The notes under the pieces: generated by a model
Database searches by the model: none
What the model was told of the DNA's origin: nothing
What the model saw: the letters and a program-made list of their open reading frames with translations, nothing else
Shown here: positions 1 to 64,000 of the stretch, piece by piece
Layout of the letters: every line of letters starts with the position of its first letter
How positions within the stretch are numbered: position 1 is the stretch's first letter
Position numbers and translations under genes: made by a program
IMG/VR virus record: IMGVR_UViG_3300028833_000145
DNA length: 64,000 nt
From: an uncultured virus (IMG/VR IMGVR_UViG_3300028833_000145)
Taxonomy: Duplodnaviria > Heunggongvirae > Uroviricota > Caudoviricetes
Strand: one strand, 5' to 3'

Positions 1-2237
1 TCCGCATGTGATGATTTTCCAGATGCTTTTCCACCAATTATAGAACCAGTTTGTGATCCGCCTTCGGCATGAGCTCCATCATTAGTTGCTTCTGACTTAT
101 ATCCTTCAGCATGGGCGCCATTGCCATTAGCTTTTGTCTCGCGACCTTCTGAGTGAGCACCATCACCATCGGCATAAGTCTAGTAGCCTTCCGCGTGGGC
201 TCCTTCACTGTCGCCGGATGGCTTATTTTGACCGGTTTTTGACTGATATCCTTCAGCGTGCGAGAAATTTCCGCTAGCGATTGAAGTGTCGCCTTCAGCG
301 TGTGTTTTTGTTCCAATAGCCTATGTACTAGCACCTTCAGCATGAGAATATTGGCCAGATGCTGTAGTTTTATATCCTTCAGCATGTGTATATGCTTCTA
401 ACGCTTTTGTTTCACGTCCTTCAGCATGTGAAAAATTGCTTTTTGCAATTGAATTTGAACCTTCAGCATGAGCTGATTCACCTAAAGCACGGCAATTATA
501 TCCTTCTGCGTGAGATGTTGTGTGGTATGCAACCTGCTTAAATATCTAAGCCTACACATTTCCTTCAGCTAAGCCAATTGAAGCATTTAAGTAGATGCTT
601 ATGCTTGTGCCATCAACATCATAACTAGTTATATATGCAGTTTTGTTATTATCAACAATTCTAACAGCAGAATTGTAATCACCATATGTTTTCAACGTTG
701 AACCAAGATCAGCCGAATACAATGTTATTCCATTTATGACGCTTAATGCATTGATGGTCTTTTCACCGTAGCCTTCTACATGAGATGCATTTCCAATGGC
801 GATATTTTGATATCCTTCAGAATGGGATCCACTTCCAAATGCTATTCCACCAAATTTAGTTGTACTTCCGCCTTCAGCATGAGATCCAATTCCAAATGCT
901 TCTGTCTTATAGCCTTCAGAGTGTGCTCCAATATTTAAAGCCGAGGTCTAATATCCTTCAGCATGAACCCCATCACCATTTAACGCTTTAGATTCAAATC
1001 CTTCAGCATGAGCACCTTCTGTATCTCCACTATTTCCGTCGGATGAACCAACCTATGTTTTATATCCTTCAGCATGTGAATAGTCACCATATACAGTTGA
1101 ACCTTCACCTTCAGCGTGAGTTTGACGTCCAATAGCTTGTGTATGCTCACCTTCACTATGTGAAGAACGACCATTTGCTATATTTTCTTGACCTTCAGCA
1201 TGTGAAGCAATTCCACCAGCTACAGTCATTGTACCTTCTGCGTGAGAGTAGCGCCCATCTGTTATTGAGCATCTTCCTTCAGCATGCGAATATTTTCCAG
1301 TAGCTTTTGTTGATCCGCCTTCAGCATGCATTGAAGTGAAAGTTGGAATGACATTGCCAAGTTCGGTAAATCCACGAACATATAATGCATTGTCTTTATC
1401 CGGAGATGCAAACTCATCTAAATAAGTTTGGGCATCCATGTTATTGAGATTTCTGAATGCTGGCAAAGTATTGAATATAAGCTTCCTACCAACAGATGAT
1501 CCAACTGTTACAGTTCCAGAACCAATGCTTACTATATTTCCAAAAGCTGCATAAGCATCATTAGACAAAGCTGCTGACCATATCAAATCTGAAATGCAAA
1601 CACCAGCAACCGCCATAGATGGATTCTTCAATGACTACTTCATTGCATAGTCACCGCCTATAGCAGCTCCAAATGTTGATCCATTGTAGCTCTTTGATGT
1701 TACTGAATCTCCAATGAAATCACCACTAATCACTATAGCATTTTCACTTGGAATGACACTAAGTATGCAATATCCTTTTGATCCGATTGCAGCACAGCCA
1801 TATTTAGTGCTTTCAGCCTAGATATATCCATTTGAAGCTGAATAGTTCTTGACATCATTCGGTGTAGATGTTTGAACAAAGTTTCCTGATAAAATTGTAA
1901 TATTATGTGATGTTACACTCAGATCACCAGTCAGGTTCCCACCAGCCAAAGGAAGATAGTCATCAAGTGAATCTCCTACTGCCAATCGCTTCAGTGAACC
2001 ATCATTGTTTATGAAATATTGTGTTGTCTCATCATCCCCGATGACATTTATCGTCTGTCCGGGATATGCAGTAGCACTTAATGCCGCATATGCTGATGCT
2101 TCATCAAATGTCTTGAACACTGAATACTTGTCAATTGGCAGTGGATTTGTCCTTTTGAATGTGACACCGGCTTCCCATTGAGCTTTGTTCTGCTCTGCTG
2201 ATGAAAGTTTATTGAAAAATTCTTCTTTAGTTAGCAT
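1..2237 (-). CDS. Tail fibre/adhesin-like protein with many 14-aa HAEG repeats (YadA/Hep_Hag-like), TAG=Gln; runs off the window
   Basis: Track ORFs 1818-2237 and 1053-1631 are one frame interrupted only by TAG. xxHAEG repeats continue to position 1. N-terminus is paralogous to 3465-5597. Confidence 0.8.
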
Positions 2238-2258
2238 TGTCTTGTTCCTTTGTTATGC

Positions 2259-3434
2259 TCATGCAAATGTCATTGCTAAGTTTGATGATGATTTGTCTCC
2301 ATTTCTGACAATGAATAGCATGTATTCATCTGATGTTCCATTCAAATGAGTGAATGTGACATATGTTGGAGTTTCAATAGGTGCTGGCAAAGAGCCCATT
2401 GTTCCAGACCAACTTGTCTTTATGTTTTTTGGCATCAAGAAGAATGTCTCATACCAACCTCCAGCTGGAGAAGTATAAGATGTCTTCATTGTGCTGAGCA
2501 TTGTCCAATTATCAGCCATCAGTTCATTTGTATCCGCGGTTGTTATGTTTGGAGTCTTTTCTGTTGTCATCTTCCAGAAACATGGCTTGTACACAGTGTA
2601 CAAATACATTGAATTTACTGCTGTACTAGCAGAGATCTTTTTGCTTGGATCTTCATCTTCTGTGCCCATGTTATTGAATGGAGTCAATCCAGCAGAATAA
2701 CTTATGCTAGCTGATATCTAATATAAATCACTTGTCAGTTTATTTCCTGTGAATGTTGCTGAAAGCGAGCTTGGATTGCATGCTGGTGCACCGTTCACAC
2801 CGTTTGATATTGCATCTGAACTTATGTTTGTCGTCAGCACATTTGAATTTGTTCTTATTGTCCAATATGATGTAGCAGATACTCCAGTTGGCGTTGGGCC
2901 ATATGTATAGCTTCCATGATTGAATGTGAAACTGTAAGATGGTGACAACAATGTGCCATATTGCACTATTGCTTTTGTTTTGCCAATGCTAACCGATGGC
3001 TTTACTGTTGTTCCTGACACAGGCTTTGTCAGTATCTTTCGCATGACTTCATCAAGTGATTTTCCTTCTGAGCTGAGCACTACTATTTGGTCTGTAGTCT
3101 TAGATATAGTTCCAAACGATGTATAGTTTCCAGCACAGCTGATGTTCTTGTCGAAGTAGACATTCTTTGCATTGTAGTTGCCATTCATTGCTGCCCAAGC
3201 ACTGCCATTCCAGTAGTATGCTGTCCTTGAGCTTAATGCATCATTTCCATCAACAATGAGTGAGCTAACTATAGTGACATCCCCAACATTGTTTCCATTA
3301 GATGGAGCTTTATCTAATGCACTCACTACATAGCAGGCATTTGACAAGACATCTATCACACTTGCAGATAGGAGACTAGAAGATTTTGTCATTCCTCCAA
3401 GAGTTTTCTTATATTTAGAGTAATCAGTTGCCAT
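2259..3434 (-). CDS. Tail-fibre-associated protein (391 aa, TAG=Gln), paralog of 5625-6929
   Basis: ATG 3434, reads through TAG 2718, ends at TGA 2259. MATDYSKY..LGG and NACYVVS.LD motifs are shared with 5625-6929. Confidence 0.7.
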
Positions 3435-3464
3435 TTATTTTTGTCCTCAATTAAATTTTTTTCA

Positions 3465-5597
3465 TCACAAGCTCTTCAATGAGCTCAAGACATTTCTTAT
3501 TGTTATGACTGCACTTATGACATGCTCGATGTCGCTGTCATAGGTCAAACCATTTATAGTTGAAAGTGAGTTTATCTTGCTAGATATTGCAGATCTCAAG
3601 CTTGTCAACTCATCAGATGCTGCTTTCTCAACAGAGCTCAAGTATGAGTAGAGAGATCTTGTTCCAATGTAGAAGCCAGAAATGTTGTTTGCTGGATTAA
3701 TACAAAACGTACCATTACCTTTATTTGGATTGTATGGATTATTCTTATTCTTTATACCGCTCCAAACAAAGGACTAGTCATTAGAAGCAACTGCTGCATA
3801 TCCTCCAGCCCATGATTCTTCACCATTTGCTTCAGTGTATGCACCAAATGAATGCGCACCAATTTTTGTTGCTTTTGTTTCATAGCCTTCAGCATGTGAT
3901 GCCCATCCAGCAGTATATGTATTCCAGCCTTCAGCATGAGAATCTCTTCCAGTCGCTTGAGTCAATTCACCTTCAGCATGTGAACCTGGACCAGAAGCTG
4001 TTCCACCTTTTCTGCCATCATCTTTATAACCACCTTCAGCATGTGAGCTGTCAGCTGTTGCTTCAGACTTGTAGCCTTCGGCATGAGAATATTGTCCAGA
4101 TGCCGTTGTCTCTCTTCCTTCAGAATGAGCGCTATAATTTGTAGAGTTTGTATTATATCCTTCAGCATGTGAACCATATTCACCTTTTGCTTTTGACAAA
4201 TAACCTTCAGCATGAGAATAGCTGTTGTCAAGTGTGGCACAACTTACTTGTGTCTGATAACCTTCGGCATGAGATGCTTTACCATATGCTTTTGCTTGAT
4301 AACCTTCGGCATGAGAATAGAAACCTTTAGCCAATGTGTCGTATCCTTCAGCATGAGATCCAGTACCTTCAGCTGTTCCACCCGGATATCCAGCTGAATG
4401 TCCACCTTCTGCATGTGATGCATTTCCTGTTGCTTTAGATCCATAGCCTTCAGCATGAGAATAGCTTCCATATGCTGAAACTACACATCCTTCAGAATGT
4501 GAATAATTTCCAATGGCGCTTGTCTAATATCCTTCAGCATGAGAGTAGCTTCCAAGTGCTATTGTACTCAGTCCTTCCGCATGTGAACCGTCTGCATCTG
4601 CAATAGTACTTTCACCTTCAGCATGAGCTCTATTTCCAAAAGCCGCTGAATACATACCTTCAGCATGGGCACCGGCGCCACCAGCAATTGTTATATTTCC
4701 TTCTGCATGAGAATATCTTCCATCTGCTATAGATCCACGACCTTCAGCATGAGAATACTATGCAATAGCATGTGTTGAGCCACCTTCAGCATGGTTTGCT
4801 TTGAATGAATCAAAGACAATGTTTCCAACTTCTAAATGATTAGGGCAATATAATGCATTTTTCCCGCTGCTTACATATCCGGTCAATGTTGCAGTAGAAT
4901 AAGATGATGTCTGCTTTATTCTGTCTCTATAATCTTTAGTGAATGTAACAATGGTCTTTCCACCAACAACATCAACAGATGATATATCTGAGAATTGTGA
5001 ATCTAAGTTGTTTGCTATTGTTATTGTCCAGTTTGATGACTTAGCAGCATTTGGAATGTCTACATCTCCACTTAGCATCAACTTGTTTGGAACTATAACT
5101 GAAAGAACTGCAAATCCTTTAGCTCCAATAGATGGATATCCATATTTAGCATCATTGAATTCAGCTTGTAAAAATCCATTGGTAGTTGAATATATGTTGA
5201 TTTTACTTGGATCTGCTGTCTACACATAATTTCCAGAGAGGATTGTGAAGTCATGTCCTTTGATTGTGACATCTCCAGTTATCTCTCCACCAACCCTCTT
5301 GTCAAGATAGTTGCTTATGACATCATCAACATCGGCACCACTAGCTAGCTTCTTCAATCCGTCTGGAGCTTTAGAATCAACTATGTATGCACTTTGTCCA
5401 CCATTGCCAGATATTACAACAACCTAACCTTCATATGCCAGTCCTTTGCTATCAACATAGCTAGATGCTTCATCATATGAGCCAAAAACTGACCATCTTT
5501 CAAGAGGAATAGCTTTGTCTCTATAGATGGCATTAGCTAATCCCATCTTGTTCACGTCAGCTGTAGCACTGATATATGAAAAATCTTTGATATTCAT
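3465..5597 (-). CDS. Tail fibre/adhesin-like protein with HAEG repeats (710 aa, TAG=Gln)
   Basis: Continuous frame from ATG 5597 to TGA 3465 with only TAG interruptions. Long HAEG repeat block at about 3850-4790. Confidence 0.8.
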
Positions 5598-5624
5598 TTG
5601 TCTATGTCCTTCAAGTTAGTTTTA

Positions 5625-6929
5625 TTAGCTCCATGTGCAGCAAAGATATTTTGATGCATCTATTCCGGTCGTAGTGTCAGCACGAAAATACCAGATGTCA
5701 TATGGTGTTGCAGCATAGTTGTTGAATCCGCTTACATCTACAGTTGAAGACACTTTTTCAAATGCCACCAATGCCATCTGTGAATTTGCATCTTTTGCAA
5801 CTAGTGTGTTCTTCGTTCCCTTTTTAGCAGCAAACACAATGAACTTTGTTCCAATTGGACAGCTGAGCGCTGTAGTCAACCCGGCTGTTGAATTTCCTTT
5901 TCCTCCAAGAGGAGTGGAAGCCAAGCTTCTCACATCATCTGAATTCAATGCTGTTTTTGCAGCGGCCCAGTTCTTTGCTGACACCGCAGCATGGAAATTC
6001 TCATAGTCTGCAGTCAATATATTGTCATATGGAATGTTTCCCCAAAATGGACGACGATATCCTGTGAATGATGCTGTTGCTGAGAAAGTGCTCAAGCCAG
6101 CAGAAATTGCACTTGAGATTCTGTCAAGAGATCCAAGATTGTTGAATGGAATGTTTCCAGACAGCCACTCAGCACTAGCTTTATACTAGTAGTCCGTTTT
6201 AGTGTCACTATATTGCTTGTTAGATGTTCCAGCTAGCTAAGACAATGTTGAGTTTGTTGAAAGAACAGTTCCATTTCTGATTGTTCCCAAGCTAGAGCTT
6301 ATGATTGCACCGTTGATTGCAACTGATATTCCAGAGTTGTTTGTTGTATTTTGGTTTGTCGGAGTTCCATATTGGTAAGTTCCAACCGTCTTCATTGTCA
6401 GTGTTGCACCCGGAACAACATATGTCTCTCCAACTTCTTTGCTAGATGTGTATGAATTGATTGCAAACTAAAATGTCGGTGGAGTTTTTGATCCGGATTC
6501 TGCAACTTGGTATGCATCTTTGAAGACATCATACATGCTCTTGCCTTTTGAATCTAGTGTGTAGTGACCACATAGTGGAACAGTGTAGTGTCCAAACTTC
6601 TCGGTCAATACAATGTTATCATCAAAGAAGACATTCTTTATGTCATACTTCTCATCTAGTGGAGTCCATGTTGACAAGATGTCATTCCAGACATATGCAA
6701 CCCGTGAGATGTTTTCAGTGTCACCAATCTTAGCACTGACTATTGCAATGTCTCCTGGAGCAAGGGTCGATGACAATGGCAAATTGCTGTCATCTAAGCT
6801 GGACACAACATAGCATGCATTGATTGCACTGCTCAGCATTGATGCCGAGATGATCATGTCACGCTGGTCAATTCCACCAAGCTTCACCTAGAATTTAGTG
6901 TACTTGCTATAGTCTTTCTCTTTTTCCAT
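5625..6929 (-). CDS. Tail-fibre-associated protein (434 aa, TAG=Gln), paralog of 2259-3434
   Basis: ATG 6929 (MEKEKDYSKY) to TAA 5625; joins track ORFs 6468-6887 and 5625-6095. Confidence 0.7.
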
Positions 6930-6955
6930 GTTGTTTGATCTCTTTCATTAAGTTT

Positions 6956-9900
6956 TCATATCACCAAAACTAGCCCAGACAATGTTGATCTAAGGTCAAC
7001 CAAAGTGTCACGAATTCCAACTACTGCACAAATCACATCAGATATTCTTGAGTTGCAGTTGAGTGATGATATTATGCTGTCGGTTGCAACATGCTCAAGG
7101 CTGTCATACAGATTTATAGTCAAGCTTGATATTCTGGTGCTGAGGTCTGTGCTCAGTGACTGTATCTAGCTAGACAAGTCATCACTCAAGTTCTATATGC
7201 ATGTACTGAGCCCAACACAGATGTCTTGGACCGAAGCTCCAAAGTTGGAGTCAACCAGTGAGTCAAAGCCAACTGACAGAACACCAGTGCTGAGAGTTGT
7301 GATTGTAGCTTTGTCACTCTCAACATTAAGTACCGAGAGAATCTCAACTTGTGATGATGTTGCATCAATGACTTTTGTCTAGTCAGCACTTATGATGAAT
7401 GAGCTTGTAGCATCAACATATACTGGTGCTGAGCTGAGTATTATTGAAGTCTTTGTTATGCTGATTGTTGGAGCATCATCAGAAGAACCAGCATCATCTT
7501 TAGCTATGAAGGAAATCTCATCAGCAACGGTTTGAGCAACTGTTGTATCATCGCCAGTAGTTGGATCTGTCTCTGTCTTGATTCCAAGTTGAGCGCCGTT
7601 GACAAAAAGCTAGCCAGCAACACTCAAGTCATTGAAGACAAATGCATCATGTCTAACAGAGAGATTCTCACTAGCACTGACTTCTTGTCTTAAGATTGTA
7701 GTTAGCAGTCCATTCTAGTCACCAGTGTTAGCAAAGTTCTGCTTTATCCAACTTGAGATGAAAGCATCATCATCGGTGCGATTCTTTGCTTCTAGCTCAA
7801 ACTCATATCTAGAGACACCGGCTTTCAAAAGATAAGTGTTTCCACCCTAGTCATTAGCAAGCACTAGATTGCTCAAATGGATAAACCTTAAATTTGAGTG
7901 ATCATGCACAATGAATACATCACCATTGCCAACAGAGATTATCGATCCACCGCCATTTGAAATTGTCACTGAACTTATGTTAGTTGATTCTGCATTTCTG
8001 AAGAAAATGTTATATGCAGCACCATTCTTCACATGATCTGGATTTTCATGATCATCAAAACCAATGCATGACTTGAAGAATCCACTTAGACTCTCATATG
8101 CAGGAGATCCAACATCTGGAACAAGATGTCCAGTGAAATCAAGTATTCCAAAGTCATCCGCACTGATTTCATCAATCTAGCGTTGCAGTCCTGGAAGAAT
8201 TCCTTCAGTTGGTGAAGTGCCAACAGTTCCAAACAAGTCATCACAAAGCTAGTTTAATCCAGTCTGTTCCTTGATGTCTTCATACTTCAAGCTGAATACA
8301 TTGTCACTTAGATGGATTCCATCTTCTGAAGCCGTGTATACATCTACTAAATCACCGACTTTAATGTAGATTCGGTCAATTCCAGCATCAGTATTGAAGT
8401 CAAGCTCAATCTCAGGAACACCAGAACCATCATGTCCATTTGGAAGGAAATGTGCACCATTGAGCATTCCATCTTTGACAAAGTCGGTTGTGTCAATCTC
8501 TGCTGAAGCATGATGTGAGCCATTTGTGATCAAATAGATTCTCTTAGCTGCACTGTCATATCTCAATCCAATATCATTGCTGACCATGAATCCAGGAGAG
8601 TTGATGTAGTCTTTGAGGTCCCAACTTATGTCAGCACTCAATGCTAGCAAGCTAGAAAGCTGTCTAGCTAGGTCAACATCGAGCTTCTTCTGATCTAGAT
8701 TGCCGCTGAGCTCATCAAGTGTTCTTTGGATTGTCTTTCCATTCACACTCAATGAAGCAAGACCAGCATCACTTGCTATCTCTAGTCCATTAGTGAATGT
8801 ACCTCTAAAGCGACTTGCTGTTTCAACTATTGGAGCATTTGTCTTGATCTCAATCTAGTCATCAGACTTCAATGTTGTTCCAGCATGGGTCTTGATCTCA
8901 ACTCCGGCATCAGAGATCTTAGCATATGTTCCAGTTGTAGATTCAAAATTGTCATCTATCTCGAGTGAATTTCTCAAAGTTGTCTTTCCAACAACACTGA
9001 GATCACCATCGATCGAGAGTTTTGCAATTGTGTCTCCAGCTTTATGGACATAGCTTGCATCAACTTCACTTGAGAGCTTAGAGCAAAGTTCATTTGAGTA
9101 GCTTGAAAGATCATTGCTCAATGCTGTAAGTCTTAAATCAACAGTTCCGGACAACTCATCAATTCTTCTATCAGCATAAGTTTCAGCATAGCTCTTAGCT
9201 TTAGTTAGTGTGTCAGCAGAAGTTGCACTGATCAAATCACTAGCTGTTGAAGAAAGATTTTCAATCCAGATGTCAGTGTATGTCTTTGCTGAAACAAGTG
9301 TCTCATCGATCTTGTTGTCAAGATAAGATGAAATCTGCTTCAAGACAATGAGCTTTGTGTCATCGGCATCTTGAGCATTGATGACATCAAAGTCATCAAG
9401 ACGCATCTCATCATCAGGAACAACATCATACATTGATGTGATGTGGTTCTTTATGATGACATAGTCTCCTTCACCAAGATAGCAACTAGTGTTGGTGTTT
9501 GGATCTTGAACCAAGACATAGTCACCACTGACATTCATCTTGCCATCGACTTCAGTGTGGTCAAGCTTGACTCGCCACATCCAGCCATTTCTCAATAGAT
9601 CTTGTGTTCCTTCAAGCAAGCAGCAGGCTGGATCATCATTGAAGAGACTTCTTGGTCTTGCATAGACATCTCTATGGAGCTCAAGTATGCCTCTATACAC
9701 AACACCATTGAGCATGTTTGTTGACAATGTCTCGACTTTGCCACTGAGCTCATCAAGATTGTTTGATAAAGTCTCTACACCATCAACTATTCCACTTATC
9801 TCTTCTTTCAAACCAGAGATTGCATCATCAATCTTCTTGTTGACACCAACTGAAAGATCATCTATTGCACTTGAGAGTCCAACCGAGAGAGCATTGTGAG

Positions 9901-10225
9901 CAGCACTTATGACTTTTGCATCTTCTTGAAGTTGTTCAATGTCCTAAGAGTTTGTCTCAACTGTAGCTTTAAGCTCACCAAGAGAGACGCCATCAACTGT
10001 TGCCTAAGCTAGCTCTACGCCTTCTAGTTCACTGTCTATGATCTTCAAACCAGACAAGATACCGCTGGTGATATTCATCTTGCCATTGAAAGTTCCATAG
10101 AATTGGTTTTCTGGATTGATAAGAATCACTTTCTGTGGGCTCATTCCATCATCTTTAGAGCCTGGCTTGCGCAAGATTGTTAAGTTTTCTTTGATACGAT
10201 TATGCAAATCTGTGTATGTAGACAT
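6956..10225 (-). CDS. Large tail fibre-like virion protein (1089 aa, TAG=Gln) with coiled-coil and beta-rich segments
   Basis: Track ORFs 10004-10225, 8855-9811, 8249-8752 and 7847-8032 share a frame; first non-TAG stop is TGA 6956. IDTTDFVKDGML motif is typical of phage fibres. Confidence 0.7.
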
Positions 10226-10305
10226 CTCTTTGTAGTCCTTATGCTCTCTTATTTAGATATTTACCTAGTCATCATATCTACACCTAATTTGGTATAACTA
10301 TTATC

Positions 10306-10854
10306 ATGAGTCTAAAAAGCAAAAAAAGATCATCTAAGAAAGAAAAGCCAAGAATAGACTTAGTGTTTCACTTTCTTGATCCAGAAGTTGATGTTGAGCT
10401 TGAGGATGGATGGTTTGATGAAGACTCAGAAAAAGAGCTTTTAGACTTGATTGATGGACTCAAGAAGTCTATCTGGATTGACAAGACATATGTTGGTTTT
10501 GAAGAATCTAAATATTCAGATGTCTTTTTGACCGAAGATGGCTGGAAGCATCTCTGTGAGATGATTGTTCTCTCTGGATTTGGAAAGTTTCTTCCAACTT
10601 CAGGTCAGGAGCAACTTGCTGAAGCATATTCAATCATGGTTGTCTGTTATCTCTATAATGAGATAATAAAGAGGGGTTGGGATTTTGAGCACATAAAGAT
10701 AACTCCAAGCAAAGAAGAAGACATTGAAGCTGAGATATATCTTGACCAAACTCCAAATGACTCATGGAAAGACTATAAAGGAACTTGGCAAGATCTTGAA
10801 GAAGAAGCCGAGAAGAATGCTAAGAAATCAAAAGAAAATGACCAAAAAGACTGA
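10306..10854 (+). CDS. Hypothetical protein
   Basis: 182-aa ORF, ATG to TGA, no internal TAG. Confidence 0.7.
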   Translation: MSLKSKKRSSKKEKPRIDLVFHFLDPEVDVELEDGWFDEDSEKELLDLIDGLKKSIWIDKTYVGFEESKYSDVFLTEDGWKHLCEMIVLSGFGKFLPTSGQEQLAEAYSIMVVCYLYNEIIKRGWDFEHIKITPSKEEDIEAEIYLDQTPNDSWKDYKGTWQDLEEEAEKNAKKSKENDQKD

Positions 10855-10884
10855 GGTTTTAGACTTTGTAAGTATAATATAATT

Positions 10885-11103
10885 ATGGCTAAGACTCCTC
10901 AAGAGATGTACTATGCAACTTTCAAAGGAAAGAAAGTTGATCTTTATCGTTTTGACAAGCGACTCATCAGACGTTTCAATATGAAGTCTGAAGTTGTCAA
11001 TGCTTAGATTCAAAGCTCCGGCAAAGATACATATGTAGCAATTGTCACTAAAGATGGCAAAGCATATCTCTATAAGAGCAATGGAACCTTAGTCAGACAG
11101 TGA
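10885..11103 (+). CDS. Small hypothetical protein (72 aa, TAG=Gln)
   Basis: ATG 10885 just after GTAAGTA; one TAG; TGA overlaps the next ATG (TGATG). Confidence 0.6.
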
Positions 11104-11792
11104 TGAAGGTTTGTTGCTACACATGCATAACTGGAGGATATGACTCTTTGAAGATGATCTCTGGCTAGAAGCCAGAGACTATGCAGCAAGTAGACTTCAT
11201 CTGCTTCACCGATGACAACTAGCTAAAGCAGCTAGATTGGCAAATGAGACCAATTCCGAGAGAGCTAGATGGCTTGAGCAAGGTGAAGCAGCAACGAGTC
11301 ATCAAGATATGTCCTCACAAGTGGCTAAGTGACTATGACATCTCTATTTGGGTAGATGGAAGCTTCTAGATAGTTGGTGATGTCATGAAGTTTGTATTTC
11401 AATATGACTTAGAGAAGACTCCATTATACACTAGAGTTCATCCAGCAAGAAAGTGCATATATGAAGAAGCTAAGGCTTGCATTTCTTTGAAGAAAGACTC
11501 AAGAGAAGTCATTGAGAAGTAGATAGCTAGATATAGATCTGAAGGATATCCAAAAAATGCTGGCATGTTTGAGACTGGTGTCATCTTGAGAAAGCACAAT
11601 GACATGAAGTGCTAGCTAGTATGCAATTGCTGGGCAAGTGAGCTTCTTGTAGGAAGTTGTCGTGACCAACTTTCATTCAACTATGCTTGCTGGAAGATGC
11701 ACTTCTTGCCAAGTTGTCTTAACACAGAGTTTAGCTTGCTTGGGAAGAGAGCAAACACATTTAGGTTGTGCAGACATGAACAAAAAAGATAA
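11103..11792 (+). CDS. DUF616-like glycosyltransferase (229 aa, TAG=Gln); absent from ORF track
   Basis: Motifs YTCITGGYD, FICFTD, IWVDGS, HPARKCIYEEA, GYPKNAGMFETGVILRKHN, RDQLSFNY. Confidence 0.8.
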
Positions 11793-14646
11793 CAATTAGA
11801 CATTCCTGAATCTAGTAGTCTAGAAAGTTGACTCCGGCAACATTCAAGACTTTATGCGAGCTTGGCTTCGCTAGGAATGCAAAGACTTCAAGCTGGTGTT
11901 CATCTAGAAGAAGAATGCAAGTGATGAAGAGAAGAAAGCAATCACATACGCCTGTGGATTTGCTAGTGCAATTGGATATAGCGACCTTGTAGTTGCTGTC
12001 ACTTCAGAAGATGAAGTGCCAGAAGCAATGATGACAAAGATCTTGAAAAACACAAGCATTCTTCCAGTTGACAAGATGGAAGTGCTTAGAATGAGAGCTG
12101 AAGTAGGTAAACAAAAGATTGAAAACTAGAAAATTGAAAAACTTGAATAGAAAGCTGAATAGAATATTGAGACAATGAATGCTATTGAGAACAAGCAAAA
12201 GCTTGTAGAAAAAGACAATACTACTAAGATGATGCCGCAATAGAAGTTAATGGATGATGAAGTTGGTTAGAAGAAAGAAGTTGAGAAAGTTAATGTTGCA
12301 AAACCTGTTGAGAAAGTCTTCTTCAAGATAATTGTGCCAAACTACAACAACATAGCATACATCAAGAAGTGCTTAGATAGTATTCTTGAATAGACATTCC
12401 AAGACTTCAAGATAATTGTTGTTGATGATTTGAGCACAGATGGAAGTGATAAGTTTTGTGAAACATATTCTAAAAAATATCCAGATAAGATCATATTTAA
12501 ACAGTTAGAGAAAAAAGGATATGCTGGAGCAGCTAGAAATGTTGGGCTTGACTATCCAATAGAATGCAAATATATCTTATTTGTTGATTCAGATGATTGG
12601 TTATATAATCTTGATGTATTAAAAAACATTCATAAATCGATATTAAACTCTAAGACAGATGTAAAGCTAATAAAAATGGCTATGTTTCATTTTTATGGAA
12701 AAAATGATTCTAGAAATTTTGTAAAGAAGTTTAAAGATGACTTAACATTAGAATATTCATTTTATAAAGGATGTGGACCTGGACGTACATGCATATCATC
12801 TGATTTAGCTAAATGCAAATTTAAAGAAAACAGACGAGTAGCTAATGATGTCATATGGTTTATGCGGTGCATTGACAACATAACTAGTAAAAATCTTTTA
12901 AACATATCTTTTCCGTGCTAGACTTATAATTGCATAAGTGTAACAAGTGGAACTAATATTATAAAGAAAAACAAAAAGTCTAAAGAATTTATATCATCTA
13001 TGAGATTGCTTTTGCAAGATCTTAAAGATGAAGTTTTTAAAACTAGCATTGTTAAAAACATATAGAGAAATCTCATAAATTTGTATTCTCTTCAATTTCC
13101 AGATCCAAAACCTGATATGAAAGAAAAATCAATTGTATCTTAGAATATTCCATCATCAATAAAGAACAATATAAAGTATGAACTTTAGACCTCTCTAAAA
13201 ACAGAAAACAAAATACATGTTTTACTTGTAAATTTTGGTAACACTATAGATTACACTCGTCAAGCTATAAATGATCTTTTAGTTTAGACTGAAGATTTTG
13301 ATTTGACAATAATTGACAATAATTCAGATACTTTAGATGCTAATCATAAGTATTTCAAGCTTCTTTACCATAATTGGAACTTTCCAAAAAGACATTTGCA
13401 TGTCATTGGACTTAAAAATACTATTGCACTAAACCATATATGGAATTCATTTTTTGAAATGACTTCAAATCCATGGTTATGTTTTTTGAATAATGACGTG
13501 TGCATTCCAGAAAATTTCATATCAGATGGCATTCAAGTGATTGAGAAAGAAAAAAATGTTGGAATAATAAATCATGCTACTAACAATCCAAAATATAAAG
13601 TATCAAACATTTTGAATTATAAAATATATGATAGAACATCTAATTCATTCATGCATCGTTAGGGATGGGACTTTACAATAAGTCGTGAAGTATTTATGAA
13701 AATTCCAGAAGAATTTTCTACTTTTGTTGGAGATAGCATATAGTTTAATAGTGCATATATAAAATCAAAAGATATAGTTTTCCTATATTCTTCTCCTATA
13801 ATTCATTATTGTTCAACTTCTAGAAAGAAAAATCGAGCATATTTTTATGAAGTGCTAAAAAAAGAAAGAGCATTGTTTTTATCAAATGACAAATATAAAG
13901 AATATGGAAATACTAACACATATGATGTTGATAAAAGTCTTTCTTTGATGAAACCTGAAGACATAAACCTTTTGAAACAAAATGTGTATTGCAATAAGAC
14001 TGACATCATAGTTTCTATGACTACACACCGTGGAAGAATATCAAACATTCCTAAAGTTCTTAAGTCGATTCTTAATCAAACATATAAACCAGCTAAGATC
14101 ATAATAAACATATCAATAGAAGAATTCAAGAATGAAAGAAGCATTCCGGATGATGTTTTTCATTTTATCATGACTAATAACATCGAATTGAATTGGGAAA
14201 AAACAAACACTAAAGTCTATAAGAAAATAATTCCAACTTTATTGAAATATAAAAATAGCTTAGTTCTTTCAATTGATGATGATTTTATTTATCCAACAAC
14301 CATGATAGAGGATTTCTATAATATATATAAGAAAAATCCTAATTCTCCAATATCTGGCAATAGAATAACTAAATTTGGAATGGATTGTCATTGTGGATGT
14401 GCAAGTCTAGTTCAATATAAGTTCTTTGGCATTTATATTGAAGACTATCTAAAATATTATAGTCATTGTCCAAGTAGTGATATATTTTTCACTATGACAG
14501 CACTTAAAAATGGCTATAAGTATGTTAGAACAAAAAATTTGTATTTTAAAAACCTAAAAACTATACCAAGTAATTATGGTTATTCAAAGGGTGGCTCAAT
14601 AAACATGATTAATGTTACATATAATTGGTTAAAGAAAAATATATGA
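11776..14646 (+). CDS. Multidomain glycosyltransferase with three GT2/GT-A domains (956 aa, TAG=Gln)
   Basis: One frame to TGA 14646. IIVPNYN..CLDSILE*TF..VDDLSTD..FVDSDD; second domain LLV*T..IIDNNS..FLNND; third domain SILNQTY..SIDDD. Confidence 0.85.
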
Positions 14647-15344
14647 AAAACATTGATAATTTTATATCGCTTGGTTAGGATTGCAGTACATTTCTGTTTA
14701 TAACTCCAACAAATAAACATAAAGCTGGATTTTTTGATAGATTTGCAATTTATTCTAGTGATTATTTAAAATTTTTTGATAAAGATTTCTTGTTAAAGAA
14801 CAAAAACAACATATAGATATATTGTAAATCATCAATATAGCATCTATTAAAAATATTTTCATTAGTAAAAAATAAGCAAATTCATAAAAAAATGCGATTG
14901 CATTTTTTAATCATATATGGTGACAAATATGATAATGGTCTTATAGATGTTATTCATGTTGATAATGCTATTTTATATAATTTAGTTTAGTCCAATGATT
15001 TGCAGTCTTTTTTGCTTAAGATCGAACATAATGTTATTCCACACATAAAAGATAGAATAATTAGAAATATTGAAAACCATCTTAAACTATTTGATAATCC
15101 AGACAATAAAAACTTATTTGTACGAACTGTTAAACATCATATGTCAGAAAAAGAAGCTGCTGATTTAAAACAACTAAATTCTATTATTCTTCAAAAATTC
15201 AAAAATTCAAAGCTCTTAGTAATCACTGATGTTAATGACAATCTAACATATAAGCTAGATTTTGTAAAGTTTTTGTAGTTTGATCATTGGAAATCTAATG
15301 AGATTGCCATTGCAAATTTTAACAAAATAGTAGAAGAATTTTAA
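14643..15344 (+). CDS. Hypothetical protein with DUF1796-like N-terminus (FISLG*DCS), TAG=Gln
   Basis: ATGA overlap with upstream gene; frame open except TAG to TAA 15344. Confidence 0.55.
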
Positions 15345-15355
15345 GGACACCAAAT

Positions 15356-16129
15356 ATGAACAACAAAATCAAAGTCGGAATAATTGGCTGTGGATTCATT
15401 GGCACAGCTTTGAATGAGTGGCTCAAGCAGAGCAACCCAGATGTTGAGACAAGAGTAAGTGACCCTCCAAAAGGGATAAATGATGACATAAGCAATTGTG
15501 ATGCTTACTTCATCTAGATCCATCTGCCAACAGAAGCAGATGGGACATAGAACACCTAGCTTCTTGAGAGCTTAGTTGCAAAGTGCCCAGACAACACACC
15601 AATCTGGATTCGCACAACAATACTTCCTGGGACATCAGCAATGCTGTCAAAGAAGACTGGAAAAGTTGTGTATCATATGCCTGAGTTCTTGACTGAACGC
15701 ACTTACCTTGAAGACTTCAAGTGGCAGCCAATGGTGTTCACTGGAGCACCGGAGCATGTTGAGCTTCTCAAGAGCATATTTCCTAGTAAGAAGCACATCA
15801 TCATGAGCTCTGAAGAAGCTGAGATGGTGAAGTATGCACACAATGTGTTTGGTGCATTGAAGGTCACTTACTTCAACTGCATCTATGATCTCTGCCAAAA
15901 GAGAGGACTTGACTATAGCAAAGTCCGTGAAGGAGTGCTTGGCTCAACATACATCAATGCTCCTCACACACAAGTACCCGGGCCAGATGGCAAACGAGGA
16001 CTAGGTGGCAAGTGCTTTCCAAAAGATGTAAGAGCTCTAGAAAAAGCATTTAGATATACACCACTTGGACGACTAATTGAGCCAATAATGAAATTGAATG
16101 AAGAGTTCAGAGGAGAGATCTTGCTTTAA
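15356..16129 (+). CDS. UDP-glucose/GDP-mannose dehydrogenase family protein (257 aa, TAG=Gln)
   Basis: Rossmann IIGCGFIG, PEFL, AEMVKY, catalytic GGKCFPKD. Confidence 0.85.
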
Positions 16130-16152
16130 GCAAAATTGAATCTTAGCCAAAG

Positions 16153-16183
16153 AAGATGGATCACCATAGGGTGATCCATCTTT
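16153..16183. terminator. Bidirectional intrinsic terminator-like hairpin
   Basis: AAGATGGATCACC-ATAG-GGTGATCCATCTT between convergent genes. Confidence 0.75.
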
Positions 16184-16239
16184 GTCATCTAGGTTGGTCC
16201 TAAGGTAGCGAATCTCGGCACTCTAGATGAAATCGCTTG

Positions 16240-16731
16240 TCAAAAGTCAAATGCTATTCCTATCTCAATAGCTGGCTTTGGCTTGTTCTCATATGGAGCA
16301 TCATCAGAGTTGTTCAAGTCACTGAATGCTATCCATGGTCTTGGATTTGGCTTCTTTGGTTTTGGTTTCTTGAAAACTTCATTTGGATCAATTCCATCAA
16401 GTGGATCTCCACTTAGCAAATCCCAAACAGAAGAAGACTAGTTCATCAATGTATCCAAATAAGATAATGATTCACTATCTTTTGATTTTCTGTAGTTTTT
16501 AGGTTTCTTCCCAGTTAAGATAAAATCAGCTTCACTTGCATCCGAACTTAGCTGCTTGCTCTCTGTATCGATCTTTAATGAACTGCTCAAGCTAGTCAAT
16601 TCTGAGCTCTATTGCATCATGGTCATCTCTTGTGAGATTCCATGAATCTCTGATGACTTCTCTTCTGAGGTCTCTAAGCATCCTAGTGACACTTTCTGGA
16701 ATTGTTGGTTGTTGCATGATTTTGTTGTCAT
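16240..16731 (-). CDS. Hypothetical protein(s), TAG=Gln; alternative model is 16532-16717 plus 16240-16446
   Basis: Two overlapping frames are open once TAG is read through. Confidence 0.35.
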
Positions 16732-16746
16732 TGTGAAATCTTTATG

Positions 16747-18582
16747 TCAAGCTACACGAATCTTCTGTCCAATTCCTATCTTGTTTGGATCTTTGATTTT
16801 CTTGTTGAGTGCAAGAATCTTGTCAACCGTTGTCTTGTTGTCTCTTGCTATCTTTCCAAGTGTATCTCCACTCTTCACTACTACAACTACAGCTTTGTGC
16901 TACTTGTTCCAGTCTTTCCAAGTTGTCATTGTGCCTGGAACTACATATTTAGGATCATGCTCTGGAAGATATCCAAAATGGTGTGACCCAATCTTCAAAG
17001 TGCATTTCTTTCCCCATGTGTCAACATTTGACTTGTCAGCCTTCTCTTTGTTGATGTAAGCATTTCTGTTTCCAATAGTTGACTTGAATTTCTTGTCAAC
17101 TAAGTCAAGTGCAATAGAGTTGCACTCATCCCAAATAGCTTTGTTGTCTGGATTTTCAGCAATTGCCTTAGCCGGCACATACCAAAGATAAGTCTTATCT
17201 GTCCAACCTCCAGTATATCCCTTCAAGCATGTAAATGCACTTGGCTCTTTGAGAACAGCAATGATGTTTGATGGAGTGTTGTCAGCTCTGTTTAAGATCA
17301 CTGAAGCAACAGCTTTTCTTCCAGCCGTTCCTTCAGCTTTTCCTCTAGCTTCTTTCCAAAGGACTTGTGCAATAGCATTCACAACATTTGTCTTGCTCAT
17401 TTCACCAATCATCACATTTCCTACTGCAGCATTTGTTATTGCTTTCTTTGCTGCTGGAGAGTTCACGGTCAAAGCTTTGTCTGCTTGCTTTGCTTTGCCA
17501 AGCTCTTTTGCAAGTGGTGCTGCTGGAAGAAGATTTGGAATTGCCATCATAGCAGCAATGACTGACACTTTCACCAAGTTGCTAACACCTTCATCTAGAT
17601 TCTCAACTTCTTGAAGTCTCTAGACAAAAGCTTGAGCATCTGAATCTTGAAGGTGCTTCAAAGACATGTTGTCTTTGATGCTCTGCAAGATGACATCAAC
17701 TATCTCATTATCTTTGACTGCTTCACCATCTTGAAGTCGGTCATAGACCTTTATTACATCTTTCAAGATCTAGAGATACCCAAACTTCTCAAGAAACTTG
17801 AATGCCGCATCTACAACATGTTGTGTCCTGTCTTTACGACGCTTGAGAGCTTCTTCTTTAGACTTAGCATCTTTCTAGTAGTTAGATCTGACTTTCTTCA
17901 TTGTCTTGAAAAGCTTAGAAGCTGCTTCAAGTCTTTTGTAGATCTCTTTTACTTGCTCCTTCTTGAATCCTTCATCTTGAGTCTTGTAGCTAGTAAAAGC
18001 TAGTTCATAGAGTTCAAAGATCTTCTCACGAATGTCTTTGAGAATCTTGTCAACTTGCTTCATTGCATCAGCATAGTATTCAGAAACAGGATCAAAATCT
18101 TCGCTTTTCAACTCTGGACCAACTTCCCACTTCTTCTCTGTGAAGTTGTAGCAACCAACTGACATGAAGCACTAGAATGGATTTGGATTGAAATAGACTT
18201 CTAATGGATGAGTTCCTATCTTCGCATCTTCTGGAAACTTCTCCATGTAGTTCTCAATGAAGTTCTTCTTGAAAGCCCATCCAAACTCTTTGACGACATC
18301 TTCATCTGAATCATCTTGAGTAGCACCGGTTGCACAGAAATCAATGTCAATGTCAGAGTTCTCACTCCAAGAGTTGGAGCAAATAGAGCCAATGACATAT
18401 ACACTCAAGTTGTTGAAATGATATTGATCCTAAACCCACTCTAAAGCGGACTATAGCTTCCTAAGTGCTTCTTCAGACAGCACCGGCTTGCCGCTTCCTG
18501 GCACATTCTGCCATACCATAGGATCAAGTCCTGGCTTTGGTGTATCTAAAACAGATTCAAGAAGCTATAGAGCATCAAACAT
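16747..18582 (-). CDS. Fusion of nucleotidyltransferase-like domain, SleB/Hydrolase_2 cell-wall hydrolase and C-terminal LysM (611 aa, TAG=Gln)
   Basis: [19 protein letters not shown] (hGS..DxD); [53 protein letters not shown]. One frame from ATG 18582 to TGA 16747. Confidence 0.8.
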
Positions 18583-19379
18583 CAGTTCTCTTCTCCTCCA
18601 ACGGGCATTGTTTCCGCTTTCTTTTGGTCTGCAATCTTCTTGTTTCTTGCAGCCATCCAAGCTAGAAACTCATTTCTCTTCTTAGCTTTCTCTTCTTCAG
18701 CTCGTTTGTTGAAGTGATCTAAGTCATATGACTTATTTGCTCTATAGATCTTTGATTCACCATCAGAGCTGTTTCCAAGATTGAATGAAGCTCCAGCATT
18801 GCTAGAATTAAGAACTGAAAATGAATCTTCAATTGCTCTGACATATCTCTTGAATTCAAGTGGATTAGCCCCAGCATCTTCAGCAGCTTTTATCTTTTGT
18901 GGAACATCTTGAGCTAGAGATGCTTTCACGGTCTTGAGAAATCTTGGAACAGCAGTTTTGAAAACATCAGAGTTGAAGAAAAGATCAATGTCAAAGCCAA
19001 ACTTGTTCATTGCTGCATCTTTAGAGAGAACCATAACTTCCGTGTTGCTTATCCATTCCCAAATATACCAACTTGGTCTTCCTCTGACTTGCTGTCTCAT
19101 GATGTGAGACTTCAGCTTTGGTACAAAGACAACAAAGAACTTCTTTCCAATTGATTTCTAGAAGCTTGAAATGAACTTGAATCCACACAAAAAGCCAAGT
19201 TTGTCAAAACCACATGAGTACTGGAGCTCTTTCTCTAAGTTTTGAATTGGTTTCACACCAAGAGTGCACAAAAGTTTTTTCTCTGAAACAACTCCGCCAA
19301 GAGAAGCTTCTTCAGAGAATTTTACTGGCTTTAGCCCTTGTGTTGCTTCTTTCTGGTCTTCTTCACTTTCTTTCATCAT
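18582..19379 (-). CDS. Hypothetical protein (265 aa, TAG=Gln)
   Basis: Joins 19158-19379 and 18582-19100 across one TAG. Confidence 0.65.
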
Positions 19380-19435
19380 AACTTTTATACTTACCTAGTA
19401 TAGAGTCTTAGAAGTCAATGAAGAATCAATCTACA

Positions 19436-20140
19436 TCAAACTTTAGCAATGACCTAAATCATTCCTAATGACAAAGATATCAAATATGTAGTATTAGCAG
19501 AAAATACAACATTTGAGGCATTCAACTCAGCAACTTTCTCTGTTCCATCATTTGCACTAAATGAAATCAATGTAGTTGAAGCAGAATCACCAACCATTAG
19601 ATCTGCATCTCCAATAGTGAACTTCAACTTGTAAGTCTTTCCTTCAGAGTAGTTTTGCAAGATTATGTTCTTTGGATTAGTTGAGAAATTCTTCAATATT
19701 GAGCATTGATATGGTTGTACTCGATATCCCGGAGTTATTTGATCTGGGGTATTTGTATACTCAACTGTTACTACTTGAGTTTCAATAGCTTGATTCAAAT
19801 ATTCAATAGCAGTCTCATGGTCGTTGACCTTACCAACAATATTTGTAACACAAAGTGCATTTTCATTGACTATGTCAACAACATTCACAACACTTATTGC
19901 AAGCTATGGAATATATTTGACACTCAAACAAGTGTCTCTTGCACTTAAATAGAGATCATCAACACTTAGAAAAAGATTATGAATATCATTAATATTGTTG
20001 TTGATCTTATTATCAAAATCAGCTGAAATTGACTTCAACTGCTCTATTGTGCTATCAAGAATAGAAGTACCAAATACCGGATCAATGATTTTGTAGTCAC
20101 CAATCTACTCATGTGTTGGATGTATGTACTAAGTGCTCAT
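19436..20140 (-). CDS. Hypothetical, probably virion protein (234 aa, TAG=Gln)
   Basis: ATG 20140 (MST*YIH) to TGA 19436; contains track ORF 19454-19888. Confidence 0.6.
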
Positions 20141-20216
20141 TCTGCTAGTCGCCTTGATATTGTAAATTCATTTGATATTTACCAACTAGCAAACATTCTA
20201 GATTTGAAACTTCAAC

Positions 20217-20744
20217 TCAACAAACAACTTCTTGTCCATTGAAGTCTGGATTTTTGACATCTAGAACTACTAAAGCTTTCAAGATTGAAGGAATAGTCTC
20301 TTGTTCAAGGTGATTAGCAATCTGCTCTATAGTAATAGACTTCTCTGGCCGGCCAAACAAATCATGGGCATAGTCTTCTCCAATAAACCAATGATCTCTG
20401 TTCAATTCTTCAATTCGTCTAAGCAGTTCAGCTGATTCACTAGATCCAGCAAAAGTGCAACCACAATAGAGTTCAATTCCTAGTTCATCTATTGTTCCAG
20501 TGTTTGTTATTCCATCAAGTTTTGTTCCTGTGACATCTACATATGCTACTCTGACAATTGAAGAAGTCATTGGAGTAAAACTAGATGGATGGATCATTTT
20601 TCCAGAGACAAATGGCAACTCATACTCTCCAATATACCATTTGAATCCATCTTTCTCCCCACTTGAGCACAATCTAATGTTTCGCCAATCAGCAAAAGTT
20701 GATTTAGCAGAGTTGTCATCAGTTGATAGATTTATCTTCACCAT
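20217..20744 (-). CDS. Hypothetical protein
   Basis: 175-aa ORF in a tightly packed TAG-free operon. Confidence 0.65.
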   Translation of the reverse strand: MVKINLSTDDNSAKSTFADWRNIRLCSSGEKDGFKWYIGEYELPFVSGKMIHPSSFTPMTSSIVRVAYVDVTGTKLDGITNTGTIDELGIELYCGCTFAGSSESAELLRRIEELNRDHWFIGEDYAHDLFGRPEKSITIEQIANHLEQETIPSILKALVVLDVKNPDFNGQEVVC

Positions 20745-21379
20745 TTTGGATTCCCATGTATTTCTACTTTCTTGTCTGAAAGAACTTTTATTCTAAAAAG
20801 CTCATCTGATCTCTTGCTAAACAAATAATTCAAATATCTAATAAGCTCTTCTTCTTGAACAACTTGATAGTTCCAAACATCTACTCCAACATTGACATTG
20901 AGAACAGAATGTGTCAAATCAAGGCAATGCTTCCACTTCTTGTGAACATGCCCACACAAGTGAATTGTTCCTTCTGTGAAAGTTCCAATTGCTCTCTTGT
21001 CATAAGATGGATAATGTGCAGCTGAAACAAATGGATATCTCTTTCCAAGACCAAGATTCAATGAATTTCCAATGCAAAACACTCCATTGTTGATGTCATG
21101 ATTTCCTCTCAAGTTGACAAAAGTTGCTGGAATCTTTGCAACTATCTCTGCTGGCTTTTCTTTTAGTCCATGATATCCACGATCAATTCCATATGAAGCA
21201 AAATCTCCAATATGGATTATTGTATCATTTGTCTTAGCTTTCTCTAAAGTTGATTTCAAGAAAGCTGCTTTCATAGCATCAACATCTTTGAATGGACGAA
21301 CAGCATCTCCCATGACTTTCTTGTCAAGGAGAATTGAGCTTCCTAAATGCCAATCTGCCGTCCAAATTCGTTGTGCCAT
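20738..21379 (-). CDS. Calcineurin-like metallophosphoesterase
   Basis: DWH, HIGD, GNHD, GHVH, NVGVD motifs. Confidence 0.85.
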   Translation of the reverse strand: MAQRIWTADWHLGSSILLDKKVMGDAVRPFKDVDAMKAAFLKSTLEKAKTNDTIIHIGDFASYGIDRGYHGLKEKPAEIVAKIPATFVNLRGNHDINNGVFCIGNSLNLGLGKRYPFVSAAHYPSYDKRAIGTFTEGTIHLCGHVHKKWKHCLDLTHSVLNVNVGVDVWNYQVVQEEELIRYLNYLFSKRSDELFRIKVLSDKKVEIHGNPKW

Positions 21380-21406
21380 GACCGTAAAAATTCATATGTG
21401 CCTTAG

Positions 21407-21691
21407 TCAAGACTCCATGTCTTTAAGATGCTTTGCTGTATGTTCAATCAATATTGTCTGTCTTGATGGGTGGATTGTGAAATTCTTCCACTCAAACATA
21501 TCACAAATCTCTTTGAATGAAATCTCTCTTGTTTGGACATTTCCACCACCGCCAGTTACAATCTCATAGACAAATCTAGCTTTGCTAGTTCCTTCATCTT
21601 CAATTGACCAGCCAATTCTTGACCACATCTTGCTTTTGGCAACTTTGTCCGCTAATGCTTGCAATGGCATTGTCTTGATGTTCAACCACAT
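21407..21691 (-). CDS. Hypothetical protein
   Basis: ORF overlapping its neighbour in the operon. Confidence 0.6.
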   Translation of the reverse strand: MWLNIKTMPLQALADKVAKSKMWSRIGWSIEDEGTSKARFVYEIVTGGGGNVQTREISFKEICDMFEWKNFTIHPSRQTILIEHTAKHLKDMES

Positions 21692-22059
21692 ATCTTGTCT
21701 TCTTTCTCCAATTGTTCTTCTTGATTCTCTGACAACAAGTTCTTTTCATTTGTAGAAGTTCTTTTCACAAGATGAAATTTCCAATCTTTCAACTCCGGTT
21801 CACTTGAAAAGAACTCTAGCCATTTTTCTGGAGAAGCAAATCCTTGAATATTATCATAGTTCTCACATGGAAAATGCTTAGCTTCTGATGCAGATTCAAC
21901 TATCTTGTAGATTCCTGATCTAGGATTAGCTTTTATCTCATCATTTGATCTAAATGCAAGACAACCTGTTTCACTATGGTTGTCTCTTTTGAAACCAAAG
22001 AGAATACACCATCTTTTAGTTTTTTTAGGTGTTGGAATCTTCTTTGTTGATCTCTTCAT
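21682..22059 (-). CDS. Hypothetical protein
   Basis: ORF in operon. Confidence 0.6.
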   Translation of the reverse strand: MKRSTKKIPTPKKTKRWCILFGFKRDNHSETGCLAFRSNDEIKANPRSGIYKIVESASEAKHFPCENYDNIQGFASPEKWLEFFSSEPELKDWKFHLVKRTSTNEKNLLSENQEEQLEKEDKICG

Positions 22060-22471
22060 CTATGCAACTTTTTTTATCAGATTTTTCAATGTTTTCACTA
22101 CTAGCATCTATATCTTTCTTTTCTGAATCCACAATTCCAGATTCCCTAGCTGCTGTTATTAAATTATCTCCAACATCTTTAAAATCTCTATCCAAAAGCA
22201 TTTTCGCTTGAATTAAGCTTACTACTAAAAGAAAAAATGTTCCATAAAAAGGATCTGCCAATGAAATCATCCACCATGCAGATCCAATTAAAATACTCTT
22301 TATCAAGAGCATCACAAGATAAGCTTTTCCAACTATTTTTATCAATGAAGTTTCAAAATCACCTTTAGAAGCTATGTTTTGAAACAATTTTTTATGCTTT
22401 GAAACTAATTCTTTAGCACTATCTTCATCTATATATGCCATATATTGACATGATATAGACTTAGGCCTCAC
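22025..22471 (-). CDS. Hypothetical membrane protein (two hydrophobic helices)
   Basis: Hydrophobic segments LVMLLIKSILIGSAWWMI and FFLLVVSLI. Confidence 0.6.
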   Translation of the reverse strand: MRPKSISCQYMAYIDEDSAKELVSKHKKLFQNIASKGDFETSLIKIVGKAYLVMLLIKSILIGSAWWMISLADPFYGTFFLLVVSLIQAKMLLDRDFKDVGDNLITAARESGIVDSEKKDIDASSENIEKSDKKSCIDEEINKEDSNT

Positions 22472-23280
22472 TTGGCATAGCCAAATGCTTCATCTTCAGC
22501 TAATGTTGCTTCTTTCATCTCTCTAGTTGGTGGTTCAAGAGCAACTTCCATTGAGTCATAATTAGCTAAAGTCTTAGGTTTTTCAGTAATTTGCTTGCCA
22601 AACCATGCAATTGGATCAATAGCCCGATGCCAAATCTGAACAGATGAACCTGGAATATAATTGCCTTCGGTGTACCAACAAGATTTAGAAGGTTTTGCAA
22701 CTACAACAAACTCACCATCTTTACATTGAGTTCCATCCTGCTTAAATGGATTAACAAATGAGTGGTAGATATCTCTAGAGATGTTTTGATCAGTAATCTT
22801 GTCTTCAATTGCAACTCTCCAAACTCCATCAGTAACTAAACCATCCCAAATCTTTTTACATAAGCTAGTTGCATATTCTTCAGATATCTCTCCATTTTTT
22901 GAAGACCACCATTGCAACTCAACTTGTGCTGGAATCGTTGACTCAGAATTGTTATCTTGACTAAGTTTTGTTGCTTGCTCAGCAATAGCATCTTTAAGAT
23001 TTTCAATGACATCAACTTTAGCTAAAGCTTGCCCGGCTTTTGAAGCAAAAGCATCTTTCTCAACAATCCAAGTCTTCTCAGACTTCTTAAATTTTAACTT
23101 GAGCCATTTCTCTGCAATTTGATAAAGCTCAACAAGTGGAGTCTCTTTATCTTCTCTTTCAAGAGCCGATGGATCTAGTTTGAAGATTGCATTTGTCAAG
23201 TTCTTGTTCAGCTTCTCACCAAACTCTACTTCTTCACCTAGCTCAACTGTAGTTTCCTTGCTGTTGTCTTCTACCATCAT
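22468..23280 (-). CDS. Hypothetical protein
   Basis: 270-aa ORF, no TAG. Confidence 0.7.
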   Translation of the reverse strand: MMVEDNSKETTVELGEEVEFGEKLNKNLTNAIFKLDPSALEREDKETPLVELYQIAEKWLKLKFKKSEKTWIVEKDAFASKAGQALAKVDVIENLKDAIAEQATKLSQDNNSESTIPAQVELQWWSSKNGEISEEYATSLCKKIWDGLVTDGVWRVAIEDKITDQNISRDIYHSFVNPFKQDGTQCKDGEFVVVAKPSKSCWYTEGNYIPGSSVQIWHRAIDPIAWFGKQITEKPKTLANYDSMEVALEPPTREMKEATLAEDEAFGYAK

Positions 23281-23312
23281 GTCAATATATCCTTATTAAT
23301 ATTCTACAACTA

Positions 23313-26300
23313 TCATCTTCCAGCTCTAGCCATTGCCTAGCCAACCCTTGACCTCACATATGCCTGGAGCTTCTCGGCATTCTTTCCGTACTTCCTGCCA
23401 AGATTGCAGAGATAGAAAGCATGGTTTGTCTGGATGAATCCTCTTGGACACCACCTAGGCATCAGGATGCAGTTCAGAGAATCACAGCTCCTGAATGCTT
23501 CTGTCAGGTCGGTAGCTGTCCTAATGTCAAGCTATCCAATCATCTTGAGATGCTAGCAGTATGAGAATCCCATATTCATAGTTGTTGACATAGGAACTAG
23601 CACACTTTTGACATCCTCAAGTCTAGAGCAGCTTCTGAAGATTCTTGAAGTTTTAGTTGCAACCGGTGCTGAGAATGTTCCAATCTTCAGAAGTGAATTG
23701 TTGTTGCTGAACATTGAGTAGCAGTTCAAGCAAGCAGGAAGCTCTAGCTCTTCAATTCTCTGGATTGATGCTGATGAGAACATTGTTGTTCCTTCAATGA
23801 GCTTTGGAAGTTCAACCGACTCTTTTGTGATCACGGATGGACAGCAGTTTGATGAAGAGTTGAACATGTTGTAGCCATTCTCAAGACTTGGAAGCTTGCA
23901 TTTCTCTGGGGCTACAGCAACTCTGCATGAGTTGAACATCGCTGTTGCACTCTTCAAATTCTTGCAACTGTCAAGAACATTAATTGAACCAACTAGAACA
24001 GTGGTGTTGCTGAACATTCTTGCTGCTTCGACAATGTTGTCAGCGTTGATGAATCCCTTAAACTACTTTACTCTTGAATAGTAGAATGCTGCCGCGGCAT
24101 CTGTGACCGCAGAAAGATCCACGACTGGAAACACCAAATGCTCATCGGTGATGTGAGCAAACCAACCCCTGATCTTTCCATCATTTGGTGCTAGCTTCAG
24201 GCCTTGGCACTTAGCTAGAACACTCTTGTTCATCAGGAGAACTCTAGCCGCATCCTCAGAGACAACTGTTATCCAGCCATTCTCATCAGGCTCTAGCTTG
24301 TATCTCTTGAATAGACCATCAGCCATTGCTTCAGAGACCTTTCTCATCTCCCAAGGGAAATCCTCAAGGAATGAGCCATATGCATCTCCAAACACTTGCT
24401 TGACCAGAGTCTTTGGTCTGGAAGATCCATAGAATTCCCTGCTTGTGACATTATCCCAGTTGACATTTGTTGAGAATCCAGCTTCACCAATCATGAGTGT
24501 TCCTGGAGGCAGAGGAGTCTGATTCTCACTTCCGCACTTGATTGCAAACATTCCCTCAAACTGTTTTGCCTTTGGGCAGATCATATCAGGAAGTTGCTAA
24601 ATCTTTGCAAACCTGAACATGTCCCTCAAGTCAATGAGGTCATCAGTTCCTTCAATCTTTCCAAGGTGCAAGATGTTTGTCTCTCTGAACATGCTTTCAG
24701 CGTGCTTGACTCCAGTGAGATCAAGTGCTTTGATGAAGAGAGTCTAGCTAGTTCCATAGAACAAACCACTAGCATCTTCCATCTCAATCTTGATTCCTGG
24801 ATATCTCTTGAAGTCCTTTGCAAGATTCTTTGCCATCTACTGGTTTTTGATGATCAGATATCCTCTATCATCAACCAAGTCAGATCCTTCATCTGGTCTT
24901 CTGTAGAACTCTTCAAGCTCTTCCATTTCTTTTGTGAAGTTTGGAGAGTCAACAACTTTTGGTGAATAGGCAAAGATCTCTTCAGCAGAGTGGCCACTCA
25001 CTGGGCTTCCATCGCTATTTTTGAAGCTAACTCCGTCTAGAACTAAGGAAGGACCAATGCCAGAGCCTTGGATTGCCTTGAAGCGCATATTTGGAAGTGT
25101 CTTCAAGAATGGACACTTCGTGAATGCGCCTTGTGCACTAGTGATCTTGTCGGTATTCTCAATCAAGACCTAGTCAACATGAGAGTTGTAGAATGCTCGG
25201 TTCATTGTTGAGCAATTCTCAAGATTCAGAGTGAATGGAGCTATCTTGATTGCGCTATAGCTCTGGTCATCTCTCTTGTTGATTCTAGCACTATTGAAGA
25301 TATCTGTTATTGTTGTGGCCTTCGAAGTGTCAAGTCCTTCAACCTTGTTGACCTTGGCATTGCTGAACATGCTAGTCATGATTGCTGGATGACAGTTTCT
25401 GAACTTTAGCTCATTAGCCTTTGCATTCTTGAACATTCCAGTTGCATCATTGACTGCTTCCATATCGATAATTGGCATGTTTCCAAGATCTTGGCTATCA
25501 AACCACTGCACCGTATCTGCCGACATTATCTTGAGACCTGCAAACTTGCTGAAGATCTTCTAGAACTTCTTGATATCATCTGGAGTATTGATGATGAGAA
25601 ATCCATCATGAGCAACCTGAGCTTGGCTCAGGAGCTTTCTGTATTCTTCAGCATAGTATACCTGCTCGCCCTGAATAATCATCTTTCCAAGAGTACTGCC
25701 CGGCTCAGACTATATCAACCAATCAAGAAATCTTTCGCCGCCGCCATTACCATCATCAGTTGAGTCTGCTTCATTCAAGAAGTCAATTCTTCCATTCTTT
25801 CTAAGATACTGATAGAGCTTTCCAGTGCCGAGATTCATGCAGACGATGAGTGGATATCTTCCATGATCACTGTAGGAATTCCAGTGGCCATTGCTCTTTC
25901 TGCGATAATCCCAATATCCATTGCTTTGTTGATATGCATCAGCTGTGCACCACCCAGTCTCAGTCCACTGGTTGTCAAAGCCAATGCCATCCTTGAGATA
26001 CTCAGCATTCCTGCCGTCGCGGCGATCCTTCTGGTCTTGGGTCATTCCAGGCTCATCATATCTGTAGAGAGTCATGTCAATCTCGGATGTTCCAGGAACA
26101 ACCTTTGGTTTAGCTCTTCCAAAAACTGCATCTTGCTCAAATGTTGTTGTGACAGCAATGATCCACTTGCCATCAGTGTAGGTCAATGCTCCAAATCTCT
26201 TTGCTGCCTCGAACAAGTCAAGACGCCTAGCAGCGCATGGGTGCAGATTTCCTTTCTCAAGCTTCTCTTGTGGAAGAGAGTCAACTGAGTTTGTCTTTGC

Positions 26301-27110
26301 CTCAGCTTCATCAACAATCTTCTTGAGCTCAGCTACGGTTGGAATTGTGTCAAGATTGACTCCCTTCAACTGCTTCTTGAGATCACCATTGAACCACTTC
26401 AAGAGAAGAGCTACCTTTGCAGCTTTCATCTCATTGACAACGTCTTTGAATGACTTCTTCTCTTTTGAGAGCATCCTGTATGAAGTATTCAGAAGCCAAC
26501 GGGTTGATCTTGAGATATCTCCATCAACAGTCAGATTCTGCAAGAATCCTTCCTCAAGGTTGAGAGAGGCTAGATCAAGATATGCAAGCTCATTGCCGTC
26601 AACAGTTTCGAGCGTCTTGACATTCTTCTCAGTCTCAATCTCCTTGAAACTGAGCTTGCCAACAATGATGGCATAGAGCTGAGCTAGCATCAAGATTGGT
26701 CCGGAGAGAAGAATTCCATAGTGCTCAACTTGCTCGGTCTTGCTCTTCTTCTAGACCTTGGTGAACTTCTCAATCTTGATCTTTGAGCTCTTCAAGAAGT
26801 TCTTCAATGCTTCATCATTGCCATTGAACTAGCTCTTGATTGCCTGAATCACTCCACCCTCAGCATCATCTGCATCTTTCTATGTGTCTCCAAGCTTGAT
26901 GAATAGCTTTCCATTCCAAGACTATGGGTTGTAGTCTGGAGAAAGTCTAGAAATCTCAAGCATCTAAAATAAATCACTCTTTGGCCACAACTGTCTGATT
27001 TTTGCTACAATATCTTCTAGCAAAAGAGAATCAGCTTGCTCACTCTTAGCTTCTAAACTCTCTTTGAGATACTCTCTAAAGCTCTTAACTTTGATTCTCT
27101 CTTCTGACAT
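23313..27110 (-). CDS. Large protein (about 1265 aa, TAG=Gln) with C-terminal BspA/DUF285-like leucine-rich repeats
   Basis: Five track ORFs share one frame to TGA 23313. Recurrent A..MF..C/S..L repeats. Alternative start at 27128. Confidence 0.7.
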
Positions 27111-27130
27111 AATTGAATCATCCTTCATAA

Positions 27131-28744
27131 TCAAACCAAATCTCCATCAAATTTGACAACAAGCTATACATCATCATGTGAGGCTTTGACAGCATCATAC
27201 ACATCTTTGTACATTCCATTCCATATTCCATATTGCTCTAAGAATTGAACTGCCTCATCTCCAACAAACTTTGTTGTCTTGTCAACCCCAGGAAAGTTTA
27301 CCAGCATTTTGTAGCCGGAATCAGCACCAAAGATCTTTTTCATTCCATTCTTAGTTGATGGAACTCCAAATCCTGTCTACACAGAATTAAGCTCTTTCTA
27401 GACAAGCAACTAGCTTAATCTTTGCTGCAATGCATCTTCTGCAGCAGCCGCTCCACGTGGAGCTCTATGTGCTGGTGCAGCAGCTGGTCTAGCTGCCTAT
27501 GCTTGTCCTCCTTGCTGTTGATTTGCATCTGGTGTAGCATTTGGCTATCCTTGAGCAACTAATCCAATAGTGAATGGTGGATCTTGCTGGATGTTGTACT
27601 TAGAGTTTCTTCTGAAGAAATGATCTCGGTCAAACAAGACCTATATTCCTCTAGGAGAAGTCTTGTACCAAGTCAAATAAAGCTGAACAAGTCTCTTGTA
27701 CCAACTTGAGCATGGTTGTCTCAACATCCACATTGCATAGTCAATTCCAACATCCTAGAACTAGACAATAGCTGGATGTCCATTGAAAGCAAGTTGCATG
27801 ACTACATCAATTCTAGTTCCATTTCCAACTCTCTTGAACTAGATGAATCCTAGACGCTTGACAAATGAGTCAACCGAGTCATCCCAGTTGATCTGCTTGT
27901 AAGTGCATTTACTAACTTCATCCGCTTTAAAGAAAGTCATCTCAGTTGCATTTGTTTGTGCAACCTTAGAAGTAAAATCTGTGTAATTCCACTTTCCAAC
28001 AATGATTGGAAGCATTCTTCTGACTTGAGCCTAATTATTTGTTGCAATGTCTTCACCATTCTTGAACTTGATTCCATGAATAGTGTTGTAGCTATTCTTG
28101 TCTTCTTCGGCATCTTCCTCCCCATTATCTTCAACATCATCTTGTTGGTGGGCTGGCTGCTGCTGTTGAGCTGCCAGAGGAGCTTCTTCTTGTTGCTGTG
28201 GAGGAAATTCACCACCAGCCATCACAAACTACTCAAGATCTGCTGCACTAGTCTTCACACCAATCCAAAGGGTTGGATGCTGCTCTTGATCATTCCATCC
28301 AAGCAAAATCTCTCGATGGGAAGAATGACCTTCAATTGAGAAGTTTCCAATCTTCACCATTATCTGCTCAAGATTGCCACCAGCTTCTTGCATTGCAGTA
28401 ATGTCATTTTTCAAGTCAGTGACTAATGTAGCTCTGTTAGGATCTGCATCCTAAGCATGAATTTCAGCTTCTGTACTTCCTGGTTGCCAGCCAAACTCAT
28501 TTCTGCAGCTCTTTATCTGTCTTGAAGCAACTCTAACAAGCTTTACTTCTGACCGATCATCAAAACATTGATCTTCAAGTGCTGCCTTGAGAACACTTAG
28601 CTTCAAATCGAGACCAAGATGTAAAGCATCATGTGGTGGTGTTTGATAAGCTTCAACTATCTAAGTTTTTCTTATGTTCTTCTTTGCTCGACCTTCAAGC
28701 AAATACTCAATGAAACTCATTCTCTTGTTGTCTACATTACTCAT
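27131..28744 (-). CDS. Hypothetical protein (537 aa, TAG=Gln), possible head internal protein
   Basis: ATG 28744 to TGA 27131 with only TAG interruptions, several within Q-rich linkers. Confidence 0.7.
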
Positions 28745-28833
28745 CTTGCTAGTCTCAAATCATTTTAAATACTTACCTAAGTAAAGATGGTAGTAAGTAA
28801 TACTATAGAATTTACAACATTGGAAGAAAGAAA

Positions 28834-29403
28834 ATGGAAAACCAAATAATTCAACAACTAGGCCAAACACTTCAAGGACTTCTTCCTGAAGTCTAGCAAC
28901 AAGTGAAATCTCTAAAAGATTTTGCAATATTCTCAGGAGCAGCTCTCAAGATGAAAGCACCGGAAGGGCTTAAAGATCTTGTAGATGCTAAGTCTTGGTA
29001 TATCACTATGAAGTTTGATGGAACTGCAACAAGAGAAGATGCAAAGAAAGTGTTTGAATACACAATGGTTGAAAAACTTGGCATTCCAAGAACAGAGCAG
29101 AATCTTGATGATGAGATTCTTCCAAAGATTGACTACCCACCAGCTCCATCTGATGCTCCACAACTTCCAGCTCCATCACCATCTTCAAACTAGGATGTCA
29201 TTGACATTGATGATGAAGGAAATGTAAAGCAAGAAGTTGCAAGAAAAGAGCCACTTGCTGTTGTTCCAGTGTCAAAATACTATGCCGTCTAGCTCAAGAT
29301 ATTTGGAGCCCCAAGAATGGCTGGCCAGCTTAAAGGAGCAAGAAGTACTGGAAGACTTGGTGGAAGAAGAAATTGGAGCGGAAGACAGCTTGGAATGAGA
29401 TAA
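28834..29403 (+). CDS. Hypothetical protein (189 aa, TAG=Gln)
   Basis: ATG 28834 after GGAAG, to TAA 29403. Confidence 0.65.
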
Positions 29404-29428
29404 GGTCTTATCTAAATCAAATAACTTT

Positions 29429-29456
29429 AAAAGCTAGTGGTATCCACTAGCTTTTT
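29429..29456. terminator. Bidirectional intrinsic terminator
   Basis: AAAAGCTAGTGG-TAT-CCACTAGCTTTTT between convergent genes. Confidence 0.8.
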
Positions 29457-29467
29457 GAGTCTAGACA

Positions 29468-30175
29468 TCAATTGAAGCAACCTTTGAACACCGCTGACTT
29501 GATGAAGCATCTTTTTTGGACATTGTCATCACCAACAACAACATTTCCGGTCAAAAGACTCCACTTGATCTAGACAAATCCTAGTTTTCCCCAGGCCGGT
29601 CCAAGTGAGTTAAACACAAGAAGATTGTCAGCATCATATCCAAATGCTACCCAAGCTTTTGTATAATCTTTTCTCAGTGCTTTCAGTGAATTTCCAAGAC
29701 TACTTATAGTGAATCCACCCGGATTTGTTGTAAAAGCTTGTGGAAGATAAGTCTCAACAATTGCACATTTGTATCTATGAATCTGCCATTTTAGCATCTT
29801 AGCTGATGTTGCCCACTCAATCGTGCCCTTGATGTATTTGTGATCACCAGCAAGAGCATTCAAGTAGTTTTCAAGCGTGACATATCCTTCATCTGAAGCA
29901 ACAAAATCTTCTATTCTCCCAGCTTCTTCCCATTGTTTGTCTTTTTGCTTAGCAATTTCTATGTATGAATTGATGGCAGATTCTTTCATCTTCTATGGCT
30001 GACCTGCTCTAAAATGTATAGACTCTAAGAAAGAAGCAACCATAGTTGGCCCGGAAGTTGGTCCAGACACACTTTTTACCGGACATGAGAAATCAAACCA
30101 ATTGAATGCTGTTGGATTAGATGCTCCATCTGGAAATGAAGTAGCTGATGATTGCAATGGTGCATATAAGAACAT
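29468..30175 (-). CDS. Papain (C1)-fold protein apparently lacking catalytic Cys/His (235 aa, TAG=Gln)
   Basis: FNWFD..PVK, KAWVAFGY, VFNSLGPAWGKLGF resemble FDWR..PVK, HAV..VGY, NSWG..WG..G of C1 peptidases. Confidence 0.55.
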
Positions 30176-30192
30176 ATCAAGACATTACTTAC

Positions 30193-30226
30193 AAAAAAAT
30201 GAAGATTTGGAATTCCAAATCTTCAT
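30193..30226 (-). terminator. Terminator-like palindrome
   Basis: Perfect palindrome ATGAAGATTTGGAATTCCAAATCTTCAT with a T-run on the minus strand. Confidence 0.65.
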
Positions 30227-30252
30227 CTTGTTGATGTTCAACATCTTTCAAA

Positions 30253-30774
30253 TCACTTTGTAGTAATTTTCAAAAACACATATGCATCTACTGAAGAATC
30301 AATCTAGACATCTTCATCTAATGTGACTTCTTCTTCGTTGACAATCTCATCAACTTCATCATCAATGGTTATCTCTGGCTTTTCATTTTCTGGCTCAGAA
30401 GAAGTCTCTTCTGCATCTTTGGTTGGCTCTTCTTCAACTGGAGTTTCATCATCAACCTCAGCATCATCTGAAGCTGCGGCAGCAAAAGAAATCTTCTTGA
30501 AATCTCCTTCAACAAGTCTATTAGCATCTTCACCAAAAGCTTTGTTTGTCAGATTGAACAGCTTCTTCATGCCTTCCTTGTTTATGTCTCCTCTGAAGAA
30601 CACAACATAGTTAGCATCAAGCAAGAACTATTCACCAAACTCTTCTTTGATCTTATCTTTGATGCGCTTCGGAACAGCTCCAACTCCAAAGACATCTGTC
30701 TTTGCGGTGAAATGCTGGATTGACATCTGCTTCTTCAACAGATTCTTCAAAAGTGCTTTAATGTCAAGTGTCAT
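30253..30774 (-). CDS. Acidic hypothetical protein (173 aa, TAG=Gln)
   Basis: ATG 30774 with upstream AGGAG, to TGA 30253. Confidence 0.65.
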
Positions 30775-30798
30775 CTTTAGTTTCTCCTAAATGAATTA

Positions 30799-32517
30799 TC
30801 ATGCTTGGGTCGATGGAGTCTCGGCATTAGAATCAGCTGCGGCTGAAGCATTTGCATTGTTTCCATTCTTGTTTATGATTGAGCGCTTGTTTGCAGCTCT
30901 CTTAGCAGAGATGCCTCTCATTATATCAAGAAATCTTCTGAAGTTCCTCTCATTTCCAAGAACTTTAGCTCTAAAGTTAGCAAGACCACCATTAGTGCTT
31001 CCAGTAGCTTCTCTTGTAGCTGAATAGAAGTTTCCAAGAGTGTCCTGACAGAACTTGTTTACAGATTGCTGTCTTTTGTTTGGATCTTCACCAGGATACC
31101 AAAGTCTTGCAATATCTCTGAAAGTTGCTTCTTTCTAGCCAAACAGCCTCTTGATAAACATCACTTCTCTTGCTTCTTGCTCTGGATTGTCTTTGTTGTC
31201 TTCATGAGCAATCTCAAGCATTGTCTTCTGCAGCTCTTTTGCTTTCTTTGGTCCAAGTGAATAGAGCAATCTGCTGAAGTCTTCTAAAGACCAAGTGTCT
31301 TGACCTCTCTTTGGAAATGCAATTGGAGCATTCTCTCTAGCTCTCTTCTCAGCTTTGACTGCTTCTCTTGCAGCTTCAGCTCTTGTGACTCTGTGATGAT
31401 AGTCTGGATTGAATGCAAAATCTGTATGAGTTGCTCCACCAGCTTCTTTGTCTGGTCCATGGTAAGCACGATATATGTTCTTAGAGCGAGCAAATCCATT
31501 TGCTGCATCTATAGGCTCATTGCTTGCATCCCAACGCCTCTGGAACTCTTCGGGATCCATTGCTTTATACTCTTCAATAGAGTTTATTCCCATGCTCTTG
31601 AGGATTGCAAGCCAAATTCTCTCTTGCTTAGCATTAGCCTCATCATTATCAACAGCTTCACCAGCATCAAGAGCCTGGTCAAGATTGTCAAGCTCTTCAT
31701 CTGACATATCTTCAAGATCAGCCTCAAGTAAAGCTTTCCGACGTCTTTCTTTCTCAGCTTTGACCGCTTCTTTTACAATAGACATCTAGCAAACATTGTT
31801 AGCTTTGAGATTTGCAGTTGAAGCTTTGACTCCAACTGGATCAAACACATGTGCAAGTGCTTCACGATAGTCAGCTTCTTGAAGAGTGTCGCCATCTTCA
31901 TACACTAGGCTGTCATAGAATCCTTGTGCTTCACCGGCATCTTCAACATCTTTCCATCTAAACAGACCTAGCCAAAAAGCATATGCTTCTTTGAGATCTT
32001 TTACTGTTCCAGTGATCTTGTAGATTGGATTAGGACCAACTTTTCCGGATGGTCTTGCAAAAACATCTGGAACATCTTTTCTCAATTCTTCCGCAAAAGC
32101 TTCACCAGTTCCATCTTCAGCATCAAAGATGTCTAGCTCTATTGAAGCATAGTCATTGTCATTGTGAAGTGCTTCATTCAAGTCATCTTCAGCTTCCTTC
32201 TCTTGCAACTCTTGTCCATCTTCGGTGAAACCACACTCAGCCAAATCAACATCATCTTTCTTTGCATTATCTTCTTCATCAAGATGTCCATTATGTGGTC
32301 TGCCATCAAGCATATCATCTTCAGCAACATCTTCTTCAGAATCAACAAAGCCGAGTGAAGCCGGATCAATAACTTCATCCTCTTCTCCAAGCTCAACATC
32401 ATTTATTGCGTCTTCAGCTTCTTTTATTGAATCATTGCAAGCTTTCTCATAAGCTTGATCTTCAGCCTCAGCCTCTTGGAGCATCTTTGCCCACTGCTCA
32501 ATATCTTTCTGTGCCAT
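30799..32517 (-). CDS. Acidic hypothetical protein (572 aa, TAG=Gln), possible prohead core/internal protein
   Basis: Joins 31786-32517 and 31135-31785 and extends to TGA 30799. Confidence 0.7.
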
Positions 32518-32670
32518 GTGTTTTCAAGTCTCTTTCTTTGTTTGTTTCACCAGGCTTGTCTTTATAGAGAAGGAAGCCTAAGCTTTTGAAACTATTTACC
32601 AACTAAGATATGCTAAAAGAGCTTGAGAACTAAATCCCAAGCTCTTCCATTTATTGTGTCAAGAAGTTAT

Positions 32671-33753
32671 TCATCTCAAAACATACTGTGCAGAATAGTC
32701 ATCTTCTGGGTCAAGACCAAGAGAGATGTTTCTGTTGATTCCTAGCATGTCAAGCTTCTTCAATGCTTCTTCATCATTGTTCTTGACTGCATCAAAGATT
32801 GAAGCAATTCCAACATAGAGCTCAACTACATCCCCATCATTTGGCATCTTGAAGTGCTTGTGGCGAAGCATTGTTGCTCCTCTCTTGTACTGTCTCTCAG
32901 GATAGAGGAAATCAACTACACCTCTTGTGAACTCAATCGGACCGAATCTCCAGTTGCGATCCATGCTCTTGCAAGCCGGATCAACATCTGCAACACAGTA
33001 CCAGCCGATTGCTGCACCTCTTGGAGCAGATGAGCCATATGAAGAGTACTTTCTACCATAGCCACCAAAGCCACCATAGCGGTCATAGCGTTCATCAATG
33101 TCTTCCTCATCAAGGTCATCAGCATTCTCTTCTGGCTCAGAATCTTCTCCTTCAGAGACATCTTCCTTGCTTTCTGCATCTTCTTCCTTAGAGTCATCTT
33201 CATCAAGAGCTGCATCTTCATTGCCATTAGCTCTGAATGACTCACCTTCATCAAGATCTTCTGAAGAGTCACTAGCTTCTTCATTCTTTGGAGGATTCTT
33301 CTTCAAGAGCTTTGAGAGAACTGGATCACGATGCCAAATTCCAAAGACAACATTTGCAAAGTAGTTGAATTGCTCAGTTGTCTTCAAGAGATTGTCAATT
33401 GCCTTCTTGTCACCACCAAAGATGTTCTTGCTGAACCACTCAGAGTAGCCTTTTGCCATTTGATCTATGACTTCTGCAGGCATTCCAAGCTTCTTGAGCT
33501 CTTTCTTGCAGTTGTCAATGGAGACACCTTTCTTAATTGTTGTCTTGATTGCAACTAGTGGATCTGGTGTCTCTCCATCTTCAAAACGGAACATTCCTCC
33601 AGCTTTGATCTGTGCTCCAATTGCCTTTGCAAACACTTTAGCAGTTTCTTTCAGCTTTGCCTCAGTCTTTGGCTCTAGAGACTCCCTCAAGAGCTCATTA
33701 TGCCAAAAGTTGATTGCATCAACAATCTGGCTCTTTGTGTATCTTGTCTTCAT
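32671..33753 (-). CDS. Hypothetical protein with acidic linker, possible head internal protein
   Basis: Likely start MKTRYTKSQIVDAI; N-terminus shared with 49017-49361. Confidence 0.7.
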   Translation of the reverse strand: MKTRYTKSQIVDAINFWHNELLRESLEPKTEAKLKETAKVFAKAIGAQIKAGGMFRFEDGETPDPLVAIKTTIKKGVSIDNCKKELKKLGMPAEVIDQMAKGYSEWFSKNIFGGDKKAIDNLLKTTEQFNYFANVVFGIWHRDPVLSKLLKKNPPKNEEASDSSEDLDEGESFRANGNEDAALDEDDSKEEDAESKEDVSEGEDSEPEENADDLDEEDIDERYDRYGGFGGYGRKYSSYGSSAPRGAAIGWYCVADVDPACKSMDRNWRFGPIEFTRGVVDFLYPERQYKRGATMLRHKHFKMPNDGDVVELYVGIASIFDAVKNNDEEALKKLDMLGINRNISLGLDPEDDYSAQYVLR

Positions 33754-33838
33754 TTCTGTCCTATCTATAGATTTGTTTCGTACGTACATGTGCATGCGAT
33801 GCACTTTTTACTATTTACCATGGTTGTAAGTATGCTTG

Positions 33839-35905
33839 ATGGCAAAAACTAACGAGAACTTCACATTTGACTCACCAGGAATGCAAGTCTGGTGGCACGG
33901 AACTACAGACTCTGGCTTCAAGCACATATATGCTCCTTCATTTGAGAATCCATTCTTCATCTCAGATGATCCGGTAGAAGCAGAGATGTACATGCATGGA
34001 GGATATGACATGGACTCTAGTGACTCACAGCTAGCACTTGTTCTCATCAATCCAGATGCCTTAGTGACCTTTGACTGGTGTGACCAGCAAGATCTTGATC
34101 AGATATAGAGCATTCCAAAGATCATCAAGAAAGTTCTTGCATTCAAGATGAAGAGCACATTCAGTCTCATCCAAGGAATGACTGAGATGAGCTTATTCTA
34201 TGCTCTTGGTCAAGATGACTTTGAAGACTTCAAGAAGTGGTTCAAACTCTGGCTTGAGAAGATCAACTTTGCTAAAGCAGATGATGTCAAAGATGAAGAT
34301 GCTCAAGAGGTTTGGGACTGGATTGGCTCAGCTAAAAGCTCAAGAGACTTGTTCAAGATAAGAGACCTGACTGAAGATGTTGACTGTGAGACAGCAAATG
34401 GAGTTCTCTATGAGCTCTTTTGGTCATAGCTTGAAGGAACCAAGTTCAACTCATTCCACGAGAAAGAGATGTCAGAGAACATTGCTCTCTGTGATGCAAG
34501 CGCGATCAAAGGAATCTGGAGCAGATCACTTGACATGCAAGAAGCTTCAGACTTGATGAAGAGTTTGAGAAGCATAAACTTAGAGAGCTATGCTGCTCTC
34601 AGAAATGCAAAGACTCCGGAAGAAGCAGAAGCAGCTCTGAAGGTCATCTTGCCTCCAAATCCAGCTAAGCAAAGTTTAGTTGAAGAGAAGATCATAGATG
34701 CATCTGATGACCTCTGGGTCAATGGGACAACACTCCAAAGGTGGAATCCAAAGACAAAGATGTTCAGAGTTTGGAATGGAGGAGAAGCAGTTGAGACTCT
34801 AGCTAGCATCTCTCATCCAATCTTCTTCACGAATGACATCAACTATGCAGTCAGATATGCAGAGCAGCATCTCTCCAAAGACTATGCAAATTCCTAGAAG
34901 AACACAAATAAGTTTGCTATAGCCTACAGAGGAGGAAATGCAGTTATTGTCTTAGCATAGCTTGCAAACGCTGAGTTGTTTGACTTTAGAGATCCAGTAT
35001 GCTTTGAGAAAATTGGATTCCCAGCAAGATTCCAGAAGATCTTCTAGAACTGTGAACCTTACTTCTCATTCAATAGCAATGTTAGACCGAACTCAAAGCT
35101 GAATTTGCGGCCTCAAGAGTTCATCAATGTTTAGAAGTTCTTGAAGTGGACTGAGAGCTAGTAGCGCCAACTCAAAAGAAAGACTCCTTTGAAGAAAGCC
35201 GGGGTATTTGGTCTTGGTTCAGCTGGAGCCGGAAGGGATGCATTCATTGACTTGATTGAGAACCTTGATTTAAAATCCACTTCTGTTGAAGTTGGTGGAG
35301 GTGGAGCTGATCCAAAGTATGATATCAGAGCTAAGTGGTCAGAGTTCTACCAAGCATTCATTGATGCAGTAGAAGAGCAAGGTGGAGTTGAAGAAGTTCC
35401 AGGAAAAGATGGTGGCGTAAGCACTTGGAAGTTGAAGAATGCCAAGCGGGAGAATATCGCAATGCTTCCTGAAGCTCCGACGAATGAGTAGTTTGAGCTG
35501 ATGGAGATCTACCTCTAGCTTCTTGGATGGTATCTTGAGAAGAAGAATGAGATTCCAGCAGAGACAGTCGCTGAAGTCAGAGCTAGCATGAAAGATAAGC
35601 TCCATGCTGACTACACTGATCTTCTCTAGCTATTCTTGCACTGGAAAATTGCTCAGCACTACAAAGGATTCTACTGTCCTGAGTACAGAGGTGGTGAGAC
35701 ATCTTCTCCAGATGCAATTGGTATCTTTGACCAAAGTTTGATCTTGAAAGCTGAGACCGCTGAATGTAGTGATGTTAACCAAGCACTCAATGAGATCAAG
35801 TATCCAGAATGGTATAGAAGGCCAAAGCTCGATATCAAGACTCAGAATGAGATGCTGAAAGCTCTCAAGCAGATCCTTGAGGAGAAGAGAGCTCTGCAAG
35901 CTTGA
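33839..35905 (+). CDS. Protein with two tandem ADP-ribosyltransferase-like (ART-PolyVal type) domains (688 aa, TAG=Gln)
   Basis: WWHGT..F..PFFISDDPVEAEMY and WVNGT..F..PIFFTNDINYAVRYA; five track ORFs in one frame to TGA 35905. Confidence 0.6.
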
Positions 35906-35927
35906 GCTTTGATATAATGATGCTATC

Positions 35928-36320
35928 ATGGATTCAAAGTCTACATTGGCCATAGCAGCATTTCTTCCTGCAACAATTGCTCTGTCTTGGAATCTTGGTG
36001 TGTTCTTGTTCAGACTTAAGAGCATCATCAAAGACAACAAAGCTGAGAAGCTTCTGAGAAAGATGACCAACGCTCTTGGCTTGCACCTGAAAAAATCTAG
36101 AGGAGGCTCTTGGTACATTGCTCTCAAAGAAGATGACAGTTTTGTAGAAAGAGCTATAGCAGAGGTTCCATTGACATCTGAGTCTGCTCTTGAACTCAAG
36201 AAGAATCTTGTGAAGGTTGAGAGTCTAGAAGTTGGAGAGAATGATACTATAATCAAGAACCTCTTCTTCCAGAAGTCAGAAGCTGAGATAGAAGTTCTTG
36301 CAGACTTAGCCGCAAGATAA
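35928..36320 (+). CDS. Hypothetical protein, member of the C-terminal SxEEL..DL family, N-terminal hydrophobic helix
   Basis: TTTGATATAAT upstream; ends KSEAEIEVLADL. Confidence 0.65.
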   Translation: MDSKSTLAIAAFLPATIALSWNLGVFLFRLKSIIKDNKAEKLLRKMTNALGLHLKKSRGGSWYIALKEDDSFVERAIAEVPLTSESALELKKNLVKVESLEVGENDTIIKNLFFQKSEAEIEVLADLAAR

Positions 36321-37022
36321 GTCTGGATTCAAGAGGTGTGCTCTCACAAGCAGCTCCTCATAGCTTTTCTTGTAATAAGGATTTTTGATGTTCATGCCAA
36401 TTTTTGCAGCCCACAGATTCTGTTCGGCTTGAAGCTCTTCAAAGATATATCTAGCATCTCCACACATGAGTCCAGGATCTTCATCTTTGCAAGACTGGTT
36501 GACAATATGCCAAGAATCTGGATATCCGATCATTGCTCTCAAGTCCAGACCAATTGCATTCAAAAGGGTCTTTGCAACATTGATGTCTAGATCCTTGCTG
36601 CTTCTCCACTCAAGCACTGGTCTTGCAAGAACATCTCTATCTTTGCCATTGTTGAGCCACTCAGCAACAAGATGCCGATGGCAAAACTTCTCAGGAGTCT
36701 CATAGCAAAGAAGAGTGACATTTCTGCAGACACTCTCATCTTCAAGATGCACAATCTTCCTGACAATGTCTGATTGATCTAGCTCACTCAAGACAGTCTC
36801 TTTGTACTTCTCGGTATACCAAGCTCTAGACTCTTCACTCTCAAGATTGTCTTTGAATGAATCATGCCAGATCTTCCACCACCACTTCTTTGGAGCTAGC
36901 TCTGGTAGCTTGTATCCTCTGAACCACTTTGGAGAGAAGCCAGCAATTGAGACAAATACCTCTTTATGACACTCTTTCTCAATGGCTTTGATGTTTCCGA
37001 AATATGATGTATGGATGCTCAT
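36306..37022 (-). CDS. DUF488-like protein fused to a SxEEL-family C-terminal domain
   Basis: IHTSYF, ELAP, LLCYETPEKFCHRHLVAEWL. Confidence 0.75.
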   Translation of the reverse strand: MSIHTSYFGNIKAIEKECHKEVFVSIAGFSPKWFRGYKLPELAPKKWWWKIWHDSFKDNLESEESRAWYTEKYKETVLSELDQSDIVRKIVHLEDESVCRNVTLLCYETPEKFCHRHLVAEWLNNGKDRDVLARPVLEWRSSKDLDINVAKTLLNAIGLDLRAMIGYPDSWHIVNQSCKDEDPGLMCGDARYIFEELQAEQNLWAAKIGMNIKNPYYKKSYEELLVRAHLLNPDLSCG

Positions 37023-37498
37023 TGATCATCCTCCTCCTCATCACTTTCATCTTCATCATCTTCCCACTCAGAATCATCATCTTCATCCGGAAGGTCATCA
37101 TAGAACTCTGGATTGTCTTCAGTGCCTCCTTCAAACATCTGGTCATCGAATAGCTTCACTCCTTGCTCTAAGCTCTTGAAATCCAGCTGCTGTGATCCTT
37201 CATCAGTTTTCACCTCGGCATCATAGTTATCCGGACCTTCAGCTGCTGCTTCAGCATTGACCTCTTGTGATTCATGGCTTCTAAACTCTGATGGAGCATC
37301 TTTCCCATTTCCAAGCTCTTCTTGGAGCTGCTTTGAAGCACGCAACCACTCAGCATCTCCAAATACATCATAGTTGTCATCATTGTCAACGCCAGCTTCT
37401 AAGTTTCTTTCATCTGGAACATCAATATCTTTTATGTCATTGAGGTCAACATTGTCAGATGTGCTGACCTTGCTAAAGTCAAAATCCTTTGCCATCAC
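37019..37498 (-). CDS. Highly acidic hypothetical protein
   Basis: D/E-rich 159-aa ORF with 4-bp overlaps at both ends. Confidence 0.65.
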   Translation of the reverse strand: MMAKDFDFSKVSTSDNVDLNDIKDIDVPDERNLEAGVDNDDNYDVFGDAEWLRASKQLQEELGNGKDAPSEFRSHESQEVNAEAAAEGPDNYDAEVKTDEGSQQLDFKSLEQGVKLFDDQMFEGGTEDNPEFYDDLPDEDDDSEWEDDEDESDEEEDDQ

Positions 37499-38280
37499 AC
37501 CAGCTCCTTAACAAGTTTTGCTCTCTCAAGTGGAATCCAACCATATCCAAGCCAATTCCAGCCCCATCTAGTTCCTGGAGCTCTCAGAAGTGTCTTACCT
37601 GGAATTGGAGCTGGAACAAATGCTTCATCATTGATGTCATAGACTCTGAGAATATCACCTTTTTGGTATCTCCAAAGCTGCACATCATCAACTTCTACAG
37701 AATCAAGCAACTCAACTTCATCTCCGACATCCCACTTGAATTGCTTTGTAGCAATTTCTATCTCAGACCATGATGGAGCAAGCAATTTCCAAAAATCTCT
37801 TGCAAGAGTCTTGTCATTGAATCGATAAGCAACATAGCTGCCAGTGCTCCATTGAAATCCAACTTCATCATTCATAAGCATGCAACGGCTGCATCTTCCA
37901 TCTAACTTAGTCTTCAAGTGACTCCATTGAGTTAACTTGCACTTTCTCAAAGCTGTCTTCTCAGAGAAGACTTTGCTTTTCTCATTTATCTCTTCTGCAA
38001 CTTGCCATAGCAGCTCATCCAAGCTAAAATCTCCAGTGAATGAGCTGCTGCTATTGAGAAATGAAAGATCTTGGTTGAAGTCTTTGAAGTCATCCGCTGG
38101 CATTTCATAGCTAGATTTCCACCGCTTCTTTTCTTTATTAGATAGATCTTTTCCAGCAATCAACTCAGGAAGTTGCCCAATGTTTCTTGAGGCAAGCTCA
38201 TCCAAGCTAGAGAACTCTTGCCACTGTGGCTTAACATGATGACCATATATCCAAACTCTATGAACATTTCCATCTATCAT
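37495..38280 (-). CDS. Hypothetical protein
   Basis: 261-aa ORF with 4-bp overlaps. Confidence 0.7.
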   Translation of the reverse strand: MIDGNVHRVWIYGHHVKPQWQEFSSLDELASRNIGQLPELIAGKDLSNKEKKRWKSSYEMPADDFKDFNQDLSFLNSSSSFTGDFSLDELLWQVAEEINEKSKVFSEKTALRKCKLTQWSHLKTKLDGRCSRCMLMNDEVGFQWSTGSYVAYRFNDKTLARDFWKLLAPSWSEIEIATKQFKWDVGDEVELLDSVEVDDVQLWRYQKGDILRVYDINDEAFVPAPIPGKTLLRAPGTRWGWNWLGYGWIPLERAKLVKELV

Positions 38281-38864
38281 CTTAATTCTTCTCCAAGAAT
38301 CAAATTCATCTTGAGTTTGAGGCTTTCAATGCTTTCAAATGCATTGAGAACAATGTCATTTGGCTCTTTGTCAAAGAAAAGCCACTCATACTGCCTAAAT
38401 ACATCTTCAAGCAAAATAGTGAATCCTCTAGAGCTAGCTTTGACCATCAACTCCATAGTTATTCCATGAAGCAAAAGCTTCAAGTCTTTGCAAGTCTCAT
38501 CATTCTGAAAATATTTAGCATGTGTGGTGTCAATAATGTCAGTTTCAAGGAAGAATTCTTCAAACCCGTGTCTTTTGAACTCATCTTTAAGCAATTGAGC
38601 CGGGGACAATCCACAATATCCATCACCAGCTCTAAAAACTACATTTCTTCTAGTTTGCCATCCATTTGCTCTTCTATTGACAAATTGAACTATTGGAAAT
38701 CGATCTCTACCTTCTAAAGCAGAGATAAAAAGATCTTTAGGCTCTAGACGTATTCCATCTAAGCCTCGTGTCTTGAGAACTTGCTCAAGAAGCTTTGCCA
38801 GATGACTTATCTTCTTTGCTTCTCTTTTAAGTGTTTTTGGCTCAACAAACATCAACTTCATCAA
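38277..38864 (-). CDS. Hypothetical protein, SxEEL family
   Basis: Ends ESIESLKLKMNL. Confidence 0.65.
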   Translation of the reverse strand: MMKLMFVEPKTLKREAKKISHLAKLLEQVLKTRGLDGIRLEPKDLFISALEGRDRFPIVQFVNRRANGWQTRRNVVFRAGDGYCGLSPAQLLKDEFKRHGFEEFFLETDIIDTTHAKYFQNDETCKDLKLLLHGITMELMVKASSRGFTILLEDVFRQYEWLFFDKEPNDIVLNAFESIESLKLKMNLILGEELR

Positions 38865-38951
38865 TCTTTCAAGTAAAATTTTAAAGTTCTAGATTTTCCT
38901 AATAAGGTAAGTAAACTAAAGCTTACAAATTATTATAGAAAGAAACAGACT

Positions 38952-41024
38952 ATGGCATAGGCAGAAGGAAAGTCAATTTCAGAGCTAGGTTCAGCAATTG
39001 CATATATGGATCCAAATGACTTAGCATTGATTTCACAAAAGCAAAGCAATGGTTCATATACATCAAAAGCTGTTTCAAAAGCAGCTTTTGAAAAACTGAC
39101 AATCTCTGGTGAACGTGATGCTTCAACTAGAACTGCATCTAGCTATAAAGTGCTGCAGTTTGTTGATAGTTCGTCTGCACATCTTGGATCTGGATATCTA
39201 TAGCATGCTTTTTGGGAAGGCGGAGCAAATGCAACATAGATTATAGCATAGAAGAAATGTGGCACTGAGACAAAGAGTGGAATTCTTGCTGTAGTTGTAA
39301 ATCCAAATGGCTCTAGATATGGCTACTGCACAGCCGAAGGATTTGGCATTGGACCTAGTCCAACAAGTGCAAGTGGACCAAATGTCTACATCCAAGGTTC
39401 TGCTGGATCGATAGAGCTTCGTCCATCATCTGAAGCTGCTCATGGTGGCTACATTGACTTCCACTACCAAGGAAACAGTGGTGACTACACATCACGTCTG
39501 ATTGAAGGACCAAATGACTTCTAGGTGATAGCAGCTAGCAAAAATATTGTTGTCAAAGCAAATGATTCTGGAAAGCAAGTCGTTCTCAATGCTGCAGCAA
39601 ACCAAAGCACACTAGCAAATTCACCAACACAAGGAACTGATGCTAAGAATTCTAAAGCTATAGCTACAGTTGGTTGGGTAGCCTCTAACTTTCTTCCAAC
39701 AAGTGATCTTTTTGATGATCCAACAGAATTAATTGAAGCTCTTGATGGACTTCTCAACAAGCAAGATTTGGTCATCTATGTTGACAGCACAAGCACTCTA
39801 GAAGCTTCTGGAAACTATGTCTTGAAATCTATCAACTCAAAGACTAAAGGTGTCTTCTTGACAAAAGATGCAATAAAGCAAACACCAGTCAAGACAATAT
39901 ATGATGCTATAAAGATCGCAAGAAAGATAAAGTTCTTAGAAGATGCAAACTGCTACATAAGACTTTTGACCGACCAAGAATTCAAGAAACAAGCTGACAA
40001 CTCAAACTTAGTAGAGTCATTTGACTTGTCACACCCAGACTTAGTCCAAAACAAGTGCTTTTATGTTTGTGGCTGGACTGGTGGATCTAACTACAATGCA
40101 ACTAAGCATGAATATACAGGAACTAGTGGAGATGCTGCAGTCAGAAAAATATCGGTTGACTTGACTACACCAGCAAGAACACTAGACAAAAGACATTATG
40201 TTTCATTGATCGTAACTAGAAGCAAGACTATATTTAGACATATTGCATTCTATGGAAAGCTTGGAATGACACATTTCAATGATGGAAGTAGATTCTACTT
40301 GAAAAGCGACTACAAATATGATTCATATTTTGTTAAAAACAATGGAAGTGATGAAGTCAAATTTGAAAAATGCATGATTAGAGGGTGTGATGTTGGATAT
40401 TGTGGTCCACATGGATGTTTCTACAACACTACATTTTCATTTGTCAACACTTGCATTCACAACCTTGCTGGTTAGAGAACAGATATCTATCTAGGATTGA
40501 ATGTGAACAATTGCTATAGATTCATCTATGCTGACTCGGCAGCAACATTCCTTGTTTCTGTTGGATCAACACCATGCAAGTGGAAAATCTACACAGCAGA
40601 ATCTCCAATAATTGTTGGAAATGGTGGAACTGGACGAATCAATCTGTATACTAGTGTAAATGATATTGCTCTCATTGAAGATGCTGCTGGAACAATCAAG
40701 ATTGATGGTGCGTCATATAGCAGAGCTCCATCCGCTGGAACAGCAACAAAAGTCAACACTAACATCGCAGCATTTGAGGTTGGAAGCATAGCACCAATTT
40801 CGACTACAGCGGTAGTTAAAGTAAAGAAAACAGCGAATGATTCATCTACTGACTAGGCAAAAGCATTCATGAAATGGTTCATCAACCAAGAAACTTAGGG
40901 ATATAGTGACAATGGATTCATCAAATTTGACTATGGTGCTAGAAATTGGCTCAGTATGTACACAAAAACAACAGCTCCATGGGCAGACAATGAGATTCCA
41001 GATGGTGGAACTATCTCATTCTGA
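38952..41024 (+). CDS. Tail fibre/tailspike-like protein (690 aa, TAG=Gln)
   Basis: MA*AEGKSISEL start; GGYIDFH..DYTSRLIE fibre motif; beta-helix-like C-terminal half; ends TGA 41024. Confidence 0.7.
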
Positions 41025-41031
41025 GTTTATT

Positions 41032-41619
41032 TCACAGATTAAATCGATGTCTTAGCACATCATGCCAAATTTTGATATTTTTAGTTGTGTGCCCGGCTAG
41101 CCAAGTAGCAGCTTTTGCCATAGTCTCTTCAGATCCACAAAACCTCCAAAGTGTTGAGTCTTCATTTGGATTTGAGAACTCATGATATAGAGCAAGTCTC
41201 TGGTCAAGAGGAACTAGATCATCAAGACATCCACTTTCAACTGCAATACACAAAGATCTAGCAATGACCTGAGATGTCTTCACAAGATTCCAAGAGAGGC
41301 TTGGATATCCTCGATCAACTATCATCTGACCCTGAGGAATCCAATCTCTGAGATGTGAAAGAACTAGGTCTACATCCTTCTCACCAGGTTCATAGTGCTT
41401 GCCATAGTCTCGTTGAGAGACAAAGTGCAAAGCTTTAAGAACCTCAGGAATCTTCTTGTCTAGACCTAAAAGAACTAGAGTGCTAGCAAAGATCTCTGGG
41501 CTCTCAACACAAACTAGCTTGCTTCCCTCAACAATCTTCTCAGACTCTTTGAAGTGAGGAGCAAGACTTGAAGCAAGACTTTTGAAGATTGATGACAACT
41601 CTGTTTCTAGATCTGCCAT
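41032..41619 (-). CDS. Hypothetical protein
   Basis: 195-aa ORF. Confidence 0.65.
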   Translation of the reverse strand: MADLETELSSIFKSLASSLAPHFKESEKIVEGSKLVCVESPEIFASTLVLLGLDKKIPEVLKALHFVSQRDYGKHYEPGEKDVDLVLSHLRDWIPQGQMIVDRGYPSLSWNLVKTSQVIARSLCIAVESGCLDDLVPLDQRLALYHEFSNPNEDSTLWRFCGSEETMAKAATWLAGHTTKNIKIWHDVLRHRFNL

Positions 41620-41665
41620 AGTACTTTCTTTTTAGATATTATGGATGTAGAGACCTAAGACAATG

Positions 41666-42592
41666 TCACTTATGTTGGTGATAGTACTTTGAGCTAATTG
41701 CATCAGAGAATCCAACATCAACCATGACTGGTGTAAGTTGCCCTCTCCTGATTGCAATTCCCCAGTTCTCAGCTCTCTAGACATCTCCAGGAAGAAGCTC
41801 ATCTACTCCATGCTTCTTCCAGAACTAGACAATCTGCATGAATGATCTCTAGCCTGGGGTCATCTTGTCTTCTCTAGTCTTCAAAAGACTTTCAAGAGCA
41901 TTTGCACTTGCTTCAGCTACATCAGCCCACGACAGCATGCTAGTGAAGCCATGCTCTCCATCATGTCTCCAATGCTTAGTTTTAGTCCTCAAGTCATCTA
42001 TAGCTTCTTCAAAGTCTAGCTTCTTTGTCTAGCACAGGGTCTTCATTGCTCCTCTGAGAACATCTTCATTTGCAGTGAACCCTAGAAGCTCAGCTAGCTT
42101 GTTGTCATCTTCTATCTTTGCACAGCACTCAGTCAAGAGAAGTCCATAGTCTTTTGTGGCACCATAGCTCTAGATGAAGCACTCAACATTTGGCTTCCAC
42201 CATCTCTTCTTTGTGTGCTTCAGCTCTTGCTAGCTCTATGCCGCTCCAGCTTCAGACTTAGCTACTTTCAAGCACATTCCACCAAGACAAGCATATGCTG
42301 TTCTTGAAGACCCAGACCCAACAAGCTTTATTGGTGGACATTTCTTCTTGAGATAGTGGTCACGAAGCTAGTCGTGCACCATTCCTCTCCAAGCTTTCTT
42401 GGTAGTTCCAGTTGCTTGAAGAAGCTCAGTAGCATGCTATTTCATTCCAATGTAAGTCTTGCAGATGTCTTTGAAGCTGAAGTCCTAGCCTAGCTGAACA
42501 TTTTCAATGTTGTTGAAGAAGAAGAATGACTCTGACATCTACTAGCCGTCCGGCAAAAGCTGCTTCAAGTCTTCTAAAGTCACAATCTGCAT
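41666..42592 (-). CDS. Ser/Thr protein kinase-like protein (308 aa, TAG=Gln); absent from ORF track
   Basis: LVGSGSSRTAY (Gly loop), CLKVAK, A*S*QE (helix C Glu), GDV*RAENWG (catalytic loop), VMVDVG. Confidence 0.75.
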
Positions 42593-42595
42593 ATT

Positions 42596-43093
42596 TCAGC
42601 AATCCTCAGCATTCTTGTCATCTTTTAGCAATGGGTCTTTGAAAATTTTCTAGAAACTGGCTTCAGTCAAGTTCCCAAGAACAATAGATCGATGCTCATC
42701 ATCATCCAACTTGAGTCCAAGACTTTCAAAAAGCATTGTCACGGCATGGCTTAGCTCATGAACTAAAGTTCCAAAGAAACTAGCTTTAGACTCATCTTTG
42801 AACTACTCAAGCTTCAACACTACAACAACTTCAGTCTCATCCCACAGAAAAGTAAAGGCTGGATTCACCAAGCACTCATCTAGTCTTCGATGAAGCTCTT
42901 CAAATCCTTGCTTCTAGCTGTCAATGTCACTTTCATCTACTAATCCAAGCTTCTAAGCATCGTCTCGAAGTCTTTCAAGGACACTTGAATAGCCATCATC
43001 TTGCATTTCAGCATCTTGAAGCATCAAGACATAAATCTAGCAATGAAGCTCAGGGAGCTCCATTTTATATGACTTTAGACCATTCCAATCCAT
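42596..43093 (-). CDS. HExxH zinc metallopeptidase-like protein (165 aa, TAG=Gln); absent from ORF track
   Basis: GTLVHELSHAV..DDEH; ATG 43093 to TGA 42596. Confidence 0.6.
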
Positions 43094-43127
43094 ACTTATA
43101 CTTACACTAAGTGCAAGTCTAAGAAGA

Positions 43128-43502
43128 TCAAAGTGCTTGACCAGGATATGTATATGGCTCTTTCAAGCTTGATTTCTTCTGTCTAGCTTTTCTCAAAAGA
43201 GTTGCTCCTCCAGGAGTAGGATAAAACAAGGGTGATCTAATCTCCGGCAATGAGTTTGTGACTGCTAGCATCACCTTCTGCTCTTTGAAGAGATATATGC
43301 CTCTAGCATCAACTCCAGTTTTGACAGCTTCCCACTCTTCGGATGACATTGCTACAATTGTCATCTTAAAGTCTAAAACTTGCTTTTGGCATGGTCTATC
43401 AACAACTTCAATCTTAGTCTCAGTGATCTTTGGTTGATCTTTTGCTTCAAGAAATCCAGCTGCTAGAACTAAACTGCAGGCAACTGCTATGAGCTTCTTC
43501 AT
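43128..43502 (-). CDS. Exported hypothetical protein
   Basis: Signal peptide MKKLIAVACSLVLAAGFLEA. Confidence 0.6.
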   Translation of the reverse strand: MKKLIAVACSLVLAAGFLEAKDQPKITETKIEVVDRPCQKQVLDFKMTIVAMSSEEWEAVKTGVDARGIYLFKEQKVMLAVTNSLPEIRSPLFYPTPGGATLLRKARQKKSSLKEPYTYPGQAL

Positions 43503-43503
43503 T

Positions 43504-44052
43504 TTAGACTTCACCTTTCTTTCCAAGAGCCGCAAGAGCATCATCAACTATTTGCTGGTATCCGGATTCATCTCCAGGAATCTCTTTCCAATTTCCAGCT
43601 CCAAGCTCTTTGTCAAGAAGAGCACGAATCTTCATTGATATCTCATCTGACTCGGATTCAGTCTGAAGACGGCCTTTAGGATTATATGGCTTCACTCTTC
43701 TGACAAAATAATCCAGATGTGGTGTGCCAATGCTCTTTGAGACTCTAGCCATCACATTATTGAACTCTTCTCCAAGCCTTGGATCTTTGTTGTAGAACAC
43801 TCCAAGAAGAAGTGGAGAGTCAGTCACAACACACTCTACTTCGCCTTCAAGCCTTGAGAACCTGAAGTATTGCTTTCCAAACACATAAGCTTGGTTTGCA
43901 AGAGCTTTCTCATTTCTCTCCCAAACTTTGTCTTTTGCAAACTCAGTAACAAGCTCAGCATTGACACCAGCCATCTTGAGCTTTGCAAATATCCAAGCAG
44001 CGCCTGTACTTTTCCCACTACCTGGTCCCGAAAATAAATTCACAGCAATCAT
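43504..44052 (-). CDS. P-loop NTPase / nucleotide-kinase-like (NadR/AAA_28 type)
   Basis: FSGPGSGKST, VTEFAK, VVTDSP, GRLQT. Confidence 0.8.
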   Translation of the reverse strand: MIAVNLFSGPGSGKSTGAAWIFAKLKMAGVNAELVTEFAKDKVWERNEKALANQAYVFGKQYFRFSRLEGEVECVVTDSPLLLGVFYNKDPRLGEEFNNVMARVSKSIGTPHLDYFVRRVKPYNPKGRLQTESESDEISMKIRALLDKELGAGNWKEIPGDESGYQQIVDDALAALGKKGEV

Positions 44053-44070
44053 ATCGAAATACTATAGTAT

Positions 44071-44099
44071 TAGACAAAAAATCTGAGATATAGTATAAT
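44071..44099 (+). promoter_or_regulatory. Sigma70-type promoter
   Basis: TAGACA-N17-TATAAT upstream of the 44108-46900 operon. Confidence 0.55.
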
Positions 44100-44107
44100 T
44101 GTTGTTG

Positions 44108-44611
44108 ATGAATGAATTGCTTGATCCTGGAGATGTGACAATGAAGCTAGAGCTACTTCAAGCTCTAGCTGACCACCACAAGTGCACTCACATCCACTTT
44201 TGGAGAGTTCTAAAGCATGGAGCTGCTTGTGCACTTGGTCCTCTAGCTCTTCTGATCTCCAATGAAACAATTGAAGATGATGACGCTGGGTGGAAGCTCC
44301 TGACATTCACTCCAAAGAGACGAAAGAGTCTTGCCGCTCTCCAAATTCCAATGATGATCGAGATCTCAAGCTTGGTGGCATACTGGCCTAGCTATGTCTC
44401 ATTGACTGATCTCTCACTTTGCCTTATTGACAAGATCCAAGAGCTGGTCAAGAATGGCCAAGACATCATTGGACGTCACGTTGATGTATTTGAGCATCGG
44501 CAGTTGCCAAAGAATGAAGAGTGGATCTATGAGGATATCATTTTAGCACCTTCAAAAGGTGAGTCACTTGAGAAGTTGGCAGTGGAGAGGAGGTTGAATC
44601 TTGTTGCCTAG
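44108..44611 (+). CDS. Hypothetical protein, SxEEL family (ends at TAG)
   Basis: Ends GESLEKLAVERRL. Confidence 0.65.
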   Translation: MNELLDPGDVTMKLELLQALADHHKCTHIHFWRVLKHGAACALGPLALLISNETIEDDDAGWKLLTFTPKRRKSLAALQIPMMIEISSLVAYWPSYVSLTDLSLCLIDKIQELVKNGQDIIGRHVDVFEHRQLPKNEEWIYEDIILAPSKGESLEKLAVERRLNLVA

Positions 44612-44996
44612 AGCTAGAGAGCATGATGAGAGCAAGTGGAGAGATCTAGCTTGCAGGATGGCCAAGCAAGTCAAGTGCTCGGTCTCTGAGATCTGGAAGA
44701 GAAAGAGACCAAACTGCAGTGTGAAGACAAGAGTCATCAAGCTCTGGAAGAGCTACACTTACTTCCCAGTCAAATATACAGTCTTGAAGGAGAGCTCTTG
44801 GCAGAGCATTGTAGAAGGAATGTGCAATGGCAAAGCAGTGGTTGATGGGAATCTGTTCACCAGAATCTTCACACGTCGAGAAGATCTAGACAATGTTGCT
44901 GTGCAGCTCACATTGCTTGGATTTGACGACTTGGTCAAGATAGCTGAAGAGAGACTTTCAAGAAAAGAGAAAAAGAAGAAAGAGAAGCAATGCTGA
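44601..44996 (+). CDS. Hypothetical protein, divergent SxEEL family
   Basis: EDLDNVAVQLTL near the C-terminus; start uncertain. Confidence 0.55.
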   Translation: MLPRAREHDESKWRDLACRMAKQVKCSVSEIWKRKRPNCSVKTRVIKLWKSYTYFPVKYTVLKESSWQSIVEGMCNGKAVVDGNLFTRIFTRREDLDNVAVQLTLLGFDDLVKIAEERLSRKEKKKKEKQC

Positions 44997-45403
44997 CAAA
45001 GTCCGACAGAGAGATCTTCCACAAGCTCCTTGACTATCTTGGTGTTGAGCTTCGATTGAGGTGTGTCTCAGGAGGGCCACCAGACAGAAACAATGCATCA
45101 AACAATGGCTTGTACTTCTACACAAAAGACACCGGACACATCCTGATTGAGACAACAGCGGACTTTGAGTTTGAGGATGGCTGGAATGTTGGAGATGAGA
45201 AGAATGCAGCTAGATTCTTGCTTGAGAGCTGTGTTGACTTCATTGATGTCTCACACAAAGATCCAAATGCATCTTGGCGAGTCAAGAAAGTCATTGAGAA
45301 CCCATTCTTTGGATGCTCAAGCCTTGAAGCAGCTGCTCTCAAGCTAGACATTCTCACAGGTGGTGATGGAGTGATGGAAGATGGTGGCAGAGAGCTTAGA
45401 TGA
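44990..45403 (+). CDS. Hypothetical protein, SxEEL family
   Basis: ENPFFGCSSLEAAALKLDI. Confidence 0.65.
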   Translation: MLTKSDREIFHKLLDYLGVELRLRCVSGGPPDRNNASNNGLYFYTKDTGHILIETTADFEFEDGWNVGDEKNAARFLLESCVDFIDVSHKDPNASWRVKKVIENPFFGCSSLEAAALKLDILTGGDGVMEDGGRELR

Positions 45404-45668
45404 AGACTGCTGCAAAGAGCTAATTGGCAAGTTATGTAGTGCCCTAGGTTGGGAAGTGCAGCCAGATCCTGACATGCCACATGTCATGCTTGACCACACA
45501 GGCAAGTGTGCTGCATATGGCAGATCATGGTTTGAGCTCTTTATCTGCTTCTCCAACATGGCTTATGGAAGATGCTGTCCATTCTCCGACAACTATCCAA
45601 AGTGGGCACTTGAGCCAACTGCATCACTTGAAGAGCTTGCAGTCAAGATAGATCTCCACTGCAGCTAG
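45381..45668 (+). CDS. Hypothetical protein, SxEEL family (ends at TAG)
   Basis: ASLEELAVKIDL. Confidence 0.65.
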   Translation: MVAESLDEDCCKELIGKLCSALGWEVQPDPDMPHVMLDHTGKCAAYGRSWFELFICFSNMAYGRCCPFSDNYPKWALEPTASLEELAVKIDLHCS

Positions 45669-45688
45669 ACATAGAAGGAAAAAAGATC

Positions 45689-45958
45689 ATGGTCAAGAGA
45701 CACAGAGCTTCAGGAGCACCAAGACACTTCAAGAAGAACCAACGGAAGCACCAGCCAAGCTGGTGGCTGAGGAAGAGATCTGAAGCGTGCTGCAGGACAT
45801 GCATCTTCTCAGGCAGAGGCTCAGGAAACCGCTACAACAAGATTGGGAACTCTCAAGGAATGTCATGCTTCAACAAGCAGAGCAAGAGATACATGCAGCT
45901 TGTCAAGACCTATGAGAGTCCTTGCCAACTGTACACAAGAGACACAACTGCAGCATGA
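45689..45958 (+). CDS. Small basic Cys-rich protein
   Basis: RBS AGAAGGA; CCxxC..C..C pattern. Confidence 0.6.
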   Translation: MVKRHRASGAPRHFKKNQRKHQPSWWLRKRSEACCRTCIFSGRGSGNRYNKIGNSQGMSCFNKQSKRYMQLVKTYESPCQLYTRDTTAA

Positions 45959-46431
45959 TGATGACCGAGCAGAGAGCAAAGATGATCCTAGACATCCTAG
46001 CCAAGAGAGTTGGCTATGTCTGCTGTGAGCTTGGTGAGCCGCAGTCTAACAGTCTTGACCAAGCTATGATGCAAGAAGAAGCTGACATGATGTCATTTCC
46101 TCTAGCACTGCGAGGCTCTGAGCCAAAGGGATATCGAGAGTATCTGACTTCAAAGACAAAAGGCTATGTCAAGGCTGTCTTTCCAACTAGCAAGCTTGAA
46201 GAGTTCAGAAAGATTCAGTGGTCAACACTTCTAGCTGAGGCTCTTGAGGCTTCAGTGTCAAACAATGAAGACATCTATGTTGGAACAGCTGGAATCCATC
46301 TGAGATATCCAAAGACCTTGTTTCCACCAAAGCCAACACAAGGAATCTTCCTCAAAGCTGGAACAACACCGGAGCAACTTGAGATCTTGGCTGATGTCTT
46401 CTCAGCTGGCGGAGAAGCAAAAGATGACTGA
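45955..46431 (+). CDS. Hypothetical protein, SxEEL family; paralog of 46424-46900
   Basis: AKMILDILAKRVG..WSTLL..PEQLEILADVF. Confidence 0.7.
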   Translation: MMMTEQRAKMILDILAKRVGYVCCELGEPQSNSLDQAMMQEEADMMSFPLALRGSEPKGYREYLTSKTKGYVKAVFPTSKLEEFRKIQWSTLLAEALEASVSNNEDIYVGTAGIHLRYPKTLFPPKPTQGIFLKAGTTPEQLEILADVFSAGGEAKDD

Positions 46432-46900
46432 AGAAAAAGCAAAGAGAATTTTGGACTTTTTAGCTAAGAGAGCTGGATTCTCTAGAGGTTGTGAAGTCCA
46501 TCATGAGAGAAATGCTAGAGGCATGTGGATGCACTATTTGGCACTAGTGCTCTCAAATGGTGATTGCATGCTCAGCTTCATTGTCAACTTAGATCACGGT
46601 GGATATCTTGGAGAAGTCTCATATGAATATCCTGCAAGCTTTGCAACCCACCGATGGTCAACTTTGCTAGACTTGGCATTGAAGCTCTCTAGAGAAGAGC
46701 ACCAACCATGGCAAGTGCGATACCACAGAGACAAAGACAAAGGTTTTCAACAAGATCTTAGCTGGATCTATGCTATGCAAAACAGATTCAACGGCCGACT
46801 GTTTCTTGCTGAAGCTGAAGCTTCGATTGAGCAGCTTGAGATTCTAGCTGATGTCTTTGCATCAGCCAAAGAGATCACTCAAGACACTCAGCTCTTCTAG
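46424..46900 (+). CDS. Hypothetical protein, SxEEL family (ends at TAG)
   Basis: AKRILDFLAKRAG..WSTLL..SIEQLEILADVF. Confidence 0.7.
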   Translation: MTEEKAKRILDFLAKRAGFSRGCEVHHERNARGMWMHYLALVLSNGDCMLSFIVNLDHGGYLGEVSYEYPASFATHRWSTLLDLALKLSREEHQPWQVRYHRDKDKGFQQDLSWIYAMQNRFNGRLFLAEAEASIEQLEILADVFASAKEITQDTQLF

Positions 46901-47323
46901 AGATTTCAGCTTGAAGATCTTGCAATCTAAGCCATCATTCTTCTCAACATGCACCCCTGCTTCCAAGGCTTGCTTCAAGACCGTCCTAGCAACAGCCGCC
47001 TCAACATCAGCAAGATACATCTTCAAGTGGTAGGCAATGTCTTCTAGCTTCAAGAACTGGTAGGGCTTGAATCTGACAACAGACTCATTGAGACTCATCC
47101 TGAATGACTTAGGGAATGGCAGCTCATACCATTCAGCTGGATGCGCTTCAACTGGCCAGAGTCTCTCTGCTCTCTTCAGCTCAACTATCTGAGAGAGCTT
47201 TCTGTTCCATGCGCACACTAGCAGCTCAAAACCATCATAAGAATGTGCACCAAGCTCCAAGCCTCCTAGACACTTTGAGATAGCATCAAGAAAAGCTCTA
47301 GCATCCCGACTGTCTATCATCAA
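46862..47323 (-). CDS. Hypothetical protein, SxEEL family
   Basis: KSLEELSVLSDLFG. Confidence 0.65.
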   Translation of the reverse strand: MMIDSRDARAFLDAISKCLGGLELGAHSYDGFELLVCAWNRKLSQIVELKRAERLWPVEAHPAEWYELPFPKSFRMSLNESVVRFKPYQFLKLEDIAYHLKMYLADVEAAVARTVLKQALEAGVHVEKNDGLDCKIFKLKSLEELSVLSDLFG

Positions 47324-47353
47324 GAGAACATCCTCCTCCTTGTTCCTCCTTGT

Positions 47354-47902
47354 TCAGTCCTTGCCAGCTAAGTCAGCTTCAATGGCAAACTTCCAAGGAT
47401 CTATCTCAACCCAGTCAATGCCTGTCCAGACTCTCCACACTGGGTCGCGTTTGACAAACTTCATGAGATAATTGATGACTTCTTGGCAGAAGATCTTCTC
47501 AACTTCTGCAACAGGCTTCCTCATCCAGAAAGCATACTCTCCAAGAGTCATGCCGCTGTCATCCTTGAAGACTATTGGACTTCTACGGTAGAATTCACTG
47601 AGCTTCCACAGAGCGATGCTTCTCTCTCCAGCTACATGTGTCCCTCTCTTCTTGATGCCTGCAAGCAGAAGCTTCACAAATGGAGAAAATCCAATTGTTG
47701 GAACATCTGCCATGACTGCAGCCCTCAAGACCGGATTGTCATCTCCATTGCAGATCACTCCTAGCTCAGATGCTTTAAGCTTCTCTGCTAGCTTTCCTAA
47801 GATCTGGTGCGCTGCAACTTCTGAGCCATCATCTCTCAACCTGCTCATGAAGCTCTTCTGCAGCTCCACAGCTTCAAGCTTGATCTTAGACTTTCTTGCC
47901 AT
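47354..47902 (-). CDS. Hypothetical protein
   Basis: 182-aa ORF ending FAIEADL. Confidence 0.65.
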   Translation of the reverse strand: MARKSKIKLEAVELQKSFMSRLRDDGSEVAAHQILGKLAEKLKASELGVICNGDDNPVLRAAVMADVPTIGFSPFVKLLLAGIKKRGTHVAGERSIALWKLSEFYRRSPIVFKDDSGMTLGEYAFWMRKPVAEVEKIFCQEVINYLMKFVKRDPVWRVWTGIDWVEIDPWKFAIEADLAGKD

Positions 47903-48085
47903 TTTTCTTGTTCTCCATCTCTCTTCACTTCCTCTTGTCTACCAGCTCTTCAGCTATTCCCAAGACCTCTGCCACAAGGAAACCAATAGCAATTGGCCAA
48001 ACACTTCCATGCAGAAGGCTGACAATGCATGAAGCTATGCGTATGCCTGACTTTGAGATGCTTATCAGCAGATGTCCAAGTGAAT

Positions 48086-48490
48086 TCATGTTCTTCTTCT
48101 TCTGCACTTTCTAGCTTCTTTCAAAGCGTCTTTAGCAATTCCGACTGCTCTCCAGAAATAATGGACACCAACCTTCTCTTTAGTCGTGCTGTGGTTGATG
48201 ATGTTTGACCGCATGTCTGCATCAAGTACAATGATCTCTTTCAAAGCCTTCTTGAAGACTTCTGCTTCTTGCTGCAGCCTGACCATCTCATTGTAGACAT
48301 TGATGTCACCATTGACGTCCTTCTCTTTGAACTTGCGTGAAATCCTGCCAGGATTAACACATTCAACATCATGGTCCTTCAAGACTTTCTCAATCTTGTC
48401 GAACTTAGGGAAGTTGTACCTCTCATAGCCACGCATCGGGCCGGCAATGAACACCTTCTTGCCATCAAATTTGCTTGTCTTCTTTTCCAT
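48086..48490 (-). CDS. DUF4406-like (nucleoside deoxyribosyltransferase-like) N-terminal domain protein
   Basis: KVFIAGPMRGYERYNFPKF..VNP. Confidence 0.6.
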   Translation of the reverse strand: MEKKTSKFDGKKVFIAGPMRGYERYNFPKFDKIEKVLKDHDVECVNPGRISRKFKEKDVNGDINVYNEMVRLQQEAEVFKKALKEIIVLDADMRSNIINHSTTKEKVGVHYFWRAVGIAKDALKEARKCRRRRT

Positions 48491-48597
48491 CTTTGTCTTT
48501 TCCTCTCTTGAGGATGTGTGAAACACAGTACACGTAGTGCCATGTCACCCATGCAAACATTGTGCAAAGCAGCATGTCATCCATTTGCTTTGTCTCT

Positions 48598-48924
48598 TTA
48601 TATGCCTCCAAGCTTTCCAGACTGTGCTTCTCCAGGTGTCATCCAAAAACTGTCATTGACTAGATACTCGCGGACATTATAGCCTTCAACATGTCCATTG
48701 ACTCCAGCTGGAGCTCCCAGAATCTCATCTACTAGCTTTCCATCAGGACCTTCAAGAACATTAGCTAAGACAACCTGGCTTCCACACAAGTCAAACACCG
48801 GGTCTTTTGGCTTGTCTCCATATGGAAGCTTAGAGATCTCAATCTTCAGCTTTCCCCACTCTAAGATCAGCTTCCGGCCACGAAGCTTGTAGCTATCATC
48901 TTTGTCTGGCATTGTGTTCATCAT
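48598..48924 (-). CDS. Hypothetical protein
   Basis: 108-aa ORF with upstream TGGTATAAT. Confidence 0.6.
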   Translation of the reverse strand: MMNTMPDKDDSYKLRGRKLILEWGKLKIEISKLPYGDKPKDPVFDLCGSQVVLANVLEGPDGKLVDEILGAPAGVNGHVEGYNVREYLVNDSFWMTPGEAQSGKLGGI

Positions 48925-49016
48925 ATTCCATTATACCACAATGCAGACTTTCTAGAAAAATACTTTCTTCTCTTTCAAGCTAGAGAGAGAGAGAGAGAAA
49001 GCTTACAGTCTAGCTA

Positions 49017-49361
49017 TCAAAGCTTGCTCTCTCTAGCAGCTTTGCGTGCAGCATCTGAGATGGAGAGGGCGGCATCTTGGATTGCATTTGCAAGCTCACC
49101 ACACTCCGGATCAGCTTTTGCAAACTCTCTATATGTGGACTCAATCTTGTTGAGTGCCTGCACAACAAAGACTATCTTCTCAATGTTGTATAGTGAGTCA
49201 AAGCTCTCCAACTGCTTCTTGACAAGACTCGATGTCTTGTTCAATTGTGACTCTTGGTCGCCTTCATCTAATGCTTCTTCACTGCTTTCAGCTAACTGCT
49301 TCTCCCAATAGGCAATTGCTTCAACTATCTGCTTCTTTGTGTATTTTTTGCTTGTCTTCAT
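49017..49361 (-). CDS. Hypothetical protein sharing an N-terminal motif with 32671-33753
   Basis: YTKKQIVEAIAYW. Confidence 0.65.
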   Translation of the reverse strand: MKTSKKYTKKQIVEAIAYWEKQLAESSEEALDEGDQESQLNKTSSLVKKQLESFDSLYNIEKIVFVVQALNKIESTYREFAKADPECGELANAIQDAALSISDAARKAARESKL

Positions 49362-49519
49362 TTTTCTTTACACTTCGCTTGTGTGCTAAATAAAAAAAAC
49401 TTCTTTGCTAGTCATTATTTATTTGTTTTTAGCTCAAGCAAATTGCAGCATTCCATGCTAGCACGATTGAGAGAGCACATACTCTCATGCAACATTGCTT
49501 TTTCAACTAGTTAAAAGCC

Positions 49520-49925
49520 CAACCTGGCCACCCCGCGTTAAAGGCCCCAGAAAGAGCCAGGCTATGGGCCAGGTGGGACTCCTGGAGAGGCTGCCTGCAG
49601 ACACAGGTAGGCCTGGTGGACTAGTCCTGCAGGGTGCTTTCCTCCCGCGTGAAAAGGCGGATTTTTGGCCTGGCTCTCCTGGCTGTGGAATTCTAGGCTG
49701 CCCAGGTGGCTGTCAGGCCTGGCCCACCTTCCTGGCATCTGCTTGCCTGAGGCTCTGCCTTGCTCAAATTCTTACCTAGGCCTGGGTCTTCTCCTGAGGC
49801 CTGGGCCAGGTTAAGTCCTTCCTGCTAGGGTGTGCCTGGCTCTCGGATTCTCTGCTAGGCTTGGCCTGGGTCCTAGCAGCCCCTGGCCTTCTTTTCCGGT
49901 CCTTAGGCTTTCAGGGCCAGGTCCA
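49520..49925. repeat. GC-rich non-coding island dense in CCWGG
   Basis: 17 CCWGG sites counted in about 400 bp of an otherwise AT-rich genome. Confidence 0.7.
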
Positions 49926-50093
49926 AGAAAGCAAGAAGAAGGTGGGTGGCAAGGCATTTGATTAACCTTCCACCCGCGGAGCATCATTATTGCTTCGACC
50001 GCTGTTGGGTCAGGCAGCTCGTCGCCTTGCTCAAGGGCTAGGAGGCTTGCTGAGATTTATCGTTTCACTCAGCTTTTCGCCGAAATCTTTCAC

Positions 50094-50378
50094 TTAGTGA
50101 TGATGAAAAGCTCTCCGAAACCGGTTGAATGTAGCCCTTCTGAGATTCCTCTTAGCTGGAGTGTTTGCATTGGTATGATAGCAAGCCATCTGATCATTTG
50201 CTGGAGTGCTTGGATTCTCTGCATAGACATAGACAATCCGCTGCTGGCTTCTTGCTGCAAGTCGCTTGCTTCGGTCAGATTCCATCCAGAGGATTAGCAC
50301 TGACAAGATGACTATAGCAGCAAGTGCTGGGATGAATGGCGAAGCTTTGATGAAGAGGGTGTTGAGTTTGTCTTTCAT
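50094..50378 (-). CDS. Small membrane protein
   Basis: One TM helix; own TTGCCA/TATAAT promoter. Confidence 0.6.
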   Translation of the reverse strand: MKDKLNTLFIKASPFIPALAAIVILSVLILWMESDRSKRLAARSQQRIVYVYAENPSTPANDQMACYHTNANTPAKRNLRRATFNRFRRAFHHH

Positions 50379-50394
50379 TATGCTAGCAATTATA

Positions 50395-50643
50395 TCAAAA
50401 GCCGTAGGTCTTGGCAACTCGCTTTGCTGCTTGGATTCTTGCCTTGGCATCTCGGATCTGGTCCTTTGTGAACCACATTGTCACGGACTTGGTGAGCTTG
50501 CTAGATCTTGCTAGCTCAATTCCATCTTTGGAGCTCTTCCTGCCATTCTCAAGTGAATACACAGCATAGCAGTCCAGACGGTTAGGCTCAAAGACCAGCT
50601 GGAAGTTTCCTTTGGTCGCAAGAATCTTAGGTTTCGCTGCCAT
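50395..50643 (-). CDS. Hypothetical protein
   Basis: 82-aa ORF. Confidence 0.6.
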   Translation of the reverse strand: MAAKPKILATKGNFQLVFEPNRLDCYAVYSLENGRKSSKDGIELARSSKLTKSVTMWFTKDQIRDAKARIQAAKRVAKTYGF

Positions 50644-50646
50644 TGC

Positions 50647-50802
50647 TTACATCACCTCGCAAGAGAGAACTGTCGTGAATCCCATAGGCTCAAGGCGCTG
50701 CTTGGCTTCCGAGATAGCTGCATCCTTGTCCCAAGACCTGACTGTCACCTGTCCAGTCTGGTTGGATTTAGGATTTGAGAGGCGGATCTTGTAGGTAGCC
50801 AT
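50647..50802 (-). CDS. Small hypothetical protein
   Basis: RBS AAAGGA, MATYKIRL. Confidence 0.6.
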   Translation of the reverse strand: MATYKIRLSNPKSNQTGQVTVRSWDKDAAISEAKQRLEPMGFTTVLSCEVM

Positions 50803-50846
50803 TTGAGGATTTCCTTTCCTTTGGTTTGTTGACAAGATGAATTATA

Positions 50847-51044
50847 TCAAGTCATTGACATCACGGCAACCAGATTCTCAAGCGTCTTGCTTGACTCTTC
50901 ATAGAACTGGTCGGTGTGAGGGACCTCAACACCAAGGTTCTGGAGAAGCTGGTGGAAGCGAAGATCTGGATTCTTCTCAACTGCTTCGGAGAGAAGATTC
51001 AAGATTGTCTGGTTTGCTTCTTGGCGAGGGTTGTAGCTTGGCAT
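50847..51044 (-). CDS. Small hypothetical protein
   Basis: RBS AAAGGA; NPDLRFHQLL motif. Confidence 0.6.
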   Translation of the reverse strand: MPSYNPRQEANQTILNLLSEAVEKNPDLRFHQLLQNLGVEVPHTDQFYEESSKTLENLVAVMSMT

Positions 51045-51105
51045 CTTGGATTTTTCCTTTCTCTTTCATACCAAGAATTCTATCAAAGCTTGTAGGCCTT
51101 GGCAA

Positions 51106-51558
51106 TCAAGACATCTTAGTCAAGATCTCTGGAGGATCTTCATTTTCCATCAAAACCACTTTTAGGTTGAACTCTTCTGCTGAATGAGCTGTTGGAATGT
51201 TGTGGATGTTCCAATCCCAGCCAGTGGGATTTGTCTTCGGATCATCTTGGTAGGTGATGGGACATGTGCTAGAAGATGCAAACTCATCTAGCAGCTTCTT
51301 GAACATGTCTTCCCTAGATCCATGCCCATGCACTTCACAAATTGTACCATGGCAATCTCTATGCAGATCATGCTGCTCCATGCAGAGGACAAACACCTCA
51401 AAGCTGGGAAGTCCTTGGTTCACAACCTTCCATGTCAAGACTATCTTAGATCCCCAAGGCTCTAGATGCTTGCTGATTGCCTTGGCAAGAGCATTGCACT
51501 CCAACTCAAATGGTCCTTGCTTGGCTGGACGAATCTTAGAATTTCTCTCCATCTCCAT
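51106..51558 (-). CDS. Hypothetical protein, SxEEL family
   Basis: HSAEEFNLKVVL. Confidence 0.6.
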   Translation of the reverse strand: MEMERNSKIRPAKQGPFELECNALAKAISKHLEPWGSKIVLTWKVVNQGLPSFEVFVLCMEQHDLHRDCHGTICEVHGHGSREDMFKKLLDEFASSSTCPITYQDDPKTNPTGWDWNIHNIPTAHSAEEFNLKVVLMENEDPPEILTKMS

Positions 51559-51713
51559 CTTTCTCTTTCAATGCTAACAATCATATCAAGGATCTTTGTT
51601 CTTGGCAACTATGTCTACAAGTTGTTCATAACTTGTTCATAACTCTAGAGAGGTTGCCAAAGTCAATTGTCTTTGATATAATTCTGAGTGTCAAATGTTG
51701 AAAGAAAGGCAAG

Positions 51714-51866
51714 ATGATGAAAAACAAGACAGTCAAAGTCACCGACCAGCAAACTGGCTCAACCCAAAGCTGGACAAATACTTCACTCTCTTTGTCTCTT
51801 CAGCTAGCTGCTTTGCATATGGCTTCTTATCCAGGTCATTCATTCATAGTTGAAGTTGGCAAATGA
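51714..51866 (+). CDS. Small hypothetical protein (50 aa)
   Basis: Promoter plus AAAGG RBS. Confidence 0.5.
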   Translation: MMKNKTVKVTDQQTGSTQSWTNTSLSLSLQLAALHMASYPGHSFIVEVGK

Positions 51867-52070
51867 AGTCTGATGCCAGGCGGTTTTAGATAGCGGCGAA
51901 GAATAAAGATGATAGAATTTGTCTGGAAAGCTTTTGCCGCTATCTAAAACTCTCAGGGACAGTTCCTTCACTTAGATAGTCATGTTTCTAGACAAACTCT
52001 CTTTCTAAGCTAAAGATCAATAAACCTACTAATATGATATTATGTTCTTAGAAAGTAGATACCAGGAAAC

Positions 52071-52268
52071 ATGGCAAAGACAATTGAATTCACAAGATGG
52101 GCAGTGCACAAGACTGGAACAGAGCAGCTTGGATATCTATGCTCATTCAAGCATGAAGCTGAGAACATGCTAGAAGATCTCAAGGCAAGCATCATCAACA
52201 TGTCAAATGAAGAGAAAGCACGATACAAAGTCGTTGAAGTCAAGGTAGAGATCATTGAAGATGCTTGA
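52071..52268 (+). CDS. Small hypothetical protein
   Basis: AGGA RBS, 65 aa. Confidence 0.55.
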   Translation: MAKTIEFTRWAVHKTGTEQLGYLCSFKHEAENMLEDLKASIINMSNEEKARYKVVEVKVEIIEDA

Positions 52269-52499
52269 AGGCTTGAAGTGGAGTCTTGGATTCAGTTGTG
52301 GCTTTCTATGTGGAAAGCTGGTTTTGCTGATGTTTGGAATCTGGTGAAAGATAAGGTTGCCATAGCCTTAGGTTTTTGATATAATTCTGGATGTCATTTG
52401 AAAGAAAGTAAACCACTATGGATGTACCAATCATCATTGCAGTCATCATCTCAATTCTCCTGCGGACTCTTGACCGGACAAATGGAAAGTGAAGTGAAC

Positions 52500-52670
52500 A
52501 TGTATTCAAACATCAAGCATCTTGGAGTCACACTTGCTGAATGGCAAGCAGTGTTCGGAAACCAGTATTCACTCGGAGAGCTCTACCAAATGCATGTTGG
52601 GAATTCACCCTGGCCTATCTACAAGATGGAAGCTCTACGTGCACGCGACGCGCGCTTAGGTAATTCCTAA
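52500..52670 (+). CDS. Small hypothetical protein
   Basis: MYSNIKHLG. Confidence 0.5.
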   Translation: MYSNIKHLGVTLAEWQAVFGNQYSLGELYQMHVGNSPWPIYKMEALRARDARLGNS

Positions 52671-52807
52671 CTTTAGATTTTAGAGAATTTCTCTTTAAAC
52701 TTAAAATTACATGAATCTCTCCCCGTTTATATCTAAAGATATAAACTTGCCCCTCTCCTTTTCTTAGGCTTTTGCCTGGTTCAAGAAGCTTTGATATAAT
52801 TCCAGGC

Positions 52808-52954
52808 ATGGGAAACCGACTAGCAATCATCATCTCTTTCTTTGCTGGACTTGCTTTGAGTCTCTGGCTTGTTCCGTCGGCTTATGAGCACTATGTCTGG
52901 AAAGCTCTTGCATTCTGGTTCTGGTGGTCTTGGTTCTATGCACCAGGTAAATAA
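52808..52954 (+). CDS. Small membrane peptide
   Basis: Hydrophobic, Trp-rich; directly after a promoter. Confidence 0.5.
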   Translation: MGNRLAIIISFFAGLALSLWLVPSAYEHYVWKALAFWFWWSWFYAPGK

Positions 52955-52963
52955 AGAACTGTT

Positions 52964-53518
52964 ATGCCAGATGCAGAAGAAGCAGAGAATTCAAAGAAGC
53001 CATTTGAGAATCTTGATCTGAAGAGAATCACGGTCTTTGGTGGCAAGAAGTCAACTGAAGGATCTTGGGCTGAGCTTGCTGAACAGAGCAAGACTCTTGG
53101 CTGGAAGAACATTGACAAAGCAACTCTAGAGAGTTCCTTAGCTAGAGCCGTAGATGCTTGCTATTTCAGGATTGTCTCATTTGAAGCTGAAGACCTTGAC
53201 ACCGAGATAGCTTGGCATGCCTCTTTCCTGAATGACAAGGGACTTTGGGAGCTTGAGATCTTGAATTCACCTAAAGCCGATGTTGAGCCTTCTCAGATGG
53301 CTGACTTCTTCAGCTCGGATCCTTTCAAGAAGATTGCAAAGCAGGCAGGCTGGATCCTTGAGGAAGCTAAGCACTTGCTAGATGATGTCATTGCACATCC
53401 ACTAGAGAACGCCGAGCTTCTCACTGTAGATGAAGTGAAGCTAGCAGCAATCACTCACTGGCTTGACGACAAGCAGTTCATGGAGAATCTGAGATCTGGC
53501 AAGTTCATGGAAGCTTGA
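52964..53518 (+). CDS. Hypothetical protein
   Basis: 184-aa ORF after GTAAATA. Confidence 0.7.
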   Translation: MPDAEEAENSKKPFENLDLKRITVFGGKKSTEGSWAELAEQSKTLGWKNIDKATLESSLARAVDACYFRIVSFEAEDLDTEIAWHASFLNDKGLWELEILNSPKADVEPSQMADFFSSDPFKKIAKQAGWILEEAKHLLDDVIAHPLENAELLTVDEVKLAAITHWLDDKQFMENLRSGKFMEA

Positions 53519-53521
53519 TCT

Positions 53522-53845
53522 TCAGAACTGGACATCGGAGAGCTGAGGAGCTATCTCAAACACTTTGCTGACTTTTGTGATGTCAAACACTATCTTTGGT
53601 CCAGGCTAGATGTGAGTCAAAACTACTCTTCTGCCATTTGACTTTGCTTTTTGGAGAATCTAGACTAGAGCACCGAGACCAGAAGAGTCGATGTGGTTCA
53701 TCTAGCTGAGGTCAAACAAGACATCTGTCTCTGGTGTCATCTTGCTGAGAACTTCATCTCTGAACTCTGGTGCAAATCTAGCTACAAATCTTCCAGCTAC
53801 AGAGACTATCATGAGATTTCCTTCCAAGTCTATCTTCCAGTTCAT
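53522..53845 (-). CDS. STAS-domain anti-sigma factor antagonist (SpoIIAA/RsbV family, 107 aa, TAG=Gln); absent from ORF track
   Basis: IVSVAGRF..APEFR..VLFDLS*MNHIDSSGLGALV..VFDIT..VFEI; RBS GAGG; three TAG. Confidence 0.85.
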
Positions 53846-53931
53846 TGTCTGAATTCCTCTATTCTTTTTAGACTACTTACAGATGTGTTTGGTTGCCAAG
53901 CTCATCTGCTTTTGATATAATTCTGCTTGTC

Positions 53932-54435
53932 ATGAGCAAGAGCAGAAACCACAGAAATCGAGAGCTTGTTGAAGAGCTTGTCTCACTCGGCTACCAGTTC
54001 TATCCAAGAAGCCATGGACTCTTCTATGAAGAGATGCAAGTCCAAGACAAGTTTGGAAACTCGCCAGAGCTGAAGTTTGCCTTGGACCGGAGGAAAAGAA
54101 TCCAGCTTGGAATTCCTAGAGGTCGATCTCTTGGCTACACGATATACCCAACTGAGAAGCTCCAGAGAGTTCTTGACAAGCTTGAAGTCCGCACTGGGCT
54201 GCTTGATCCATGCAAGCCTAATGTCAAGCTCTTCATGCCTCTGTCTAAGGTTGCAGTTCCGAGATCATGGTTCTCTGGAAGGTTCTCTCACTCAATGGAG
54301 TTCAGCTCTAGGATTGGAGTGAGAAGCTGGCTCAGGAATGTGAAGCACTACTTGCTTGAGATGAATGATCCACTTGTCATCAATGCTGATCGTGCTTGGA
54401 TTGAGAGTTGCCAAAAGACTAGCGGCTTGATATAA
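53932..54435 (+). CDS. Hypothetical protein
   Basis: ORF following a promoter. Confidence 0.6.
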   Translation: MSKSRNHRNRELVEELVSLGYQFYPRSHGLFYEEMQVQDKFGNSPELKFALDRRKRIQLGIPRGRSLGYTIYPTEKLQRVLDKLEVRTGLLDPCKPNVKLFMPLSKVAVPRSWFSGRFSHSMEFSSRIGVRSWLRNVKHYLLEMNDPLVINADRAWIESCQKTSGLI

Positions 54436-54474
54436 TTCTGACTGTCAACCAACCACTAAGAAAGGAAACCAAAG

Positions 54475-54750
54475 ATGGACAACCTGAAGATTGAAGCCGC
54501 CGCCTCGAAGATCCAAAAGCTCATCACAAGCTCAGTCAGAGAAGGCAAGTGGTGCAGAAGCACTGTGGATGAGCAGCCGACTCGAGAGAACATTGAGAGG
54601 TCGATTGGGTGGGGACTTCTTGGAATCTATGACCGGTCTATGGCCAATGCGGTGATGGACATCGTCTATCCGAAGCTCCGCAAGAATGGAATCCTCGCCA
54701 AGCTTCGTGGTGAGGAGCCTGCTCATAATGCCACCGAGTCCTTTGGCTGA
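54475..54750 (+). CDS. Hypothetical protein
   Basis: Promoter plus AAAGGA. Confidence 0.65.
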   Translation: MDNLKIEAAASKIQKLITSSVREGKWCRSTVDEQPTRENIERSIGWGLLGIYDRSMANAVMDIVYPKLRKNGILAKLRGEEPAHNATESFG

Positions 54751-55050
54751 AGAGGAAGAGCTTGAGTGGCAGAGTTGCCATTGTCTTGAGAGTTTGATAT
54801 AATTGTCTTACCAACTACAACAACAAGGAGAACCCTGCCATGAAGCGCCTGTACTAAGAAGATTTTCCTCGAGTGAGGGACAGGGATGTGAAAGCCTGTT
54901 TGCTGAAGGACATCCAAAGTTGAGAGATCCACAGAGCATCCTAGGCTCTACTCGTGGGTCTCTTGATTTCTTTGTGCTTTGGTTGTAGTTGCCAAGTCCT
55001 AGCAGCTTTGATATAATTCCAAGTGTCAACTAACCACAAAGAAAAGGAGA

Positions 55051-55263
55051 ATGCAAATGCAGAAGTATAAAGTTGAGTGCATGGTAGGAAGCTATGGCAA
55101 AGGGCCCGTCAAAGAGTTTGAAGCCTCTAGTGATAATGAAGCATTTGAGATAGGCTGGAAGTTTGCAAAGCAGCAGATGAAGTGCATTGCATTTAGTGTG
55201 AGCAAGAAGGTAGGCCGCCGTAAAGTGTATATTGGGCCAGAAGAAAGCAAGAAAGCCGCTTGA
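55051..55263 (+). CDS. Small hypothetical protein
   Basis: Promoter plus AAGGAG. Confidence 0.6.
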   Translation: MQMQKYKVECMVGSYGKGPVKEFEASSDNEAFEIGWKFAKQQMKCIAFSVSKKVGRRKVYIGPEESKKAA

Positions 55264-55335
55264 TGCAGAAGTTGCCAAGTTCATCCAGCTTTGATATAAT
55301 TCTGCCTGTAAACCACCAAGAAAGGAAACCAGCAA

Positions 55336-55863
55336 ATGAGCAAGATTGATGAGATGATTCGTGAAAACAGGCAAGAGTATGGAATTGATCTGCCTGAAGA
55401 TGAAGCTCGAGAGCTTGCTAAGCTGCAGCTGGAAGACCTCAAGCGGAAGGGCTGCACACTTGAGAACATTAGTGAGTGCCATGGGTGCTCAGCTACTAAG
55501 GATGGTTCTGAGTGTCCTCTGTGTGATTGGGAGAAACGCCATCCTGAATATGCCAATGATGAGCTTGCCAAGAGAATCAAAGCCCTTGAGAACAAATCTA
55601 GAGACAAGTTCAAAGCTGAGATGAAGTCCAAGGTCATTGGAGAGTTCAAGAAACTCAAGGTAGATGTTGACTTGACCGAGGCAGCTAGAGCACTTGAAAC
55701 CGCGGCTAGAGACATGATAGAAGCTGCTAGAGAATTTGAGGAAGTTGAAGGCCAAAACGATGAAGTCCAGCTCAAAGCTCTGGCTAAAGTCAATGAAGCT
55801 CTTGACAAGATCCGCCACAGCAAGCTTGGATTCTTCTTAGAGAGGACAAAGTGGTTTGCTTGA
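55336..55863 (+). CDS. Zn-finger (CxxC..CxxC) coiled-coil protein
   Basis: CHGC..CPLC followed by a helical region. Confidence 0.65.
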   Translation: MSKIDEMIRENRQEYGIDLPEDEARELAKLQLEDLKRKGCTLENISECHGCSATKDGSECPLCDWEKRHPEYANDELAKRIKALENKSRDKFKAEMKSKVIGEFKKLKVDVDLTEAARALETAARDMIEAAREFEEVEGQNDEVQLKALAKVNEALDKIRHSKLGFFLERTKWFA

Positions 55864-55926
55864 GATTGCCACAGCCTCAGCCTTTTGATATGATTCTGCT
55901 TGCTAACTGAAAGAAATGACAAAGCT

Positions 55927-56061
55927 ATGGATAGTGACAAAATCAAGACGGCTTTCGACTATGTAGTCTTCATCATTCTTGTAGTTGCTATAGCATCTAT
56001 AGTTCCAATTGGGACATGCATTGCAATTTGGATGGTGTTAAAAGCTGCAGAGAATTACTGA
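55927..56061 (+). CDS. Small membrane peptide (44 aa)
   Basis: Long hydrophobic helix after a promoter. Confidence 0.5.
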   Translation: MDSDKIKTAFDYVVFIILVVAIASIVPIGTCIAIWMVLKAAENY

Positions 56062-56134
56062 TTGGATTTGGATGTTGCCACAGCCTCAAGCTTTTGATAT
56101 AATTCTGGATGTCAACCACTCAAGGAAATCACCA

Positions 56135-56338
56135 ATGCCAGAGACCTGTATCTACAAACTTGACTACCAGCATCACTCAAGCTTTTCATTTGCTTGGGAT
56201 GAAATGCATGCAACTGAGATAGTTGAAGCACCCAAGAACATTGGCTTCAGAGAGCTTGAGACTCTATGCCATCAGAAGATTCCTGGATTCTGGGCTTTGA
56301 ACAATTTCGAGGAAGTCTATATTCGGAAGCTTGTGTGA
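56135..56338 (+). CDS. Small hypothetical protein
   Basis: Promoter plus AAGGA. Confidence 0.55.
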   Translation: MPETCIYKLDYQHHSSFSFAWDEMHATEIVEAPKNIGFRELETLCHQKIPGFWALNNFEEVYIRKLV

Positions 56339-56361
56339 CCAACAAAGAGGAGAAACATCGT

Positions 56362-56453
56362 TGGTTGGGGAGCTGGGATTCGAACCCAGACCGACGGCTT
56401 CAGAGGCCAAAGGGTTTTAGAGACCCTCGTGCTAACCACTACACTACTCCCCA
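56362..56453 (-). tRNA. Amber suppressor tRNA (anticodon CUA) with Gln-type acceptor stem and an extra anticodon-like arm carrying CUG
   Basis: TGGGGAG TA GTGT-AGTGGTTA-GCAC G AGGGT-CTCTAAA-ACCCT TTGGC-CTCTGAA-GCCGT CGGT CTGGG-TTCGAAT-CCCAG CTCCCCA A CCA. Confidence 0.92.
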
Positions 56454-56465
56454 ATCAGAGATTCA

Positions 56466-56473
56466 TATTTATA
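56466..56473 (-). promoter_or_regulatory. T4-late-type promoter TATAAATA upstream of the tRNA
   Basis: Plus strand TATTTATA, 12 nt before tRNA position 1. Confidence 0.55.
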
Positions 56474-56536
56474 TTTTATTGGAAGTGCTTAGAATCTTAG
56501 TTGCCAAAGTTGCTTTGCTTTGATATAATTCTGAGC

Positions 56537-56818
56537 ATGGAAAGCAACAACACAACCACTAAGATGAAGATTGTCCTTGCAAAGAAGCCTAGCAGCACTG
56601 AGTTCTGTGTCTGTGACTATAGCACCTTGAAAGTGCTTGATGTCTTTGATCTCAGCAAGCTCACTCTTCCACAATGCGTCAACATGCTCAAAGACCACTA
56701 TGAGATTGCTGGATTCCTCAGCCATGGAATGATCATTCCTCTAGTTGGCCTCATTCCTAGCCATGAAGACAAGCGAATCGAAGATGTGCATGAGCGCTTA
56801 GCTAAAGTTGCAGCTTGA
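56537..56818 (+). CDS. Hypothetical protein
   Basis: ORF after a promoter. Confidence 0.6.
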   Translation: MESNNTTTKMKIVLAKKPSSTEFCVCDYSTLKVLDVFDLSKLTLPQCVNMLKDHYEIAGFLSHGMIIPLVGLIPSHEDKRIEDVHERLAKVAA

Positions 56819-56840
56819 GAAAAAGAAGGAGATTGGAAAG

Positions 56841-57113
56841 ATGGCTAGAAATGACAAAGAGCAGCTCTTCGACTGCATGATCACTTGTGGTGAGCTTGAC
56901 CCTGAGTGGTATGGCCACTACAAGAAAGACACTGTCATCCGAGAAGTGGCTAAGCACAATGTCACTGCAGAGGAAGCTAAGGCATGGCATGGCTCAGCTG
57001 AGTGCATGAAGCGTGTGCAGGAGCTTGAGGACCTTGGACGAGAGAAGTTTGGCAAAGACCACTGGATGAAGTGGAGTGTGAGCTACTTCTGGACAACTGC
57101 AGCGAAAGATTAG
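56841..57113 (+). CDS. Hypothetical protein (ends at TAG; TGA two codons later)
   Basis: RBS AAGGAG. Confidence 0.6.
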   Translation: MARNDKEQLFDCMITCGELDPEWYGHYKKDTVIREVAKHNVTAEEAKAWHGSAECMKRVQELEDLGREKFGKDHWMKWSVSYFWTTAAKD

Positions 57114-57184
57114 TCTTGAGGTTGCCACAGCCTCAGCCTTTTGATATAATTCTGAATGTCAATTGACCACTGAGGAGAGAACAA

Positions 57185-57361
57185 ATGCCATACCCATCTG
57201 ACCTCGACAACTTCAAAGCTAAAGCTCATGCTGAGTCTATCAAGCTTGCGAATTCAGCTGGAAGCCAACTTCAACTCTTGATTGAAGAGCAGTTAGTTGC
57301 AGCTTATGTTGCTGGCTACAAGCAGTGCGAAGAAGACTATCCACATCGGACTATGGACTGA
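57185..57361 (+). CDS. Small hypothetical protein (58 aa)
   Basis: Promoter plus GAGGAG. Confidence 0.55.
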   Translation: MPYPSDLDNFKAKAHAESIKLANSAGSQLQLLIEEQLVAAYVAGYKQCEEDYPHRTMD

Positions 57362-57393
57362 AGATCAGTGTAGCAATTGGTGAGGAGAAATAG

Positions 57394-57876
57394 ATGAGAA
57401 ACTTCACTGCTAGCCAGACTCGTGAATATGAGAAGTCAAACTCACTTGACAGGATTCCTTGTCTAGAAGGTCTAGACACTGGCTGCAAGGCTGAGATCCT
57501 AGAAGGTGCTTCGGATGCAGTCTCTAGGACTAGAGTTGGCCAGAAGTTCATTGACTGTGTGTGCAAGAAGGCTGGAGTTCCTTCTGTCATGCTTTGGGTC
57601 AAAGATCAAAGCCAGCTTCATCGAGATGACAAAGCTCTTGGAACTCTGAAGCAGAAGACGCTTGGCCGCTATTGGCATGCTGGAAGCAATGGAAAGAAGA
57701 TTGAGATCTGGAATCTGACAGCCAAACGTGGGAAGGTTGTAGCAGCCAAGACATTCTGGAACACTCTCTGCCATGAGCTCTGCCATCACCTTGACTGTGC
57801 AAAGCTAGGACTGGCAAGTTCATTCCACTGTGCCGGATTCTACAAGCGAATCTCATTTCTTGAGTCCCTTGGATGA
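57394..57876 (+). CDS. SprT/WLM-like HExxH metallopeptidase
   Basis: TLGRY..TLCHELCHH..HCAGFY. Confidence 0.7.
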   Translation: MRNFTASQTREYEKSNSLDRIPCLEGLDTGCKAEILEGASDAVSRTRVGQKFIDCVCKKAGVPSVMLWVKDQSQLHRDDKALGTLKQKTLGRYWHAGSNGKKIEIWNLTAKRGKVVAAKTFWNTLCHELCHHLDCAKLGLASSFHCAGFYKRISFLESLG

Positions 57877-57953
57877 CTCGAGTGGTGATTCCAAGTTGCC
57901 AAGCTCAAGTGCATTTGATATAATTCCGGCATCAACCACTAAGGAGAAACCAA

Positions 57954-58106
57954 ATGAAAAACTATCTCACAACCTATCTCAATCCAAAAACTAACACCAC
58001 AGTCACAAAGACTTATTCTAACATCTCTCCAGAGACCCTCCAAAAGTACATCTCACTCTACACTTCGCTCTCTGGATTCCAGTTTGTGTCTTCTGCTGAA
58101 ATCTGA
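57954..58106 (+). CDS. Small hypothetical protein (50 aa)
   Basis: Promoter plus AAGGAG. Confidence 0.5.
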   Translation: MKNYLTTYLNPKTNTTVTKTYSNISPETLQKYISLYTSLSGFQFVSSAEI

Positions 58107-58249
58107 TTCACACTGCCTATCTCACCTTTCCTTTCTAATCCTCAGTCTCTCTGGGGATTTTTCATTTCATCTTCTTGCATAGTTGCCAAGATTTCTATAG
58201 CTTGATATAATGACAACATAACCACCACAAAGTGAAAGGAAACAAACAA

Positions 58250-58495
58250 ATGAAGAAGCTCTTGATCCTGCCGATTCTTGCACTTGGTCTTGCTGGGTGT
58301 GGAAATCTTGACATGTTTGACACCAACTTCACTTACCACTATGCTTTGACAAAGTGGCCTGATGGGACAACAAAGAAGATTGAGATCAAGCAGTGGTGTG
58401 ACTATGAAGGTGAGCAGATCCAGATCATCTCTCCAGATGGGAACATCTATCTGCTGTCAATGAACAACACTGTTCTTGTCCGTGAAGGAAAGTGA
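58250..58495 (+). CDS. Lipoprotein
   Basis: MKKLLILPILALGLAG-C lipobox. Confidence 0.75.
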   Translation: MKKLLILPILALGLAGCGNLDMFDTNFTYHYALTKWPDGTTKKIEIKQWCDYEGEQIQIISPDGNIYLLSMNNTVLVREGK

Positions 58496-58496
58496 C

Positions 58497-58637
58497 ATGG
58501 AGACAATCCAAATCTCTGGACAGTGGTATGCAATCCGCTGGGAAGATGACTCTAAGACAAAGTTCCAGATTGTTGCTGGACCATTTGCCGAAGAGCATTG
58601 GGCAAGAAGCATGGCTCGCTTGAATGAGCTTGACTGA
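58497..58637 (+). CDS. Small hypothetical protein
   Basis: 46-aa ORF abutting the upstream stop. Confidence 0.45.
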   Translation: METIQISGQWYAIRWEDDSKTKFQIVAGPFAEEHWARSMARLNELD

Positions 58638-58657
58638 ATTCAGAAAGAGAGGAAACT

Positions 58658-58819
58658 ATGGAGACTTGGGAGATGCGTCAACGTCGCTTGAGAGCTGAAG
58701 CTAAGAGAGCAAAGATCAAGAGAGCAATTGGTGATGTCTTTGGCTCAGCAGCATTCTTTGGAATGCTATTTGTCTTCTGCTGGCTTTGCTGTGCAGCTAG
58801 CGGATATCATTGGGAGTGA
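58658..58819 (+). CDS. Small membrane protein
   Basis: GAGGA RBS; C-terminal TM helix. Confidence 0.5.
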   Translation: METWEMRQRRLRAEAKRAKIKRAIGDVFGSAAFFGMLFVFCWLCCAASGYHWE

Positions 58820-58899
58820 GAATCAAAGTTGCCAAGTTGCAAGACTTTTGATATGATATAATGAGTGCACAACCAAATGGATGAAAGGAAATGATTTAG

Positions 58900-59214
58900 A
58901 TGAAAGCTGAAACAACTTTGACTGATGCTGAATGGGAAGAGAAGTTCAATAGCCCTCGCAACCAGCTTCTCAAAGAGATATTTGGTGACACTCCTTGCCA
59001 AGTGAAAGACATCTCACCTAAAGTGGTCATCAAAGATGAGAATTGGGACAGAGGAAATGACTTCATGGTGAATGGACGTCCTCGAATCCACAAGAACTCA
59101 AACTCTGATCTTTGCTCGGTTGCACGTTGGAATGACCAGATGCGATCAACTGGAAAGATTGTCAGCCAGATGAAAGATGAGCCAGCTGAAGTCTCTAAGC
59201 TGGAGAACCGATGA
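58900..59214 (+). CDS. Hypothetical protein
   Basis: Promoter plus AAAGGA. Confidence 0.6.
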   Translation: MKAETTLTDAEWEEKFNSPRNQLLKEIFGDTPCQVKDISPKVVIKDENWDRGNDFMVNGRPRIHKNSNSDLCSVARWNDQMRSTGKIVSQMKDEPAEVSKLENR

Positions 59215-59461
59215 TTTGAGAGGTCACTCTCTCCAGAGAGGCAGAAGAAAGGAAGTTGATTTCATCCGAGCTGCAGGAAAGAAATGCAGCAAGTGGTTGG
59301 ATGATGGTAGGAAGCATGAGAGTGGGTGGTTCCCTCTCTAGCCTGCGAAGCTATGGGTCTCCTTTCCCCTTTCCGTAGCAGGCTATGATTTTCTATAGAC
59401 AACTCAAGCTTTCTAGATTGCCTAAGTGATCTAGCTTGATATAATTCTTAGCGTGACAACC

Positions 59462-59974
59462 ATGACAATGGATGAGTTGAGGTCTTTAGCAAGACGTGAT
59501 GAGATTCTCTCAAAAGAAGAATCTTTCTCCATGACCGTTGAAGATCTCTATTGGTACTCTCACTTCAGGAAGAAGTGGCTTGAGAAGCTGAATAGAGAAG
59601 AAACACCAAGCGAAGAAGACTTGCTCCCGGTCCTCAAGATTCTAGATGATGGATCTCTTGAAGTCAAGATCAAAGGCACTAGCAAGTACTACCATGTCAC
59701 TGCACATGCTGTCAAGCGATTCAAAGAGAGAACTGATGCACTTCAGCACCATGATCCTCTGAAGTATCTAGCTAAAGAGCTTCGAGATGCTATGCCTGCT
59801 AAGCTTGCTAATGCTAAAGGGCAAGTTCTGGCCCTTCTCAACCACAACTTAGAGCATGCCAGATACATGCTTGGACGACGAACTAAGGTCATTTGGGTTC
59901 TCGTTGGAGATGTTGTCAAGACCTGCCACATGAATGAGAGCAAGAGGTATGTTGCCATAGTTGAGAAGTCTTGA
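59462..59974 (+). CDS. Hypothetical protein (T.HA..RF.ER motif)
   Basis: VTAHAVKRFKER resembles a motif common in small phage nuclease-like domains. Confidence 0.6.
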   Translation: MTMDELRSLARRDEILSKEESFSMTVEDLYWYSHFRKKWLEKLNREETPSEEDLLPVLKILDDGSLEVKIKGTSKYYHVTAHAVKRFKERTDALQHHDPLKYLAKELRDAMPAKLANAKGQVLALLNHNLEHARYMLGRRTKVIWVLVGDVVKTCHMNESKRYVAIVEKS

Positions 59975-59990
59975 TATAATTCTGCTTGCT

Positions 59991-60305
59991 ATGAAGATTG
60001 AAGTTCTGCCAAACAACTTGAACGAGAAGACTCGTGGACAACATGTCAAGGAAGAGAAGTTGAGAAGCATTCTCAGTGAATCCATCCAGAAGATTGTTGT
60101 CAACAAGTGTGTCAATGGTGCTGAAGCTGATTCAACAATGAACAGTCTCATGACTTTGATCATGGCTTGCCAGATGCTCTGGAATGAGCTTGAAGATGTG
60201 AAAGAAGAGCTTGCTAAAGCTAGAGCTGATGTTGATGATGCCTTTGAGCGTGGCTACAACACTGGAAGTCTTGAGACGGAGCATTCAATGCAAGAGAATG
60301 CTTGA
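59991..60305 (+). CDS. Hypothetical coiled-coil protein
   Basis: ORF after a promoter. Confidence 0.6.
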   Translation: MKIEVLPNNLNEKTRGQHVKEEKLRSILSESIQKIVVNKCVNGAEADSTMNSLMTLIMACQMLWNELEDVKEELAKARADVDDAFERGYNTGSLETEHSMQENA

Positions 60306-60409
60306 GTGGCTTGGTTGCCAAAGCTTGATAGCTTTGATATAATTCCAAGTGTTCCGAGAACTAAACCAACTCGAAACAAAAAACCAAACCACAAACGAAA
60401 GGAAATCAA

Positions 60410-60898
60410 ATGAAATACATCCACACAACCGCTTCAACCACCTACACAACCAAAGGTTGGAAGAAATCCAAGGATGGTTCGCTCTACAAGCCTTGCAAAG
60501 ATTCTAAAGCCGCTTACCAAAAAGAAATTGACCAAACTCTCTTCTCAAAGAAAGTCAAGGTCGAAGATCTTCCTCAAGCCACTTGGTTCCTCGGAGGCTG
60601 CGACTGTCCTAATGACTTGATCAAGCACAAAATCTCAGACATCATCTATCGCTTGGTCCGGATACTCGAAGAAAACCAGAAGCTTGAGTCTCAGAACAAG
60701 AAAGCTACAGTCAACATCAACTGGCTCGAAGAAGCAAAAGATAATCTCGAGAAAGTTCTTGGAATTGCAATTCTCTACAATCGCTACAACACCACCTATG
60801 GCGATTTCTTCTCTGGCTCGGATCGCGACTCAAAGCTTATCTCTAAGCTCAAAACCGAATTAGTCGACTCACTCAAACGCTATGGCTTAAAGGTCTAA
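60410..60898 (+). CDS. Hypothetical protein
   Basis: Promoter, A/C-rich leader, AAAGGA RBS. Confidence 0.65.
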   Translation: MKYIHTTASTTYTTKGWKKSKDGSLYKPCKDSKAAYQKEIDQTLFSKKVKVEDLPQATWFLGGCDCPNDLIKHKISDIIYRLVRILEENQKLESQNKKATVNINWLEEAKDNLEKVLGIAILYNRYNTTYGDFFSGSDRDSKLISKLKTELVDSLKRYGLKV

Positions 60899-60920
60899 GC
60901 CAATCATTCATATAAATCCG

Positions 60921-60952
60921 AAATCCCTAGGTCTCAACCACCTAGGGATTTT
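60921..60952. terminator. Intrinsic terminator
   Basis: AAATCCCTAGG-N9-CCTAGGGATTTT between convergent genes. Confidence 0.75.
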
Positions 60953-60981
60953 CAGCAGCCTCAAGCTTTCAGCTGTGGTTC

Positions 60982-61503
60982 TCAGCTATCTTTCTTATCT
61001 TCTTTGTCTTCCTTGACAGCCTCATACTTGATGAAGTTCTCTTTTCTGAAAGAGCGAAATCCCTTAGCCTCAAGATCCCAGTAGACGATTATTGTTGGTG
61101 GGACGAAGTGCTTCTTCTTGCCATCCTCAACTTTCTTGTCAGTAGCCTTAGCTCCATCCATCAGGTCGGCCTTCAGAGTTCCGACAGCCTCACGTGTTGA
61201 GCCATCAACTTTCTTGAAAGAGAACTTGACCTTGCCAGCTTTCAGAGCCTCAAGAAACTTCTTCTCTACAGCCTCAGACATTGACTCATTCATTCTGCTG
61301 TCAAGATACACATTGTCCTCAACTTCATATCCTCTCTCTTCTGCAAAGTCTCGCATCTCTTCACCAAACTTCTCAGGATCTTGCATTGAGCTGTGCTTTG
61401 AGAGAAACTCTTCAGTCATCTTCTTGAGCTCTGGATCTTTTCCGCTGTACTTAGGACCTTCTTTCAGGCCATCCCACACAATTGAGCACACTTTTCTTGC
61501 CAT
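60982..61503 (-). CDS. WYL_2/SH3-fold phage protein
   Basis: VKFSFKKVDGSTREAVGTL..YWDLEAKGFRSFR. Confidence 0.7.
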   Translation of the reverse strand: MARKVCSIVWDGLKEGPKYSGKDPELKKMTEEFLSKHSSMQDPEKFGEEMRDFAEERGYEVEDNVYLDSRMNESMSEAVEKKFLEALKAGKVKFSFKKVDGSTREAVGTLKADLMDGAKATDKKVEDGKKKHFVPPTIIVYWDLEAKGFRSFRKENFIKYEAVKEDKEDKKDS

Positions 61504-61589
61504 ATCTTAGTCTTTCATTGTTGTTTCTGTTATTTACCCCTAGAGTCTAGTTGCCAAGGCCACTTGCTCTTGATAGAATATCTAGCATC

Positions 61590-61856
61590 ATGAGTCGCTC
61601 TTATCGAAAGTACAAAGGCTTGAACCACACTTGGTCTGATACAAAGCAAGGCAAAGCCATCAAGAAGATCTCGCATCGCCAGATTCGAGCCAAAGCTAAA
61701 GCATCAGAAGATGGAGTTGAGCTTGCAAAGAAGTGTGCTCGAGGAAACCGCTATGATGGCAAGTCCTTCTCCGAATCTGACTATGAATACATGGCTTCCA
61801 AGAGATCTCATGGCTACTCTCCAAAGCGGGTCAAGCATAGGCTTCTAGGGAAGTGA
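61590..61856 (+). CDS. Small basic protein
   Basis: MSRSYRK start; K/R-rich. Confidence 0.6.
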   Translation: MSRSYRKYKGLNHTWSDTKQGKAIKKISHRQIRAKAKASEDGVELAKKCARGNRYDGKSFSESDYEYMASKRSHGYSPKRVKHRLLGK

Positions 61857-61911
61857 TTGCCAAATTCTTAGGTTTTTGATATAATGTTAGCTGAAAGGAC
61901 AACAAAGACCT

Positions 61912-62619
61912 ATGGCTAGATTTTGGACAAGTGATTTCCATCTGAACAGCACAGCAATCATCCAATATGCTGGGCGGCCTTTCAAGTCTGGGATGAAGAT
62001 GGCCGAAGCTTATGTGCGGTCTTGCAACCAGCAAGCTAGAGATCCTAATGACATGATAATCCATGTTGGTGACTTCTACTTGAAAGGCAAGGATCGCCAT
62101 GGCATTGGTGATGAAGGTCTCAAGATTCCTGCCAAGGAGTGGCTGAGCAAGATAAATGCTCAGGTGTTTCTGATTGAAGGAAACCATGATGACTCTAACA
62201 TTGGCCACACCCATGCCAAGCAGCTGATTCTTGACCTTGGACCTTTCAAGAACACTTCAGTGTCACATTATCCTTCTACTGACAAGGGAACTTGGACATT
62301 GAAAGGCTTTGACAAGGAGCATCTCCACATCCATCTCTGTGGTCATGTCCATGAGAAGTGGAAATGGAAGCTTGATCTCCAAGACAAGTTTGTGCTGAAC
62401 ATCAATGTTGGTGTTGACCAGTGGAAGCAGCAGATAGTGTCAGAGAAGAAGTTGATTGGCTATATCAGTTCACTTCTCCACTCTCAGGAGCTCAGAGATC
62501 AGCTCTATCCTGAAGCTGCAGCTCTTGCTAAGAGCATGGCTCCGTGTCTGCCTAGCAAATGGGGTGATGATCCTGCTGAGATGACCTGGACTCCTGGCGA
62601 GCCAAGTGAGAAGTGGTGA
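61912..62619 (+). CDS. Calcineurin-like metallophosphoesterase (paralog of 20738-21379)
   Basis: DFH, HVGD, GNHD, GHVH, NVGVD. Confidence 0.85.
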   Translation: MARFWTSDFHLNSTAIIQYAGRPFKSGMKMAEAYVRSCNQQARDPNDMIIHVGDFYLKGKDRHGIGDEGLKIPAKEWLSKINAQVFLIEGNHDDSNIGHTHAKQLILDLGPFKNTSVSHYPSTDKGTWTLKGFDKEHLHIHLCGHVHEKWKWKLDLQDKFVLNINVGVDQWKQQIVSEKKLIGYISSLLHSQELRDQLYPEAAALAKSMAPCLPSKWGDDPAEMTWTPGEPSEKW

Positions 62620-62680
62620 TAGGTTGCCAAGACCTCATTGCTTTGATATAATTCTGTGCGTAAATAGGAGATGAACAGCT

Positions 62681-64000
62681 ATGAACACACTATTTGCAAA
62701 GCACATACTTTCAGTTCCTACCATCTCTGGCAAGGAAGATTTCTTCATTGACTGCATCAAGAAGTGGTGCAAGATTGTAGGAATTCGAGTAGATCAAGAT
62801 GGCAAAGGAAACCTCTACTTGAGAAAAGGTGACTGTGATGGCAAGGATTGGGTTCCTTGTCTTTGCTCTCATCTTGACACTGTCCACAGAAAGTATCTTC
62901 CTTACATCCAGAGAAAAGAGCTTCTTCCAGTCCAGATTGATGGAGATCGTCTCTTCATCAATGGCATGGGAATTGGTGCTGACTGCAAAGCTGGTGTGGC
63001 AATCTGCCTCAGTGTCATGAGAAAAGTCAAGAGGTGCAAGTGTGCACTCTTTGTTGAGGAAGAGACCGGCATGCAGGGTTCCAGAGCTCTTGACAAGTCA
63101 TTCTTTGACAATGTCAGTTATGTTCTCTCTTGGGACTCTCCAGGTGGAAACCGTGCTACAAAGACTTCTTCTGGTGTTCCAATGTTCACTGATGAATTCT
63201 TCAAGATCATCGAGCCTATCTACAAAGGCCATGGTGTGACCAACTGGAAGCATGAGCCATTCACAGACACGGTGCAGATCGTCAAGCAGCTTGGAATCTG
63301 CTGTGTGAACTGCAAGAATGGTGGAGGAATGAATGCTCACACCGACAAAGAAGATGCTAGCATATCTGAGATGAATGACTCTGAGCAGCTCTGTTTGGAT
63401 GCATTAGACAAGATTCCTTGTGACAGGAAGTGGGAGATCAAGTATGAAGAGCCGAAGTGGGAGCCTTCTAAGTGGCACAACACGGGCAAGAGCTATGGCA
63501 GCAAGCTGAGCCATGAGCCGGATCTTGACAATGATGATGAAGACTTTGGAAGCTATGTAGATGAGCTCTTTGGACTAGATGGTGAAGACTCATGGGAGAA
63601 CCATGATGACACAGAGATGTGCCAGTTTGAGTTCACCTATGATGATGAAGATCAGTTCAAGTTGCACAAAGAGCTGTGTGAGCAAGAAGATTTGCCAGTT
63701 ACATTCACTGGATTCAGCGAAGTTCGTGGAACTGCTACAGCTGAAGGTGAGCTTCAAAGCATAAAAGATGCTTATGTCTTGTGGTATCAGATCTTCTATG
63801 ATGACCCATCAGTCAAGACTTGGGAGCGGCTTGAAGCTATGGATGACCTCACAGAGTTCAGTGATGGCATCATCTTTCTAGAGGGCTTAGAAGACATTGA
63901 GAGTGTAGATGATGTCCGACCAGAAGATCTTGATGATGATGAAGAGGATGAAAAAGAAGAAAAAGAGAAGAATCCTCAGCAGATGGACCTGTTTGACTGG
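62681..64000 (+). CDS. M20/M28-family zinc peptidase with acidic C-terminal extension; runs off the window
   Basis: SHLDTV, GADCKAG, EEETGMQGS, HTDKE; 440 codons with no stop and no TAG. Confidence 0.8.
   Translation, partial: MNTLFAKHILSVPTISGKEDFFIDCIKKWCKIVGIRVDQDGKGNLYLRKGDCDGKDWVPCLCSHLDTVHRKYLPYIQRKELLPVQIDGDRLFINGMGIGADCKAGVAICLSVMRKVKRCKCALFVEEETGMQGSRALDKSFFDNVSYVLSWDSPGGNRATKTSSGVPMFTDEFFKIIEPIYKGHGVTNWKHEPFTDTVQIVKQLGICCVNCKNGGGMNAHTDKEDASISEMNDSEQLCLDALDKIPCDRKWEIKYEEPKWEPSKWHNTGKSYGSKLSHEPDLDNDDEDFGSYVDELFGLDGEDSWENHDDTEMCQFEFTYDDEDQFKLHKELCEQEDLPVTFTGFSEVRGTATAEGELQSIKDAYVLWYQIFYDDPSVKTWERLEAMDDLTEFSDGIIFLEGLEDIESVDDVRPEDLDDDEEDEKEEKEKNPQQMDLFDW

Follow-up and report, generated by a model that had tools for sequence, protein, structure and literature searches.

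In a very large uncultured phage of the ruminant gut, the transcription class of each gene probably decides which of two genetic codes it uses, with the heptamer GTAARTA as the candidate late promoter. The window, that is the whole stretch of 64,000 nucleotides analysed here, is a segment of this phage; contigs that carry its relatives reach 432 kb, and no match to its lineage was found in IMG/VR or INPHARED. Within the window, the data support a sharp partition of TAG use that tracks the upstream motif gene by gene. We infer the labels "early" and "late" used below from promoter type and gene content.

Reading TAG as a sense codon raises the ORF tiling coverage of positions 1-44,052 from 0.65 (code 11) to 0.93. 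There is no TAG-specific tiling gain in 44,053-64,000, where coverage goes from 0.74 to 0.78, a smaller gain than for TGA or TAA. In ortholog alignments with the relatives L001-L004, the 193 residues aligned to TAG include Q (53), E (25), K (25), A (13), R (13), S (10) and L (4), with no Y or W. On this sequence evidence, TAG is shown here to be read as glutamine in the window phage. In late-type genes, TAG makes up 1.2% of all codons and 34% of the glutamine codons.

3..43093, strand unspecified: TAG-recoded (late-type) part, from tiling and PHROG and Pfam matches

This part holds tail-fibre-like genes, an endolysin, glycosyltransferases and many unknowns. By PHROG and Pfam, TAG-bearing genes match YadA-like and PHROG tail-fibre families, Hydrolase_2 plus LysM, GT2, UDP-Glc dehydrogenase and STAS, and only 6 of the 24 are clearly annotated as virion or lysis genes. 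The remainder include several that encode enzymes (GT2, UDP-Glc dehydrogenase) or regulators (STAS).

The early part is organized around near-identical sigma70-type promoters with the consensus G-TTGCCA-N14-TGATATAAT-Tctg..tgt.aa (24 copies). The pattern TTGCCW-N14-TGATAKRAT matches 23 times, as compared to 0.00 in shuffles, and the 24th promoter, at 59418, is a variant with a 16-nt spacer. The original prediction had counted 25 TTGCCA/TATAAT promoters; the number is 24, but the genes behind them are indeed devoid of internal TAG.

50389..62652, strand unspecified: array of 24 sigma70-type promoters
-35 hexamer starts, plus strand: 51654, 52357, 52772, 53893, 54408, 54775, 54989, 55272, 55866, 56075, 56501
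-35 hexamer starts, plus strand (continued): 57122, 57896, 58183, 58829, 59418, 59952, 60315, 61551, 61857, 62624
-35 hexamer starts, minus strand: 50417, 51105, 51608

These promoters head 35 genes (3,873 codons) in which no internal TAG is found, as compared to 48.2 expected at the late-gene rate (P = 1e-21), and the predicted absence of TAG from 62681-64000 was confirmed over 440 codons. Late-unit genes carry 148 in-frame TAGs in 11,892 codons, with TAG in 24 of the 27 genes. All 24 TAG-containing genes lie, as had been claimed, in GTAARTA-headed units, either as first or as co-directional downstream genes. The proposed contingency test of TAG content versus upstream motif, applied within the window, gave P = 2.6e-11 (Fisher, 24, 9; 0, 35) and, for genes of 200 codons or fewer, P = 2e-5 (6, 6; 0, 46). 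Base composition fails to explain the absence of TAG, because early genes do contain TAG out of frame (counts of 70 and 39). Nor is the partition circular, since ORFs with early or other starts, closed by TAA or TGA only, contain TAG solely 2-34 codons before their ends.

GTAARTA is found 16 times in the window (6 on the plus strand, 10 on the minus strand), whereas 100 dinucleotide-preserving shuffles gave a mean of 6.15 (sd 2.5) and none reached 16. A start codon is positioned 3-75 nt downstream on the same strand in 16/16 cases, whereas the 80-nt stretches upstream of called starts make up just 5.2% of strand positions (83 starts, from a table of 83 genes that we called ourselves). The motif is avoided within genes, is kept before orthologs, and occurs as outward-facing pairs in the short intergenic regions 28745-28833 and 33805-33835, each of which lies between divergent genes and must hold both promoters. 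HTAARTA variants are scattered in genes (24 of 31 matches), and therefore G at position 1 seems essential. Overall, GTAARTA behaves like a compact promoter element devoid of a -35 box, a candidate late promoter. Its 16 occurrences are as follows.

10258..10264, minus strand: GTAAATA, heads 6956-10225 (11 TAG) and four downstream tail-fibre-like genes
10868..10874, plus strand: GTAAGTA, heads 10885-11103 (1 TAG) and glycosyltransferase / UDP-Glc dehydrogenase genes up to 16129
19388..19394, minus strand: GTAAGTA, heads 18582-19376 (1 TAG), endolysin-like 16747-18660 (8 TAG) and 16240-16731 (2 TAG)
20176..20182, minus strand: GTAAATA, heads 19436-20140 (4 TAG)
28770..28776, minus strand: GTAAGTA, heads 27131-28744 (14 TAG) and 23313-27134 (15 TAG); diverges from the motif at 28793
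28793..28799, plus strand: GTAAGTA, heads 28834-29403 (3 TAG); partner of the 28770..28776 motif
30186..30192, minus strand: GTAAGTA, heads 29468-30175 (2 TAG)
32593..32599, minus strand: GTAAATA, heads 30799-32517 (2 TAG) and 30253-30774 (2 TAG)
33812..33818, minus strand: GTAAATA, heads 32671-33804 (0 TAG in the window)
33826..33832, plus strand: GTAAGTA, heads 33836-35905 (11 TAG); divergent partner of the motif at 33818
38907..38913, plus strand: GTAAGTA, heads 38952-41024 (8 TAG)
43099..43105, minus strand: GTAAGTA, heads 42596-43093 (5 TAG), 41666-42592 (12 TAG) and 41032-41619 (0 TAG)
52947..52953, plus strand: GTAAATA, within the early array, before 52964-53518 (0 TAG)
53874..53880, minus strand: GTAAGTA, heads the antisense STAS gene
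61531..61537, minus strand: GTAAATA, heads the WYL_2 gene 60982-61503 (0 TAG in 173 codons)
62660..62666, plus strand: GTAAATA, leader of 62681-64000 (0 TAG), 8 nt past the early promoter at 62624

Twelve motif-headed first genes contain TAG, as originally stated, but out of 16 rather than 15: the additional one is found at 62660, in a leader whose unit has an early promoter too. The matches at 52947 and 62660 are both on the sense strand, inside early units. The former, which overlaps the final codons and the stop of a 48-codon ORF, may have arisen by chance; the latter may be a chance match or part of a dual promoter. The following gene is the lone antisense STAS gene embedded in the early array and obeys the predicted rule, with GTAAGTA 28 nt upstream of its start.

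53522..53845, minus strand: STAS-domain gene of anti-sigma-antagonist type (Pfam STAS, 7.2e-18), with three in-frame TAGs

The motif is also enriched in relatives, with 6 occurrences in L003 (1.17 expected) and 7 in L004 (1.32 expected). In our reading of the contexts, an ATG lies within about 50 nt downstream of 18/18 sites in L001-L004, and these sites precede orthologs of the same genes while their flanks diverge. The divergent pair 28770/28793 is conserved in L003 (15397/15421) and L004 (15479/15499), orthologs of 29468-30175 keep the motif (L003 13994, L004 14075), and the motif at 32593..32599 is conserved with its leader across L001-L004. In L004, the motif is also found at 7165 (minus strand, GTAAATA) for the ortholog of 38952-41024 and at 4228 for that of the 42596-43093 unit, while the ortholog of the 33836 gene shows, by eye, GTAATTA in place of GTAARTA. 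Orthologs of 32671-33804, TAG-free in the window, carry one TAG in L003, three in L004 and four in L002. The first ~9 kb of L003 contain ORFs with TAG, and no GTAARTA was found inside that locus. A single RNA contig (n=1) ends at 32587, near the motif at 32593..32599, which is anecdotal.

In four standard-code genes, the stop codon appears to be TAG, and a second stop follows shortly after it as a back-up. Three of them belong to a seven-gene operon, and the TAG stop of its 45381 gene is conserved in the L004 ortholog.

44141..46900, plus strand: seven-gene TAG-free operon, preceded by TTAGAC-N18-TATAAT, a weaker sigma70-like site identified by eye
44609..44629, plus strand: terminator cluster TAG-AGC-TAG-AGA-GCA-TGA-TGA
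45666..45674, plus strand: terminator TAG-ACA-TAG, next gene start at 45689
46898..46930, plus strand: stop codon TAG, backed up by TAA ten codons further on
57111..57119, plus strand: TAG-TCT-TGA stop of early gene 56841-57113, immediately followed by the promoter at 57122
20217..23280, minus strand: TAG-free block of six genes, downstream of a late unit, with no recognised promoter of its own

The last of these regions was searched for a clear promoter or terminator and none was found. It includes a metallophosphoesterase paralogous to early gene 61912-62619 (phrog_547 matches), and a seventh ORF, 21682-22059, was left out of the gene table. The six-gene class to which this block was assigned ("Ltail", which also includes 41032-41619) contains no TAG in 1,095 codons, as compared to 13.6 expected (P = 1e-6). 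In total, some 22 TAG-free genes lack both motifs (the six to seven at 20217-23280 and 15 others with weak or unrecognised promoters), so that the two motifs fall short of the whole code assignment.

The phage encodes a suppressor tRNA, antisense and between two early units, with U1:A72, A73 and an 18-nt insert forming a long variable arm.

56362..56453, minus strand: tRNA with anticodon CUA (ARAGORN; Rfam tRNA, 62.4 bits)
56466..56473, minus strand: -10-like element TATAAATA, 12 nt upstream of the tRNA, no GTAARTA match

Neither a sigma70-type promoter nor GTAARTA was found upstream of the tRNA on its strand, and the TATAAATA before it is a single match, with 0.94 expected. The tRNA had been taken to be expressed late. 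The element upstream of it reads A-TAAATA, devoid of the seemingly essential G1, and is not the late motif, so that late expression of the tRNA has no basis.

GTAARTA could also be a real promoter read constitutively or by the host polymerase with a host sigma, the tRNA alone setting the timing; the gate would then be translational only, and the motif association would merely reflect the module that houses the recoded genes. Among the scanned proteins of the window, no phage sigma or polymerase was found, the motif also heads TAG-free first genes (4 of 16), and the published model, as set out in the available text of the preprint, needs just the tRNA and release factors (10.1101/2021.08.26.457843). 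However, GTAARTA has no -35 box, unlike the 24 consensus sigma70 promoters of the same phage, and its exclusion from coding sequence together with the requirement for G1 fits a dedicated recognition factor. We therefore consider this purely translational gate rather unlikely.

Alternatively, the partition could be historical in origin: the early array, together with the remaining TAG-free genes, would form a fast-turnover accessory region, TAG-free through recent and repeated acquisition from standard-code sources and not through regulation. Early proteins are nearly all orphans (Pfam matches at E<=0.01 for 3/40, PHROG matches for 6/51), early genes have a higher G+C (0.459 vs 0.398), and gene order in the early region differs among the window, L003 and L004. 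Against this, early and "other" genes contain no in-frame TAG in 6,294 codons while off-frame TAGs are common, TAG terminators have back-up stops and are conserved in L004, one phage-specific promoter cassette recurs on every unit, and the TAG-bearing STAS gene lies within the array behind a late motif. Such an origin is thus very unlikely. Even less probable is a role of GTAARTA as an RNA-level 5' leader signal (processing site, translation enhancer or late translational activator site) and not a promoter: the motif is always near starts, in several cases so near the ATG (5-11 nt) that a Shine-Dalgarno sequence would not fit between them, but the motif-to-start distance varies 25-fold, sequences upstream of the motif are not conserved in relatives, the preceding gene has terminator-like hairpins that abut it, and in the 89-nt and 31-nt divergent intergenic regions two outward-pointing motifs are the only conserved elements, so that transcription must begin there.

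A late promoter thus remains our preferred reading of GTAARTA. T4-type late promoters consist of TATAAATA at -10 with no -35 box, and are read by the host core polymerase with gp55 and gp33. GTAARTA resembles them in being short (7-8 bp) and A+T-rich, in lacking a -35 consensus, in preceding late genes by a few to tens of nucleotides, and in being sharply distinct from the sigma70-type early promoters of the phage. In contrast to the T4 element, it has a seemingly obligatory G and is a candidate promoter; the window showed no homolog of gp55, gp33 or gp45.

As described in the available text of the Borges preprint, Lak, crAss-like, Jade, Sapphire, Garnet and Amethyst phages use code 15 (TAG = Gln), with standard-code early and recoded late genes (10.1101/2021.08.26.457843), and block-wise dual coding is described in the accessible part of the Mgcod preprint (10.1101/2022.06.29.495998). 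As far as these descriptions go, the window phage shares with code 15 phages TAG read as glutamine, a phage tRNA(CUA), partial recoding that includes structural and lysis genes, early genes that fit the host code, and a proposed role in gating late proteins. It differs in that code assignment is tied, gene by gene, to two explicit upstream motifs, the word "promoter" having no occurrence in the main text of the Borges preprint; the TAG stops with back-ups and the long-variable-arm tRNA are further details. In the same text, Agate phages carry an amber-gated homing endonuclease in a standard-code arm (10.1101/2021.08.26.457843). The STAS gene is likewise an isolated TAG-bearing gene in a TAG-free early region but, unlike the Agate case as described there, it has a late-type motif and lies on the opposite strand, promoter and code changing together.

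The original two-key interpretation, in which virion and lytic functions need both a late transcription factor and a late-expressed suppressor tRNA, is thus partly supported. No sigma factor, RNA polymerase, release factor or GlnRS was seen among the scanned window proteins. At the start of infection, unmodified host RNA polymerase would read at least 24 near-identical consensus sigma70 promoters with an extended -10, producing small, mostly orphan proteins in the standard code, with no internal TAG; in at least four standard-code genes, TAG would act as a real terminator with a second stop close behind. GTAARTA, 7 bp with no -35 box, would then serve as a -10-like late promoter for a phage-modified or phage-encoded polymerase, like the T4 late promoter TATAAATA, giving tail-fibre, lysin, glycosyltransferase and many unknown products in which the phage tRNA(CUA) would decode TAG as glutamine. 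Complete late proteins would thus depend on the late transcription apparatus as well as on a sufficient supply of suppressor tRNA. Borges et al. had already published the model of standard-code early and recoded late genes. New here are the candidate late promoter and the finding that, from one gene to the next, the code used goes with the promoter; the published dual-code idea thereby gains detail at the promoter level.

Under the standard code, positions 1-44,052 are split into short ORFs, and reading through TAG yields ORFs of up to 1,273 codons. Greedy tiling of this segment gave an ORF coverage of 0.65 with code 11, 0.93 with sense TAG, 0.77 with sense TGA and 0.71 with sense TAA. On 44,053-64,000, sense TAG raised coverage from 0.74 to 0.78 and the other two stops gained more, spuriously; hence, this part of the window shows no TAG-specific gain. 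For the meaning of the codon, the window and the metagenome relatives' loci L001-L004 provided seven ortholog groups, which were aligned with TAG written as X. Glutamine is the most frequent of the 193 residues found opposite TAG (Q 53), followed by E 25, K 25, A 13, R 13, T 11, S 10, D 8, N 7, M 7, G 7, L 4, C 3, H 2, P 2, V 1, I 1 and F 1, with Y and W at 0; the homologs aligned are recoded relatives and comprise no standard-code proteins, and one of them, L001_357 (24% identical), belongs only doubtfully to its group and makes the counts noisier. These alignments indicate that TAG is read as glutamine; in late-unit genes, the glutamine codons are CAA (187), CAG (98) and TAG (34% of the total). 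TAG appears weakly front-loaded in late-unit genes (36 in 2,022 among the first 75 codons, 112 in 9,869 later, a 1.6-fold difference), and 17 of the 24 TAG-bearing genes carry one within their first 75 codons.

A cognate tRNA gene is present:
56362-56453, minus strand, tRNA with anticodon CUA (ARAGORN; Rfam tRNA, 62.4 bits), the sole tRNA of the window

Its body is glutamine-like, with a U1:A72 pair, a UGGGG start and a D-arm resembling that of other phage tRNA(CUA) genes; the pair and the start are common to two such genes from IMG/VR. An 18-nt insert forms a long variable arm, a feature that could make the molecule a serine, leucine or tyrosine suppressor. This assignment was rejected on the residues opposite TAG, since 53 of the 193 are Q, compared with 10 S, 4 L and no Y. 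The anticodon stem of the window tRNA recurs in 25 IMG/VR loci that include 13 tRNA(CUA) genes, two of which, 89 and 87 nt in length, have long arms as well (the loci singled out are L010 and L028). In L010, both the T-arm and the core of the long arm (GCCTCTGAAGC) are the same as in the window tRNA.

The use of TAG follows the class of upstream signal. Our gene table comprises 83 genes over 90% of the window, each placed in a unit according to the closest motif upstream of it on the same strand: the candidate late motif GTAARTA, or the presumably early, TTGCCA-type sigma70 cassette.

In-frame TAG codons by class of transcription unit
Late-motif units: 27 genes, 24 with TAG; 11,892 codons; 148 in-frame TAG, or 12.4 per 1,000
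Early-promoter units: 35 genes; 3,873 codons; 0 TAG against 48.2 expected at the late rate, P = 1e-21
Other (behind a weak sigma70-like promoter, or without a recognised one): 15 genes; 2,421 codons; 0 TAG against 30.1 expected
TAG-free genes downstream in late units: 6 genes; 1,095 codons; 0 TAG against 13.6 expected, P = 1e-6

Comparison of late and early units by Fisher's test gave P = 2.6e-11 ([[24,9],[0,35]]), and P = 2e-5 when only genes up to 200 codons long were counted ([[6,6],[0,46]]). The absence of TAG from early genes is not due to base composition, since their other two frames contain 70 and 39 TAGs. Nor is the partition circular, because, when ORFs are opened at the starts of the early and other classes and TAA and TGA alone may close them, TAG turns up solely 2-34 codons before their ends. 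The partition is thus real and statistically strong. All 24 TAG-bearing genes lie in GTAARTA-headed units, as the original prediction had it, and early promoters are followed by 0 internal TAG in 3,873 codons, again in agreement with it; the counts themselves shift slightly, with TAG in 12 of 16 motif-headed first genes (previously 12 of 15) and 24 early promoters (previously 25).

Four motif-headed first genes are TAG-free:
32671-33804, whose orthologs have 1, 3 and 4 TAGs
52964-53518
60982-61503, WYL_2
62681-64000, which has an early promoter too

In the three small genes among these, the absence of TAG is no more than chance allows at the late rate; by our own arithmetic, a gene of 173-184 codons would have none with a probability of ~0.1, and one of 360 codons with a probability of ~0.01. 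The gene at 62681-64000 had been put forward as a TAG-free early gene: it is indeed devoid of TAG, and its unit has both an early promoter and GTAARTA. The clearest natural control for the rule that code follows promoter is the STAS gene at 53522-53845 (minus strand), a lone antisense gene inside the early array. As anticipated, it obeys the rule: it carries 3 TAGs, and its ATG is preceded by GTAAGTA at a distance of 28 nt. Its product is of the anti-sigma-factor antagonist type (SpoIIAA- or RsbV-like), which hints that the phage protein interferes with a partner-switching sigma network of the host.

The two motifs do not account for every gene. Six TAG-free genes at 20217-23280 form a block downstream of a late operon and in its orientation. 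No promoter or terminator was recognised for this block, and no sigma70-type candidate there was convincing. In front of other TAG-free genes, inspection by eye found weak sigma70-like sites only: before 38864 (ATGCCA-N15-TATAAT) and 44141 (TTAGAC-N18-TATAAT), and TTTGATATAAT without a -35 box before 35928. Two metallophosphoesterase paralogs, both assigned to phrog_547, are located in the TAG-free block (20738-21379, minus strand) and in the early array (61912-62619, plus strand).

GTAARTA occurs 16 times in the window, against 6.15 +/- 2.5 in shuffled sequences, and 0 of 100 shuffles reached 16. All 16 matches are on the same strand as a gene and 3-75 nt upstream of its start codon; as a baseline, 5.2% of strand positions fall within 80 nt upstream of the 83 called starts. 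One match, at 52947, shares bases with the stop codon of an ORF of 48 codons. The first G appears essential to the signal, because matches to HTAARTA (including ATAARTA) fall mostly inside genes (24 of 31). Upstream of the motif, no column is conserved, whether the 16 sites of the window are compared or all 34, so that GTAARTA lacks a -35 box. Two outward-pointing, back-to-back pairs occupy the divergent intergenic regions 28745-28833 and 33805-33835, within which the promoters of both flanking genes must sit.

The motif is also enriched in relatives, with 6 matches against 1.17 expected in L003 and 7 against 1.32 in L004. All 18 sites in L001-L004 have an ATG within ~50 nt downstream (contexts read by eye). 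They precede orthologs of the genes starting at 32671, 30799, 29468, 27131/28834, 33836 (in L003 only), 42596 and 38952, and their flanks have diverged. As an exception, the L004 ortholog of 33836 is preceded by GTAATTA, not GTAARTA. In L003, ~9 kb of TAG-containing ORFs are without any GTAARTA. RNA contigs over 26000-45999 (one study, two runs) consist of short, low-depth pieces on late genes, from a library that may contain DNA. Among the pieces listed, ends fall at 32587, 6 nt downstream of GTAAATA, and at 33798, 14 nt downstream, in contigs of a kind that cannot show transcription starts; these ends were not counted as evidence. When the literature was searched for a phage promoter with GTAAATA, the titles listed were primer-type matches only.

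In phage T4, late promoters have TATAAATA at -10 and no -35 element, and are read with the gp55 sigma and co-activators. The GTAARTA signal likewise has no -35 element; however, its consensus is GTAARTA with a required first G, not TATAAATA. Judged on the motif itself, GTAARTA fails to qualify as a member of the T4-type late promoter family. Among the window proteins scanned with Pfam, PHROGs and NCBIfam, none matched a sigma family.

The early promoters form an array:
51654 to 62624, plus strand, 21 sites
50417, 51105 and 51608, minus strand, three sites

The pattern TTGCCW-N14-TGATAKRAT matches 23 times, compared with 0.00 in 100 shuffles, and a 24th promoter, at 59418, has a spacer of 16 nt. 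Conservation extends beyond the hexamers, with the cassette consensus G-TTGCCA-ag..ct......TT-TGATATAAT-Tctg..tgt.aa. A small ORF follows each promoter, in most cases with a Shine-Dalgarno-like AAGGAG or GGAAA. In several first genes, the ATG is merely 7-11 nt past the -10 element, a short distance that suggests leaderless or near-leaderless mRNAs. Across 50389-62652, the cassette is also conserved past its -10 element (TTCTGnnTGTCAA), and AACCAC...AAGGA is common to many leaders; the conserved region, the first to be transcribed, could serve as a shut-off operator. At 54775-54988 (plus strand), an early promoter is followed by a 5-codon ORF only (MKRLY*), then by ~150 nt free of ORFs up to the next promoter. 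This unit may encode a small RNA or a leader peptide. Early products are nearly all orphans (Pfam matches for 3 of 40 at E<=0.01, PHROG matches for 6 of 51 at E<=0.001). No strong early-type promoter was found in L003 and L004, both of which cover late-type DNA only. Downstream of the promoter at 50417 and between early-strand genes, ~700 nt (49362-50100, minus strand) are G+C-rich, filled with CCAGG/GGCC and interrupted by stops in all frames; Rfam gave no match on 49300-50150, and the predicted fold is no more stable than that of shuffled sequences (z = -0.68).

Standard-code genes make use of TAG as a terminator. Stop usage across their classes is TGA 36, TAA 9 and TAG 4, and the four genes that stop at TAG have back-up stops close behind.

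Genes ending at TAG
44609: TAG-AGC-TAG-AGA-GCA-TGA-TGA
45666: TAG-ACA-TAG, with the next gene from 45689
46898: TAG, with TAA ten codons on
57111: TAG-TCT-TGA, immediately ahead of the 57122 promoter

The TAG stop is kept in the L004 ortholog of the 45381 gene. In L004 (626-1217, minus strand), this gene (45381-45668) is present as a tandem duplicate, in which the TAG of copy 1 overlaps the ATG of copy 2 and copy 2 ends with TGA. Back-up stops would keep standard-code products terminating once the suppressor appears, which fits a reading in which late transcription and amber suppression act as a double lock.

The suppressor tRNA itself had been predicted to follow a late signal. TATAAATA does lie 12 nt upstream of the gene; one match was found against 0.94 expected and it is without the G of GTAARTA, so that this site is at chance level and does not qualify as a late signal. 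No convincing sigma70-type promoter was detected on the strand of the tRNA, and Rfam identified the tRNA only at this locus, with no adjoining HDV-like or theta ribozyme. The gene is inside the promoter array, in convergent orientation to the early unit with its start at 56075. As a speculation, convergent early transcription could hold back the code switch for as long as the early promoters stay active. According to the published model, in the preprint of Borges et al. (bioRxiv 10.1101/2021.08.26.457843), suppressor tRNA is made during the early phase, under the standard code. As a pattern, host code in early genes and recoding in late genes is well supported here. That this coupling of code and promoter class for each single gene amounts to a genuine double lock, through late transcription and amber suppression together, appears to us unlikely.

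Genes bearing TAG include:
3-10225, tail-fibre-like proteins with YadA-like repeats
~11.6-16.1 kb, GT2 glycosyltransferase and UDP-glucose dehydrogenase in a low-G+C island
16747-18660, endolysin-like protein with Hydrolase_2 and LysM

Over 12000-16000, the island has a G+C content of 0.28-0.32, compared with ~0.40, and contains a 1,002-codon GT2 ORF (18 TAGs) and a 239-codon ORF; its surface-sugar genes use the recoded code. A virion or lysis annotation was obtained for only 6 of the 24 TAG-bearing genes, and most other window proteins match nothing in Pfam and PHROGs. Recoding is confined to structural, lysis and late genes, and the early genes are compatible with the standard code. We found no relatives of the window in INPHARED (DNA, protein), IMG/VR (tRNA pattern, protein, alignment) or GTDB genome contigs. 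Among metagenome proteins, a TAG-free late protein of 377 aa has 33 homologs, and the contigs that encode them reach 432 kb (L003 comes from a contig of 432,079 bp, L004 from one of 121,742 bp). The AlphaFold model of this conserved protein (pLDDT 61.8, pTM 0.36) was too weak for a structure search. Window DNA was found in sheep-gut metagenome runs, with partial matches in bovine and sheep gut runs. The sigma70 promoters, Shine-Dalgarno sequences and LysM/Hydrolase_2 lysin suggest a host outside Bacteroidota, possibly a Firmicute.

Published TAG-to-Gln recoded phages share with this one a TAG-specific density gain, a tRNA(CUA), TAG opposite glutamine and partial recoding. In outline, Borges et al. 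describe early genes in the host code and recoded late structural and lysis genes, with a switch by suppressor tRNAs, aminoacyl-tRNA synthetases and release factors; related papers are Peters et al. (PMC9523058), Yutin et al. (PMC7886860), Kienbeck et al. (PMC10879173) and the Mgcod preprint (10.1101/2022.06.29.495998). On two text searches, we found no link between recoding and promoter class in print: the main text of Borges et al. is without the word "promoter" (the supplements may hold more), and the papers listed by a literature search are without "late promoter".

The pattern of host-code early and recoded late genes is already known as a concept, and the existing model is unchanged. What is new is the lineage, a so far unsampled one of very large phages from the ruminant gut, together with a 7-bp candidate for a late promoter, a code assignment that tracks the promoter per gene, and TAG terminators with back-up stops. 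The stop-to-sense switch of recoded phages is thought to be a timer for lytic functions, mostly on the basis of the kinds of genes recoded. Here, two explicit and statistically clean upstream motifs predict code use for each gene. They offer as handles a candidate 7-bp late promoter and 24 interchangeable early promoters, and the natural TAG terminators with their back-up stops should report suppression strength during infection. With a cultured host, this lineage would let the joint action of the transcription and translation gates be tested directly.

Follow-up and report, generated by a model that had tools for sequence, protein, structure and literature searches.

A tRNA gene of a ruminant-gut phage carries two anticodon arms in tandem, the first with the amber anticodon CUA and the second with the glutamine anticodon CUG, and comparison with related genes suggests that the second arm probably acts as a pseudo-anticodon, which would keep the glutamine identity of the molecule while the CUA arm decodes UAG. 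The gene was found in a stretch of 64,000 nucleotides from an uncultured member of the Caudoviricetes (IMG/VR IMGVR_UViG_3300028833_000145), analysed at its full length and called the window here; 0.97 of the words sampled from it occur in two runs of one sheep-gut sample, a possible source of the DNA. Stop-reassigning phages need host synthetases to charge their suppressor tRNAs. GlnRS and TrpRS recognise their tRNAs mostly through the anticodon, and a tRNA with an altered one should be charged poorly. A spare anticodon arm carried on the tRNA itself would be a simple answer to this problem, and it was found with two amino acids.

Structure and occurrence of the two-arm tRNA

ARAGORN called a single tRNA in the window, 92 nt long and on the minus strand, with the anticodon CTA at position 34; its label, tRNA-Pyl, reflects the CUA anticodon alone. 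The Rfam tRNA model RF00005 scored the gene at 62.4 bits (gathering score 29, E 2.4e-13, model positions 1-71), with 18 extra nt inserted in the variable region. This is a real tRNA. The first-pass annotation, made from the sequence without database searches, had described a 92-nt tRNA with an encoded CCA, and all of its coordinates hold when compared with the sequence, ARAGORN, and Rfam (Table 1). Two 17-nt hairpins follow the D arm, the second starting directly after the first, and their loops, CUCUAAA and CUCUGAA, are indeed one base apart. The stem of the second hairpin (arm 2) reads U.U, U.G, G-C, G-C, C-G, in agreement with the earlier description of four pairs plus a U-U followed by a 4-nt linker and the T arm, and removal of one 17-nt unit does take the gene from 92 to 75 nt. 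The variable region, counted from arm 1 to the T stem, is 21 nt and thus long by the type II criterion of more than 10 nt.

Arm 1 is paired in both the minimum free energy (MFE) and the centroid fold. Arm 2 is open in the centroid and paired otherwise in the MFE fold, and with this alternative pairing and a z-score of -1.43, folding energy gives no evidence for the second arm. A pyrrolysine tRNA has a compact fold with a 3-nt variable loop and a small D loop; the 21-nt variable region and the 8-nt D loop with GG do not fit that identity, and there was no Pyl-related family among the 63 open reading frames (ORFs) scanned. A scan for promoters of the sigma-70 type found none upstream of the tRNA on its own strand. 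A strong sigma-70-like promoter (11/12, with TG) lies at 56501-56529 on the plus strand, directed away from the tRNA and towards ORF 56501-56818.

Table 1. Positions in the window of the tRNA parts and of the TAG-containing features discussed in the text
Feature	Position	Strand	Evidence or remark
Whole tRNA gene, encoded CCA	56362..56453	-	ARAGORN, Rfam RF00005, sequence reading
Acceptor stem 5' strand, U1 to G7	56447..56453	-	7/7 paired with 56366-56372
D arm, positions 10-25: 4-bp stem, 8-nt loop with GG	56429..56444	-	Type-I form, G10 present
Arm 1, decoding anticodon arm: 5-bp stem, loop CUCUAAA	56411..56427	-	CUA at 56418-56420
Arm 2, putative pseudo-anticodon arm: loop CUCUGAA	56394..56410	-	CUG at 56401-56403; sequence reading, covarying stems in relatives
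4-nt linker, arm 2 to T stem	56390..56393	-	As long as the variable loop of an ordinary tRNA
T arm: 5-bp stem, loop UUCGAAU	56373..56389	-	Sequence reading, Rfam
Acceptor 3' strand 56366-56372; discriminator A73 56365; CCA 56362-56364	56362..56372	-	Sequence reading
Late genes needing TAG read-through (tail-fibre-like, endolysin-like, glycosyltransferase, others)	3..42592		117 in-frame TAG, 13 ORFs, 9089 codons
In-frame TAG at conserved Gln of GT2 glycosyltransferase motif	12391..12393	+	X faces Q in 4/4 PDB alignments shown

An assembly chimera is not the explanation, as the tRNA recurs in contigs assembled from independent samples. A bovine-gut DNA contig is identical to the window over 56361-56453, and one assembled from a bovine RNA library differs at 1 position over 56362-56450; both have flanks unlike those in the window. 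In another study, a goat-gut contig spanning 56111-56554 shows 7 differences, and the 5 that were located all fall outside the tRNA. The same tRNA in contigs with different flanks marks the 92-nt gene as a conserved unit in several genomic settings, and the gene is common to different phage genomes.

A megablast of 50000-64000 against the GenBank phage set found no phage close to the window. Related genes are nevertheless present in GenBank: phAss-1 has a long tRNA (record 62445-62532) annotated as tRNA-TERM and the crAss-like phage cr113_1 one annotated as tRNA-Gln, and both have the same second arm. Two-arm genes are mislabelled by tRNA finders and in annotations as Pyl, SeC, TERM, or plain Gln. 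An Rfam search of the whole cr113_1 record did not return its long tRNA; two other tRNA-like matches were returned. That phage also carries a 58-nt tRNA-like element (NC_055896.1 17702-17759; L515 703-760) with acceptor, D, and T arms and without an anticodon arm, which scores 44.5 bits in Rfam and has no ARAGORN call.

The probable reading of TAG as glutamine and the identity of the tRNA body

The left part of the window is where read-through appears to be needed. Under code 11, no ORF there (left 43 kb) exceeds 377 aa; once TAG is translated as glutamine, ORFs of 537-1273 aa emerge. Their PHROGs matches include tail-fibre-like repeats, an endolysin-like C-terminus, and a glycosyltransferase. 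The 117 in-frame TAG codons of the 13 late ORFs compare with 71 CAG and 143 CAA in the same ORFs. The tRNA itself sits on the right side of the window, a region in which many ORFs are free of in-frame TAG. Among the 63 ORFs of at least 100 aa that were scanned (21 with PHROGs and 42 with Pfam), there was no match to synthetase, release factor, amidotransferase, RNA ligase, endonuclease, or tRNA-processing families.

As to the amino acid, the clearest site is the in-frame TAG in the GT2 motif (Table 1): with TAG read as X, it faced Q in each of the PDB alignments shown (5hea, 3bcv, 5tze, and 5tz8). A second GT2-like TAG site had only a non-significant match. In alignments of two pairs of paralogs, TAG faced Q three times, K twice, and V, T, E, G, and A once each at 10 informative places; it stood opposite another TAG once and opposite L, S, or Y never. 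The three TAG sites of a UDP-glucose-dehydrogenase-like ORF faced A/A/C, A/A/L, and S/R/G, none of them Q. Glutamine is the best reading of TAG for this phage, short of proof.

Several features of these late genes deserve a mention in their own right. The tandem paralogous pairs are 3-2237 with 3465-5597 and 2259-3434 with 5625-6929, all on the minus strand; the larger pair is rich in SHAEG-type repeats (phrog_25468), and the arrangement looks like duplicated tail-fibre cassettes. ORF 11638-14646 on the plus strand encodes 1002 aa with 18 in-frame TAG codons and two to three GT2-like glycosyltransferase modules. It lies in a stretch of low GC content (0.28-0.32 at 12-16 kb) and is adjoined by the UDP-glucose-dehydrogenase-like ORF 15356-16129.

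Glutamine identity is known to depend on U35 and G36 of the anticodon and on the acceptor stem, mutations causing losses of up to 1e5-fold, and tryptophan identity likewise includes the anticodon (Giege and Eriani 2023, PMC9976931). Outside the anticodon, the window tRNA agrees with the glutamine set at the weak 1-72 pair (U1-A72), G2-C71, G3-C70, and G10, the three acceptor pairs having been pointed out in the first-pass annotation. It departs from the set at the discriminator, which is A73 and not G73. Within the anticodon, arm 1 has U35 but A36, and U35 together with G36 is present in arm 2 alone. The exact positions used are those of the E. coli GlnRS identity set. Across 47 unique long amber suppressor tRNAs (Sup-CTA), the first nucleotide is U in 26 and A in 16, the 1:72 pair is weak or mismatched in 42, and G2-C71 and G10 are each found in 41. 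As discriminator, 36 have G, and 9, including the window tRNA, have A.

Nine long Sup-CTA tRNAs were found in metagenome-assembled genomes (MAGs), mostly labelled Bacillota or Clostridia, although the binning of phage contigs is uncertain. In three MAGs with such a suppressor, the tRNA-Gln has U1-A72, G2-C71, G3-C70, and G73, and C38 where arm 2 has A38. A GlnRS scored above the curated cut-off in three of five MAGs tested that have such a tRNA, and none was shown in the other two. A search of four Bacteroidota MAGs for the discriminator normal to their tRNA-Gln, with A73 in mind, yielded no tRNA-Gln from 30 loci. One MAG labelled Faecalibacterium (G001, contig C15; L472, L475) has a long Sup-CTA about 3 kb from a cluster of six tRNAs that includes tRNA-Gln(UUG), and cluster and suppressor together are probably a phage or prophage tRNA island.

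Conservation of the second arm and its tryptophan counterpart

To judge conservation, we relied on an unbiased scan of viral contigs that fixed a CUA anticodon arm and a T loop and left the spacer between them free. It gave 82 matches, 47 with a normal spacer (9-12 nt) and 35 with a long one. A hairpin with YUG, that is CUG or UUG, both of them glutamine anticodons, in its 7-nt loop was present in 30 of the 35 long forms, with the loops CUCUGAA, CUUUGAA, CCUUGAA, CCCUGAA, UUCUGCA, UUCUGAG, and CUCUGAC; the remaining five, of three sequence types, have ordinary-looking arms. When only unique long spacers were counted, U-YUG-R occurred in 14 of 20 (shuffle mean 2.7, maximum 9), with three further near variants, and U-CCA-R in none of the 20. 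Further copies came from a second, loop-biased scan, which required YTYTGAA, and from a scan of genome collections. The pooled set thus comes partly from a scan that demands the loop, so loop conservation was judged on the unbiased scan alone.

Covariation was assessed on 30 distinct 19-nt arm segments, anchored on the YUG motif and not on pairing. These represent the 47 unique tRNAs after removal of duplicate arm segments, and 3 of 42 unique long Sup-CTA tRNAs that lack a YUG arm (the L021, L058, and L050 groups) were excluded. Pairs were counted on this segment alignment and not on the full-length one, since MAFFT had set arm 2 out of register in some full-length rows. Paired cells in arm 2 amounted to 77.3% against 54.9% after shuffling, a level reached by 0 of 500 shuffles. 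The covariation score was 0.635 against 0.204 for shuffled segments (0/500), with slid-partner controls at 0.08-0.21. The three loop-proximal pairs form in 30/30 arms (3 double-sided changes), 29/30 (13), and 26/30 (15), and the fourth and fifth are weak (18/30 and 13/30). Full 5-bp stems are found in a subgroup of 97-98-nt tRNAs, where they are wholly different from one another.

The geometry is also regular. In 18 of 23 unique glutamine-type arms, loop 2 stands 9 nt from the T stem, and the corresponding distance from the anticodon loop in ordinary Sup-CTA tRNAs is 9-10 nt. Arm 1 retains the normal junction with the D arm, and the linker between the two arms is variable. A scan for the swapped order, with a YUG-type loop first and CUA at the canonical distance, gave no tandem tRNA in 71 matches, 25 of which were ordinary Sup-CTA tRNAs with a chance TGAA word in the D arm. 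These comparisons argue that the second arm is no accident. The first-pass annotation had proposed to test whether CU-YUG-AA is conserved in the extra arm and whether its stem covaries; the comparison gave the predicted outcome in both respects, with homologous loops keeping YUG and not drifting away from CUG and UUG.

Long and normal forms can occur side by side. A normal-length Sup-CTA directly adjoins a long two-arm one in L001 (214-288 and 292-382), L007, L038, L052, L060, L069, and L072, and phAss-like loci pair the two in the same way. In L073 (94-184 and 189-266), the short Sup-CTA beside the long one has an odd T loop, GUCGGCA. Other viral contigs (L353, L358, L365, L367, L395, L404, L409, L410, and others) have normal-length CUA tRNAs with G1-C72 and A73 and bodies that are not glutamine-like.

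A parallel was found in tRNAs that read UGA. An unbiased scan of viral contigs for UCA arms gave 104 matches, 83 of them long. U-CCA-R, which carries the tryptophan anticodon in loops such as CUCCAAA and GUCCAAA, occurred in 39 of 64 unique long spacers (shuffle mean 2.0), with two further U-CCA-U; U-YUG-R occurred in one of the 64. The CCA arms have 5-bp stems whose pairs, of many types, form in 31, 37, 35, 37, and 34 of 37 arms, and in 30 of the 37 the distance to the T stem is 9 nt. ARAGORN called 51 long UCA tRNAs with a CCA arm (40 unique), all with tryptophan-like A1-U72/G73 bodies. It called 17 long ones without a CCA arm (15 unique), presumably with selenocysteine-like bodies, and 20 of normal length. 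A Fisher test of anticodon against arm motif gave p 4.6e-12, a value overstated by the relatedness of the rows. In two separate systems, then, the extra arm appears to match the reassigned stop codon, displaying a sense anticodon for its new amino acid.

How the second arm may work, and what it resembles

Consequently, the suggestion of the first-pass annotation that the CUG arm may be an identity tag gains comparative support from YUG conservation, stem covariation, the CCA parallel, the glutamine-like body, and TAG at glutamine positions. We consider it fairly probable that arm 2 is a pseudo-anticodon. The window phage would write many of its late-gene glutamines as TAG, with this tRNA as its amber suppressor. 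Arm 1, next to the D arm, would read UAG on the ribosome, and arm 2, copying the anticodon hairpin of tRNA-Gln, would present the U35/G36 signal that is missing from a CUA anticodon. Its reader may be the host GlnRS or, in hosts without GlnRS, a non-discriminating GluRS acting with an amidotransferase; together with the glutamine-type acceptor stem, arm 2 would keep the tRNA charged with glutamine. The enzyme might read arm 2 as a side arm; alternatively, arm 2 might move into the place of arm 1 beneath the D stem for as long as the enzyme stays on the tRNA. Both the reading of arm 2 by a synthetase and the manner of it are our inference. Several points count against a pseudo-anticodon, namely the short stems, A38, A73, two of five MAGs in which no GlnRS was seen, the TAG sites of the UDP-glucose-dehydrogenase-like ORF, and the MFE fold. 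The arm is also not obligatory, as 47 of 82 Sup-CTA matches do without it, and CUA suppressors that accept glutamine without an extra arm are known (PMC9976931). The normal Sup-CTA tRNAs that adjoin long ones in phAss-like loci and in L073 likewise speak against a strict need for it.

GlnRS and TrpRS are class I enzymes, said to bind their tRNAs with the variable region facing away, which makes simple side-arm reading geometrically awkward. Taken with the T-stem spacing of arm 2 and the fixed arm order, this leads us to lean towards an arm swap. We tentatively put forward a two-state adaptor, a possibility held with low confidence, in which both arms would compete to stack at one site below the D stem. 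When arm 2 (CUG) occupies this site, the molecule would resemble tRNA-Gln to GlnRS and be charged; when arm 1 (CUA) does, arm 2 would swing out like the variable arm of a type II tRNA, and the ribosome would read UAG. The CCA arm would do likewise in phages that reassign UGA to tryptophan. The canonical junction between arm 1 and the D arm, the 9-nt spacing of arm 2 (18/23 glutamine and 30/37 tryptophan forms), the variable linker, and the unswapped order all fit such a switch.

Arm 2 may instead bind something other than a synthetase, such as a modification enzyme of tRNA-Gln or tRNA-Trp, a phage protein, or a defence anticodon nuclease for which it would be a decoy. A conserved mimic of an anticodon loop matched to the amino acid would suit any reader of that loop, and the class I geometry that disfavours side-arm reading by a synthetase favours this alternative. 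However, the meaning of the stop codon matches the anticodon of the arm in two separate systems, which points to the step at which the amino acid is fixed, and the 63 window ORFs scanned hold no candidate phage factor; we regard a non-synthetase reader as unlikely. It is improbable that either arm enters the A site, so that one tRNA reads both UAG and CAG as glutamine. Both arms have the dimensions of an anticodon arm, and arm 2 lies at the canonical distance from the T stem, but the order of the arms is fixed (0 YUG-first tandem tRNAs in 71 matches), hosts already have tRNA-Gln(CUG), and many glutamine arms are only 3-4 bp. Moreover, a UCA anticodon can read UGG by wobble, so the CCA arm of the tryptophan form would add nothing as a decoder. 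A precursor that loses one hairpin to become either a 75-nt suppressor or a 75-nt tRNA-Gln has about the same small chance: removal of either 17-nt unit leaves a canonical length, but there are no splicing signals seen and no RNA-ligase or endonuclease gene in the ORFs scanned, and the conserved loop bases of a discarded piece would need another reason.

We find it very hard to see the molecule as an ordinary type II suppressor charged with leucine, serine, or tyrosine through its variable arm. The 21-nt variable region would fit, as would A73, which tRNA-Leu and tRNA-Tyr carry, but the D arm is of type-I form with a 4-bp stem, the acceptor stem is of glutamine type, and in the GT2 and paralog alignments TAG stands opposite Q but at no place opposite L, S, or Y. 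The loop of the extra arm is 7 nt long and its 3' linker 4-5 nt, whereas the tRNA-Leu of L001 has a 4-nt loop. A neutral relic of anticodon-arm duplication, or an artefact of assembly, is as implausible. Loops one base apart are what a recent duplication would leave; the stems, however, show no relation to each other and covary from lineage to lineage around a constant loop, and against an artefact stand the same tRNA in independent samples with other flanks and a design shared by 47 unique tRNAs.

The long variable arms of type II tRNAs (Leu, Ser, Tyr, and Sec) are identity elements for synthetases, and the choice of amino acid may likewise depend on the added arm of the phage tRNA. The type II arms have small loops and short 3' linkers and are read by shape and orientation, whereas the arm described here is a sequence-conserved mimic of a 7-nt anticodon loop, with a 4-5-nt linker, on a type-I body. 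Within the collection analysed, the extra arm mimics the anticodon arm of the amino acid to be loaded, with YUG in the glutamine forms and CCA in the tryptophan forms. An engineered pseudo-anticodon variable arm for HisRS offers the closest likeness in design (PMC7590224), as it too is an anticodon-arm-shaped arm on an amber suppressor that recruits a synthetase. That system is man-made, concerns histidine, and needed a HisRS fused to a second anticodon-binding domain; the phage design is natural and presumably served by an unmodified host enzyme. Hairpins that copy a cognate anticodon loop and are bound by the matching synthetase are known from the thrS operator and the tRNA-like structure of TYMV (PMC9976931). 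Those mimics sit in mRNAs or viral genomes, where they regulate expression or tag RNA, and the phage mimic sits inside a decoding tRNA beside the real anticodon.

The tRNA otherwise resembles the Sup-CTA tRNAs of phAss-1 (PMC10607447), crAss-like phages, and Lak phages, which reassign TAG to glutamine (code 15), have the CUA anticodon, and serve in-frame TAG in late genes. Phage Sup-CTA tRNAs are thought to be charged by host enzymes (PMC10607447; 10.1101/2021.08.26.457843), and the available text of these accounts gives the anticodon and isotype call, with no mention of a second arm; how host synthetases charge such tRNAs is left open in the main survey of recoded phages (Borges et al., 10.1101/2021.08.26.457843). 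The window tRNA is also like the CUA suppressors accepted by GlnRS (PMC9976931), in which CUA is tolerated and glutamine is favoured by the acceptor stem and by weak 1-72 pairing. Those have a normal length of 75-76 nt and have lost the G36 contact, and the window tRNA keeps a spare loop with G36. A search of the main text of openly accessible articles found no account of any natural tRNA that bears two anticodon arms, nor is one described in the available portions of PMC7590224, PMC10607447, PMC12386605, PMC9976931, PMC13715818, 10.1101/2021.08.26.457843, and 10.64898/2026.08.21.746148. The statement in the first-pass annotation that no tRNA of this architecture had been described thus stands for the literature searched, but the genes themselves were already in GenBank under the tRNA-TERM and tRNA-Gln labels given above.

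If confirmed, this would be the first natural tRNA with its identity and decoding signals in two separate anticodon loops. It would also offer a blueprint for efficient suppressor tRNAs of anticodon-dependent synthetases, for use in code expansion and nonsense suppression. Should the two-state reading hold, these tRNAs would embody a general and natural uncoupling of the amino acid carried from the codon read. For the phages themselves, a spare anticodon arm would, if confirmed, represent one route by which genetic codes can change.
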